Shown piece by piece: positions 1-64,000 of a DNA stretch of 64,000 bases. Source of the DNA: Rhodosorus marinus CCMP1338 (Eukaryota > Plantae > Rhodophyta); the NCBI GenBank assembly GCA_029953675.1, contig JAMWBK010000012.1, forward strand, positions 310,001 through 374,000. The letters run 5' to 3'. Under the pieces are notes generated by a model. The model was not told the origin of the DNA, did not search any database, and was given only the letters and a program-made list of their open reading frames with translations. Within the stretch, counting starts at the first letter, position 1. Each line of letters begins with the position of its first letter. The position numbers and the translations under genes were made by a program.

Positions 1-935
1 TCGCCACCGGCAACCATAACTTTGTCACCCGCCTCCAGGAATCTCATAGGTTTTTCAGTGCCGTCAGCTATCAACACGGTGGCATCCCCCGGGAAGCACA
101 CGGGTAATGAAGTCGGGGTTGGAGTGGGCGTGGCACTGGGTGATACAGCTGGTGACGAAGAATTCTCCGCAGGTGTATCAGTCGGTATGCCGGTCGGTGC
201 ATCAGTAGGAGCTTCAGTGGGAGCCTCAGTAAGAGCTTCAGAGGGGGCCACAGTAGGAGCTTCGGTGGAGACCTCAGTAGGTGTTTCGGCGTGATACTCA
301 GTAGGAACTCCAGTGGGAGCCACAGTAGAAGCTTCGGTGGGGATCTCAGTAGGAGCTTCGGTGGGAGGCTCAGTAAGAGCTTCGGTGGGAGGCACAGTAG
401 GAGCTATGGAAGGGATCGCAGTCGGAACTTCGGAGGGGGCCGCCGTAGGAGCTTCGGTGGGGGTCTCAGTAGCAGCTCCGGTGGGGACCTCAATAGCAGT
501 TCCGGCGGGGACCTCAGTAGAAACTTGAGTAGGGGCCTCAGTAGGAGCCTTACTCGCAGTTTCCGTTGGTGCTGGAGGTGCCGTGGGAAACCCAGTTTGT
601 CTCGCTTCACAGTCTCGCTCAGAATCCCTAATGATATCAATGACCAGTGGAGGAAGGCACCTGTCCAATTCCTCAAAAAAACAATCCAAAACCTGGAAGA
701 GCTCGTCGCAACAGACCATGGCATCGCCTACATCGCCGTCCCCGCCCACGATCTCAGTGGCGCACCGCTGAGAAAGCAGTCCAAGACATTGCTCAACCAG
801 CTCCTCACAATCAACCTGCCTCAACGCACTCACTACTCGCTTGAAATTGACACCATCTGGCGCACCATTCACACTCCCCAACACCAAAGCGCCTACCAAC
901 AACCACTTCCAGCTAAAAAACAGCCGAAAATTCAT
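1..935 (-). CDS. Secreted Hint (Hog/intein-like) domain protein: signal peptide, 8-Cys helical domain, Pro/Thr/Glu-rich stalk, Hint domain running off the left edge
   Basis: Manual minus-strand translation from ATG at 935 is open to position 1: MNFRLFFSWKWLLVGALVLGSVNG, then DCEELVEQC...CC...RDC, PTEAPTE repeats, and LPV-CFPGDATVLIADGTEKPMRFLEAGDKVMVAGG (Hint N-terminal motif, Cys codon 96-98). Absent from the ORF track, probably because it has no stop in the window. Confidence 0.88.
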   Translation of the reverse strand, partial: MNFRLFFSWKWLLVGALVLGSVNGAPDGVNFKRVVSALRQVDCEELVEQCLGLLSQRCATEIVGGDGDVGDAMVCCDELFQVLDCFFEELDRCLPPLVIDIIRDSERDCEARQTGFPTAPPAPTETASKAPTEAPTQVSTEVPAGTAIEVPTGAATETPTEAPTAAPSEVPTAIPSIAPTVPPTEALTEPPTEAPTEIPTEASTVAPTGVPTEYHAETPTEVSTEAPTVAPSEALTEAPTEAPTDAPTGIPTDTPAENSSSPAVSPSATPTPTPTSLPVCFPGDATVLIADGTEKPMRFLEAGDKVMVAGG

Positions 936-2087
936 CCTAGGATGGCAAACCCAAATTTTTTTCAACAGAAACAAAACAACTTTCAGCCAGCCCACAGTTG
1001 CTCTCTCTTTCCCTCTTCCTCTCCATTACATACGTCCTCATCTCCCTCCCCGGTCGTCGATCACCCTCCCAACCCCCAACACCCCACCTGCTACTTATAT
1101 ACACCTACGCGAACCGCATCCTCAACAAGAAGAGAAAAAGACATTCAGCACTTGAAGGGTCCATTTTATTCCTTTGCTATATAAAACATACCGCATTTGA
1201 CCGTTCACCCTCCCAAACTGGGACGTTGAGACTGACTATTTCCAATTCGTGAAAAAGTCTAATAATTACGGAAGTCTTTCATATTATGAATTTTGCCCGT
1301 TGCTAAGAAAGTAAATATTAGATGATTTGTGCAGCATACATTGAAGATCGCTAATTACTTCCTTTTTATGATTTCTTAAAACTCAGTTTATGTTTGTTTT
1401 TGTTCCATCTCCTTAATTTATTTATTATTTGGATCTAATAAAGCTGATTATTATAATAACTAGTAATGATTCGAGGCATTCCTTGATTATTTGTAAGAAA
1501 ACAAGTCCGTTCGGACAGTATTGATGAAAAAAGTAGAATATTTCTTTGTTTGTGCCCTTAGCGAAACTACATGTGTGCTTGCATTACCGACGCGCGACTA
1601 GAATCAGGGCAAGGGTGGACCGGCCGAAGCCCGGGTGTGAAGAGCCACAACGAGTCACAACGGGAAAAGGTAATATTTTGAACTGGAGGGGAGGTGGCGA
1701 ATAAGAAGACGGGCAGAGAAACGCCCAACACGTCGCTGCGGACGAGCACCCCCTGAAAAGTACTCTTGGAGAATCGTGATTAGGACGCATTCTATCCCAC
1801 TCCTAGCCTTCTATACATGGATTGCAAATTACTGCCCGCATAAAGAGATGTCACCACGAGTAAAACTATTAAACTAGCCTGTTAGAGTTATGCTAGACCA
1901 CCGGTCAGCCGAGAGCAGTTAAGAAGCGACCGTCAGCGAAGCACTTCCCGAGACACTTCCAGCCGAGAACTTCCGCCCTACCCAAGCGTTCCACTACGAA
2001 TCGATTTGAACCTCGTAGGGAGTTTGGATGTATGCGGCTGGGGAAGGTGCCTCGGTCATGGCTAAATCCGGGTTGAGACTATGCTAG

Positions 2088-2217
2088 TTGGCGATATTCC
2101 AGCGACATGCTTTCCGAGGCGCGCCATCGGCGCCTGGAGTTGCATGCTTCCCTCCCTAGTTATTAGTTCATCTTCACGCCTTGCGTAGCGCTTCAGGCTA
2201 TCCTAGTAAAGTCCAGT
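2088..2217 (+). mobile_element. Family B CRE-like retrotransposon, 3' fragment
   Basis: Matches the WRYSSDMLSEARHRRL...LPSY end, 3' stem-loop and GTAAAGTCCAGT tail of longer copies. Confidence 0.85.
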
Positions 2218-3090
2218 GTTAACGATAATAAAGCCAGTGTTAACGATACGATCTGGAGAATAGGCATTCCAGCGCGGGACTGAGATCAGACTACAAAATA
2301 CTACAAGTGCGCAAAGTCTTAACAGCGTTACAGCGAACTAAATTGAGCTAAACTAGCTTGCTAATGGCACGGCATCGGAGCGAAATCCATCCCCTGGCCA
2401 GGGGGTCTAAGTGAGTTTAGAGCGAAAATAGAGTAGTGGTATTGCGCTGCGGTAATTAGCTGCCGAATAAAGGCTATGGGGAGCTTGTTCTTGGTAAGCG
2501 CCAAGCGCGTCTAACGTCGCAGCCGCTGTACCCGCGGAATAGTGATTAAAACGGTGGAGCTATGCCGCCTTGTATTAGAACTATCCATCTCGTTGGGCTT
2601 ATGCAGTCTCTCTAAGGCAACATTTGCAGCACCCCTCCCTCCTTCAAATCGATATCCTGCACCCAAGCAACGACTCTAGCAACGTCACGACGCCGTCATG
2701 ACGACGTCAGAACGTCACCAAGGTTCCAAGAGTTTCGTTGGAGACAATCCTCCCGAACGGTCGCGCTTTCCCCAACCCCCTCTCCCTCTCCATTTCTACA
2801 TCAACAACATGCCAATTTCATGAAACGTTTGTAAATTTTGGGTCAACAATCAATCTAACTTCGAATCCTTGACCCTCCCCTAAAGGTCGCGGTTTCATTC
2901 ATATCAATCAAACACATACGAAAATGGACCATTCTTACCAACCTCCCCCCTCCCACTGCGCACAAGTTAAATCGGCTGTTAAATTTTATTTTATTTCGAG
3001 AAAATAAGAAGAGGCAACTAGCTATACCTATACTAACCCCTCCGTATTCTTTCAAACAAACATCATCAATCAATATTCTAATAAATGTTT

Positions 3091-3570
3091 TGAATGAATT
3101 TGTTCAATCGGAGACTGAAAGAAAGAAACTCGAGGGGAAAAAAGACTATGCGCGGCGAAGATTGGGCGCCTCCACCATCAAAACAGCATTCATTCGCCAC
3201 AAGAAGGAACTTAAACGGGTAAACAACGAGGACATGCGGTCAAGGCGTTTCGCGGAACAATTCCCGAGCGAACGACAACCAACGGAATCCATAAACACAA
3301 AGCACTCAATGACCAGAGGTACTAGGCGATGCGCCAGAGCCGCAGCACGAATATCTGTGGGAGACAAAACCCCAAGCATATTTCAACTCTTTGCACGACA
3401 TCTCATATACTGACAGCGGTAAATCCACGGCGCTCTCCCGCAGCCAGCAAATAAAGACTAGTCCGAGGATTAGGAACAGCAAGATCAACGTGCGTCGTAC
3501 AGTGACTATCGCCATCGGTGACCACGACGTCAGCCACTCGGCGTTCATGATTTGGCAGTCTGCGAGAGGT
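3091..3570 (-). mobile_element. Old family A CRE-like copy, degenerate 3' part
   Basis: ORF 3146-3379 resembles AHRLVPL.IECF.FMDSVG...RLSS.LWRMNA; TTCA-type tail. Confidence 0.8.
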
Positions 3571-3912
3571 GGACGAATGTTTGATAAAAAGAGATTAACC
3601 AAAAATGCCTTAGATGTTGAAAATATTCATCCTATATTCTCTTATTTTGCCAATGGCAACCATGATCTGTGATGTATGTCATGGACAGGTGTCTATTATT
3701 TCGATCATCTGTTAGAACTCTTCTAACCAACTTGTCCTTTATTCCATTCTAGGTCTCAAGATCTAGCAATGCTAGGTCTTATATAGTCTTGGTTACTGTA
3801 AACTAAGACGTGCCTGACAGTAAAGTAGAAATACTAGCACACTAGCGTCTTACACTAAAGTAGGGATCTTACACTAAAGTAGGGAGTGTCTTACATAGAT
3901 TACACAGCTGTC

Positions 3913-6440
3913 GACGAATGGTTTAATCGGAGGCTGAAAAAAAAACCCCGAGGGGAAAAAAAGACTAAGCGCGGCGAAGTACTCGCGCCTCCAACATCAA
4001 AGCGGCATTCATGCGCCACAGCAGGAAACTTAAGCGGGTAAACAACGATTGAAGACGGTCAGGGCGTTCGCGGAACAACTCCCGAAGCCAGCGAGAACCA
4101 ACAGAGTCCATGAACCCAAAGCACTCAATGATCAGGGGTACCAAGCGATGTGCTAGTGCCGAAGCACGAACACCAGGGGAAGACAAAGCCCCCGCGTATT
4201 TGATCTCTTTGCGGCGTCTTATGCTGGCGGCGGCAGATCCACGGCGCTCCCCCGCAGCCGGGAGATAACGACTAGCTTGAGGGTTAGGAACAGCAAGATC
4301 AACGTATGTGGTACGGCGGCTGTCGTCACAGGTGATCACCAGGTCGGCTACACGGCGTTCATCATTTTGAAAGTCCGCGACGGGTAAAGGTTTCTCACGT
4401 TCGATTTCCAGACCGGCTTGCCGGACTATAGGCCGAAGTTCCCGGTATAACAGGTTCAAGATCCGTGTATGGCGGCGGGTTCGAGCACCTTTCACCGCCG
4501 GGCAACTAGCGAGCAGGTGGGCGCCAAAATCTGCGTTGTCTTCAGTCTGAGAGCAGAGAGGGCACAACGAACCCATCTCGTACGGCCAAGGGGGCTGATG
4601 TAAGCCGAGGTATAAGCGCAGTGAAGTACGCACTTCGAAATCCGACAGTGTGAGTGGCGGAAAGGCTGGTACGGTCATGAGCCACTGAGAGCTAATAACC
4701 CCTCCAAGACTACGTAGGCGGGCGCGAGCGCGAGAAGATGAGACCATCTGCGCGAGGAGTCGGCCATATGCAGCACGGTGCAAGTCCCAAGAAAGGATAT
4801 TTTGCAGCGCATCCGTGCGTGCTTGAGCTCGGCTCCCAGCGCGCTGGGAATCATCAGGAGGATCAACTGGAACTTCTTCTTCTGCGGCAACCACTGGGTC
4901 AATCTCCCCTAGAACAGGTTCAGGCGCAGGACGAATCCCCGGGGCGGAGCCTCGACAGCGGTCAAATACAGCTCGCCAGTCAGGAAGACGGGGTTGAACG
5001 GTTTCGGGGAGACTAGTACAGGAATTCAGGGCGGTTTGGAGCTCCAGAAACAAGTCTTGGGCGCTTTCCGGTACGCTGGGAAGCAAGACACCCCGCGAGA
5101 GGCTCGCCATCAAATTGCTGAACTTCGAGATACCCAAGCTGCTCAAAGTTGGAAGTGCGGTTCCCCAGGCCCCTACTGCGGCTGCAGGTTGGACCACAAC
5201 ACGGTTGAAGAGGCCCAGTCCCCCCAATCGCAATGGGAGGCCTACCTGGGCGCGCACAACATCACAGGTGGGTCGCGGCAGAGCGCTCAGCTCTTCATCG
5301 AGAAAATACCCCAGGTCACGGAAACTTTCAGCATCCGCACGAGTGGCCAACCACCGGCCCCAATGAGTTGGAAGTGAGCGAAGCCAATAGGTTAACCGCT
5401 GACTGCAACAATACCGAAACAGCAACAACGAGCACTGGAGAAAGCCCGGAGGTAGCCGTCGAAGCTCTGCAACCAGCTGTCTGTGCTTACCGAGGAGCTG
5501 CAGCAACTCGCCTTCAACGAAGGACGGCGACCCGTAGGGGATGCCTAAGTGGACAAAACCATCCGGTCTCCAAATATCCTGGAACGACGCAGGTACCTGC
5601 TGCTCTTGTGCAGCTACACCTCCCCAGTAGAACGATTTGTGATGATTAACCTCCAAGTCAACCCGCGAAGCCAAGGAGCGGAGACGATCATAAGCGAGCG
5701 CTAGAGTATCAGGGGGCCCCAGGAGGCACACGTCGTCGTGGTATGCAACCGTACGAACCAGCGGGAATTCAGAGCGAAGACAAAGCAAGACGAGTTGTAG
5801 TCCACAGGCATGTAGGAAAGGGGACAAGGGATCACCCTGTTGTACCCCTGTGCGCGCCGCAAACGTGTGTGAGGAAGCGCCAAGGGTGTCATAGGTAGCC
5901 CCACGACCAAGCGGAGAATAAAGTCTACTAACAAAGGGAAAGCCTACTGGGAAGACTTCGCGCACCACGTGCATGAGAGCCGGACGAGAGACGCGGTTGA
6001 ACGCATTGGTAAAATCTACAGAGAGGAGCCCAGAATCTGGGAGTACGCCATTTCCGAACGGAGTAAAACAGACAACAACTCACAGCCACCACGATAGCCC
6101 ACGCCTAACTGCACGTGCCCAAAGAAACGGCGGGATTCGGGAACCAGGATTTTCACTAACCATCGCGCCGCCAATTTGCGGACCACCTCAACCAAGCCAA
6201 TAGGGCGAATAGCAGGGCTCGAGGCCGTGTGGCCGGAGGGGAGTAAAAGAGGTGCTCCGCAACAGAAAGCAGTGCAAAATCTGAGCAAAGCGCGGTAAAC
6301 GGGCGTGGCAAGCCACTAACCAAACATAGACCCCTCCAGAAAAATATTTGTAACAAAAGCATCTAAAATTTAGATGCATCAAGTTGTTACACTTGATAGA
6401 ACAGATACTACACTTGATCTTAGCCAAAAGGCCGAGAAGA
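3913..6440 (-). mobile_element. Family A CRE-like non-LTR retrotransposon, longest copy (5'-truncated): RT-CCHC-RLE
   Basis: ORFs 6016-6288 (RPIGLVEVVRKLAARWL, QLGVGYRGGCE) and 3965-5974 (GVQQGDPLSP, AYHDD, LPLRLGGLG, CPLC..H....C, RVADLVI, YVDLAV, KEIKY, PLIIECFG); T-rich 3' UTR and TTCG tail; inserted in an LTR. Confidence 0.92.
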
Positions 6441-6460
6441 TGTCAGGGCAAGTTCTAACA

Positions 6461-6472
6461 TTCCTCCCGCCG
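6461..6472 (-). promoter_or_regulatory. Polypurine tract of the gypsy element
   Basis: Minus strand reads GGCGGGAGGAA immediately before the 3' LTR start TGTTAGAAC. Confidence 0.75.
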
Positions 6473-6487
6473 AGTTTGGGGACAAAC

Positions 6488-8955
6488 TCAAGAAGTTGAA
6501 GGTAGCGCGTCAAGCGCCTTGCGATAATTGAGGTAGTGTCGTAAGCGTCGTCGAGATTGTAGATCGGTGGGGTAGTCCGGCTCGGGAATCCAAGTCGCAT
6601 CAGTCCAGGATTCGTTTTCGCGTTAACATAGGAACTGTCGGATACCGGTAGCCGCATGGCGGACCCCCAATACCGACAGGATCGGTAACGTTGAATAGAG
6701 ATCCGATTGGAAAGGGATACTCCGTATCGGAGAATTCGGAGGACACGTAGGGACACCTTTTAGCAAGGAAACGTGAAATGTCGGATGTATCCGCATTTCA
6801 TCCGGTAACTGCAGAGTGTATGCCACATCAGAGTGTTTCTCGATCACGGGAAACGGGCCCAACCCATCGAGGTTGGAAGCGGGTTGGGCCCTCCAGTGAG
6901 AGATTCCGCGTTGACAAATAAACGTTGTCTCCGATATTGACGATTTTGGCATGACGTCGTGAATTTGCTTGTTCCGTGTATAACTTTTGCGCCAGGGCCA
7001 TAGATTTCCGTGCGTCAGCGAGGATTCGTTTTTGACGTTGCGAAAAGGCAGTAATAGCATCGGCCAGATTATGAATCGTAGTAGTAGGGGTTGAGGTGTC
7101 CAAATTGAGCCGCGGGTGCCCTCCTGTTAACAAGAAATATGGTGAATACCCGGTACTCGCTGAAGTATGATTATTATAAGCCAGTTGAAGCAGGGGTAAA
7201 CTCTGTACCCAAGTGTGGCTCGTACAACAGCATCTCAGCATAATCTGGAGGGTCTGATTGACGCGCTCTGTTTGCCCATCCGTTTCAGGGTGATATGCCG
7301 TCGACAGTAGGTGGTCAATCCCCATTATTCGCATTAGGTGGCGCCAGAATGTGGCGGTAACGACCTTATCACGATCAGTGACGAAACTTCGTGGTAGTCC
7401 GAACCACGTGATAATATTTTTCACGATTAGCGCTGCCACCTCTTCTGCAGTCACCGTCTTCGTTGTGGGGATGAACACGGCATACTTCGTAAGCCGGTCA
7501 ACGACCACCAGAATGGCATCGTATCCCTCGACGTTGGGAAATGCAGTGATGAAATCCATCGACCAATCAGAGGCCCGCTGTTCCGGTATTGGGAGGGGTT
7601 GTAGTTCCCCTTGATGCCGACGCAGCGGTTGTTCTCGTGTACAAACCGAGCATTGCTGGACGCGCGTGTAGATGTCCTTCCTCATGCTGGACCAGTAATA
7701 GCGTCGTCGCACCACACGGTAAGTAGCTTGTGCGCCAAAATGGCCTGACGTTAGAGACTGGTGGTGCCCATCGATGACCTCATTAACACGGCGTTCGGGT
7801 ACGCAAAGTCGTGCATGGAGGAATAATAGACCCTTTTTTCGTTGGAAACCCTCAAACTGGTCCGGGCTGCGAAATTGCGTGCAGAATTCTCGATCGGCTT
7901 GGTACTCTGGAATCCAATCGGCTTCCATCGTGACGCGGGTGGCTCGTAGTGCGTCGCGACTCAGTGCATCCGCGACGTTTATCTTGCCGCGTACGTATTG
8001 AACCTCAAAGGAGTAGGGTAGTAATATGTTCACGTACCGCGCCTGCCGACGAGTTAATGTCATCTGTGTTTGGAAGAAGCGTAGCGGGTTATGGTCCGTA
8101 CGCACAGTGAACTGTTGCCCATCAAGATACACGGACCACCTGCGGATGGCCAGGACGATAGCGTAGAGTTCTTTCTCGTACGTACTGTAGCGTTTCTCGG
8201 TGCTATTGAAGGATCGGGATATATACGCCACGGGCATCTCCTGATCCTGGCGGGTCTGGAATAGGATAGCACCCACCCCGCGGTCGCTTGCGTCCGTCTG
8301 CACGATGAAGGGGAGGATTGGATCAACCATGTACAGCATGGTGGTTGCTGATATGGCGGACTTTAATCCATCAAAGGCTTGTTGTGCGTTCGCGTGCCAA
8401 CCCCACTTTTGGTCTTTCTTCGTTAGCCTGTGGAGGGGCGCCGCCACCTGGGCAAAGTGTGGTACAAAGGGGCGCAAGAAGTTCGCGAAACCCATGAAGG
8501 CCCGTAGCTCCTTAACCGTCGTTGGCGTCCTCCAATTCTGAACTGCTTTGACCTTTTCCGGATCGGGACGTCGAGTGCCTCCCGCCAAGATTTGGCCTAG
8601 GTAGCAAACTTGGCGTAATCCAAAACCACACTTCGAATATTTGACGATCAGCTGATGCTGCTCGAGGCGTCGTAGCACCTTTCGAACATCGTCCTGGTGT
8701 TGTGTGTCATCTGGGGAATATACCAGAATGTCGTCAACGTATAACACCACGCACTGGTTGAGAAGATCATATAATACATCCGTCAAGTAGCGGATGAATG
8801 CCGAGGGCGCATTCTTCAACCCAAACGGCATGACATTCCACTGGTATTGTCCGAAGCACATGACAAAGGCCGTCTTCTCGCGTGATGCCTGTTCAATTGG
8901 CAACTGCCAATATCCCGAGCGGAGGTCTAACGTTGTGAAAACCCGCGCGCTGCTC
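6488..8955 (-). pseudogene. pol: Gypsy pol: RT (YVDD) - RNase H (DAS) - integrase (HHCC zinc-finger region, DDE core, GPY/F) - chromodomain
   Basis: ORF 6828-8903 (QWNVMPFGLKNAP, LYVDDILV, QTDASDRGVGA, WSMDFIT, YHPETDGQTERVN); frameshift near 6850; chromodomain-like ILSVLGVRH..RQFLC*RENESWTDATWIPE with an in-frame stop at 6623. Confidence 0.9.
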
Positions 8956-9054
8956 AGGGATATTGGCAGTTGCCAATTGAACAGGCATCACGCGAGAAGA
9001 CGGCCTTTGTCACGTGCTTCGGACAATACCAGTAACCCCAGACTAACGTAACCC

Positions 9055-9070
9055 GCGCGCGATGAGACCA
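9055..9070 (-). promoter_or_regulatory. Putative primer-binding site of the gypsy element
   Basis: TGGTCTCATCGCGCGC begins 1 nt after the 5' LTR end; priming tRNA not identified. Confidence 0.6.
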
Positions 9071-9274
9071 CTGTTAGAACTCTTCTAACCAACTTGTCCT
9101 TTACTCCATTCTAGGTCTCGAGATCTAGCAATGCTAGGTCTTATATAGTCTTGGTTACTGTAAACTAAGACGTGCCTGACAGTAAAGTAGAAATACTAGC
9201 ACACTAGCGTCTGACCCTAAAGTAGGGATCTTACACTAAAGTAGGGAGTGTCTTACACAGATTACACACCTGTC

Positions 9275-9307
9275 GAACGAATAGTTTAATCGGAGGCTGA
9301 AAAAAAG
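9275..9307 (-). mobile_element. 33-bp family A 3' end inside the 5' LTR
   Basis: GAACGAATAGTTTAATCGGAGGCTGAAAAAAAG flanked by the direct repeat CCTGTC (9269-9274, 9308-9313). Confidence 0.85.
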
Positions 9308-9459
9308 CCTGTCAGTGTCAGAGCAAGTTCTAACACATCTGTGTGGAGGTTCTCGGAGTTCTAGCACGATCTTGAACCACTGAGTCCTTCTTTGAGTTTT
9401 CGTCAATAGTGAGTGGTGATGTCTTTACTAATGTTTACTAACGTATCTTCCTAACCTCA

Positions 9460-11075
9460 ATGCATTCGTTAATCGGATATTGAAAAAAACTCGAGGGGTA
9501 GGCAGACTACGTGAGGCGATGAGCGTTCCTCCAGCATCAAAACAGCGTTCAGCAGGAAACTTAGACGGATAGACAACGAGGAGAGACTGCAGGGCGTTTG
9601 TGTAATGGCTCCCGAAAACCAGCGAGACCAACGGAATTCATAAACCCAAAACAATGAATGACCAGAGGTACGAGGCGATGAGCCAAGTCCTAAGCCAGAG
9701 TTCCTGGGGAAGACGATGCCGATGCATATTTCACTTCTTTGAGGCGTCTCATAGTGGCAGCGGCAAATGCACGGCGCTCTCCTGCGCCGGCAAGTAACGG
9801 CTACCCTGAGGATTAGGAACAGCAAGATCAACGTACATCGTTCGGCGCTATCGTCACAGGTGAACACGAGTTCAAGCACTCGGCGTTGGTCATTTTGGTA
9901 GTCTGCCAAAGGCCGGGGGCAGGGGCTTCTCACGTTAAATTGCAAGACCGAATTGCCGTATTATTGGCCAAAGTTAGCGGTACAACAGGGTTAAGGATCC
10001 GCGTATGTCGGCGGCACCGGGCGCCTTTCACAGCAGGGCAAATGGCGAGCACATTGCCTCCAAAATCCTCGGTTTCTTCTTTCTGAGCGCATAAAGGGCA
10101 AGACGAACCCAGCTAGGAGGGCCAGGGGGCTGATGCAATCCTAGGTACAAGCGTAGAGAAGTGCGCACTTCAAAATTCGAGAGCGTGAGGGGCGAAAATT
10201 TGGAAAGGTGGTGAGCCGTTGAGAGCTGAATTAGCCCCCCTAGACTCCGCGATGAGCGCGGTCAGGGGAAACGGGGACCATTTGCACCAGAAGTCTGCCA
10301 TAACGTGCTGAAAATCCCACGCACGTGTGTTATGCGACGCATCCGTTCATACGGGGAGCGACTCCGACAGTCCTGTACATCATCAGGAGCATTTTGAGGA
10401 CATCCTCTCCCTCGGCCACCACAAGATCAAGCACTGCAGGTACAGGACTGGAAGCTGGTCGGATCGTGGGCCCTGAACAAACGGCTCGCCAATCAGCCGG
10501 CCAGACGTGGGTGCAGGTCGGCAGGGAGATTGGTACAGGATCACATCCCCGATTGGAGCTCGAGGAGCAAACCACGGGCACCGTAAGGGACAGTAGAGTG
10601 TAGATCATCATTGGAAATACTGACCTCCAAAGTCCGGAAACTTGACACGCCCAACCGGCTCAACCTCGGGAGGGCGGTTTCCAAGGCTCGACCACGGCCG
10701 TTGGATGGATCACAGCTGGGTTGCAAAGGCCTGGACGCCCAACTTAAGGGGGATTCTTAGCTGGGGAGGAGCAACATCCTGAGTTGGGCGCGGGAGATGA
10801 TTCAGCTTCTCATCTAAGAAATATCCCAACTCACCAAAACTCTCGTCGTCGGCACGGGTTGCCAGGCACCGACCCCAGTGAGTCGGGAGCGAGCGGGACC
10901 AATCGGTTAGCCGCTGACTGTAAAAATATCGATACAGCAACAACGAGCACTGCAGGAAGCCAATAGGCAGCAGACAGAGATTCGAGACGAACTGCTGGTT
11001 TTTACCAGAAGCTGCGACAATTCGCCCTCCACAATCGACGCGGATCCATAGGGGATGTCTGGGTAGACAAACCCC
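9460..11075 (-). mobile_element. Old degenerate family A copy
   Basis: Broken ORFs 9469-9945, 10330-10611 and 10710-11087 align to the family A RT-end/RLE region. Confidence 0.85.
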
Positions 11076-11699
11076 TGTCGACACCAAAAATTACGAAAAC
11101 GCGTTTGGAAACTTGATACAGCGTGTCATACAAGCAACGATCGCACGCTTGCGATATTTCAACCTCGACCAACGACGTAAATCCTCTTACAAGATTTGCG
11201 TTCGCCGGATTTGATTAGACCTAAGATGTGGAAACTGTGCCTACGTGCGTGGCCGAGATCAAGGTAGTCCAAATGGTCAGACCTGGCGTCTCAATCTTCG
11301 CGAATCGAGATCTCTACTGAGAACGTGAGGTGCATTAAGAAAGTTGAACGCACAAGCGGAAAATCGGATTTTGGCGCGGTGACTTGGAGCGAGTTGTTCT
11401 CGTTTGGAAGTGACGCGTTCAAATCGGGTGGCTTAAGGGATTCCCCGTCCTCTGACTTTCCCAGAAGCAGCTTGATATTGGAACCAACAGAGCCAGGCTC
11501 AGCATCCATCGCACGGAGGATCTATAGGAACACGATTCCCTAGGACTGGTTCGTAGACCATCCAGCTCGTAGGCCTGGAGATTAGCGATCATCTGGACCC
11601 GCGCCGGGAATCGATGACCTCACAAATACAGAATGTTTTTGTCTAAATTGGGACGCCAACGTGAAAAACAAACAAGTTCCAGAGGCTTGCGTTGTTCTA

Positions 11700-11970
11700 C
11701 AACTCGGGTGTGAGGATGTTTCAGGACCGCTTATGACGATGGCACGGAGATGCCCTTAGTGCAAATGACTCGATTGATTTTCGTGAAGTAGTTTTTCTCC
11801 AGTTTCTCCATTAGTTCGTTCGCGTCAGGTTTCTGTTCGGCAATCAGCATTGCTTCAGCTCCGAGGTCGAGTTTGATTAAGGATGCTGCTTGAACTCTTT
11901 TGTCTTGATCATCTCGATGATCACCTCGATAAGCAACAAGATACACACAATAGGACCACAATTTCTCAAC
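11700..11970 (-). pseudogene. Possible Ty1/copia gag remnant
   Basis: DKRVQAASLIKLDLGAEAMLIAEQKPDANELMEKLEKNYFTK fits the copia gag pattern A..LI.L.L...A.EL..KL...Y; no LTRs found. Confidence 0.4.
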
Positions 11971-12009
11971 ACGTGGATTTACTGGCTTTATTAGCATAGC
12001 CTCGCGTGG

Positions 12010-12475
12010 TTTCACTGGGCTTTACTGGGCTTTAGTGGACTGGACTGGACTGGACTGGGCTTTAGTAGCATAGCCTGAAACGCAAGGCGCAAGGCGTGAA
12101 AAGGAACTAAGAACTAGGGAGGGAAGCGTGCAAACCCAGGCGCCGATGGCGCGCCTAGGCAAGCATGCTGCTAGAATATCGCCACAGGGCGGCACTCAAA
12201 CGCCGTAAAGGCGCCAAGTACTCAGTAGGATGCTCAGCGAAACATTTCCGCAACCACTCTAAGCCCGACTTATCCACATGACCAAAAATTTCCACAATGA
12301 AAGGCTGGAACCGGGGGGAGCGACCCTCGGCGTAGGGCAGACTGGCCATGCTCTCAGCATACTGTCGTTCCTTCACTCGTCGAAGAGCCGAAGCGGCTGC
12401 ATAGCCCGATCTGCTACGCAAAACGTAGAAGGAAACTAGGGACTAGGAAGAAGAGTCGTAAGCCCAGGCGCCGGT
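12010..12475 (-). mobile_element. Family B (B3 subfamily) 3' fragment plus an adjacent related 3' end
   Basis: ORF 12155-12421 (RFQPFIVEIFG, SAALWRYSSSML); tail of GCCCAGTAAA/GTCCA units at 12010-12066. Confidence 0.85.
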
Positions 12476-12517
12476 AGAACGCTTTCTCAACAGGTGGAAG
12501 TCTTTTTCAATACAGCG

Positions 12518-13717
12518 GCTTCTCGCGGGGTGTCTTGCTTCCCAGCGTACCGGAAAGCGCCCAATACTTCTTTCTGGAGCTCCAAACCACCCTGAATTCC
12601 TGTACTAGTCTCCCCGAAACCGTTCAACCCCGTCTTCCTGACTGGCGAGCTGTATTTGACCGCTCTCGAGGCTCCGCCCCGGGGATTCGTCCTGCGCCTG
12701 AACCTGTTCTCGGGGAGATTGACCCAGTGGTTGCCGCAGAAGAAGAAGTTCCAGTTGATCCTCCTGATGATTCCCAGCGCGCTGGGAGCCGAGCTCAAGC
12801 ACGCACGGATGCGCTGCAAAATATCCTTTCTTGGGACTTGCACCGTGCTGCATATGGCCGACTCCTCGCGCAGATGGTCTCATCTTCTCGCGCTCGCGCC
12901 CGCCTACGTAGTCTTGGAGGGGTTATTAGCTCTCAGTGGCTCATGACCGTACCAGCCTTTCCGCCACTCACACTGTCGGATTTCGAAGTGCGTACTTCAC
13001 TGCGCTTATACCTCGGCTTACATCAGCCCCCTTGGCCGTACGAGATGGGTTCGTTGTGCCCTCTCTGCTCTCAGACTGAAGACAACGCAGATTTTGGCGC
13101 CCACCTGCTCGCTGGTTGCCCGGCGGTGAAAGGTGCTCGAACCCGCCGCCATACACGGATCTTGAACCTGTTATACCGGGAACTTCGGCCTATAGTCCGG
13201 CAAGCCGGTCTGGAAATCGAACGTGAGAAACCTTTACCCGTCGCGGACTTTCAAAATGATGAACGCCGTGTAGCCGACCTGGTGATCACCTGTGACGACA
13301 GCCGCCGTACCACATACGTTGATCTTGCTGTTCCTAACCCTCAAGCTAGTCGTTATCTCCCGGCTGCGGGGGAGCGCCGTGGATCTGCCGCCGCCAGCAT
13401 GAGACGCCGCAAAGAGATCAAATACGCGGGGGCTTTGTCTTCCCCTGGTGTTCGTGCTTCGGCACTAGCACATCGCTTGGTACCCCTGATCATTGAGTGC
13501 TTTGGGTTCATGGACTCTGTTGGTTCTCGCTGGCTTCGGGAGTTGTTCCGCGAACGCCCTGACCGTCTTCAATCGTTGTTTACCCGCTTAAGTTTCCTGC
13601 TGTGGCGCATGAATGCCGCTTTGATGTTGGAGGCGCGAGTACTTCGCCGCGCCTAGTCTTTTTTTCCCCTCGGGGTTTTTTTTTTTTCAGCCTCCGATTA
13701 AACCATTCGTTCGTTCG
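12518..13717 (+). mobile_element. Family A copy, 5'-truncated
   Basis: ORF 12535-13656 nearly identical to 3965-5974; TTCG tail; candidate TSD ATACAG (12510-12515, 13718-13723). Confidence 0.9.
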
Positions 13718-13745
13718 ATACAGTGAATAAATTTGATACACTGCC

Positions 13746-14056
13746 CATTTAGTCTTTTTTTCCCCTCTGATCATTGAGTGCTTTGGGTTCATGGACTCTG
13801 TTGGTTCTCGCTGGCTTCGGGAGTTGTTCCGCGAACGCCCTGACCGTCTTCAATCGTTGTTTACCCGCTTAAGTTTCCTGCTGTGGCGCATGAATGCCGC
13901 TTTGATGTTGGAGGCGCGAGTACTTCGCCGCGCTTAGTCTTTTTTTCCCCTCGGGGTTTTTTTTTCAGCCTCCGATTAAACCATTCATTCATTCATTTAG
14001 TCTTTTTTTCCCCTCGGGGTTTTTTTTTCAGCCTCCGATTAAACCATTCGTTCGTT
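13746..14056 (+). mobile_element. Head-to-tail stack of family A 3' ends
   Basis: 3' UTR piece 13746-13768, 3' end 13768-13997 with TTCA tail, 3' end 13998-14056 with TTCG tail. Confidence 0.85.
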
Positions 14057-14159
14057 TTGCGCAATGGGGGACTTCTAACTCAAAATCACTTTCAATAAAA
14101 AATATTTACGAGATGCACCACAATCAACCAATAAAGTTACTCTGAACTTGATCTTTAAT

Positions 14160-14283
14160 CCAATCATGGTTCTAAAGAAGAAGCTCTTTAGCCAATCATG
14201 GGCACACTTGCGGATTACGGTTAAGCGAGAGTAGCTGGGAGGTTACCACTGGAAACGGGTGCAACATGTTGAGGATATAAAAA
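14160..14283 (+). promoter_or_regulatory. Candidate promoter of the CBM-like gene
   Basis: CCAATCATGG twice (14160, 14192) and TATAAAAA at 14276, about 75 bp upstream of the ATG. Confidence 0.3.
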
Positions 14284-14354
14284 CCCTTGGAAACAGGATG
14301 GGACTAAGCCGAGTTCACAGGCTGTGATCTTGACGTAAAAGAGAGGTAGGGGAA

Positions 14355-15377
14355 ATGACGGAACTTAAGAAGAAGAGAGTTGGATGGCTGACTCTAGCTC
14401 TAGCTCTAGTCTTTGTACAATGCTATACCACCAGAGCACAGAAAGTGACGTCATCTAGAAATTACCTCATTAATGGAGGATTTGAGTCCGAACCGTTTTT
14501 GGATTGGACGAGGGCTGACTTGCCGGCCCATTCCGTAGCGGAAAGAGAAACGGTAGATGTCACAGGCGGCAGATTTGGTCTGCGCCTCGAAAATAGTTGT
14601 GCAGTACAGTCACTGCTGCTTCCAGATGAGTTCCCTTTCCTGTTTGAGTGTCGTGCCAAAGGCGATATATTTGGGATGAGATGGACCCGAAAGATAACGA
14701 ATAACTCAACTCGGCCGGATAATTCAGGTCGGAGGGTTCTGAAAGACTTCCGATCTTCCGAGTTTACCTACGTCTCCACATTGATAACGGACATGAAAAG
14801 CAATTTTACAAATGTCGTAGTGGAAATTTGCGCGTATGATGGGCTTGCATACTTTGACCAATGCTCCGTTAGGAAGGTGAAACGCCCCTCTCGATTTCAG
14901 AAGATTAGCGAAGAGGTAGTATCATACACGGAAAATAGAAACCCGTACTTCGAGATGGGAAGCGCAAGTTTCTGGAGATTGGGGAAGGGAGCGACGATCT
15001 CAGACGAGGATGCTGTCGTCGGGTACTATGCACTAAAGCTTTCAGGAAGAGGCGCCAGAGCAAGCCAATCATTCATTCTGGAGGCGGTGAGTTATGTATA
15101 CACTTTTTCGTGCAACTACAAAGGACCACGTGATCCGCAACTGCTTATCATACGGAAAAGGTACAACGATCTGATAGCTCGAAGAGACCCTGATCCAGAG
15201 ACGTCCAGAGTTTACGGATGGAAACGAATATCTATAGCGATAGCCCTTCCAAGATACGATGAGTATGAGTTTATCATCAAAGCTCGTCCAGAAGATACGA
15301 CCTATGTTGACGATTGCTCCTTGGTGCGTGAGGCTTATTTGGTACGGGAACGTAGAATCTTTTTTGATGAGTTTTAA
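14355..15377 (+). CDS. Secreted protein with two CBM4/9-like (galactose-binding-like fold) domains
   Basis: Hydrophobic signal LTLALALVFVQC; two repeats starting NYLINGGFE / NRNPYFE and ending YFDQCSVRKV / YVDDCSLVRE; no catalytic domain recognised. Confidence 0.72.
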   Translation: MTELKKKRVGWLTLALALVFVQCYTTRAQKVTSSRNYLINGGFESEPFLDWTRADLPAHSVAERETVDVTGGRFGLRLENSCAVQSLLLPDEFPFLFECRAKGDIFGMRWTRKITNNSTRPDNSGRRVLKDFRSSEFTYVSTLITDMKSNFTNVVVEICAYDGLAYFDQCSVRKVKRPSRFQKISEEVVSYTENRNPYFEMGSASFWRLGKGATISDEDAVVGYYALKLSGRGARASQSFILEAVSYVYTFSCNYKGPRDPQLLIIRKRYNDLIARRDPDPETSRVYGWKRISIAIALPRYDEYEFIIKARPEDTTYVDDCSLVREAYLVRERRIFFDEF

Positions 15378-15789
15378 GGAATCCGGTCGGTATGGTGGGA
15401 CATGACATCTCATTGATAGTAAGATTTCGTGTTTTCTTGTTTGGTTCCGTGTACGCTACCCAAGGCGGTGGACATACATACGACCATATCAGGAGTTCTA
15501 AGGAAACGGCTCACTATAAGAACCATTAATAGTAAACCTCAGACGCTGCTAAAATATCCGTTGAGACCCGCCCCTCCTCTTCCCTCTCAAGCGGAGGGCT
15601 TCCATTGTTTTACTACAAATCTCCTAGCAGGCTGCCCTGAGGCAACTGCACGCAGTGGTCGAAGGATCTTCTTGAGGACCCGAGACCACTCCGGTTCTCG
15701 CCACCCTCAGGAGCGTCCGCCAACCACGGCAGGATGATGTGGCACCGTCGGAGTTCACCGGCGCGGCGCCCTCGGCGTTCGTCATTTTA

Positions 15790-16055
15790 GTAACCTGCGA
15801 CAGGCAGGAGCTTCTCACGTTCAATTTCAAGGCCGCTTTGCCGTGTTATAGGCCGAAGTTCGCGGTATAATAGGCTCACGAAATCCACGGTGTCTTCATT
15901 CTGAGAGCATGGAGGGCACGGCGAACCCGTCTCGGACGACCAGGGCGGCTGATGCAAACAGAGGTATAAGCGCAGAGAAGTGCGCACTTCCAAATCTGTG
16001 AGTGTGTGAGTGCCGGAAAAGCGGGAACGGTCATGAGCCGCTGAGAGATGATACA
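15790..16055 (-). mobile_element. Old family A internal fragment
   Basis: ORF 15787-15993 EVRTSLRLYLCLHQPPW...LEIEREKLLPV. Confidence 0.75.
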
Positions 16056-16244
16056 GAGTTAAGTCTTAGGGCGACTGTTTCAGTGTACCACCCCCTATGA
16101 TTTGCCATCTTTCGGAAGCATCGACATAACTTATTCAATCAATGTTGCATATTTGATTGAATGTATACGTCCGGAGTTGATCGTTTTCGAGATTATGGGA
16201 TTCACTTATAATTTAGTTGTTTTTGCTTACAAACTTCACCGTGT

Positions 16245-16430
16245 AATGAATGAATGTGTTTAATCGGAGACTGACAGAAGGAGAAATCCTGAGCGAAAAA
16301 AAAAAGACTAAGCGCGGCGAAGATCGCGCCTCTCCAACATCAAATCAGCGTTCATCCACCACAGCAAGAAACTTAAACGGGTAAACAACGAGGACAGACG
16401 ATCAGGGCGTTCGCGGAACAATTCCCGAAG
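16245..16430 (-). mobile_element. Old family A 3' end
   Basis: Diverged 3' UTR with TTCA tail. Confidence 0.75.
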
Positions 16431-16526
16431 CCAAGGGGAATCAACCGAATTCCCAGACACTGTGATGCAGACTGTGTGCTCACGAGTTTATCCCAAATAT
16501 CCGTTTGGGTTAATCGAGTGAAGTTG

Positions 16527-16825
16527 AATGAATGAATGGTTTAATCGGAGGCTGAAAAAAAAAAACCCCGAGGGGAAAAAAAGACTAAGCGCGGCGAAGT
16601 ACTCGCGCCTCCAACATCAAAGCGGCATTCATGCGCCACAGCAGGAAACTTAAGCGGGTAAACAACGATTGAAGACGGTCAGGGCGTTCGCGGAACAACT
16701 CCCGAAGCCAGCGAGAACCAACAGAGTCCATGAACCCAAAGCACTCAATGATCAGGGGTACCAAGCGATGTGCTAGTGCCGAAGCACGAACACCAGGGGA
16801 AGACAAAGCCCCCGCGTATTTGATC
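16527..16825 (-). mobile_element. Young family A 3' fragment flanked by a 99-bp direct repeat
   Basis: Repeat at 16428-16526 and 16826-16924 with 2 mismatches; TTCA tail. Confidence 0.88.
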
Positions 16826-17062
16826 AAGCCAAGGGGAATCAACCGAATTCCCAGACACTGTGACGCAGACTGTGTGCGCACGAGTTTATCCCAAATATCC
16901 GTTTGGGTTAATCGAGTGAAGTTGGGGTTATCGCCTTACATAATTTTTTTCCATCAAGGAGCAAAAGGGATCCGCTAGGCTGCCGATGGGGGGGCAAGGG
17001 GTGGGGAACACAATTTGTACAGTGGCGGGATGAACGCTGTTCGATCGCACGCCTCCAGCGTG

Positions 17063-17135
17063 CGATCTTCGCCGCGCTTAGTCTCTTTTTCCCCGTCGGG
17101 GGTTTTTCCTTTCAGTCTCGGAATAAACAAATTCA
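17063..17135 (+). mobile_element. Old family A 3' end
   Basis: CTTCGCCGCGCTTAGTCT...CCCCGTCGGGGG...TCAGTCTC. Confidence 0.65.
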
Positions 17136-17374
17136 CAGTCTATGGAACCCTGTCGTTCGTCGTAGTTTTGAAGGCTTAGTATGGTTTTGATTGGATGTTT
17201 TGCTTTACTGGTGGATTTTATCTTTAGTTCTCTTCTTTGTTCCTCGTAAAAGCACGGAACAAAGAAGTTCCCTTGTATTTATCCATGGTACTAGAACAAA
17301 CATATCCTGGTCTACATCTGAATTATATAGTCTTCCTTGGTGCCAAACATAGATCACACGTTGCTGACACCGGG

Positions 17375-17450
17375 GGTTTCCGTAGCCTGATGCGCCACGC
17401 AAAACGTAAAAGGAAACTAGGTACTAGGGACACTGGGCTTTACTAGCACT
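17375..17450 (-). mobile_element. Family B-related 3' end remnant
   Basis: Variant stem-loop GCGTGGC-GCATCAG-GCTACGG and a nearby ACTGGGCTTTACTAGC tail piece. Confidence 0.5.
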
Positions 17451-17499
17451 AGGTTGCTGTGCTGACACTAGGTTGCTATAAATACACCGGCACGTCTGG

Positions 17500-17558
17500 G
17501 AGCGAGCACGAGCGAGAGAGAGAAAGGGAGAGGGAGAGAGGGAGAGAGGGAGAGAGCG
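17500..17558. repeat. GA-rich microsatellite
   Basis: GAGAGAGAGAAAGGGAGAGGGAGAGAGGG... Confidence 0.8.
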
Positions 17559-18036
17559 GCTCTTCCGTAATTCGTCCCACCATCAGTTCGTTTGTTCATA
17601 CTAGTGACGAGTTTTGCCGTCAGCTCCCGGACGTAACGTAGCGTCCGCTCCACAGTGTGTTGACTTTGACAAGTAATTCCTCTAAATGCGCCTCGGAATC
17701 CAGAGTACCCCTTATTCTTTGGCTCCTTAACCCCAAACTATGCACATTCATTCCACAATGAAACAAAGGCGTGGTTCCTAAGAGCCCGTAACCAGCTCAC
17801 ATTCAAAATTAGCTGTTGCCCCTGGTGTTGACTGTAAATAGAAGAGTTTCCAAACCCCCTTTTTGACGAGCCGATGCGAGCCGAGCGACAAAACATTGAA
17901 TGTTTATGGTCCACCACGATTCTTACTCTATTCTCGCCATGGAGTTCGACTGGTTCTGTGCCGCCAGCATTTACCATAAGTATTCAACATTATCCTTCCT
18001 CGGGGCTCCCTTAGGATTCATGCAACAGGGCAACGT

Positions 18037-18140
18037 CTTAGGTAGAATTTCGTGTGTGTAACCTCTTAGGTAGGATCTCGTGTGTGCAACCTCTTAGATA
18101 GGATCTCGTGTGTGCAACCTCATAGGTACAATCTCGTGCG
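18037..18140. repeat. 28-bp minisatellite, about 3.7 copies
   Basis: CTTAGGTAGGATCTCGTGTGTGCAACCT variants at 18037, 18065, 18093 and 18121. Confidence 0.9.
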
Positions 18141-18192
18141 TAGTGTGAAACGAGGTTGCTTGATTGGCCTTGTCTCGGGAGTTCAGGAGAAA

Positions 18193-19246
18193 ATGAAGCA
18201 GAAACTGTTGTTGGTAGTGTTGGCAATCGCCATTGGCCTGGCCACTACTCAGGGAATTGTCAATCAACATCCTGTTAGTAAGTGGAGGATGCCCGTTGGT
18301 GAGTTTTCTCGTATTCTCGTGTTTCGCAGTGCGTCGTGACCTTTGGCTCACAAACACATCGCCTTCGTGGAATTTTCCAGGGTTTGAATTTACGGACATA
18401 TCTGCTGGGGCAAACAGCAAAATTTTCGTTGTTGGCACTAACGGGGGAATGGGTCAACTGCAAGAGATAAACACGCGGAAGGAGACGCGGTCCTTGATGA
18501 AGCGTTTTGACAGAGTTTTCAGCACTATCCTGTACCTGCCATCGAAGAATTGGTTCGTAGCGGGTGAAGAAACCCCTCATTTTGTTGTGATGAGAAGGCA
18601 AAACAAAACGGGATTCCCGATTCTTGTGCGATGCCGTCTACCGGTGGCTGCCCCACCCACGAGCATGTTCGTCCATGATGAAGTTGTTTACTTCGGTGGC
18701 AAGGGCATGCGGTTCCTGTACAGCGTTAAGGTCAAAAAGCTCCTGGATTGTGAAATCAAAACAACTGAGCTCACCTTCATTGCCAAGGGAAACGAGGACA
18801 AAGGCATCGGCCAAGCGTACGTACAGGATGTCGAGTCTTACAAAGGACTACTAATCCTCGCGGTGATCAAGCCCACAGACACGTCTGTCGCTAACTCCGC
18901 TCTGTACTTGTACAACCCGAGCAAGAACGAGGGAGTGGTCTTGGTCAAGGACGATGCAAACCTCAAGTACCTGACGGGAATTGTTCGATATAGAAAGACT
19001 CTCTACGCAGCTGTGAAGAAGGGCATTTCCAACCCAACCAAGAACAATGAGAACAGAATTAGCGCTTGGAAGCTCAACGGTTCTTCACTGGAGATTATCT
19101 CGGCTTCTTACCTGGGCAGGTTCCAGAGTGGGGCTTCAGGAAGCAACTTTGGTGCTCTCATATTTAGCAAGGGTCTAGTGTGCGTGAGTGCCACTCTTGC
19201 TGGACGTGCCCAGGTTGTATGCTATCCTGGAGATATTTTTGGGTGA
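18193..19246 (+). CDS. Secreted beta-propeller-like protein, 2 exons (18193-18277, 18330-19246)
   Basis: MKQKLLLVVLAIAIGLATTQG signal; 52-bp GTAAGT..CGCAG phase-1 intron restores the frame into ORF 18233-19246; repeated short beta-blade-like segments. The fold is inferred. Confidence 0.75.
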
Positions 19247-19524
19247 AAACGTTTTTTGTACCGGGGGTTAGTTACGCTGCAATAGGCAACTGCCCAGTAA
19301 AGCTTACCGTTACGCTGCTCTGGCATTTGGGGGACAGAAAACACGTCAAAGAAGCTATGACTCTTTAGACAGCTGTTTGAACTATGGTGTGGACGTCCTT
19401 CTCTGTGTCAACTTTTACTTCCTGATGCGCTTGATCAGCTGGTTGCAACTTGTCTGTTTTCTCTAGTGCTCCCCTATCATACCACCCGAATAGCAAAACA
19501 AAGGGAATCTGGCCGTCCCGAGAA

Positions 19525-19691
19525 TATTCATCAACACGCGTTCAGGAGGTGCAACGCCGTGCCGGACGCAAATAGGTCCCGCTTTCGTTCCTGGAGGGAG
19601 CTGTTATGGGGACGAGCTGAAGCGATTGAGAATTCTCCCCTCGACCGCGTTCTTGCCGATGACGGAGAGGCTAGCCCCGGGTCACCTGTTG
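19525..19691 (+). mobile_element. Family B internal fragment
   Basis: QHAFRRCNAVPDANRSRFRSWRELLWGRAEA, as in the 30570-30735 region. Confidence 0.85.
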
Positions 19692-20420
19692 GTAACCCCA
19701 GACTAACGTAAGCCCAGGAGGCGTCGGTCCTTCAATAGGGGTAGGCCAGTCGGAAGCAGGAATGACCGGAGCGGAGCGCTCGGGTCGGTTGGAGGCAGGC
19801 CCCGCTGTACTGTGCGGATCCGCGGGGACGGGCACCGGGGGGTATGGGGCAGGCGCGGAGGCGGAGAAGCGCTCCAAATAGGCGATCAGCAGGGGCAGGC
19901 GGTGTTCCCGGGAAGCAGTCACAAGAAGACTCGTCAGTTTCGAGCAGATCCCATGGGCCAACTCGTCAGCGCAGTCCGTGAGGGTGGCCGCGGTACTAAA
20001 CCCGCCCACGCTGAGCTCCACGCGCGCTGAGAGAACGGCTCCGTCCGCCGGAATGGGTGGGGAAACCCCAAACATAACGATTGGAAGGTGTGAAAAACCT
20101 ATTTCCCCACGAAACCCCCAAAAAGAGCACGAGACCAGTGTGAAAGCTGCAGCCATCCATTGGCTTCGCATCATCGCATGGAGTGGATACTTTTGGAGCG
20201 TTTTGCGTCGGGTCCACGCCATCTGCGCGCAGCCGCCTCTACCTTTTTTGACCGGGAGAGGCATGCTGACCTCAAGCCACAAGGCAGAGCTACGGCGTTT
20301 GGGAGTATTAGAGGGCTTCGCTCCAAGCACCACGTCCAGTGCGAGTGGCGAGGAAGGGGAGCCGGAGGGCATGTCGGTCGAGAACGCCCCTATTACTTTG
20401 TTGAATCCCGGGGGAGCCAT
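19692..20420 (-). CDS. Uncharacterised ORF divergent from the family B RT ORF, truncated by a junction at 19692
   Basis: Frame open 20519 to 19674; first ATG at 20420; helical-looking LTDCADELAHGICSKLTSLLV..LLIAYLERF then a Pro-rich linker. Could be an antisense shadow. Confidence 0.35.
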
Positions 20421-20553
20421 CCCGCGAGCCTCGCGGAGTGGCCGGTTGACTAGTTTGGTGAGGTTAGGAGGCAAGCGCGCGAGGACCGACTCCCCCGGGT
20501 CTAAGGGGAAGAAGCACGATTAGCTCCCCGGGCAAGCTGCGAGGTCGCAGCCA

Positions 20554-22621
20554 ATGGACCTGCAGGCTTATGTCCTGAAGGAGGGCGGAGACTGGGGCAT
20601 CTGGCGCACGCGCCTGCGGAGTTGGCTCCGGCGATGGATTTCTTTGGAAGGAGGCTCCCTACCCCTCCGGGGTAGGATTCCGCCTCTTGTCCTCGCTCGT
20701 GGAGAGCTCTCCATGGCTGGGACAATCCTGGATTTTATTTTCCAGAATCTGGCGCGTACTCAACGGGACGTCGCTATGTGGGAATTTTTGGGGGTCATGC
20801 CGCGCCTGATTCTGGCACCTACTCACACGTCGGAGCGCAGATGGCGCGTCCGAGAACGACTGGCCATGTTCCTGAAGGGGGGATTCGAGGTGTTGCAGCA
20901 GAGCTGCTTGGCGTCATCCGAGGCATCCGGCCAGAGGACTCGCGCTGGGACATCCTCGCCTAGGACGACTCGAGTGCAGAAATTGGTGGCGGCTGGAGAC
21001 CTGAGCCGAGCGGCACGGGTATTGGAGGGTCAGGTGCCTATACACCCGTACGATGAGAGCCTCGACCAGCGCTGTGTCGGCGTTGTTCCCCTCGTCCGAC
21101 GTAGACTTGCTCCCCGAATTCGAGGCATTTTTAGACCGTCCAGAGTTGGCCAGTTTCCGCATCGACCTGACGCTCCGTGAGTCCGATCTGGAGGATTTGC
21201 TCCGGACCTCCCGTCGTGGACACTGCCCTGGACCCTCTGGGCTACGAACGGAATTACTGCAGGCCTTGAGCAAGCCTGGCCATAGCGCCCTGGTGAAGAT
21301 CCTGAATACGCTGTTCCAGGGTGCAGGGGGTGCGTCTGCCCCTTGGGACCATCCGCGACGGGCACAGCTTTGCTTGTTAACGAAACCCGACCACGAGCCG
21401 GCACACCCGCGTCTCCGGCCGATCGGCACGGTTGAGAGTCTACGGAAACTCGCCGGGAGGTGGCTATGCCAGCGCCTACGCCAGCGAGTCACCGCCTTTA
21501 TGGCGCCTTGGCAGGTAGGGGTGGGATTTTCCGGGGGTTGCGAACTAATCACCCATACGATCGAGCTCGAGCGAGCCAGTAGGCCTGATTGGGGCGTTTT
21601 GATAGTTGATTTCCGTAACGCGTTCAACAGCGTCTCGCGGACGCATGCTTTGGAGGTGATTCGTAGGGTATTCCCGGAGGCGTGGCCGTTCCTATCCGGT
21701 ATTTACGGAGGGGGGAGCCTCCCTTACTTGACAACGCAGGGCTCTGTTTTTGCAGCACTTACTGGCGTTCAACAGGGTGATCCTTGTGGGCCGGTACTTC
21801 ACGCATGTACCTTGCAGGTCGTGCTCCAGCGACTGGCGGCTGAGGTGCCGGAGCTTCGCATCTGTGCCTACCATGACGACGTGACGTTGCTGGGCACTCC
21901 TGAGCACTTGGCTCGGGGACTGACCCAGATCGAGGCACTCGCACGTGGAGTAGGTCTAACCGTGGAACCCGAAAAATGCCGTTTTCTCGGCCCGCGTGAA
22001 GTTTCGAGGGGCTCTCTGCCATCTAGTCTCCGAGCACTTGGTGAACATGCGGGGCTCGAGCACCATGGCGTCGGTTTGGGGAGTGACAACTTGTCCAAGA
22101 CTCTTGCGAACGAGTTTTAGCGCGCCATAAGCAGCTCACCGACGCCATTGAGCGCCTACCGGATAGCATGCTCCAATCGGCTTGCCTGCTCCCCCGCTTT
22201 TGCGCCGGCCCCCGGCTGAATTACTGGCTGCAAAGCCTTCCACCGCACTGGGGCTCGTGGATGGCAGCCAAGGCGAACGAGGCGACGCTGAAGCACTGGG
22301 GAACGCTCCTGGATGAACCCCTGGATGTGGAAGCGGCTCCTGACAGGGACCTAATTCGTGGCCAGATTGCCTACCTTTACGATTAGGCGGATTTGGAGTG
22401 GCCGACCGTGGACTCGTATGCTCGGCAGCGGCGGTCGCCTCCTGGGCTACCGCGCTTCGCACCTTGGTGAGTTTTCGGATGCGAAGTGCTTGCCTTTTGG
22501 CAAGAGCACTGACTAGCGAAGGCCCCGTGACCCTTCCGCCGCCGCTTTTGAGTATCTATGATGCTCTGCATCAGGCGTTCTGTAAGTTTACCTGGGTTTG
22601 CCCAGTTTACCTGGGTTTGCC
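20554..22621 (+). mobile_element. Family B CRE-like element: N-terminal region and RT, frameshifted, 3' part lost
   Basis: ORFs 20554-21180 (PRLILAP, LVAAGDLSRAARVL), 21053-22120 (RPIGTVESLRKLA, QVGVGFSGGCE, VDFRNAFNSVSR, GVQQGDPCGP, AYHDD) and 22168-22600. Confidence 0.9.
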
Positions 22622-22624
22622 ACA

Positions 22625-22945
22625 AGACAGGAAATTGCCCGAGAAACGGTCAAAATCGAAGTGCAAGACCACCTGCGGGTTGCAGCGCAGCCACCGGGCG
22701 CTCTCAGGCCACTACTCGGTAGGCTTCGCCAGCAAGGTCTCCAGGTACTGGTCTCTACATGCAGAGGCTTCCTCACATCCGGTACGAGAGTTTCTATATG
22801 AGTATCCGCGCGTTTGCACAGTAGCCCAAAGGTCTCCACACAGAACGGTACGAAGGTGTTGTCATTGTGGTTGCCGATCGCGCCACGATATTCGGATATT
22901 TTAAAGTTCTCTGCTATGGATACTGCGTATCCTGTCACCCAGGAC
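22625..22945 (-). mobile_element. RLE C-terminus of a further, more distant CRE-like lineage
   Basis: GYAVSIAENFKISEY...FVPFCVETFGLLCKRA matches the A..AE..K..KY and F.PF.VETFG endonuclease motifs but not families A or B. Confidence 0.55.
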
Positions 22946-22959
22946 GCTGTGTGAAGGTA

Positions 22960-23160
22960 GGTGCATTGTAACGGGAAAATTGCTTTTCATGTCAAGGGCA
23001 TACAGCTTCCCGGTTCCGGGGTGCCAAGTGAATATGTCAGGGCGCAGCCACTCCAAGCTTGACTTTTCTTGATGCACAAAGCTTTCCACAATGAACGGCT
23101 GGAACCTGGTAGACCGGCCCTCTTCCCGGACAAGGCTGGTAGGGTGTGCAGGAAGAAAAT
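22960..23160 (-). mobile_element. Degenerate family B-related fragment
   Basis: EEGRSTRFQPFIVESFVHQEKSSLEWLR. Confidence 0.7.
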
Positions 23161-23559
23161 TGCTCACCCCGGGGACGGAGAATATAGTCTTTACAACAGA
23201 AGGTGCATGAACATACAATGTATTCCCGTATCTGAATCTTTTATTACCTGTCTTGGAGTATCCCTCAGTAGTATGCTAGCAAATTTGACTTATATAGGTC
23301 TCACAGGGTTTCCTCCAAACCCTTCTGGGTCTCCTCAGGTTCAGCACGCATACGTCTCGCCTCGACACGTCTGTTTCTCTCCAGGATCCGCAGGTTTCAT
23401 AGATTAGGTCAACACGTTTCAAGGACATATGCTAGGATGTCAACTCTGGCAGTAACCGCAGCAAGTCTTGGTTGGTTACGTCGGCCATATCACTTAGTTG
23501 ACGCACCGTGGTCGATGTCCAGCTCGACCAGATCATTAGGTGGGCAATTTTTCGCATTA

Positions 23560-23780
23560 CCCCACGCTCGGTAGGATATAAAGCTTTCCTCGAATCGGGA
23601 GGTGGAATTGTTAACAGTTTACATACATTCGGTTACAGTCGAATACTGCCCTGGTACTTGAAGGTTTTGTATTCCAGAAGCGTTCTGGTAAAAGCCCAGT
23701 TCTAGGACAACCATTGGTCGATCCAGGACACGAGTAACCTATGAAGATCCCCTTAATTGACTAAGCTTAGGGAGAGCGGT
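23560..23780 (-). pseudogene. Possible copia post-integrase remnant
   Basis: KGIFIGYS...RFWN...STRAVFD loosely matches the GIFLGY..YR.W..SRDV.FD pattern. Confidence 0.3.
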
Positions 23781-23792
23781 CTGACGTGATGT

Positions 23793-25600
23793 TACTGGTT
23801 TTTACTGGCTTTAGTGGCTTTATTGGCTTTATTGGCATAGCCTACAGCGCTACGCAAACCGTTAAAAGGAACTAAGAACTAGGTAGGGAAGCGTGCAAAC
23901 CCAGGCGCCGACGCCGCGCCTCGGCAAGCATGCTGCTCGAATATCGCCACCTAAGCGCCGCAAAAGTTCCAAGCGTTCAACAGGATGCTCAGTGAAACAT
24001 TTCCGCAACCACTCCAAACCCGGTTTCTCCACGTGACCAAAGGTTTCCACAATGCAAGGCTGGAACCGGTGGGAGCGACCCACAGTGCGAGGCAGGCTGG
24101 CCATACTCTCAGCATGCCGTCGTTCTTTCACGCGGCGAAGGGCCGAAGCAGCTGCTCCCCGGCGACGGGCGGCAGCCGTGAGATGGGCGCTTGCCACAGG
24201 GCATGTAATCGCGAGGTCAACATATGCTGAGTGCTGAGCGTCTGGCGGCAGCATCGGAGACCAGGAGATCTGCGATACAGCGGAGCGGTGCCCTATCCGA
24301 GACCGGTCTGGGTAGTTCCGATTCCACCTCAACCGTACGCCCTACCCGAGTCAGACATTCGCTGAGAATGTACTTGAAGCGAGTGTGACGCCTCGTACGA
24401 CGACCTCTCAACAGTCCGCATGAACCTAAGAAATGGTAACCACAAACATCGATCCGACTCTCACACCCCTGACAGAAAGACGGCCGATTAGAGTGCCACG
24501 GAGCTTGTGGCAAACCCAGGTAAATCCGCTACCACTTCCTGGGTTCCTGCGGACTGTTGCGAGGTCTCCGTACGAGGCGTTACACTCGCCTCAAGTACAT
24601 CCTCAGCGAATTTTTGACTCGGGTAGGGCATACGGTTGAGGTTGAGTCGGAACTGCCCAGATCAATCTCGGACTCTGCACCGCCCCGTTGTATAGCCGAT
24701 CTCCTCGTCTCCGACGCTGCTGCCAGACGCTCAACATATGTGGACCTTGCGATTACCTGCCCCGTGGCCAGCGCCCACCTCACCGCAGCCGTCCGCCGCC
24801 GGGGGGCCGCGGCTTCAGCCCTTCGAAGAGTTAAGGAACGACGGTATGCTGAGAGCATGGCCAGTCTGCCTTGCGCTGAGGGTCGCTCTCACCGGTTCCA
24901 GCCATTCATTGTGGAAAGCTTTGGTCACGTGGATAAGTCGGGTTTAGAGTGGTTGCGGAAATGTTTTGCTGAGCATCCTACTGAATATTTGGCGCTCTTG
25001 AGGCATTTAAGTGTCTCCCTTTGGCGATATTCCAGCGATATGCTTTCCGAGGCGCGCCATCGGCGCCTGGGGTTTCATGCTTCCCTCCCTAGTTATTAGT
25101 TCATCTTCACGCCTTGCGTAGCGCTTCAGGCTATGCTAGTAAAGTCCAGGTAAATCCGTACGGCAGAGCGAAACTGGAAGGGATCCAGACGGTGACCCAA
25201 TGATGACGGCAGGGTCGTTAACCACAAACGTGAAAGATGGCCTCCCATGCCGCGGAGGCGAGCGGCGGTGGTAGGCGGTGTGAGTGGACAGTTGAGCAAG
25301 ATTGCGTGAGCGGCACTGTGTTGGCCCCAGGTGAGGTTATGTTGTATCACATCAGTACGGGAGCTCCACAATCGGCTCAGATCCGGGTAAGCGGCAACCG
25401 GTGACCCGGGGCTAGCTTCCCCCTCGTCGGCGAGTACTCTGTCGACGGGAGAGTCCTCGAGCGCCTCAGTTCGTCCCCATAACAGCTGCTTCCAGGAGCG
25501 AAATCTGAATCGGCTCTCGTCCGGCACGGCGTTGCACTTGCTGAATGCCTGTTGCAGAGCATCATAGATACTCGAAAGCCGCGGCGGAAGGGTCACACCC
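23793..25600 (-). mobile_element. Family B (B2) copy interrupted by a B1 insertion
   Basis: B2 3' part 23793-24528 with GCCAATAAA tail continues at 25146-25600 (ORF 25126-25641). Confidence 0.88.
24529..25148 (+). mobile_element. Family B (B1) 3' fragment inserted antisense into B2
   Basis: ORF 24557-25099; TSD CCAGGTAAATCCG at 24516-24528 and 25146-25158. Confidence 0.9.
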
Positions 25601-25712
25601 ATCCTCAACTCAAACGTTTGCAGGCAATATGGGCTTTCCAATTTATAACCTTTGATGGGCTAGGGTACCTCGCTCTCAGCGACAGAGAGCAGGGGCTATG
25701 GAAAAGCTGAAA

Positions 25713-26909
25713 CTACTTATCAACACAATCGCACATCCCGGGTCCAGACGACCCCCCAACTACAGCATTCTCGCAGGAGTTGTCCTCCCGATATTGATCG
25801 ATTGTCTTACACTGACTAATGTCAATGCACTGGTCTTTGGACAAGTCACAACAAGCACATTCACCGGAGGCGAGACGATATCCCTGCAAGTAGGATTCAC
25901 GTGATCGGAAGGTAAGTCTTCAGGTTTGTAAGTTCGAAATGATGAGGTGGGTATGGGAGAGTGTATTAAACAGGGCCGTACCACTTCGACGCCTGTGTTC
26001 TTTGAACATAGATCCTGAGTACCCGCACACACAGGAAATGCCGTATCTGGAACGCCTGGGAGGGAATTGATAATACATCTATCCCGTGCACTACATGTGC
26101 ACGTGCACAGACCCGTGTCGCTCTCAAGGAACTGCGAAAGTAAATAAAGAAGGAGAGCACAGTTAAAACCACTCTGGAAACAGTTCCTGGTCTACGAGTT
26201 GCACAGCGGAATATGCAAGTATCCTCACCGAAACCTCGTTGCTACACACGATATCCGAGAATTTGTCTCTAGAGACACAAAGAGGGTCGGCACTAGGGTC
26301 CGGCTGGAACGAACACTGCGTGAAGGTATCACAGCTACATTGAATTGGCACCTTGCATACTGTGACGTCGGATCCTTGGGCGACTCCGTTCGTGCAGACC
26401 TCTCCATCGGCAACTGGTTCAGCCTTGACATTTCTCGAATCTCCATTCTTGATGATGGCGTTGGTCACTAAATAGAGACGGGAGTCTCCGCAACATCCGC
26501 GATCATCCGCTGCAATCTCATCTTGACATATGACCATGCTTAACCTTTGTACAAGAGTGTCAGCAGGAAGACCCTTCTTCTGCAGGTGCTTAGCCACATT
26601 CCTTCGGTTGCGGTATTTCACTGGTGCAGAAATGAGCTCTCGCGTCCCAAAGAGACCCGCCCTGATACTCACCAGGCCAGCCGAATCGCGTGCCGTGAAG
26701 GTTAACCTCACACACATGGGATCCCTGTCGGGTTGGGCCCGAATACCAACGGTAACGACTGTCCTGCCCTCAAACCCGAGTCTCAAAGTGCTTTCATCTA
26801 CGACCTCTATGAGTCGACCCGAGTCCTTAGCCGCATCAAGACATGTCTGAGCCTTCACGGATACCGTGATAAGCATCAAGATCCCAGAAAAACACAAGTA
26901 TGTCCTCAT
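25713..26909 (-). CDS. Secreted Cys-rich modular protein, paralogue 1 (3 exons: 26909-26229, 26131-25982, 25883-25713)
   Basis: MRTYLCFSGILMLITVSVKA signal; shared head domain (C.R.TF..LVSIRAGLF..KYRNRR..IC..CCG); 97/98-bp phase-0 GT-AG introns; modules TGLCTCTC and SGECACC. Confidence 0.78.
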
Positions 26910-27817
26910 CTTCTTTAATAACAACAAAACAACGAAAGGGCCTGGCCAAGTACACGGATGACCACCGCTGGAGAGCAATACAACCTCGCTTTTACCAAGA
27001 ACAGAACGACCAGGAAGTACGCAACAGATAACCACCCACACCTCTTCCACCAACCTTTCTTCCTCCCCATACGATCAACTGACTCGCTACTTAGATGAGT
27101 TATGTAATGAGAAACGGCGACTGATTAAGGGAGAAAGTACGCCAGTCTTGAGCGGTGATAGGAGACCGGCCTATGCAATTGATCGTCAAGTGCGTGAGGG
27201 GCTTAAGCAAGACGATAGTGGGTTGGGATATCTTTGGAGTCGTTCACGTTCACTTGGGACGACAAATAAGGAAGAGTAATGCGATGTGAGTGTTCAATTC
27301 AAACGCACACTTTGGGCAGGAAACGGAGAGCTCGCACTAGGTTTTCTGCGGGTGGATCAAGCCTAAACATATGGAGGTTTCTATAAAAACGTTTAGAGAA
27401 AAGTAAACACACACATTTGATACAACGGCGGAAAATACGAGCGGGTGCTCGCTCACATCTGAAAGAGCTTCCAAAAGAAGAAGCGTTGGAAAACGATGCG
27501 GATATATCAGACTCTTGCCTTAAACATTTTTCATTCAGAAAACAGTCTTTCCGCCCTTTTACCGATGAGATGATAAAAAACTCTCAAATAGATACAGATT
27601 TCAGATATTGTCTTCACTATCTCAATTCATATATAATTTAGTGGCTAGCCAGTCTCTTTTTTGTAAAAGAGATAAGTTTCGAAGGATCTCGTTCGGATGG
27701 TTAAAAATATCGACTAAACCAAATCTATCCGACGTTGTAAAGGAGAAACGGTTTTTCCTTTTGCGGTTGGTCGGCTTTGTGCTGGCCGTGCCACATAATT
27801 CGTTTTACGATAGTATT

Positions 27818-28573
27818 CGAACGAATGGTTTAATCGGAGGCTGAAAAAAAAACCCCGAGGGGAAAAAAAGACTAAGCGCGGCGCAGTACTCGCGCCTCCA
27901 ACATCAAAGCGGCATTCATGCGCCACAGCAGGAAACTTAAGCGGGTAAACAACGATTGAAGACGGTCAGGGCGTTCGCGTAACAACTCCCGAAGCCAGCG
28001 AGAACCAACAGAGTCCATGAACCCAAAGCACTCAATGATCAGGGGTACCAAGCGATGTGCTAGTGCCGAAGCACGAACACCAGGGGAAGACAAAGCCCCC
28101 GCGTATTTGATCTCTTTGCGGCGTCTCATGCTGGCGGCGGCAGATCCACGGCGCTCCCCCGCAGCCGGGAGATAACGACTAGCTTGAGGGTTAGGAACAG
28201 CAAGATCAACGTATGTGGTACGGCGGCTGTCGTCACAGGTGATCACCAGGTCGGCTACACGGCGTTCATCATTTTGAAAGTCCGCGACGGGTAAAGGTTT
28301 CTCACGTTCGATTTCCAGACCGGCTTGCCGGACTATAGGCCGAAGTTCCCGGTATAACAGGTTCAAGATCCGTGTGTGGCGGCGGGTTCGAGCACCTTTC
28401 ACCGCCGGGCAACTAGCGAGCAGGTGGGCGCCAAAATCTGCGTTGTCTTAAGTCTGAGAGCAGAGAGGGCACGACGAACCCATCTCGTACGGCCAAGGGG
28501 GCTGATGTAAGCCGAGGTATAAGCGCAGTGAAGTACGCACTTCGAAATCCGACAGTGTGAGTGGCGGAAAGGC
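27818..28573 (-). mobile_element. Young family A 3' fragment
   Basis: ORF 27872-28402; TTCG tail. Confidence 0.92.
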
Positions 28574-28574
28574 C

Positions 28575-29343
28575 GTATACAACAACGAGCACAGACTGTC
28601 GGGGCTGTCGCCGAACACCCCCCCAGCCAACGAGAACGGAATCCATTCGATGTCTGGGGAAGACGGTCAGGTAAGACCAGGTCCAACGTTTGTTTGAGCT
28701 CCCGGTCAGAATTCTTAATAACATCGCCTAAACCAGGTCCTGGTTTAGTGCGAAAAAACGGCTCGCCAGCCAGCCAGGTTTGGGTGGAGGTCGGCAGGGA
28801 GACTGGTACAAGATGACATCGCCGATTGGAGCTCGAGAAACAAACCACTAGCACTTTCAGAGATACTAGAGTGTAGATTATCACTGGAAAGACTGACCTC
28901 CAAATTTCGGAAACTGGACACACTCGACGCGCTCAGCGTCGGGAGAGCGGTGCCCCGTTCCAATACCCGACCACGGCCGGTGGTCGGATAACAGCTCGGT
29001 TACAGAGGCCCAAACCACCCAGACATAGAGGGAGGCCCACTTGGGCACGAGCGATATCACGGGTGGGGTGCGGAAGATGACCCAACTCCTCATCTAAGAA
29101 ATATCCCAGCTCACCAAAGCTCTCATCGTGGGCACGGGTTGCTAGCCACCGACCTCAATGAGTGCGGAGCGAGAAGAACCAATTGGTGAGTCGCAGACTG
29201 CAACAATGTCGATAAAGTACCAACGAACATTGCAAGTAGTCACGAGGCAGCCGACGGAGCTCCGAGACCAGCTGCCGGTTCTTACGCAGAACCAGCAACA
29301 ACTCACCCTCCACGAGCGACGCAGACCCACAGGGGATGCCCAG
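28575..29343 (-). mobile_element. Old degenerate family A internal fragment
   Basis: Broken ORFs 28745-28963 and 29155-29385 (LGIPCGSASLVEGELL). Confidence 0.8.
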
Positions 29344-29784
29344 CCACAGAAAGTTGAGGTTGTTATTGACTACACAAAGCGTCAAGCATTCAGCCTGCAG
29401 CTCGCAATAGATGGACAGCTATAATACTCAGGTTGGATAAGGAAAAGAGGCAGTTCGGGGTGCAGGCTTTGGAACCCCCTTTGGGACAAGAAGATTTCGA
29501 ATCGAAAATTTCGGATGGCCTGGGGGAACTTCACATCTGTAATCTTCTATCTGAAAATCTGTCTATCAGAAATTTTCGATGGCGGATACAAGAAGATTTC
29601 AGATGGCTTCCCAGGCCATCCGAAATTTTCGATTCGAAATCGTGTTGTCCCAAAGGGGGTTCAATAGGCTGCACCCCGAACTGCCTCTTTTCCTTATCCA
29701 ACCTGAGTATTATCCATCTATCGCGTAGCTGCAGGCTGAATCTTGACGCTTTGTGTAGTCAATAACAACCTCAACTTTCGGTGG
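29344..29784. mobile_element. Fold-back / MITE-like element with about 180-bp imperfect inverted arms
   Basis: 29344-29524 is the reverse complement of 29610-29784 apart from a few substitutions and small indels (largest 6 nt); no TSD found. Confidence 0.7.
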
Positions 29785-29795
29785 TTTCAATGGCT

Positions 29796-31689
29796 GTGTC
29801 TCCCTTTGGCGATATTCCAGCGACATGCTTTCCGAGGCGCGCCATCGGCGCCTGGGGTTGCATACTTCCCTCCCTAGTTATTAGTTCATCTTCACGCCTT
29901 GCGTAGCGCTTCAGGCTATGCTAGTAAAGTCCTCACGCCTTGCGTAGCGCTTCAGGCTATGCTAGTCAAAGTCCAGTAAAATGTCGCTTTCTCCCCCCGA
30001 GGGACGTGTCGCTGAACTCTCTGCCACCCACTCTGCGACTAATCAGCGAACGTGAAGGGTTCGAACACCACGGCGTCGGATTGGGGACTGACAACTTTGT
30101 CCAAGCATCCTGCGAGCGAGTTTTAGCACGGCACAAGCAACTCACCGACGCCATTGAGCACCTACCCGACAGCATGCTGCAATCGGCCTGCTTGCTTTCC
30201 CGCTTTTGTGCCGGTCCCAGACTCAACTACTGGTTGCGCAGCCTGCCTCAAGCTTGGGGCTCGTGGATCGCGGCTAAAGCCGACGAAATGACCCTGCAAC
30301 ACTGGGGAACGCTCTTGGATGAGCCCCTCGATCTTGAAGCTGCTCCCGACAGGGACTTTATCCGTGCACAGATCGCTCTACCGTTGCGATTAGGGGGATT
30401 CGGCGTCGCAGACCGTGGGCTGGTATGCTCGCCAGCGGCGGTTGCCTCCTGGGCTACCGCGCTGCGAACGTTGGTGACCTTCCAGATGCGAAGTGCCTGC
30501 CTCTTGGCTCGAGCTTTGACCAACGAGGATCCAGTGACCCTGCCGCCCCCGCTTTTGACAATTTATGATGGTCTTCAACACGCGTTCAGGAGGTGCAACG
30601 CCGTGCCGGACGCAAATCGGTCCCGCTTTCGTTCCTGGAGGGAGCTGTTATGGGGACGAGCTGAAGCGATTGAGGATTCTCCCTCGACCGAGTTCTTGCC
30701 GATGACGGAGAGGCTAGCCCCGGGTCACCTGTTGCAGACTACCCGGATTTGAGCCGATTGTGGAGCTCCCGCACTGATGTGATTCAACATAGCCTCACCT
30801 GGGGCCAACACAGTGCCGTTCACACAGTCATGCTCAATTCTCCTCTCACGCCGCCTACCACTGCCGCTCGTCTCCGCGGCATGGGAGGCCACCTCTCGCA
30901 CTTGTGGTTAACCACTCTACCGTCGTCATTGAGTCATCGTCTCGATGCTTTCCAGTTCCGTTCTGCCGCACGGATCTATCTCGGTTTGCCACAGGCTCCG
31001 TGGCACTCTAATCGGCCGTCTTTCTGTCAGGGATGTGAGAGCCGGATTGACGCTTGTGGCTACCACTTCCTGGGTTCCTGCGGACTGTTGCGAGGTCTCC
31101 GTACGAGGCGTCACACTCGCCTCAAGTACATCCTCAGCGAATTTTTGACTCGGATAGGGCATACGGTTGAGGTTGAGTCGGAACTGCCCAGATCAATCTC
31201 GGACTCTGCACCGCCCCGTTGTATAGCCGATCTCCTCGTCTCCGACGCTGCTGCCAGACGCTCAACATATGTGGACCTTGCGATTACCTGCCCCGTGGCC
31301 AGCGCCCACCTCACCGCAGCCGCCCGCCGCCGGGGGGCCGCGGCTTCAGCCCTTCGAAGAGTTAAGGAACGACGGTATGCTGAGAGCATGGCCAGTCTGC
31401 CTTGCGCTGAGGGTCGCTCTCACCGGTTCCAGCCATTCATTGTGGAAAGCTTTGGTCACGTGGATAAGTCGGGTTTAGAGTGGTTGCGGAAATGTTTTGC
31501 TGAGCATCCTACTGAATATTTGGCGGTCTTGAGGCGTTTAAGTGTCTCCCTTTGGCGATATTCCAGCGACATGCTTTCCGAGGCGCGCCATCGGCGCCTG
31601 GGGTTGCATACTTCCCTCCCTAGTTATTAGTTCATCTTCACGCCTTGCGTAGCGCTTCAGGCTATGCTAGTAAAGTCCAGTAAAGTCCA
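29796..31689 (+). mobile_element. Composite family B insertion: two short 3' ends plus a 1.7-kb 3' half
   Basis: ORFs 29940-30752 and 30749-31630; whole composite flanked by GTTTCAATGGCT (29784-29795, 31690-31701). Confidence 0.9.
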
Positions 31690-31884
31690 GTTTCAATGGC
31701 TTTATTAGTGGTTTCAATACCCAAAAAACAATTATGACGGAAAACTGTTTGTGGAAACTCATGGTGAACTTTTGGAAAGTCAATATTGGAGTAGCCTCGC
31801 AAACGTTTCACTGACCATCCCATGAGTATCTTTCCTTCCCCCCCCCCGGGTCGGTTCAGTGTTGCTTTATGGAGATATTCTAGA

Positions 31885-32007
31885 AACGAACGAATGGTTT
31901 AATCGGAGGCTGAAAGAAAAAACCCCGAGGGGAAAAAAAGGCTAAGTGCGGCGAAGAACTCGCGCCTCCAACATCAAAGCGGCATTCATGCGCCACAGCA
32001 GGAAACT
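31885..32007 (-). mobile_element. Family A short 3' end
   Basis: 3' UTR plus TTCG tail; joined at ACT to a family B tail. Confidence 0.88.
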
Positions 32008-33190
32008 GGACTGGACTTTACTAGCATAGCCTGAAGCGCTACGCAAGGCGTGAAGATGAACTAATAACTAGGGAGGGAAGCATGCAACCCCAGGCGCCGA
32101 TGGCGCGCCTCGGAAAGCATGTCGCTGGAATATTGCCAAAGGGAGACACTTAAACGCCTAGCGCCAAATATTCAGTAGGATGCTCAGCAAAACATTTCCG
32201 CAACCACTCTAAACCCGACTTATCCACGTGACCAAAGCTTTCCACAATGAATGACTGGAACCGGTGAGAGCGACCCTCAGCGCAAGGCAGACTGGCCATG
32301 CTCTCAGCATACCGTCGTTCCTTAACTCTTCGAAGGGCTGAAGCCGCGGCGCCCCGGCGGCGGGCGGCTGCGGTGAGGTGGGCGCTGGCCACGGGGCAGG
32401 TAATCGCAAGGTCCACATATGTTGAGCGTCTGGCAGCAGCGTCGGAGACGAGGAGATCGGCTATACAACGGGGCGGTGCAGAGTCCGAGATTGATCTGGG
32501 CAGTTCCGACTCAACCTCAACCGTATGCCCTATCCGAGTCAAAAATTCGCTGAGGATGTACTTGAGGCGAGTGTGACGCCTCGTACGGAGACCTCGCAAC
32601 AGTCCGCAGGAACCCAGGAAGTGGTAGCCACAAGCGTCAATCCGGCTCTCACATCCCTGACAGAAAGACGGCCGATTAGAGTGCCACGGAGCCTGTGGCA
32701 AACCGAGATAGATCCGTGCGGCAGAACGGAACTGGAAAGCTTCGAGACGATGACTCAATGACGACGGTAGAGTGGTTAACCACAAGTGCGAGAGGTGGCC
32801 TCCCATGCCGCGGAGACGAGCGGCAGTGGTAGGCGGCGTGAGAGGAGAATTGAGCATGACTGTGTGAGCGGCACTGTGTTGGCCCCAGGTGAGGCTATGT
32901 TGAATCACATCAGTGCGGGAGCTCCACAATCGGCTCAAACCCGGGTAGTCTGCAACAGGGGACCCGGGGCTAGCCTCTCCGTCATCGGCAAGAACTCGGT
33001 CGAGGGGAGAATCCTCAATCGCTTCAGCTCGTCCCCATAACAGCTCCCTCCAGGAACGAAAGCGGGACCGATTTGCGTCCGGCACGGCGTTGCACCTCCT
33101 GAACGCGTGTTGAAGACCATCATAAATTGTCAAAAGCGGGGGCGGCAGGGTCACTGGATCCTCGTTGGTCAAAGCTCGAGCCAAGAGGCA
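32008..33190 (-). mobile_element. Family B (B1) 3' portion
   Basis: ORF 32150-33184, stem-loop and GTCCAGTCC tail. Confidence 0.92.
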
Positions 33191-33258
33191 AAATTAAATA
33201 TTCAGGCTTTATTACCCCCGTAGCGCTGGGGTAATAAAGCCTGAATATTTAATTTTGC
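33188..33258. repeat. Perfect 31-bp-arm inverted repeat with 9-nt loop
   Basis: GCAAAATTAAATATTCAGGCTTTATTACCCC-CGTAGCGCT-GGGGTAATAAAGCCTGAATATTTAATTTTGC. Confidence 0.95.
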
Positions 33259-33945
33259 ATCAGCCCCCTTGGCCGTACGAGATGGGTTCGTCGTGCCCTC
33301 CTGCTCTCAGACTGAAGACAACGCAGATTTTGGCGCCCACCTGCTCGCTAGTTGCCCGGCGGTGAAAGGTGCTCGAACCCGCCGCCATACACGGATCTTG
33401 AACCTGTTATACCGGGAACTTCGGCCTATAGTCCGGCAAGCCGGTCTGGAAATCGAACGTGAGAAACCTTTACCCGTCGCGGACTTTCAAAATCATGAAC
33501 GCCGTGTAGCCGACCTGGTGATCACCTGTGACGACAGCCGCCGTACCACATACGTTGATCTTTCTGTTCCTAACCCTCAAGCTAGTCGTTATCTCCCGGC
33601 TGCGGGGGAGCGCCGTGGATCTGCCGCCGCCAGCATGAGACGCCGCAAAGAGATCAAATACGCGGGGGCTTTGTCTTCCCCTGGTGTTCGTGCTTCGGTA
33701 CTAGCACATCGCTTGGTACCCCTGATCATTGAGTGCTTTGGGTTCATGGACTCTGTTGGTTCTCGCTGGCTTCGGGAGTTGTTCCGCGAACGCCCTGACC
33801 GTCTTCAATCGTTGTTTACCCGCTTAAGTTTCCTGCTGTGGCGCATGAATGCCGCTTTGATGTTGGAGGCGCGAGTACTTCGCCGCGCTTAGTCTTTTTT
33901 TCCCCTCGGGGTTGTTTTTTTCAGCCTTCGATTAAACCATTCGTT
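33258..33945 (+). mobile_element. Young family A 3' fragment
   Basis: ORF 33269-33892; candidate TSD CGTAGCGCTG at 33219-33228 and 33946-33955. Confidence 0.9.
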
Positions 33946-33955
33946 CGTAGCGCTG

Positions 33956-34230
33956 TAGGCTTTATTGGACTTGACTGTAGGCTTTATTAGCATAGCCTAC
34001 AGCGCTACGCAAACCGTTAAGAGGAACTAAGAACTCATATACAAACGGGCGCCTCGAATCCTCGGTCTCGGTTGGCGTTAACGACGGTGGCAGAAGAATT
34101 TCATCCGGTCTACTGTAACCATGCTCGCCAAGGCGCGCCACCGCCGCCTGGGATTATATTCTCTGCTTCCTAGTCCGTAGTTTCCTTTTACGTCTTGCGT
34201 AGCGCACCAGACTATGATTGTAAAACCAAT
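33956..34230. mobile_element. Family B-related 3' end remnants in both orientations
   Basis: Minus-strand B2 stem-loop and tail 33956-34035; diverged plus-strand end about 34110-34230. Confidence 0.65.
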
Positions 34231-34316
34231 GTAACTAGCAAGTGGATGACTCGAAATTTCCGGAAAGGTACTTGCATAATATTGCGCACAGTCCACACAG
34301 AGTTGCGTACAAACAG

Positions 34317-35649
34317 CTATGTTGGCAGTAATGGTCCGCGTGGCCTAGACTGACACCAACAACGGCCGGTGCCCGCGTTCACGGCACCCTATCCCGTGAA
34401 AAAGTGGAGAGTACAGTAGGAAAACGTGAGCTATCGGATATCTACGCTGTAGTATCAACAGTAAATGGCAAAATGCCTTCACATGAAAAACTCTTGTTGT
34501 CGGTTGCATCCATACCCCTTCGTCTGTGCAATGACTACTAATAAAATCGACGATTCTTAAACAAGAGAAAGATTCACCAGCATCGTCATCGACTATGCAG
34601 CTGGAGTTGTCGCAAGGGTTGTCGCATTTACAGAGCCCATTATCGTTCACTCCAATCTGGACAAAACAGATCACCAAACAGTCTGGTCTTAGGCTCGTCC
34701 ATATTACGCATCCATCCGTTGACAGTGTGAGCTTGTGATAGATCTTCGTCATACCCAGTGAGTACTGCATGATTCGGCAAATGTCGTGACAGCGGTGCAG
34801 GCATGATCATCAATGCAATTCATTTCTGAGCCGCAGACTAATTTCTCGCAAGTACAATGCTGCGTCCGGGTGTGCGCCTTACCAGTCTAAACAGGACACA
34901 TGAGCATGCAGCGTTTAAGACTCCGGAAAAGGGACCAACCTGTTTAGGTTTGGTTTAGAGGCCAACGTGAGCGACAGCTGATTTGCAGTTCGGCATACCG
35001 AATCGTTTGCGCAGTTTTTCGTCCATTCATGAAGCGGAATGCACTGTTGGCTGAGCAGACATTCGTCTGCGTTGCAACTGCTGCAGGAAACTTCTAGAGT
35101 GCAGACTTCGCGGAAAGGTTTCTTTGGGTCTGGCGCTTTGCATGGCAAAGTTGAGTCCACCTGTTGCTTCATATATGCTCGCACAGCCATCCCATCCAAA
35201 TTGACCACAGCATAAGCGTACAAATCAAAAAAGCTCTCTCCACAGCACGATTCGGACTGCTCCACCGAGATACTTGAAGGGCAGATGTCCATACGGGCAC
35301 TTCTACGTTGCGTTGGGTCCGTGATTCGAGAAACTTCCCTCCTCCTCGTGAATCTATCCTTGCCAGTGGGTGCGGACTCATCTGCAGATGAGAAGACTCC
35401 TGCCCTGAGCTTCAGAAGACCAATGTTTTCCAACGTTGTAAATTCCACTCGAAAACAGTTCGTGTCGACCTTCGGCACCACACTTAATGCGATACCTCCA
35501 AGCAAAGTGCCGTCCTCGTCCACCAAATCCCCAGTGAAGAGATTACAAGAAAATCTCTTGAATAGGCGCACTTCACCACATGTTGGGGAGCAGCTGACAA
35601 CGCCCAACAGCGTCAGGCTTAATACAGCGAGAGTGACAACTTTCACCAT
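34317..35649 (-). CDS. Secreted Cys-rich modular protein, paralogue 2 (exons 35649-34999, 34886-34755, 34656-34516, 34388-34317; last exon uncertain)
   Basis: MVKVVTLAVLSLTLLGVVSC signal; head domain (CFRVEF..LLKLRAGVF..RFTRRR..IC..CCG); phase-0 introns of 112, 98 and 127 bp; Cys modules. Confidence 0.72.
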
Positions 35650-35821
35650 CTCTTCACTACAAACACCTACGCTCGTTCCGTTCAACTCCTTACTTAATGT
35701 GAAGCCTAAATGACCCAAGCTCGTTGGTATATACTAATGTGGGATAAGTGGGGCTAATGAGGGATACTCCATAACGAGTAATAAAAGAATCACAGACGTG
35801 AAAGATATGGTGGTTTGCATG

Positions 35822-36465
35822 GTTTTTATTCGCCGAGCCTAAAGCGCTACGCAAGGCGTGAAAAGTGGTTTACATAGCATAGTCTGAAGCTCTATGCCTA
35901 TGTAAAGCAGTGCGGAAAAGGGAACTAGGAACTGGAGGAGAACCGCGTGCAAGTCCAGTTGCCGATGGCATGTTTAGACGAGCATGAAATTAGGAAAACG
36001 GCCAAAAAAACTGTCGGACCCAGCCGCCAGATGCTCAGCATATGTGGACCTCGCTGTCACATGCAAGTGTCAAGTGCGTATCTCCCCTCTGCCGCGCTCC
36101 ACCGGGGGGCAGCGACTTTCTGTACTTCGCCGACTGAGAGAACGACGGTATGCCGATAGCATGACCAGTGTGTCCTGGGCAGACGGCCGTTCTCACAGGT
36201 TCCAGCTCTTCATTGTGGAAAACTTTGGGCATCTGGAAAAGTCCAGCTCGGAGTGGCTGCGGAAATGTTTTGCTGACCATCCCTCCGTTGAATATCTGGG
36301 ACTCCTGCGCTGGATATTCTAGCCGCAAGCTTGCCTAGGCGCGCCTTCGCCGCCTATATTTGCACGCTTTTCTCCCTAGTTCCTAGCTCCGCTTCACGCC
36401 CTGCGCTTCAGGCTATGCATGCTAGTAAAACCAGTAAAGTCCAGTAAAACCAGTAAAACCAGCAG
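35822..36465. mobile_element. Diverged family B-related fragments (minus 35822-35992, plus 36010-36465)
   Basis: ORF 35984-36322 (YVDLAVT, RFQLFIVENFG); AAAACCAGT tail at 36420-36465. Confidence 0.8.
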
Positions 36466-36817
36466 TGGAACCACTACCACAAGCACAGTACGCAGGAAAC
36501 CATGACTTTAGTCAGCCCACCCACTCTTACTAATGCACGGTTGAATTTTGAAAAGAACCACCAGAATTGCATCTTCCAAAGAGCCGTTCAAAGCGCGGCG
36601 CACTGAATCTTTGGGAATTTTAGTATTTTCTTGATGGGCAAAAATCCTCCTACTCGCTCCGTGTCACAGTCGTTAGGCTGGATATAAAAAGAAAAGCCCG
36701 ATCAGTCTTTTTTTTTCCCTTCAGAGGGTTTTATCTTTTAGCCAACAGAGTAAACCAACTAATTCACCAGGAGAAAGTGGACCGCTCTTCACATCGGTTC
36801 TTTAAAGATGCTCTCCT

Positions 36818-36900
36818 GGCGCGAGTACTTCGCCGCGCTTAGTCTTTTTTTCCCCTCGGGGTTTTTTTTTTCAGCCTCCGATTAAACCATTCGTTCGTTC
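36818..36900 (+). mobile_element. Family A short 3' end
   Basis: 3' UTR plus TTCG tail. Confidence 0.88.
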
Positions 36901-37640
36901 CTAGAAGTGTTCCAGTGGCCGCCCCCGACCGGTTTTCCTCGGTGCTCACCCGTTTGAGATTCGCGTTGTGGTAAATGAAGGCGGCTTCGATGCTGGCGAG
37001 CTCGCCCTGATCTGATCCTCGCCTTTAGTTTGGTTTCTTCTGCTCGGGTATTATTTGATGGGGAAGAATCGGGCCGCTTTCCCAAATTCGAAACCGCAGT
37101 CGGTCATGCTTGACTGTTTTGACTTCGAGGATTCCGCTTGGTTCCGCGAAGTGTTCCGTTGGGTGCACCCGGCTGGCGTATTTCGCTATTCAATAGAATT
37201 TTCAGCCCCTCCGGGATTCGCTGATGTAGGCGAACCGCTCCTCATATCCGAAACCGCAGTCGGTTATGGTTGAATGTTTTGACGTTAAGGATTCCGTTTG
37301 GATCGGCGAGGCATTCCGTTGGGCGCCCCGACCGACTCCCCCGCGCTATGCACCCTTGAGTTTCCTGTGATGGCAAATGAACACTGCTTGAGTGTACTCC
37401 TCCCTTCTGCCGGTTCCTAGCCATCGAATAAGATTTTTGACTTTGATCTTGGAGGCCGCTCCTTTTTCCTCGTCTGCAATAGTGGCTTTTCTGCTCTAGG
37501 GGATTTGCTGGCGCGGTGAAATCGGGCCGCTCCTCACACCCGAAAACGCAGTCGGTCATGATTGAGTGCGTTCGGTTTTCTTAATTTCGTTGATTCCTCT
37601 AAGTATTCCGTCAGCACCCCGACTGACTCTCCTCCCTGTG
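36900..37640. repeat. Three to four diverged copies of a roughly 110-bp unit with irregular spacers
   Basis: CGAAA(C/A)CGCAGTCGGT(C/T)ATG..TGA.TG at about 37088, 37249 and 37541; partial copy near 36905. Confidence 0.65.
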
Positions 37641-38833
37641 TACACGTTTGAGCTTTCCAGATACGGCCGTACCGAACGCGGTGTTGACGTGGAGTTACTG
37701 TGATCTTCACCTTCATTACCCTAGCTTTCTCCCTGGGGCTTTGGTGGCGAGAAGAACGGCCAAGACCCCGAAACCATTTTCGGTCATATTAGAGAAGACT
37801 TTTATTCGGAGAAGAGAAAATAAATAACAAAACTGGAGATAAAAAATAAAAAACCCACAGAGGAGCCAAAAAAAGACGCTCGCCCAAGAGGAAAATCCGC
37901 TCATGAAATTTCGTCATTAAGGCCAGCCACTAAAATCAAAACAAATTCTACGGAATTCTATAATTGTTTCGCAAATATAATCCACTATCGCATTCCTGCG
38001 GAGATTTCGATACAGACGTACAAGGGGTAAACTGACAATTGAGCGGAACAAACTTCTGAGCGGCAAGAAAAAAAGGGAGGGGGGGAGGGGGTGAGGGGAA
38101 GGTGTTGACAGGTCAACCCCCTGACTAATGATGACGAATCTCAAAATAGATTGAAGCTACAGTCAGTCAATAAGATTAAATGATTGTATGTGCTATCAAT
38201 TGAGATGTTTTTAGTTCAATTTTCAAGAGCAATGCCCGTATAGATTGAAGTTAGTCCACAACCTGAAATGATTGGGGAGCTGTATCAATTGGGAGCTGTT
38301 TTCCCAAATTTAATAGCTATTAATTTGCACCTCTTGCTGCATAACCGCTTGCCCCAACTCGATCCCTCGCTAGTTGAGCAGCAAAATCTGATCTCCACGC
38401 AACCCCCCCTCCCTTGGAAAATCTTATTGTAGGAGATTTCACGACCCCCCTTAGAAACGATATTTTCTTTCCTCACAAATCCATAAGTGTATTCACAATT
38501 TACAAAAAAACTGAGAACTATCTAAACGAAACATTTGTAGACGTATGCATTAATATTTTTATAATCAATATACACAACTATGAATTCATAAATTTGAAGA
38601 GACATATGGGTTTATTAATTATAAATACAAATCTCGAGTTAAGATCTGCTTTATATAAGCATTTATAGCTCGTAAAGCCATCAAAGAAAATCCATTTGCT
38701 TAACTACTATTTTCTTCGGAATACCGTCACACGAATGCGAGAAAACCCAACCGATGAGCGCCCAAAAAAAGGCTTCTACAACCCCCCAAAAATCACGTGC
38801 TTTGAAGTGTCAAGAGTATGCACCATATCATAT

Positions 38834-39149
38834 TATGCTTATTTTATTTAAAGCAGTGAAAATTCAATGTTTTGTTTGGTTTTAGATAGGAAGTGGAATA
38901 ATATCACTTTTTTCCTTGGGTTTTCAAACGGGAAAGATTTTTTCCCCTTTCGATTTCAGAACCAGCGACCAGTTTTTAGGAATGGATTTTTTTCACACAG
39001 AGTCCCCACTCGAATCGATGAATGAAGTGTCCGCTCGGTGGCGTAAATAAGAATTCCCCTTTTTTTTCTCTTTTTTTAAAAACTGGGAGAGAGTGTTAGT
39101 TTCGATCGGACGTGCGGAGTACGTAAGGGCATAGCTTCGATGTGGGTGG
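38834..39149. repeat. AT-rich dispersed repeat (uninterrupted copy)
   Basis: Reverse complement of 54147-55714 once two family A insertions there are removed. Confidence 0.85.
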
Positions 39150-39340
39150 ACAGAGTCACAGACTACGTACTTGTGGTCATATGGCTTTTTTTGGAACGTC
39201 CATTTTCGTGTAAGTTATTGGGGGTTTTTTGTTCTTCGTCGCGCGGTTTCATTGGGATCAGTAGAGCGCCCATCCGACGCTAGGGGATGGGGCTCCATCT
39301 GACATTTTGATGTGTACGGGCAAACCTTGACTACAGATTG

Positions 39341-39408
39341 GAATGGTTTAATCGGAGGCTGAAAGAAAAAACCCCGAGGGGAAAAAAAGACTAAGTGCGG
39401 CGAAGACC
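39341..39408 (-). mobile_element. Family A 68-bp 3' end
   Basis: TSD GACTACAGATTG at 39329-39340 and 39409-39420. Confidence 0.88.
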
Positions 39409-39628
39409 GACTACAGATTGACGCTGTCTGTTTTCGGTTTTTTTTCACCTTGTACGGTTCACAGGCGCTTGCCGTTGAAGAAGGAGACTTATTGCAGTCG
39501 GTTTCATGTTCAATGGAACTCGTGTCCGGGGTTTTGATGTGTACGGGCAAACCTTGACTACAGATTGACGCCGTCTGTTTTCGTTTTTTTTTCACCTTGT
39601 ACGGTTCACAGGCGCTTGCCGTTGAAGA

Positions 39629-39900
39629 CGAACGAACGAACGAACGAACGAATGGTTTAATCGGAGGCTGAAAAAAAAAACTCCGAGGGGAAAAAAAGAC
39701 TAAGCGCGGCGAAGTACTCGCGCCTCCAACATCAAAGCGGCATTCATGCGCCACAGCAGGAAACTTAAACGGGTAAACAACGATTGAAGACGGTCAGGGC
39801 GTTCGCGGAACAACTCCCGAAGCCAGCGAGAACCAACAGAGTCCATGAACCCAAAGCACTCAATGATCAGGGGTACCAAGCGATGTGCTAGTGCCGAAAC
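39629..39900 (-). mobile_element. Family A 3' fragment
   Basis: Long (TTCG)n tail; TSD TGAAGA at 39623-39628 and 39901-39906. Confidence 0.88.
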
Positions 39901-40193
39901 TGAAGAAGGAGACTTATTGCAGTCGGTTTCATGTTCAATGGAACTCGTGTCCGGTCGACTGAATGAAAAAGCATGTGTTTGATGTGTTTATTCAGGATTC
40001 ACATATGTAGAACTAATCGATAGCTTCACAGTCGAGCTACGTTCGTATATGTTTGGGAGGTGGCTGGTAGGAGTGTGGGGATGGGACTAGAGCGGGGTTG
40101 ACTTTTGCCGTGTGGATATTAACGTGAGGTGCAGGGGGGTAGCTGCTCAGTCGGTTGCTTGAGATGGTTGCTCCTGCTTTCGTTTTGGGAAAC

Positions 40194-43100
40194 ATGAACC
40201 GACTCGCAGCGTTCGTGCTGCTGAGCATGGCCTTTTTGAAGCTAGCCACGGGGGCCACTACATGCGAGGCAGACCCGATGAAGGGTTTGTTTGGTCACGA
40301 CGGTGCGTGCTTTGATCTTGTCGATAGTGATGGTGTAAAGCATGGGTCCGTGTGTACCTCTACGGTTGCTTTGAAAAGGGGAATGTGCATTCGCGCCAAG
40401 TACTCTGCCGAGAATGCAGGTTCATCCGTATTAAAGCTGAGGGGGGGGCTTCACAAGAAGGACGAACGCATCACCAAAAGATGGTCGAGGTATACCCGCA
40501 AGCGAACTGTGGCCAGCATTAATTCACCGGATACTTCCAGCGCCAGCCTTTATTTCTGCCCCAGCAACATCTCCGTGCTTGAATTGCCGTGCTGCGGAGC
40601 AGACCATCAATTCCTCGGATTTGCGGTGATTGCCGTGCCCGGATCTGAGCCAGATTCTGATCGAATGCAAGTCAAAGCTTATGTCGCTCCTCAGACGACC
40701 ACTGCCGACGGTATTTGTAGCACAAGGACGGGAGGAGGAGGCCGGGAAGAGTTTCTCTGTACTTTGAGCGTGACCTGTGATAGTTGCCCTAACCGTGCTT
40801 GCAACGACAAGGGCACGTGCGTAAAAAGGATCGATTATGCGTGCGGTGACGCGGAGGTAAAACACGAATGTTCGTTCACTTTCATCAATGCGGCCTTTCT
40901 GATGAGGAGATACTTGGGATTATTTCTTTCCCCAGGAAGCGTTTACGGATCCCGACACAGGTGCTTGTGGATGCCAATGCGACTCCAGCAGAGACGATGT
41001 ATGCGTTGATGGGTTTGACGGCTGTGTAAGCCTTTCAGACTATGAATCAAGCTCATGTAATGATGCGGAGGTATGCCAACAAAAACCTTTGAGGAAGACC
41101 GAGGAAACGACGGGGTCGAAGAGCAGCCCAGACTCACCGCTGTGCCCAACCTCGTTTATTCGAATCTTTTTCCAACCAGTTCGGCGCCGTCCATCCGGAA
41201 ACGCGCGGGTGCGGATGCAGTTGCTCCTCTGCCCGTGGAAGCTGCATAGACCCGGCAAGAAACAATCAATGCCGGGACATCTTAGAGTATGGAGCAAACG
41301 TTTGTTCTGCTACAGAGGTAAGTGTGACTCCTCACGGTCGACTAAGCAGCGCATACTCAAAAGCCCGTGCACAAGCTTACTTGCTCGAACCGTTCTGCAA
41401 TCAGATCGGCGTCATCGACCCGGCAACTGGCGAATGTGGATGCAGTTGCTCTATTGACGACGGAGGCTGTATAGATATAGCAAACAACAACGAATGCCGG
41501 AGTATCTCAGAGTACGGAGAAGATGCTTGTTCTGCTTTAGAGGTAGGCATGACCCAACCCTTCGTGGTCGAAACGCAACCCAGACTCAAGTCCCTGGCTC
41601 ACCTACTCGGACCGTTCTCGGACCGTTCTCGGACCGTTCTCGGACCAGATTGGCGTCGTCGACTCAGCAACAGGCGAATGTGGATGCAGTTGCTCTATTG
41701 AAGATGGAGGCTGTTTGGACACTGCAAATAGAAACAAATGCCGGAGTATCTCAGAGTACGGAGAAGATGCTTGTTCTGCTTTAGAGGTAGGCATGACTCA
41801 ACCCTGCACGGTCGAAACGCAACCAAGACTCAAGTCCGTGCACAAGCTCACCTCTTCGGACCGTCTCGGACCAGATTGGCGTCGTCGATTCCGCAACGGG
41901 GGAGTGTGGATGCAGTTGCTCTGTTGACGATGGAGGCTGCATAGACACAGCAAATAACCAATGCCGGAGTATCTCGGAGTACGGAGAAAATGTTTGTTCT
42001 GCGGTAGAGGTAGGAACCCTTCGCGGTCTAAGGGCAACCCAGACTCAAATCTGTGCCCAAGCTCAATTACTCGAGCCGTTCTCCAACCAGATCGGCGTCG
42101 TCGACTCCGCAACAGGCGACTGTGGATGCGGTTGCTCTATTGGAAAAGGAGGCTGCATAGATGAAGCAGCAAACAACCGGTGCTGGGATGCCTCCGAGTA
42201 CGCGGAAGAGAATTGTTCCGCCGTTGAAGTAAGCGCTAGCCCTGCATATCAGACCGATATCGTGGAAGTAGTTTTCTGCATTCGGAGTGACCAACTCATG
42301 GACTCTCCTTTCCTTTATTTGATCAGTTCGGGAGTGTGAATACGAGTACTGGTGCATGCAATTGTGTCTGTGATACCACTGTCGGATGCTTTGACGGCAA
42401 CAAGTGCAGGACGCTTGATCAATTTGGCACGGAGTTCTGCTCTTCCGGAGAGGTATACCGCACACGCACTAACTGCGCCCGTATGGACTGAATCTCTTAC
42501 TACTCTCGGATTTGATACTTTCTCTTTATCAGGTTCCCTTTTTCCATCTCAGCGGCAGCTGCGAATGCTGCAGAACGGCACCGGGCCAGGACCAATGCAT
42601 TTTTTCCGGACTCTGTATGGGCAATCAAGAGTTTGCTAGAGCGTTTTGCACCTCTAGCGCGGCTACGCAGGACGCCAGTGGGTTTTGCACATGCATTGAT
42701 TGCCCAAGCAATCAATGCCTTGACGAAGACAACATCTGCGTGCCAATATGGTCAGATAGCGCAAAAGCAGTCTGTTCGAGCTTGGCGGAAGTCCCGACCT
42801 ACTTCGTGCGTTTTAGAACACTCCATACCCTCCTCGAATCCATGAAAGATAAACCCCAAAGCTGACCGCCAACTCTACGCTTCTACCGTCTCCAGGCTGC
42901 CACGAGGAATGATAGTACAGAAAAATGTGAGTGCTGCGTGACGGACGATAGCACCTGTGCAAACGTGGACGGTGGCATAGATAATGCGACGTGTCTCAGC
43001 GTTTCTGAGTACTCGGCTTGCAATAGCTCTGAGGTGAGAAAAAGTACTGAGCAAAAATCTGTTGTTTTGTGCGGCTTGATTTTCCACACACCCTTCTCAC

Positions 43101-44835
43101 TCATATGTCCCAAACTTGCTGTTCATGATGAGAGCAGAAACCGTACACTGATGATGAAAAATGCAGCTGTTGTCCAGTCGGTGATGAGACCGCTGAACGC
43201 TGCTTAGTGGCTTCCGGGATTCGCCTTCATGACAAATGGTGGACCCCAGCGCCAGGGCCATGTGCCAGTTTGAATGATTTCGGCATTAACTATTGCAACG
43301 GTGAAAGCTTTCCGACCCGAACAAACGTACGTCTTCGCCCTTGTGTAGCAGCTACGCATATAAGCGCGTATGGAATCAATACTCACACTTATCCCTCTTC
43401 TGCCTCCTTCCTCTAATCACCTATTGTACCACTCGATAGGCATTAACTTCAAGCGAAGGTTTTTGCCGCTGCGATGTTTGTCCTACCAGCCAGTGCCTTG
43501 ACAAGACTTATGGCACCTGCGAAAATCCCGACGAATGGGGTACTAACAATAACTGCGCTGTAAGTGTTTTCCTACAGATGAACTCTCTTCTCGACAGCCG
43601 CCATACGAAATACGGCAGGAATCCTCACCTTTTTTACGCCCATCTCTGACAATTGTGGTGTTCTTATGGATTCTAGCTTGTCGAGGAGGATGCGGAAGGT
43701 TTCTGCAAGTGTACGGTCCCAGCTCCGCATACTTGCCCAATCGATCAATGCCTTGACGAGAACAACACCTGCGTGCCAATATGGTCAGATAGCGCAAAAG
43801 CAGTCTGTTCGAGCTTGGCGGAAGTCCCGACCTACTTCGTGCGTTTTAGAACACTCCATACCCTCCTCGAATCCATGAAAGATAAACCCCAAAGCTGACC
43901 GCCAACTCTACGCTTCTACCGTCTCCAGGCTGCCACGAGGAATGATAGTACAGAAAAATGTGAGTGCTGCGTGACGGACGATAGCACCTGTGCAAACGTG
44001 GACGGTGGCATAGATAATGCGACGTGTCTCAGCGTTTCTGAGTACTCGGCTTGCAATAGCTCTGAGGTGAGAAAAAGTACTGAGCAAAAATCTGTTGTTT
44101 TGTGCGGCTTGATTTTCCACACACCCTTCTCACTCATATGTCCCAAACTTGCTGTTCATGATGAGAGCAGAAACCGTACACTGATGATGAAAAATGCAGC
44201 TGTTGTCCAGTCGGTGATGAGACCGCTGAACGCTGCTTAGTGGCTTCCGGGATTCGCCTTCATGACAAATGGTGGACCCCAGCGCCAGGGCCATGTGCCA
44301 GTTTGAATGATTTCGGCATTAACTATTGCAACGGTGAAAGCTTTCCGACCCGAACAAACGTACGTCTTCGCCCTTGTGTAGCAGCTACGCATATAAGCGC
44401 GTATGGAATCAATACTCACACTTATCCCTCTTCTGCCTCCTTCCTCTAATCACCTATTGTACCACTCGATAGGCATTAACTTCAAGCGAAGGTTTTTGCC
44501 GCTGCGATGTTTGTCCTACCAGCCAGTGCCTTGACAAGACTTATGGCACCTGCGAAAATCCCGACGAATGGGGTACTAACAATAACTGCGCTGTAAGTGT
44601 TTTCCTACAGATGAACTCTCTTCTCGACAGCCGCCATACGAAATACGGCAAGAATCCTCCCTATATCCCCACCCATCTCTGAAAATTGTGGTGTTCTTAT
44701 GGATTCTAGCTTGTCGAGGAGGATGCGGAAGGTTTCTGCAAGTGCACGATCCCAGGTCTGCAATCGGACGACACCAAGCAAGTCGTGGAGTTGGGGACAA
44801 CTAGGCTGCTCCTTTCAGCAAGCGCGGGTTTTTAG
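40194..44835 (+). CDS. Secreted Cys-rich modular protein, paralogue 3, about 17 exons and about 1010 aa
   Basis: MNRLAAFVLLSMAFLKLATG signal; head exon 40194-40856; module exons 40936-41070, 41180-41317, 41405-41542, 41649-41786, 41875-42009, 42091-42228, 42327-42452, 42533-42790, 42896-43033, 43138-43326, 43440-43559, 43677-43823, 43929-44066, 44171-44359, 44473-44592, 44710-44835; all introns GT-AG and phase 0 (donor GTCCCG at 42791/43824 is weak). Confidence 0.78.
42711..44753. repeat. 1033-bp tandem duplication inside paralogue 3
   Basis: Identical ORF pairs offset by 1033 bp (for example 42875/43908 and 43207/44240); divergence only near the unit edges. Confidence 0.95.
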
Positions 44836-45599
44836 ACCATTCGCGCTTTTATCTATCCCAGCTAGCTTTCATCAATAAATAGTTGACCCCTAAAAACTAG
44901 AGGCGACCTCAATATAGATCCTACTGCTACTGCAAGCTGCTGCTAGCAACCACAGCGGCTACTGCCAAAGAAAAAAAGCTGCAGAAGATTGAAAGGAAGG
45001 AGTCTTCTCATCGGGGTAAAGGTGTTTGCTATATTTGACTGTAAAATAAAGGGGAGAACATATGTCTGTGTGGATGAATCGTAGGCCATCGCATTGAGCA
45101 CACCGGCTGGTGGTAACGCCCGGCCGGGCGTCGCAGTATGAGACCCCTGGACGGGCAGTTTGTGTGTTCGTTTTGGACCGCTTAAGATCATTACTTCACT
45201 GCTGTAGACAACTGCCCAAAAAATGCTACAAAGTTGCGCAGAGCTCACTGTCCCGGACCAAAAACAATGAAGGAACGTTTTGTATAGAAGATCGAGAGCG
45301 ATTCCCACAGATGACCGTTCGACCAGCGGGTTTTGGGGTTTCTTCCTTGCTCTGCAAAGGGTTTCCTTCTAGAAATGTGGACTCCTGAGACAGGCGACAC
45401 GAGCCATAGAATAGTAGATACCAGCTCCTCTCCATGAGAAAATCGATTTCGGGCACGCCGATATCGGGTGAAATTCACTACGACTCACGGTGCGGTGTGT
45501 GCCAAACCCCATACCCAGGATGATATTCAGGGCTGATCCGTCCATAGTCAACGCTATGCCACTGTGCAACGTCGGCCAGGAATTGAACTTGGAGATGGT

Positions 45600-47338
45600 G
45601 GTTTTACTGGCTTTATTGGCTGTATTGGCATAGCCTACAGCGCTACGCAAACCGTGAAAAAGAACTAAGCACTAGGCAGGGAAGCGTGCAATCCGAGGCG
45701 CCGATGCCGCGCCTCGGCAAGCATGCTGCTCGCATATCGCCACAGAGAGACACTGGACTTTACTAGCATAGACTGAAGCGCTACGCAAGGCGTGAAGATG
45801 AACTAATAACTAGGGAGGGAAGCATGCAACCCCAGGCGCCGATGGCGCGCCTCGGAAAGCATGTCGCTATAATATCGCCAAAGGGAGACACTTAACGCCT
45901 CAAGAGCGCCAAATATTCAGTAGGATGGAGACACTTAAGCGCTGCAAAAGTTCCAAGTATTCAAGAGGATGCTCTGTGAAACATTTCCGCAACCACCCCA
46001 AACCCGAACTCTCCACGTGACCAAAGCTTTCCACAATGAAAGTCTGGAACCGGTGGGAGCGACCCTCAGCGCGAGGCAGGCTGGCTATAATACCAGCATA
46101 CCGTCGTTCCTTCACGCGGTGAAGGGCCGAAGCAGCTGCTCCCCGGCGGCGGGCGGCAGCCGTGACATGGGCGCTTGCCACAGGGCATGTAATCGCGAGG
46201 TCAACATATGCTGAGCGTCTAGCGGCAGCATCAGAGACGAGGAGATCTGCGATACAGCGGGGCGGTGCCCTATCCGAGACCGATCTGAGTAGTTCCGATT
46301 CCACCTCAACCGTATGCCCTACCCGAGTCAGACATTCGCTGAGAATGCACTTGAAGCGAGTGTGACGCCTCGTACGAAGACCTCTCAACAGTCCGCATGA
46401 ACCTAAGAAATTTACTGGCTTTATTAGCGTAGCCTACAGCGCAACGCAAATAGTTAAAAGGAACTAAGAACTAGGTAGGGAAGCGTGCAAACCCAGGCGC
46501 CGATGCCGCGCCTCGGCAAGCATGCTGCTCGAATATCGCCACAGAGAGACACTTAAGCGCCCCAAAAGTTCCAAGTATTCGACAGGATGCTCAGTGAAAC
46601 ATTTCCGCAACCACTCCAAACCCGACTTCTCCACGTGACCAAAGCTTTCCACAATGAAAGTCTGGAACCGGTGGGAGCGACACTCAGCGCGAGGTAGGCT
46701 GGCCATACTCTCAGCATACCGTCGTTCCTTCACGCGGAGAAGGGCCGGAGCAGCTGCTCCCCGGCGGCGGGCGGCAGCCGTGAGATGGGCGCTTGCCACA
46801 GGGCATGTAATCGCGAGGTCAACATATGCTGAGCGTCTGGCGGCAGCATCAGAGACGAGGAGATCTGCGATACAGCGGGGCGGTGCCCTATCCGAGACCG
46901 ATCTGTGTAGTTCCGATTCCACCTCAACCGTATGCCCTACCCGAGTCAAACATTCGCTGAGAATGTACTTGAAGCGAGTGTGACGCCTCGTACGAAGACC
47001 TCTCAACAGTCCGCATGAACCTAAGAAATGGTAACCACAAGCATCGATCCGACTCTCACATCCCTGACAGAAAGACGGCCGATTAGAGTGCCAAGGAGCT
47101 TGTGGCAAACCCAGGTAAATCCGTGCGGCAGAGCGAAACTGGAAGGCATCCAGACGGTGACCCGGTGATGACGGCAGGGTCGTTAACCACAAATGTGAAA
47201 GATGGCCTCCCATGCCGCGGAGGCGAGCGGCGGTGGTAGGCCATCTGAGTGGAGAGTTGAGGAAGATTGCGTGAGCGGCACTGTGTTGGCCCTTGGTGAG
47301 GCTATGTTGTATCACATCAGTGCGCGAGCTCCACAGTC
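45600..47338 (-). mobile_element. Nested stack of family B (B2 and B1) 3' fragments
   Basis: Tails at about 45600, 45755 and 46410; B1 insert 45755-45927 with TSD GAGACACT (45747-45754, 45928-45935); ORFs 45900-46388 and 46464-47315. Confidence 0.9.
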
Positions 47339-47354
47339 AAATTTACTAGCAGAC

Positions 47355-49325
47355 GTGTTCAGCAGCGTCTCGCGGGCGCATGCTTTGGAGGTGATTCGCA
47401 GGGTATTCCCGGAGGCGTGGCCGTTTCTATCCGGTATTTACGTGGGGGGGAGCCTCCCTTACTTGACAATGCAGGGCTGTGTTTTTGCAGCACGTACTGG
47501 CGTTCAACAGGGTGATCATTGTGGGCCGGTACTTCACGCATGTGCCTTGCAACTCGTGCTCCAGCGACTGGCGGCTGAGGTGCCGGAGCTCCGCATCTGT
47601 GCCTACCATGGCGAAGTGACGTTGCTGGGCACTCCTGAGCACTTGGCTCGGAGACTGACCCAGATCGAACGAATGGTTTAATCGGAGGCTGAAAAAAAAA
47701 CCCCGAGGGGAAAAAAAGACTAAGCGCGGCGAAGTACTCGCGCCTCCAACATCAAAGCGGCATTCATGCGCCACAGCAGGAAACTTAAGCGGGTAAACAA
47801 CGATTGAAGACGGTCAGGGCGTTCGCGGAACAACTCCCGAAGCCAGCGAGAACCAACAGAGTCCATGAACCCAAAGCACTCAATGATCAGGGGTACCAAG
47901 CGATGTGCTAGTGCCGAAGCACGAACACCAGGGGAAGACAAAGCCCCGCGTATTTGATCTCTTTGCGGCGTCTCATGCTGGCGGCGGCAGATCCACGGCG
48001 CCCCCCCGCAGCCGGGAGATAACGACTAGCTTGAGGGTTAGGAACAGCAAGATCAACGTATGTGGTACGGCGGCTGTCGTCACAGGTGATCACCAGGTCG
48101 GCTACACGGCGTTCATCATTTTGAAAGTCCGCGACGGGTAAAGGTTTCTCACGTTCGATTTCCAGACCGGCTTGCCGGACTATAGGCCGAAGTTCCCGGT
48201 ATAACAGGTTCAAGATCCGTGTGTGGCGGCGGGTTCGAGCACCTTTCACCGCCGGGCAACTAGCGAGCAGGTGGGCGCCAAAATCTGCGTTGTCTTCAGT
48301 CTGAGAGCAGAGAGGGCACGACGAACCCATCTCGTACGGCCCAGATCGAAGCAATCGCACGTGGAGTAGATCTAACCGTGGTTTGCCACAGGCTCCGTGG
48401 CACTCTAATCGGCCGTCTTTCTGTCAGGGATGTGAGAGCCGGATTGACGCTTGTGGCTACCACTTCCTGGGTTCCTGCGGACTGTTGAGAGGTCTCCGTG
48501 AAAGGCGTCACACTCGCCTCAAGTACATCCTCAGCGAATTTTTGACTCGGATAGGGCATCCGGTTGAGGTTGAGTCCCAACTGCCTAGATCAATCTCGGA
48601 CTCTGCACCGCCCCGTTGTATAGCCGATCTCCTCGTCTCCGACGCTGCTGCCAGACGCTCAACATATGTGGACCTTGCGATTACCTGCCCCGTGGCCAAC
48701 GCCCACCTCACCGCAGCCGCCCGCCGCCGGGGGCCCGCGGCTTCAGCCCTTCGAAGAGTTAAGGAACGACGGTATGCTGAGAGCATGGCCAGTCTGCCTT
48801 GCGCTGAGGGTCGCTCTCACCGGTTCCAGCCATTCATTGTGGAAAGCTTTGGTCACGTGGATAAGTCGGGTTTAGAGTGGCTGCGGAAATGTTTTGCTGA
48901 GCATCCTACTGAATATTTGGCGGTCTTGAGGCGTTTAAGTGTCTCCCTTTGGCGATATTCCAGCGACATGCTTTCGGAGGCGCGCGATCGGCGCCTGGGG
49001 TTGCATGCTTCCCTCCCTAGTTATTAGTTCATCTTCACGCCTTGCGTAGCGCTTCAGGCTATGCTAGTAAAGTCCAGTAAAGTCAAGTCCAGTCCAGTTG
49101 AATACTTGGAACTTTGGCGGCGCTTAAGTGTCTCTCTCTGGCCATATTCGAGCAGCATGCTTGCCGAGGCGCGGCATCGGCGCCTGTAATTGCACGCTTC
49201 CTTGCCTAGTTTTTAGTTCCTTTTCACGGTTTGCGTAGTGCTGTAGGCTATGCTAATGAAGCCAATAAAGCCGATAAAGCCAAGCCATTGAAGCCCAGTA
49301 AATCCAGTAAAACGCAGTAAAGCGC
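47355..49325 (+). mobile_element. Family B RT fragment (47355-47669, 48340-48380) followed by B1 3' part (48381-49100) and a B2 end (49100-49325)
   Basis: ORFs 47202-47681 (GVQQGDHCGP, AYHGE) and 48383-49027; tails present. Confidence 0.88.
47670..48339 (-). mobile_element. Family A 3' fragment inserted in family B RT
   Basis: TSD CCCAGATCGAA at 47659-47669 and 48340-48350. Confidence 0.92.
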
Positions 49326-49845
49326 AGTAAAGCAAGATCAACGTACGTCGTACCGTGGCTATCGTCACAGGTGACCACGAGGTCAGCCAAGCGGCGTTCA
49401 TGATTTTCTTTTGGTAGTCTGCAACAGGCAGGGGCTTCTCACGTTCAATTTCAAGATCAGTTTGCCGTACGATAGGCCGAAATTCGGGGAATAGCAGGTT
49501 CAATATCCACGTATGTCGTTGGGTTCGGGCACTTTTCACGGCGGGGCGGCTGTGGAGCAGGTGGATGCCAAAATCCGCGGTGTCTTCGCTCTGAGAGCAT
49601 AGAGGGCACGGCGAACCCATCTCGGAAGGCCAGGGCAGCTGATCGAAGCCGAGGTATAAGGGCAGAAAAGTGCGCGCCTCGAATTCGGTGAGTGTGAGTG
49701 GCGGAAAAGCAGGGGGCGGTCATGAGCCGCTGGGAGCTAATACACCCCCCAAGACAACGCGGGCCCGACCTCGGGAAGATGATACCATCTGCGCGAGAAG
49801 TCAGCCATAGCACTTTGTAAGTCCAAGAAAGGGTGTTTTGCAACG
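49325..49845 (-). mobile_element. Old family A internal fragment
   Basis: ORF 49213-49620 (CPLCSQSEDTADFGIHLL, LEIEREKPLPVADY). Confidence 0.8.
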
Positions 49846-49861
49846 CGCCCGTTCCACAATG

Positions 49862-50480
49862 GAACGAATGGTTTAATCGGAGGCTGAAAAAAAACCCCGA
49901 GGGGAAAAAAAGACTAAGTGCGGCGAAGAACTCGCGCCTCCAACATCAAAGCGGCATTCATGCGCCACAGCAGGAAACTTAAGCGGGTAAACAACGATTG
50001 AAGACGGTCAGGGCGTTCGCGGAACAACTCCCGAAGCCAGCGAGAACCAACAGAGTCCATGAACCCAAAGCACTCAATGATCAGGGGTACCAAGCAATGT
50101 GCTAGTGCCGAAGCACGAACACCAGGGGAAGACAAAGCCCCCGCGTATTTGATCTCTTTGCGGCGTCTCATGCTGGCGGCGGCAGATCCACGGCGCTCCC
50201 CCGCAGCCGGGAGATAACGACTAGCTTGAGGGTTAGGAACAGCAAGATCAACGTATGTGGTACGGCGGTTGTCATCACAGGTGATCACCAGGTCGCACAC
50301 TGAAGGTTGGAACATGTGAGAACGGCCCTCCGCCCAGGCGGCCTGGCCACGCGCTCGGCATACCGTCGTTCCTTCAGTCGGCGAAGTGCAGGCGCTGATG
50401 CCCCCTTCCGGTGGACAGCGGCAGAGGGGAGATATGTACATGAAACAGGGGATGTGACAGCGAGGTCTACAAAGACCCCT
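49862..50480 (-). mobile_element. Family A 3' fragment (49862-50295) fused at its 5' end to a diverged family B-like RLE segment
   Basis: ORFs 49914-50441 and 50285-50659 (FVDLAVTSP..LRRLKERRY). Confidence 0.85.
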
Positions 50481-50998
50481 GTTGTTTGCAGTAATGAGGC
50501 ACGCCCGGATATTCTGTGGTGCTGCTCGGGAACTGGCGATACTTCTTCATGATTACGGATCTGATGATTGACAGAGGGCAAGGGGGCGCTGAGATGTTTA
50601 CGAGGTACTACAGATACATTTGATACGAGTTGGCTACGCTGCTCAACTGTAACCATCAACGGACACTGCTGTTGTCAGTGCGTCCCTTCCGCAGAAGCAT
50701 AGAGTTCTACAACGCTGGGCAGACTGGAGGAGTAGCTCCGATGGGCAATGCAAAAAGGTGCTACGTGAGGAACGGACAAACATGAAGCTGAGACGCTATT
50801 TCCAGAGTTTTCAATTTCGCTGATAATGTCGCCTTGGAAACTTCGGAACCTGCGGCGGTTGCTACTTGTTCCTGCCATTGATGGCCCTCCCGTATACTCT
50901 GGAAGCGTCCCTGATTTGCTTATTCAGGACTTTTATCCTTCCTTAGTATCTAGACTTAAATCTGGTTTCCCAAGTGGCCCGCATTTATTTCTTTAACT

Positions 50999-51572
50999 GG
51001 ACTTTACTGGACTTTACTAGCATAGCCTGAAGCGCTACGCAAGGCGTGAAGATGAACTAATAACTAGGGAGGGAAGCATGCAACCCCAGGCGCCGATCGC
51101 GCGCCTCGGAAAGCATGTCGCTGGAATATCGCCAAAGGGAGACACTTAAACGCCTCAAGACCGCCAAATATTCAGTAGGATGCTCAGCAAAACATTTCCG
51201 CAACCACTCTAAACCCGACTTATCCACGTGACCAAAGCTTTCCACAATGAATGGCTGGAACCGGTGAGAGCGACCCTCAGCGCAAGGCAGACTGGCCATG
51301 CTCTCAGCATACCGTCGTTCCTTAACTCTTCGAAGGGCTGAAGCCGCGGCGGGCGGCTGCGGTGAGGTGGGCGCTGGCCACGGGGCAGGTTATCGCAAGG
51401 TCCACATATGTTGAGCGTCTGGCAGCAGCGTCGGAGACGAGGAGATCGGCTATACAACGGGGCGGTGCAGAGTCCGAGATGGATCTGGGCAGTTCCGACT
51501 CAACCTCAACCGTATGCCCTATCCGAGTCAAAAATTCGCTGAGGATGTACTTGAGGCGAGTGTGACGCCTCG
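50999..51572 (-). mobile_element. Family B (B1) 3' fragment
   Basis: TSD TTTCTTTAACT at 50988-50998 and 51573-51583. Confidence 0.92.
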
Positions 51573-51768
51573 TTTCTTTAACTCACGGAGGTCAAAGTCA
51601 CTGCTGTAGCGCTAAGGTCCGCTGAGAACATAGGGAATAGAGGAGAGAATGCCCTCGACGGTGCAGGAGAGTACGCTTTCTAGGCAACTCCATGGACTGG
51701 GTCGTAGTGCCTCGCTAACGCTTCTCATTGAGAAAATTTATCGCTCGCACCCATTCTTATCCTTGTGG

Positions 51769-53323
51769 TCATGGTGTCGGTTTTACGATACATTCACAAC
51801 CATTACCATCGGCGCCTACCATACCAAGACTCGATGGTATCTGCTTCAACACAAGTAGGTTCAATGGGGGACATGAATTTTCATCAGTTCTCGAGGGCGA
51901 CTGTGGGAGGAAGACCACTGAGGTCCACTATTACTCGGAGACAACGAACGCGCGGCGTGAAAAGCAACTTACGAATCCCGGGGCACAATTATCACACCCA
52001 TTATAACACGCACACGAGCCGTTTGTAGTCCTGAAAGCCGTCTACAAGTATGGAAAAAATGGAGTACACAGAGACTCATCATCAGCGATTTGAAATCTGG
52101 AGTACGGAAAACGGGTTCTACAAGAAAACTGTTGATGTTCCCTTTCACCGCGTACCATTGTAGATAAGGGACAACCTCCCTCTACGGTGTTGGGAGTGGC
52201 GGGGGCAGCTTCAATACAGTTGCTGGTGGAGAAGCTGAAGCAGGCGTCGTTCGGGCAGTGAAAAACACAATCACAGTTTCCATATTCATTTGCTTCGATG
52301 GTCTTGCAAGTACATACGACAGTAAACAATTCCCGTTAGGTCCTTTCTCTTAACCAGATCACCCCGTTGGTTGGGGTTTCACTTGTAAGGACACACAAGC
52401 ATACCGTGATTTCCATAGGGAAAGGACACCGCCCATACGTTGAGGGTTCGATGCAGGTAGAGGTGGTTTGATCAATGCACTGAGTTTCCGGGCACGTAGA
52501 GCATTCACACGCGCCTGACACGGAGTTCGCCACAGCAACCTAGGCGGGATATGAGCACAGCGGGTTACGAGTCAGAAGCTGGCTCTGCTTGCTTACGGTT
52601 CGTCAGCGCGAGAGCAAGAAGAAATGTATTTAAACAAACCTCACGAACTGGGCAGCTTTCCCGTGTTGCGTCCTTGAGGCTTATGCAACCCCCTTCCTCT
52701 CCCCTGCAAAAGCCTGTGTCGCACGGCTCTTCACATGAGTTTTCAAGGGTGCAGACATATCGGAAGGGCTTCTTCACATCCGCCACCTCGCACCGCTGAT
52801 TCGTTAATTCGGACGGCGTTAGATAGGCTCGTACAGTCTTTGGTCCTTTTGCATCAGAAACTCTCATTACTGCGAACGCGAAAAATTCAAGTAAACCACA
52901 GCACAGTCCCTCACGAATCAAGATCCGGTCCGGACAAATGTCTATGGCCCTCCGCAGAACGGGCGGTTCAGTGGTAAGCACAGCAACTTTCTTCCTCCTC
53001 GTGAACCTCTCCTTGCCGGTAGGTAGGATCTCTCCAATGGTGAACAACCCCCCCCTGAGTTTCAGGAGACTGACGCCATCCCCCGAAGCGGTAAATGTCG
53101 CTCGAAAGCATTTTCCATCCTTCCTCGGCACAAGAGAAACAACGACGCTCCCGAGCGTAGTGCCAGCTTCGTCTACCAGGTCCGCCCTCAGATCATCAGA
53201 AGTATAGACCTTATCGCTCAACTCGCCAGCGCACGTGCGTACATTCTCTTCGGCTCTTGACATACCCACCAGTGTCAGGCTCAAAAAAACGAGCACGACG
53301 ACTCTCACCATCACTCTCACCAT
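51769..53323 (-). CDS. Secreted Cys-rich modular protein, paralogue 4 (exons 53323-52640, 52539-52405, 52302-52156, 52041-51973, 51900-51769)
   Basis: MVRVMVRVVVLVFLSLTLVGMSRA signal; head domain (CFRATF..LLKLRGGLF..RFTRRK..IC..CCG); phase-0 introns of 100, 102, 114 and 72 bp; modules SGACEC, YGNCDC, NGSCAC. Confidence 0.77.
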
Positions 53324-53654
53324 CTCACCAACAAATCCTTGAATGCACAACTCCGATCCGTGCCTCAATTCAATTCAATCCACACCCTCTATCCCTCGTC
53401 CCGTCCCGATGTCTCTCCACCAACGAAATGCTACGAAGCTCGCAACACTAGCCTCCCCTCCTCCTCACCCCAACCCATCGTGGCCAGCCCCAGTATCTAT
53501 ATACCTGTATACCCGACACCTCTCTGCCACCAGGCAAACTAGCCCAACTTATCCAGTCCCTCGTATTCAATCAGACGTTGTCTCTCGAACGAACGAGCTG
53601 GCCACTCCAGACCGAAAAAATTTCGTTTATTTGTGTTGAACGTGAAACTCCCCA

Positions 53655-53716
53655 ACGGTTTTTTTGGAGGACGATGGGCTTACTAATGTAAGCCCACCGT
53701 CCTCCAAAAAAACCGT
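53655..53716. repeat. 62-bp hairpin, 29-bp arms with one mismatch
   Basis: ACGGTTTTTTTGGAGGACGATGGGCTTAC-TAAT-GTAAGCCCACCGTCCTCCAAAAAAACCGT. Confidence 0.9.
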
Positions 53717-53926
53717 AATATAGGATTGGATAGAATTAGCATGTTATTTGGATAAAATAAAGTGTTTATCTCGAGCTTCTAAAAACAAGGACAAAGGTGG
53801 AAAAATGACTACGAAAAGGCGGATATCGTATTACCTAAAAAGGCTTGGCTTGGTGGCACTTTTGCCCCCCATATAAAACCCGTTGCAAAGTGTTGGAACT
53901 CCACATGTGATCTAGCGCCTTATACT

Positions 53927-53971
53927 GGACTTTACTAGCATAGCCTGAACCTGAAGCGCTACGCAAGGCGT
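53927..53971 (-). mobile_element. 45-bp family B 3' end
   Basis: TSD GCCTTATACT at 53917-53926 and 53972-53981. Confidence 0.85.
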
Positions 53972-54001
53972 GCCTTATACTAGCTCAGACTAGTATAGCC
54001 T

Positions 54002-54147
54002 GAACGAATGGTTTAATCGGAGGCTGAAAAAAAAAACCCCGAGGGGAAAAAAAGACTAAGTGCGGCGAAGTACTCGCGCCTCCAACATCAAAGCGGCATT
54101 CATGCGCCACAGCAGGAAACTTAAGCGGGTAAACAACGATTGAAGAC
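54002..54147 (-). mobile_element. Family A short 3' end
   Basis: 3' UTR plus TTCG tail. Confidence 0.88.
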
Positions 54148-54181
54148 CACCCACATCGAAGCTATGCCCTTACGTACTCCG

Positions 54182-54694
54182 GCAAGCCGGTCTGGAAATC
54201 GAACGTGAGAAACCTTTACCCGTCGCGGACTTTCAAAATGATGAACGCCGTGTAGCCGACCTGGTGATCACCTGTGACGACAGCCGCCGTACCACATACG
54301 TTGATCTCGCTGTTCCTAACCCTCAAGCTAGTCGTTATCTCCCGGCTGCGGGGGGGGCGCCGTGGATCTGCCGCCGCCAGCATGAGACGCCGCAAAGAGA
54401 TCAAATACGCGGGGGCTTTGTCTTCCCCTGGTGTTCGTGCTTCGGCACTAGCACATCGCTTGGTACCCCTGATCATTGAGTGCTTTGGGTTCATGGACTC
54501 TGTTGGTTCTCGCTGGCTTCGGGAGTTGTTCCGCGAACGCCCTGACCGTCTTCAATCGTTGTTTACCCGCTTAAGTTTCCTGCTGTGGCGCATGAATGCC
54601 GCTTTGATGTTGGAGGCGCGAGTACTTCGCCGCGCTTAGTCTTTTTTTCCCCTCGGGGTTTTTTTTTTCAGCCTCCGATTAAAGCATTCGTTCG
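54182..54694 (+). mobile_element. Family A 3' fragment
   Basis: TSD TACGTACTCCG at 54171-54181 and 54695-54705; empty site at about 39115-39130 (minus). Confidence 0.93.
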
Positions 54695-54803
54695 TACGTA
54701 CTCCGCACGTCCGATCGAAACTAACACTCTCTCCCAGTTTTAAAAAAAGAAGAAAAAAAGGGGAATTCTTATTTACGCCACCGAGCGGACACCTCATTCA
54801 TCG

Positions 54804-55522
54804 TACTTCACTGCGCTTATACCTCGGCTTACAGCAGCCCCCTTGGCCGTACGAGATGGGTTCGTCGTGCCCTCTCTGCTCTCAGACTGAAGACAACGCA
54901 GATTTTGGCGCCCACCTGCTCGCTAGTTGCCCGGCGGTGAAAGGTGCTCGAACCCGCCGCCACACACGGATCTTGAACCTGTTATACCGGGAACTTCGGC
55001 CTATAGTCCAGCAAGCCGGTCTGGAAATCGAACGTGAGAAACCTTTACCCGTCGCGGACTTTCAAAATGATGAACGCCGTGTAGCCGACCTGGTGATAAC
55101 CTGTGACGACAGCCGCCGTACCACATACGTTGATCTTGCTGTTCCCAACCCTCAAGCTAGTCGTTATCTCCCGGCTGCGGGGGAGCGCCGTGGATCTGCC
55201 GCCGCCAGCATGAGACGCCGCAAAGAGATCAAATACGCGGGGGCTTTGTCTTCCCCTGGTGTTCGTGCTTCGGCACTAGCACATCGCTTGGTACCCCTGA
55301 TCATTGAGTGCTTTGGGTTCATGGACTCTGTTGGTTCTCGCTGGCTTCGGGAGTTGTTCCGCGAACGCCCTGACCGTCTTCAATCGTTGTTTACCCGCTT
55401 AAGCTTCCTGCTGTGGCGCATGAATGCCGCTTTGATGTTGGAGGCGCGAGTACTTCGCCGCGCTTAGTCTTTTTTTCCCCTCGGGTTTTTTTTTTTTTTC
55501 AGCCTCCGATTAAACGATTCAT
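54804..55522 (+). mobile_element. Family A 3' fragment
   Basis: ORF 54856-55467; TSD TCATTCATCG at 54794-54803 and 55523-55532. Confidence 0.93.
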
Positions 55523-55716
55523 TCATTCATCGATTCGAGTGGGGACTCTGTGTGAAAAAAATCCATTCCTAAAAACTGGTCGCTGGTTCTGAAATCGAAA
55601 GGGGAAAAAATCTTTCCCGTTTGAAAACCCAAGGAAAAAAGTGATATTATTCCACTTCCTATCTAAAACCAAACAAAACATTGAATTTTCACTGCTTTAA
55701 ATAAAATAAGCATATG

Positions 55717-56769
55717 TAACCCCTCCAAGACTACGTAGGCGGGCGCGAGCGCGAGAAGATGAGACCATCTGCGCGAGGAGTCGGCCATATGCAGCACGGT
55801 GCAAGTCCCAAGAAAGGATATTTTGCAGCGCATCCGTGCGTGCTTGAGCTCGGCTCCCAGCGCGCTGGGAATCATCAGGAGGATCAACTGGAACTTCTTC
55901 TTCTGCGGCAACCACTGGGTCAATCTCCCCGAGAACAGGTTCAGGCGCAGGACGAATCCCCGGGGCGGAGCCTCGAGAGCGGTCAAATACCGCTCGCCAG
56001 TCAGGAAGACGGGGTTGAACGGTTTCGGGGAGACTAGTACAGGAATTCAGGGCGGTTTGGAGCTCCAGAAACAAGTCTTGGGCGCTTTCCGGTACGCTGG
56101 GAAGCAAGACACCCCGCGAGAGGCTCGCCATCAAATTGCGGAACTTCGAGATACCCAAGCTGCTCAAAGTGGGAAGTGCGGTTCCCCAGGCCCCTACTGC
56201 GGCGGCGGGTTGGACCACAACACGGTTGCAGAGGCCCAGTCCCCCCAATCGCAATGGGAGGCCTACCTGGGCGCGCACGACATCACAGGTGGGTCGCGAC
56301 AGAGCGCTCAGCTCTTCATCGAGAAAATACCCCAGGTCACGGAAACTTTCAGCATCCGCACGAGTGGCCAACCACCGGCCCCAATGAGTTGGAAGTGAGC
56401 AAAGCCAATAGGTTAACCGCTGACTGCAACAATACCGAAACAGCAACAACGAGCACTGGAGAAAGCCCGGAGGTAGCCGTCGAAGCTCTGCAACCAGCTG
56501 TCTGTGCTTACCGAGGAGCTGCAGCAACTCGCCTTCAACGAAGGACGGCGACCCGACCCGTAGGGGATGCCTAAGTGGACAAAACCATCCGGTCTCCAAA
56601 TATCCTGGAACGACGCAGGTACCTGCTGCTCTTGTGCAGCTACACCTCCCCAGTAGAACGATTTGTGATGATTAACCTCCAAGTCAACCCGCGAATCCAA
56701 GGAGCGGAGACGATCATAAGCGAGCGCTAGAGTATCAGGGGGCCCCAGGAGGCACACGTCGTCGTGGTA
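55717..56769 (-). mobile_element. Family A internal RT-thumb fragment
   Basis: ORFs 55697-56599 and 56413-56781. Confidence 0.9.
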
Positions 56770-57828
56770 AGCGCTACGCAAGGCGTGAAGATGAACTAAT
56801 AACTAGGGAGGGAAGCATGCAACCCCAGGCGCCGATGGCGCGCCTCGGAAAGCATGTCGCTGGAATATCGCCAAATGGAGACACTTAAACGCCTCAAGAC
56901 CGCCAAATATTCAGTAGGATGCTCAGCAAAACATTTCCGCAACCACTCTAAACCCGACTTATCCACGTGACCAAAGCTTTCCACAATGAATGGCTGGAAC
57001 CGGTGAGAGCGACCCTCAGCGCAAGGCAGACTGGCCATGCTCTCAGCATACCGTCGTTCCTTAACTCTTCGAAGGGCTGAAGCCGCGGCCCCCCGGCGGC
57101 GGGCGGCTGCGGTGAGGTGGGCGCTGGCCACGGGGCAGGTAATCGCAAGGTCCACATATGTTGAGCGTCTGGCAGCAGCGTCGGAGACGAGGAGATCGGC
57201 TATACAACGGGGCGGTGCAGAGTCCGAGATGGATCTGGGCAGTTCCGACTCAACCTCAACCGTATGCCCTATCCGAGTCAAAAATTCGCGGAGGATGTAC
57301 TTGAGGCGAGTGTGACGCCTCGTACGGAGACCTCGCAACAGTCCGCAGGAACCCAGGAAGTGGTAGCCACAAGCGTCAATCCGGCTCTCACATCCCTGAC
57401 AGAAAGACGGCCGATTAGAGTGCCACGGAGCCTGTGGCAAACCGAGATAGATCCGTGCGGCAGAACGGAACTGGAAAGCATCGAGACGATGACTCAATGA
57501 CGACGGTAGAGTGGTTAACCACAAGTGCGAGAGGTGGCCTCCCATGCCGCGGAGACGAGCGGCAGTGGTAGGCGGCGTGAGAGGAGAATTGAGCATGACT
57601 GTGTGAGCGGCACTGTGTTGGCCCCAGGTGAGGCTATGTTGAATCACATCAGTGCGGGAGCTCCACAATCGGCTCAAACCCGGGTAGTCTGCAACAGGGG
57701 ACCCGGGGCTAGCCTCTCCGTCATCGGCAAGAACTCGGTCGAGGGGACAATCCTCAATCGCTTCAGCTCGTCCCTATAACAGCTCCCTCCAGGAACGAAA
57801 GCGGGACCGATTTGCGTCCGGCACGGCG
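56770..57828 (-). mobile_element. Family B (B1) 3' portion, tail missing, fused to family A
   Basis: ORF 56796-57677; ends in the loop of the 3' stem-loop. Confidence 0.92.
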
Positions 57829-58427
57829 CTTACAAACACTCCCTGTACAGCTATATTCAACACAGTAAAACCTGCGTAAATCGCTTTATTCTCAGACTAA
57901 CCTGTTTATCGAATATTAATCATCCCATGCATACCCTGCTTCCTCACTTTAAACGATTCGTTCGCTTCCTCACTACGAGGTTCTAGTGCCCACCACCTGC
58001 GCTCATCAATAGACGAGCCAATTTGCAAGCCCGATTACAAAGAGACAAAAATAGAAATGTTTAAATCAAAATCAAAAACAACTCCTTCCAAAGGCCGATC
58101 AACAATAAGTACTATGATTTAATCATATAATTTTTGGGGTTCTAGGAAAGTAATTTAAATATGGAAAGGTTTTTTGTATTCTACGTTTTGATTGGATAAT
58201 ATCAATATGCGTGTTAGGACTAAAATAGTACATCTTATTGAGAGAGGTGGTGCGCAAAGAACTTGTTTGGGTTTGGAGTAAACAAGGAGTTGTGGTTGCA
58301 GTTTGGGTTGGAGGCCCAAGGAGGGATATGGCAGTTTTGGATAGGATTTGAGACATTTGGTGGAACGTTGTCGAGATAAGGTCGGTCTCTTTTTCCGGGG
58401 AAAACTTTTACAACCACTTCGATTCGT

Positions 58428-58790
58428 TTACAGGCTTTACTGGGCTTTACTGGCTTTATTGGGCTTTACTAGCATAGCCTGAAGCGCTACGCAAGGCGTG
58501 AAAAGGAGCTAAGAACTAGGGAGGGAAGCCTGCCAACCGCGGCGCCGATGGCGCGCCTCGGCAAGCATGCTGCTAGAATATCGCCACAGGGCGGCACTCA
58601 AACGCCGTAAAAGCGCCAAGTACTCAGTAGGATGCTCAGCGAAACATTTCCGCAACCACTCTAAACCCGACTTATCCACATGACCAAAGCTTTCCAAAAT
58701 GAAAGGCTGGAACCGGTGGGAGCGACCCTCGGCGTAGGGCAGACTGGCCACACTCTCAGCACACCGTCGTCGTTTCACTCGTCGGAGAAA
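58428..58790 (-). mobile_element. Family B (B3) 3' fragment
   Basis: ORF 58509-58799; GCCCAGTAAA tail. Confidence 0.88.
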
Positions 58791-59146
58791 ACGATGCAAC
58801 CTGAGAACTCGCTAACGAGCGTGTGGTAGTAAAATCCCCAACGAGCTCTTCAGTTTTAGATTTAATTAGATCAGCTGATTGTGGCTGTCGAGTACGGATA
58901 CGACCACTTTCGCTCGCAGCGGCATTCACTCGTAATTTGTTTACTTCATATCCTTCGTAGTTCTCCGCGCCGGGTTGGCCAAGCCACGAACATCACCCCG
59001 AGAAGTCCATACGCGAGCGTCATGCTTTCCTGACAATAAGAATCTAGCAAAAAGCACCAAAAACACGATCATCATCCGTAGAACTCCGTCCCCATGCGAA
59101 ATGCTTCACTGACAATGATTCATTCAGTTCTAAATCTAACTAATAT

Positions 59147-60299
59147 TAGGGTTGTCGTCTCCGTCCGATAAAAAACGTCCGATTGCGTCCGATAAATATG
59201 GGAAGGTCCGATAAAAGCTTATCGAACCTGTATACGTAATAATAGAACATATATACTGTCGACCCCAGTCCGATACGAGTTTATCGGACCTGAATATAAA
59301 AGAAAACCTACGCATCTCCGATAAAAGGTCCGATAACGACCGATTGTCTTCCGATATTTTTTAATGCTTGTTTTTCGGTCATGGTCGTGTTCACCGTGAG
59401 CTTTTTTCGGACGTTTTGCTTGGCTAGTCACCCGAAGCAGCAGGTTATTGACCTGCTCAGAATATATTGGAAAGTCAGAGTAGCCGTCGCGGAAGGAACA
59501 GGGCAAGTGGTAGAAAGAGGAGATAAGGCGGCAGCCAACATCTTATGATAGAGTGTGAGAGTATGAGCTAGTGCCAAGGAACTTGAACCGAGGGATTAAG
59601 TCCTGCGGAGTATCCAAGAGTTTCAGTGCCTGCCGACTCCACCTGGGCTGATGGCCTCTTCTTTGCTCCTGGCATGTTTAGGATATCGTTTCGGTTCCCG
59701 GTGCTGCGTGGATGAAAGAAATCTTCTTGTACCAGCGGGGCTACTGAAAGCGCTGGAGGAGCTCAGAGTTTGTTATCTGGAGATGCATTCACACTGGGTT
59801 AGTAACCCTAAGAGACACTGAAACGTGACCAAGCATATGGTCGATCCCCAAAGTACTCACGCTACCAGAGGACGTAGAACCACCGCCAGAGGACGCGAGA
59901 AAAACTCCCTTCGGAATGCGCCCGTTCTACTCGGAGTCCTTGCACCTTAACCGCAATCTTCAACCAATGTTTGCCAGCCTGTCGAGTCCAAAAATAGTCA
60001 TGATTCATTACATGCAGCTAGTCAACCGGAGGAGTAGTGCTGATTCATGATACATGAGCCACGCCAAAACGAAATCATGATTCAATACACGAACTGATAA
60101 TGACTGGTTAATGTACTAACGTTGATTGAATATCGGACGAATTATCGGTCTTGATTATCGGACGGGCAATCGGACCTGTTTTTTTCGAATAATTGCGATC
60201 AGATATCTCATTTATTTATACGTTTTTCAATAGTCTATCCACCTTAAAAATTGTCGGTACCGTCCGATAAAAGTTATTGGACGGTACATTACAACACTG
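59147..60299. mobile_element. Non-autonomous hAT-like DNA transposon
   Basis: Termini TAGGGTTGT / ACAACACTG, many subterminal TCCGATA repeats inverted at the two ends, flanking CTAATAT duplication (59140-59146, 60300-60306). Confidence 0.75.
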
Positions 60300-60440
60300 C
60301 TAATATCAAATACAACTAACCAATCAGTTCCAAGTTGTTGCTATGAATCTCGAGTGACTATTGGGTCATTCTAACTCAGCGAATGGAATTACAGATTCAT
60401 ATTTAAATTCCAGAATATTAGTAATACTTTAAAGAATATC

Positions 60441-61080
60441 TTTGAATGAATGAATTTGTTTACTCGGAGACTGAAAGAAAAACACGGCCGAGGTGGAAGA
60501 AAGGGAAATGTGCGCTCGCCTGGAAGATCGTTTGGGCTGCCGCTCCAAAACATCGAAAGCAGCGATCATACGCCCAGGGAAAAAGAAACTTAAAACCGGT
60601 AAAGAACGAGGGGAGACGATCAGGACGTTCGTGGTACAACTCCCGAGAACATCGCGAACCAAGGGAATCCATAAAGCTAAAGCACTCGATGACGAAGAGG
60701 CCACCAGGCGATGACCTAGAGCCGGGGCATGAGTGTCTTGGGAGGACAAAGCAGCCCCTGCATAGTTCAACTCTTTGGAATCACAGATTCCTATGCAAAA
60801 TCCTTAAATATTTTTATTTTAAATAATATGAACGAACCTTTGATTGTGATGAATTTGTTTACTGGACCGCTGGATACAAGATGCGGAGAACTCAAGTTCA
60901 ATGACGAAGAGGCACCAAGCGATGACCTAGAGCCGGAACATGAATGTCTGGGGCAAGACAAAGCAGCCCCTGCATGTTTCAACTCTTTGGAATCACAGAT
61001 TCCTATTCGAAATTCCTAAATATTCTTATTCTTTTAAATTAAGTAATATGAACCAATCTTTGATTGAATGAATTTGTTTC
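60441..61080 (-). mobile_element. Old family A-like 3' fragment with a roughly 210-bp tandem duplication
   Basis: ORF 60429-60770; GATGACGAAGAG..GACAAAGCAGCCCCTGCAT..GGAATCACAGATTCCTAT unit twice. Confidence 0.7.
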
Positions 61081-61129
61081 ATGAACCGCTGGATACAAGA
61101 TGCAGAGAACCGTTAGGGCGTGATCGGTT

Positions 61130-61560
61130 TTAACCAAACCTGGTGTTGTTGTTTCTTGTTTTAGAGGATCCCTCACTAATGGTGCAGACTTGTCTATAGT
61201 GCGCAGCAGCCAAGCCCAAGCCCCTAAAGCGCTACGACCATCGTGATCAGTGTTGGGTACTAGGATCTGTGCCCAACTGACGAGCATACTCCCTGGATCA
61301 GCTCACGACAGCAACTGGGCTACCTTATCGTTAGACCCCTTCGTGGCTGAGCAGAGCGGGTATGAGCTAAAAGTTGAAACACTCCCATCAACAGCCCCGA
61401 TTGTTTTCTGAGGGAGGTAGCACTTGGCCCGAATGCGAATTCTCGTGAGGCCCTCATAGGACGCCGTGAAGCAGTCTACGGGAAGGGCAGAACTGCTGCG
61501 TTGGAAAGAGCAATCGTCCTGATCGCCCGTAGGCCACGATTGATCCGTGACTTTCACCTC
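61130..61560 (-). pseudogene. Possible PIF/Harbinger transposase remnant
   Basis: LPQKTIGAVDGSV resembles the FP.CIGAIDGTHI motif; DPGS downstream; heavily disrupted. Confidence 0.3.
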
Positions 61561-62529
61561 GCACTTTCCTATTCACCCGGAAGAGCCCCCCCCCCCGTGA
61601 TGTTCTTTCTTTCACTCCCATATTAAACAAATTCAATAGTATGCCGACAAGTGATATTAAATATCACTTGGCTTCCTCCAACTCTTCCAAGTCTCCTCGG
61701 AATCTGCATGTATGTGTGGTGTCTTGATTCAACACGTTTGTTCGCTCTCTAGGGCCTGCATGTTCATTGTCTCAATCAACGAGTTTCAACGCCTTGCGAT
61801 GGGGTTGCCAACTGTATCAGCAGAGCGAACAAAATATCATGCCGTGTGTAGTCGTCGCTTCCAATGTAGCAGGCTGCCGACAAAATCTACCTAACATCAA
61901 ATACAACCAACCAATCAGTTCCAAGTAGTATTATGAATCTCGAGTGACTATTGGGCCATTCTATCTCAGCGAATGAAATCACAGATTCATATTCATAATT
62001 CTAAAATATTAGGTTTATTTTAAATATCATGAACGAATCATTAACGCCGGATTAGCTTACAGTACGGGTATGATTTTTCAAGCTTTGATAAACATTTCCT
62101 CCCCTCTCTTCTCTCTTTTGAAAGCGCTGCCCATCAGCTTCGCGATATCCCTCCTTTTTGGTAGCTGATATCCTAAGATCTTAAAGAAGCTTGAACAAAA
62201 ACTCTGAAACTCACCTCCAGAAAGGAGGGCAGCGTTACTACAAAACACCGCCAAGTAGTCACACGTTTGTGACTCCCTTTTCTCTCTCGCAGGACACCCA
62301 CCTCGGCGTAGTTAGGTTTCCAGGAAACCATAGCGCCAAATTCCAGCTCGCCGGACACCCACCCGGGGTTGCCAGTTTTCCAGTAAGCACACCCCCAAGT
62401 TCAGCGATGAATACAATCCCCACAATAGGTCGGGACGTTCCATGTTAGCACTCGCGGGAACCAACTGGCACCCGCTCATACCGCGCATTTTAGGACGATT
62501 GCTTCGGCTCGAGCTCATCGCCCGGTACA

Positions 62530-62768
62530 CCTCTGGCCATTGAGTGCTTTAGGCTTATGGATTCCGTTGGTTCTCGTTGGCTTCGGGAATAGTTCCGCGA
62601 GCGCCCTGACCGTCTGTAGTCGTTGTTTACCCGTTTAAGTTTCTTGCTGTGGCGTATGGACGCTGCTTTGATGTTGGAGGCTGGCGATCTTCGCCGCGCT
62701 TAGTCTTCTTTCTTCCATTGGGGTTTTTTTCTTTAAGCCTGCGATTACTTACAAATTCATTCATTCAT
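62530..62768 (+). mobile_element. Old family A 3' end
   Basis: Diverged RLE end, 3' UTR and TTCA tail. Confidence 0.8.
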
Positions 62769-63045
62769 ATTGTTTCTTTTCGTTCGCTCACATCAATCCT
62801 TTTTTTTCAACAGAACAGACCAAAGTTCTTCAATCAGAATCAGAAAGGATGGAAAGTGCTTTCACACAAAAATGGTCGAATTAAATATGAGATTAGACGT
62901 CAATCTCTTTTTAGTTCTCCAATCAGAATCAGAAAGAATGAAAACTACTTCTCACAAAATGGCCGAATTAGATGTAGATGAGATTAGACAAACTTTTCTC
63001 TCAGGGTGACCAAAGCGGTGGGGTGGAGAGGAGCCGCGGGGGGAT

Positions 63046-63189
63046 GAGGGGGAGAGGCTAGGTGCAGACTCCAGTTTTATGTTCGTATCCTCAAGACTTT
63101 ACAATGGTTTACCCTGGGGGAGGGAGGGGGAGAGGCTAGGTGCAGACTCCAGTTGTATGTTCGTATCCTCAAGACTTTACAATGGTTTA
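63046..63189. repeat. Direct tandem duplication, period 78 bp
   Basis: GAGGGGGAGAGGCTAGGTGCAGACTCCAGTT..GACTTTACAATGGTTTAC at 63046 and 63124. Confidence 0.9.
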
Positions 63190-63479
63190 CACTTTTTACG
63201 CATTTTTTCACTCCCTATATTTTCCATACTTTCCATATTTTTATACTTTTATACTTTTTATACCTTTTTTTTGCTTTGTTTGTCTAACTTTTAAAACATT
63301 GTTTTATTTTTTTTTATATCCGAGCCCAGTTTACCCTAGAACACTCTTTTTAGTACAGAGATTAACTATAATATTCCAAAAAGCCTTTTAAAATAAACAC
63401 AAAACCAAATACCGTAGATTTAGATGTTTTAGTTTTTTGGTACGTTTTTAACTAAGAAAATGGCCCACAAGGGAATGAT

Positions 63480-64000
63480 TAGGGTTGTCATCTATCTCCA
63501 TTTGATAAAAAAACGTCCGATTTGCCCGTTCGATACATGCTTTTGTGGGACCTGTATTTAGCAATAATAGAACGTTTATTTTCTGTGGATCCTGTCTGAT
63601 ATGAGTTTATCAAACTGGAATAGAAAAAACAAAAAAAATGACTTTTTCGTCGTCTGATAAATGGTCCAATAACGAACGATTACGTCCAATTGTTGCTTTT
63701 TCATATTTTTCAGATTTTTTTGGTCGTGTTTGCAGTAGGGGGGCTCGACTAAAGTTTGATTTTCATCAATCAATACGTGAGGAAGGATATTTCGTCTTTT
63801 TCGTTGGAATCATCTAAAAAGGCGTGCGCTACTACGGAGGTGGTGGTTGCCTTGCTCGACCAATGCTATGACAGCCTGTCGAGTTCAGAAATAGTCATGA
63901 TTCATTCCATGAGATAATCGCAGTTTTTATTGCCGAAAAGTAGTCACGGTTCATGACATGGTAAATGCGAGAGCGGCGAGCTTGTCATACCACGCAGTAG
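63480..64000. mobile_element. Second, diverged copy of the hAT-like element (runs off the window)
   Basis: Starts TAGGGTTGTC; similar to 59147-59440 and 59960-60100. Confidence 0.7.

Follow-up and report, generated by a model that had tools for sequence, protein, structure and literature searches.

Four predicted genes (g1–g4) in a 64,000-nucleotide stretch of the unicellular red alga Rhodosorus marinus CCMP1338 (contig JAMWBK010000012.1, positions 310001–374000; hereafter the window) each join a common N-terminal head to a string of cysteine-rich modules, and the question they raise is what such proteins might do and how their modules are gained or lost. The original prediction saw in them an exon-cassette system diversifying an extracellular receptor, adhesin or lectin. 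'System' proved an overstatement, as what can be demonstrated is a gene family specific to one lineage whose repeats vary in copy number, and we favour, with somewhat better than even confidence, the reading that g1–g4 are Rhodosorus-specific secreted matrix or adhesion proteins in which a binding head is carried on a stalk, rich in disulfides, whose length can evolve.

Gene models and exon structure

Searches with tblastn detected exactly four copies of the head in the window, belonging to g1–g4 (E 1e-7 to 1e-32; 27–42% pairwise identity), and the alignment contained every motif on which the four paralogues had been proposed, namely DLVDxxGxxLGxV, CFRxxF, LLKLRxGxF, RFTRRK, ICP, CCG, RAY and VCTLExSC. 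An automatic splicing procedure that maximised length ran through introns with nonsensical results, and was replaced by manual, module-guided exon models which were checked for GT-AG sites and phase (Table 1). These carried the 2, 3, 16 and 4 further exons originally counted. All 25 introns are GT-AG and phase 0, as had been proposed, but span 79–132 nt in the revised models, not 72–127 bp (79–117 nt in the 16 introns of g3), and all internal exons are multiples of three. This uniformity of phase is far above chance, yet does not represent 25 independent events, because many exon–intron units arose from one another by tandem copying.

Table 1 Coordinates of the gene models and repeat units in the window
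Feature	Position	Strand	Structure	Product
g1	26909–25713	−	3 exons: 26909–26229, 26131–25982, 25883–25713	333 aa
g2	35649–34317	−	4 exons: 35649–34999, 34886–34755, 34656–34516, 34388–34317	331 aa
g3	40194–44835	+	17 exons: head exon 40194–40856 and 16 module exons	~1037 aa
g3 exons 3–8	41180–42452	+	exon-plus-intron units with one module each, in tandem, period ~226–244 bp (TRF)	
Recent g3 duplication	42728–43722, repeated at 43761–44755	+	995-bp, four-exon unit, copy 1033 bp downstream	
g4	53323–51769	−	5 exons: 53323–52640, 52539–52405, 52302–52156, 52041–51973, 51840–51769	368 aa
g4 head exon	52640–53323	−	signal peptide, predicted beta-sandwich (~170 aa, 8 conserved Cys), first Cys module	

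The expectation of one module per further exon held for nearly all modules, with three departures: the 3′ end of the head exon already carries the first module, g3 exon 9 holds two, and the last module of g4 is divided between a four-Cys exon and a final C-x-C exon, whereas g1, g2 and g3 merely finish in C-x-C. A long, 63-aa module occupies g3 exons 11 and 15. The g1 product consists of a signal peptide, the head, three six-Cys modules and a C-x-C end.

Public R. marinus gene models were produced with BRAKER trained on RNA-seq (PMC10250338). The g1 model is identical to one of these, P0006, from residue 13 onward, and the exon layout of g4 matches the BRAKER model of its paralogue P0003. Elsewhere on the contig the same layout of a phase-0 head exon followed by one module per exon recurs in P0020 (first 13 introns), P0003 (4) and P0008 (6). 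The public g2 model (262 aa) ends past exon 2 by reading into intron 2, the g4 model P0001 (252 aa) is head-only through intron read-through, P0007 is clearly shortened in the same way, and other short 'head-only' public models are likely also products of read-through. No gene is listed for g3 in the annotation over window positions 42565–63323. The g3 reading frame may start at an alternative upstream in-frame ATG at 40164, as that of its paralogue P0008 does.

Retrotransposon copies surround the family genes, and together with the unlisted g3 and the truncated g2 and g4 models this transposon-rich setting could indicate decaying copies, either pseudogenes or artefacts of gene prediction among repeats. 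We consider this extremely improbable, as the reading frames of all four genes are intact across 3–17 exons with canonical splice sites, dN/dS among the g3 modules is below 1, and paralogues are transcribed and spliced.

Head domain and cysteine-rich modules

The head is a domain of ~170 aa in which eight cysteines and a basic strand (R-F/Y-T-R/K-R/K-R/K) are conserved, and has a pI of ~5.6–8.7. Invariant or near-invariant columns are C8, C49, C107, C118, C119, C155, C168, C174, L26, G35, G69 and A128, and no His or Met is conserved in the alignment. An AlphaFold2 model with the g4 head as reference and a 31-sequence alignment (pLDDT 92.3, pTM 0.86) predicts an all-beta fold of roughly 11 strands; it supersedes an earlier seven-sequence model (pLDDT 66), which was too weak for its Foldseek result to be used. 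Foldseek of the new model against the PDB returned nothing significant (best E 0.028, TM ≤ 0.29). The basic motif RFTRRK might be taken for a furin/kexin convertase cleavage site, a reading we down-weighted because the model places these residues in an ordered beta-strand, outside the loops.

Sequence searches of Pfam, NCBIfam and the PDB were empty for both head and modules, so that the failure to recognise either domain at first sight was borne out, for the head also by Foldseek, and the head is modelled as a previously undescribed beta-sandwich. Names attached to relatives in UniRef ('DOMON domain-containing protein' for P0011, 'Pherophorin domain-containing protein' for P0024, 'EGF-like domain-containing' for P0018 and P0047) vary from member to member, were not reproduced by Pfam and are treated as unverified leads. 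DOMON (PF03351) is, like the head, an extracellular all-beta domain of ~150–170 aa and roughly 11 strands. However, its profile matched neither the four window heads (E ≤ 1), the 31 family heads (E ≤ 10) nor P0011, no DOMON structure was among the top 50 Foldseek PDB matches, and the Met/His ligands of heme-type DOMON domains have no counterpart in a head lacking conserved His or Met. A phmmer match of P0011 in the PDB to a snake three-finger toxin (E 0.13) was discarded as Cys-composition noise.

The modules follow the spacing C-x-C-x0-7-C-x4-9-C-x5-19-C-x6-14-C, with C-x-C at Cys1–Cys2 in all 19 modules. The first of them, modelled together with the head, forms two short strands. A module profile found no match in the PDB or in an index of 5.8 billion proteins, a negative that carries little weight, as the profile is only 44 positions long. 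In overall design, one of the closest parallels, besides mosaic proteins assembled through exon duplication in general, is with EGF-repeat proteins bearing an N-terminal beta-sandwich, such as the Notch ligands Delta and Serrate (C2/MNNL-DSL-EGF), which share with g1–g4 a signal peptide, a beta-sandwich and a string of six-Cys modules often encoded one per symmetric exon. The Drosophila C2-DSL-EGF structures 7alk and 7alt were among the top, non-significant Foldseek matches of the head, with TM scores of only 0.24–0.29. EGF-clan profiles (EGF, EGF_2, hEGF, EGF_CA, Laminin_EGF and others) gave no hmmscan match at E ≤ 10 in the 790-aa g3 tail, P0003 or a single module, and the cysteine patterns differ, since EGF has its C-x-C at Cys4–Cys5 with at least eight residues before Cys6 and no cyclic shift brings the two into register. 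The exon phases differ too: the Rhodosorus modules are 0-0, whilst exons of shuffled modules in metazoans are typically 1-1.

Each of g1–g4 has a predicted N-terminal hydrophobic, cleavable-looking signal peptide, and the cysteine count is even in five of six proteins counted. Signal sequences, mostly even cysteine counts and relatives in which the head is fused to RTX repeats or a mucin-like stretch point to an extracellular family, and the proteins look secreted, as originally proposed. The choice offered between receptor, adhesin and lectin remains a matter of interpretation, with a receptor the least probable, because most members lack a transmembrane segment or GPI-like C-terminus. A GPI anchor on g3 was judged unlikely, since its C-terminal hydrophobic stretch is too short.

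The module tails are acidic (pI ~4.1, with D+E far above K+R) and contain 12.5% Cys, which raises the alternative that function resides in the modules, which would bind Ca2+ or cross-link polysaccharide in a structural wall protein, with the head serving in targeting or assembly. Frustulins of diatoms are likewise secreted, acidic proteins of the algal cell covering with Cys-rich repeated domains and suspected Ca binding; they are not known to have a head of the Rhodosorus type. Bona fide RTX (HemolysinCabind) Ca-binding repeats are joined to the head in paralogues outside the window (P0021, 1.2e-48; P0038, 1.9e-38), following the Cys modules in P0021 and P0037 and replacing them in P0036 and P0038, so that two paralogue lineages suggest interchangeable Ca-dependent tails. 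Against this, a profile scan of the g3 tail, P0003 and a single module recognised no Ca-binding motif, and we regard this alternative as quite unlikely. In the same scan RTX GGxGxD repeats were absent from the g3 tail and the g4-like P0003, nor did translation of the g1, g2 and g4 tails reveal any.

Module duplication and transcript isoforms

Paralogues differ in module number through tandem duplication of exon-plus-intron units, which confirms one half of the proposal that modules can be duplicated or skipped without frameshift. In the g3 array of exons 3–8, the most similar units (E4–E6) are 85–88% identical in their exons and 69–90% in their introns. The recent 995-bp duplication in g3 differs from its copy by 14 mismatches (98.6% identity), 10 of which cluster in one intron. 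Symmetric phase-0 exons keep the frame intact when such units duplicate. Diversifying selection on the modules was not supported: dN/dS among tandem g3 modules is 0.14–0.58, which is purifying, and the modules are therefore real coding sequence.

The other half of the proposal, skipping, was not upheld. Every module exon is symmetric (0-0), so that leaving out any combination of them would preserve the frame, and several family members do have transcript isoforms, which together could point to alternative splicing that skips or chooses module exons and so gives diverse isoforms per gene. Yet in four clusters of MMETSP isoforms the sole difference was read-through whose start coincided exactly with a module boundary, examination of one cluster at the DNA level identified it there as a retained intron, and no isoform in the four clusters lacked an internal module. 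The symmetric phase is also a simple by-product, because one ancestral exon–intron unit was duplicated in tandem. An exon-cassette mechanism of this kind is thus very unlikely.

A more far-reaching possibility, which we hold to be quite unlikely, is that the head would be a new extracellular ligand-binding fold confined to Rhodosorus or the Stylonematophyceae within a programmable surface-recognition or adhesion repertoire, in which stalk length would be set by rapid gain and loss of exon–intron units, and regulated retention of phase-0 introns would serve to yield truncated secreted isoforms, head-only or short-stalk, beside the full-length protein.

Family distribution and possible role

All four genes share the features that define the family: a signal peptide, a head of the form TC...CFR...LKLRxG...RFTRRK...ICP...CCG...C...C, and modules of the C-x-C type on phase-0 exons. 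When 1.84 billion protein representatives were searched with a profile, 35 matched, of which one, the bacterial repeat protein P0035 (E 2.7e-4, multiple weak repeats), was spurious, leaving ~34 true clusters. The source was R. marinus (genome or MMETSP0315/0011 records) for P0001, P0003, P0004, P0006 and all 29 further representatives checked, P0028 being left out, and a metagenome scan found no relatives. By these records the family appears restricted to R. marinus among members whose source was checked. It comprises at least 22 genes in this species, and MMETSP transcripts contain head and modules in one continuous reading frame (P0005).

The g1 head falls in a 'VEYRNRRN' subfamily, with P0021 closest at 44% identity, the g2 head shares 53% identity with the MMETSP cDNA protein P0005, and the nearest paralogues of g3 are P0008, P0009 and P0039; full-length g3 as query recovered two R. 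marinus paralogues only and no orthologous cDNA. The C-terminal parts of members differ widely, comprising Cys modules, RTX or other repeats, and in P0017 the head is fused to a Pro/Ser/Thr-rich, mucin-like stretch.

A large, divergent and species-restricted family, with best matches between strains of just 44–63% identity, highly variable C-terminal parts, and genes lying among retrotransposon copies with 13 of the at least 22 members on one 1.16-Mb contig, would also suit secreted lectins or agglutinins for pattern recognition, aimed at bacteria, viruses or grazers and evolving by birth and death in a transposon-rich region. The head, however, shows no likeness to a known lectin or immune domain in Pfam or by Foldseek against the PDB, and selection on the modules is purifying, not positive, hence we consider a role in recognition or defence unlikely.

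Under the favoured reading of secreted matrix or adhesion proteins, the head would be the ligand-binding part and, judging from charge and analogy, its most plausible ligand would be a surface or an anionic constituent of the alga's mucilage or wall. The modules, rich in disulfides, may serve as a spacer or stalk that is rigid and possibly stabilised by Ca2+, or as a region for cross-linking. The g1–g4 proteins would then contribute to the cell coat as part of its matrix or in adhesion, and stalk length would evolve through unequal recombination, not through splicing. Pherophorins, the extracellular matrix glycoproteins of volvocine green algae (PF12499), are comparable in being a lineage-specific, expanded, secreted family with a globular domain and a repetitive rod, a likeness to which the UniRef name of P0024 and the Pro/Ser/Thr-rich stretch of P0017 add, but the rod consists of hydroxyproline-rich repeats in the green algae and of Cys modules in the red alga, and the Pfam pherophorin profile matched neither P0024 nor the 31 heads (E ≤ 10). 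At odds with the matrix and adhesion reading are the lack of a visible transmembrane or GPI anchor and the state of the public models, truncated for g2 and g4 and unlisted for g3 over window positions 42565–63323.

In practical terms, g3 is missing from the annotation over window positions 42565–63323, and g2, g4 and probably several 'head-only' models are cut short by intron read-through. The extracellular proteins of red algae are almost unexplored. In this transcribed, species-specific family of at least 22 genes the head has a confidently predicted structure and no solved relative, which gives structural and cell-wall studies something definite to aim at. The family further illustrates cleanly, outside the animals, how mosaic proteins lengthen when symmetric exon-plus-intron units duplicate in tandem, a process which creates introns in a lineage with intron-poor relatives.

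Gene models and exon layout

BRAKER models trained on RNA-seq accompany the nuclear genome of CCMP1338 (GCA_029953675.1; 31.2 Mb, 8,392 genes, 24,821 introns; PMC10250338), and exact look-ups assign g1, g4 and their paralogues to its contig JAMWBK010000012.1, on which coordinates exceed those of the window by 310,000. Six-frame ORFs place four head reading frames in the window where they had been predicted (see table), and tblastn detects exactly four head copies, which share 27–42% identity and all possess the conserved motifs originally named. Cys-rich modules are encoded 3' of every head, in short open segments of other frames, and exon models built by hand under the guidance of these modules have 3, 4, 17 and 5 exons in g1 to g4, matching the 2, 3, 16 and 4 further exons first counted. 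At these predicted junctions all 25 introns are GT...AG and phase 0, as claimed, but measure 79–132 nt rather than 72–127 bp; every internal exon has a length divisible by three, 14 of the 25 introns hold an in-frame stop and nine are a multiple of three in length. Public protein P0006 equals our g1 model from residue 13 onward, whilst the public models of g4 (P0001) and g2 (262 aa) are truncated read-through only; short or 'head-only' models (such as these two and the family protein P0007) exist because of the same read-through past an exon end. No gene is called for g3 (40164-44835 (+), 17 exons) in the public annotation listed for window 42565-63323.

BRAKER models of other paralogues along the contig repeat this layout. 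In P0020 the head exon precedes exons of one module each, and the first 13 introns are all phase 0 and 70–103 nt long; P0003 has five exons arranged as in g4, and in P0008 six of six introns are phase 0. In R. marinus MMETSP cDNA contigs, head and modules lie in a single unbroken reading frame (P0005 on contig L004). A further transcript, L009, retains a 77-nt GTAAC...AG intron exactly after a module end, with the next module downstream in another frame, and a sister isoform has this intron spliced out. The module-boundary introns are therefore real in the family.

Two apparently related retroelement families, in many full or fragmentary copies, occupy the window, and the four head-family genes are set apart from one another by them. 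They encode reverse transcriptase (Pfam RVT_1) as well as a C-terminal domain, conserved and about 175 aa long (...VADLVITCDD.RRTTYVDLAV... / ...IADLLVSDAAARRSTYVDLAI...), for which Pfam gave no match.

Features of the window by coordinate
Feature	Position	Strand	Remark
Low-complexity ORF	291-1184	+	SRSFGG / SSSGGDL repeats at start
Retroelement copy	3965-5974	-
Ty3/gypsy-type pol ORF	6828-8903	-	RT, RNase H, integrase zinc-binding and integrase core domains
Retroelement copy	12535-13656	+
Single-exon ORF	14355-15377	+	340 aa; clear signal peptide; no Pfam match
Single-exon ORF	18233-19246	+	337 aa; no Pfam match; public gene (316 aa) overlaps
Retroelement copy	20554-22120	+
Retroelement copy	24557-25099
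g1	25713-26909	-
Retroelement copy	27872-28402
Retroelement copy	29940-31630
Retroelement copy	32150-33184
Retroelement copy	33269-33892
g2	34317-35649	-
Repeated ORF	39215-39754	-	starts MAHECRFDVGG.S.SPRLVFF.P..FF...; looks like another dispersed repeat
g3	40194-44835	+
Microsatellite, g3 intron 4	41606-41646		perfect 11-bp CTCGGACCGTT x 3.7
Retroelement copy	45900-47315
Repeated ORF	47427-47774	-	as 39215-39754
Retroelement copy	47908-49027
Retroelement copy	49914-50441
g4	51769-53323	-
Retroelement copy	54274-55467
Retroelement copy	55697-57677
Repeated ORF	62649-62981	+	as 39215-39754

Head, module and tail

As read from the sequence, every protein starts with a hydrophobic signal sequence of typical kind. 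The heads conserve eight Cys and a basic strand, R-F/Y-T-R/K-R/K-R/K, which sits in an ordered strand of a confident, all-beta AlphaFold2 model (31-sequence alignment, pLDDT 92.3, pTM 0.86). The original prediction recognised neither domain, and this held: head searches of Pfam, NCBIfam and PDB sequences gave no match, Foldseek found no significant PDB neighbour (best E 0.028, TM <= 0.29), with generic sandwiches (UNC119, Kir C-terminal domains) and Drosophila C2-DSL-EGF leading the non-significant matches, and the module matched nothing in Pfam, PDB or protein database searches. The sole structural match to the g4 head model (52640-53254) below E 1e-3 is a marginal one among viral models, the uncharacterised Pithovirus LCPAC001 protein A0A481Z1W0 (E 8.7e-4, TM 0.42 over 153 columns, 8% identity).

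The cysteines of the module, which spans 40–63 aa, are spaced as C-x-C-x(0-7)-C-x(4-9)-C-x(5-19)-C-x(6-14)-C; in g4-type proteins the last module is divided between two exons, one with four Cys and the final one with C-x-C. Tails contain 12.5% Cys and have a pI of about 4.1, against 5.6–8.7 for heads; the Cys total is even in five of six proteins counted, the exception being g2 with 27.

Module gain and transcript isoforms

Family genes are composed of symmetric phase-0 exons and grow by tandem unit duplication, as the original prediction had allowed. In g3, exons 3–8 are arrayed in tandem and repeat about every 226–244 bp; in the most similar units (E4–E6) exons are 85–88% and introns 69–90% identical, which shows that entire exon-intron units have been duplicated. 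The intron 4 microsatellite (CTCGGACCGTT) explains why introns that are otherwise homologous differ in length. A 995-bp four-exon unit of g3 has a 98.6% identical copy 1,033 bp downstream, and P0020 holds four near-identical two-exon units. Paralogues resembling g3 share first and last modules and differ in their internal sets. Between g3 modules dN/dS is 0.14–0.58, a range that marks the copies as coding sequence under constraint, neither free-running nor positively selected overall. It is extremely unlikely that the window genes are pseudogenes.

Module skipping, also proposed originally, did not appear: isoforms in four transcript clusters differ solely in one isoform continuing past an exon end (a retained intron in the single cluster for which the DNA was inspected), and none lacks an internal module. 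Diversification by splicing cassettes is very unlikely, and the original prediction stands as an observation, its interpretation only in part.

Family range and possible role

Searches with the g4 head matched Rhodosorus marinus proteins only, and a profile search reading all 1.84 billion protein representatives returned 35 proteins, 34 of them true and one, a bacterial repeat protein, spurious. By cluster look-up, 29 of the 34 come from the R. marinus genome or from MMETSP0315/MMETSP0011 (same species); the others are P0001 (the window's own), P0004 (named R. marinus in the head search), P0006 (placed on a genome contig), P0003 and, as the one cluster whose source was not looked up, P0028. 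The genome encodes 22 or more members (18 counted by locus tag, together with g1, g2, g4 and g3), 13 of them on JAMWBK010000012.1 (1,155,867 bp), where they are spread between about 18 kb and about 1.03 Mb. The family is real, transcribed and species-restricted, consisting of signal-peptide proteins with unrecognised head and module, and a full-text literature search found no paper describing it. About 9.5 kb from P0020, a gene with a weak precomputed Pfam EGF match (contig about 262.9–263.4 kb; 23013-23545 of the genomic stretch L001) may be a further Cys-rich secreted gene of the region.

The head is always N-terminal and the C-terminal part varies, comprising Cys modules, RTX calcium-binding repeats (P0021, P0038), a Pro/Ser/Thr-rich stretch (P0017) or other repeats (P0029, P0032, P0033). 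In MMETSP transcripts from outside the window (P0021/P0037, P0036/P0038), the head precedes long bacterial-type RTX nonapeptide arrays, which match Pfam HemolysinCabind (E 1e-48 and 2e-38). Such arrays are unusual in a eukaryotic alga.

In kind, these are secreted modular Cys-repeat proteins. Closest to them in function and architecture are EGF-repeat mosaic proteins, for instance Notch ligands, and algal matrix families, for instance pherophorins and frustulins. Profiles did not place them among EGF, DOMON or pherophorin families, nor did structure in the case of the head; UniRef names pointing to these three vary between members and were not reproduced by profile. We lean towards extracellular matrix or adhesion proteins, in which a binding head would be carried on a disulfide-rich acidic stalk. 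A role in defence or recognition is unlikely, and one as calcium-binding wall proteins quite unlikely. The significance of the family lies chiefly in red-algal cell biology and in intron and exon evolution, with the head as a candidate new fold.
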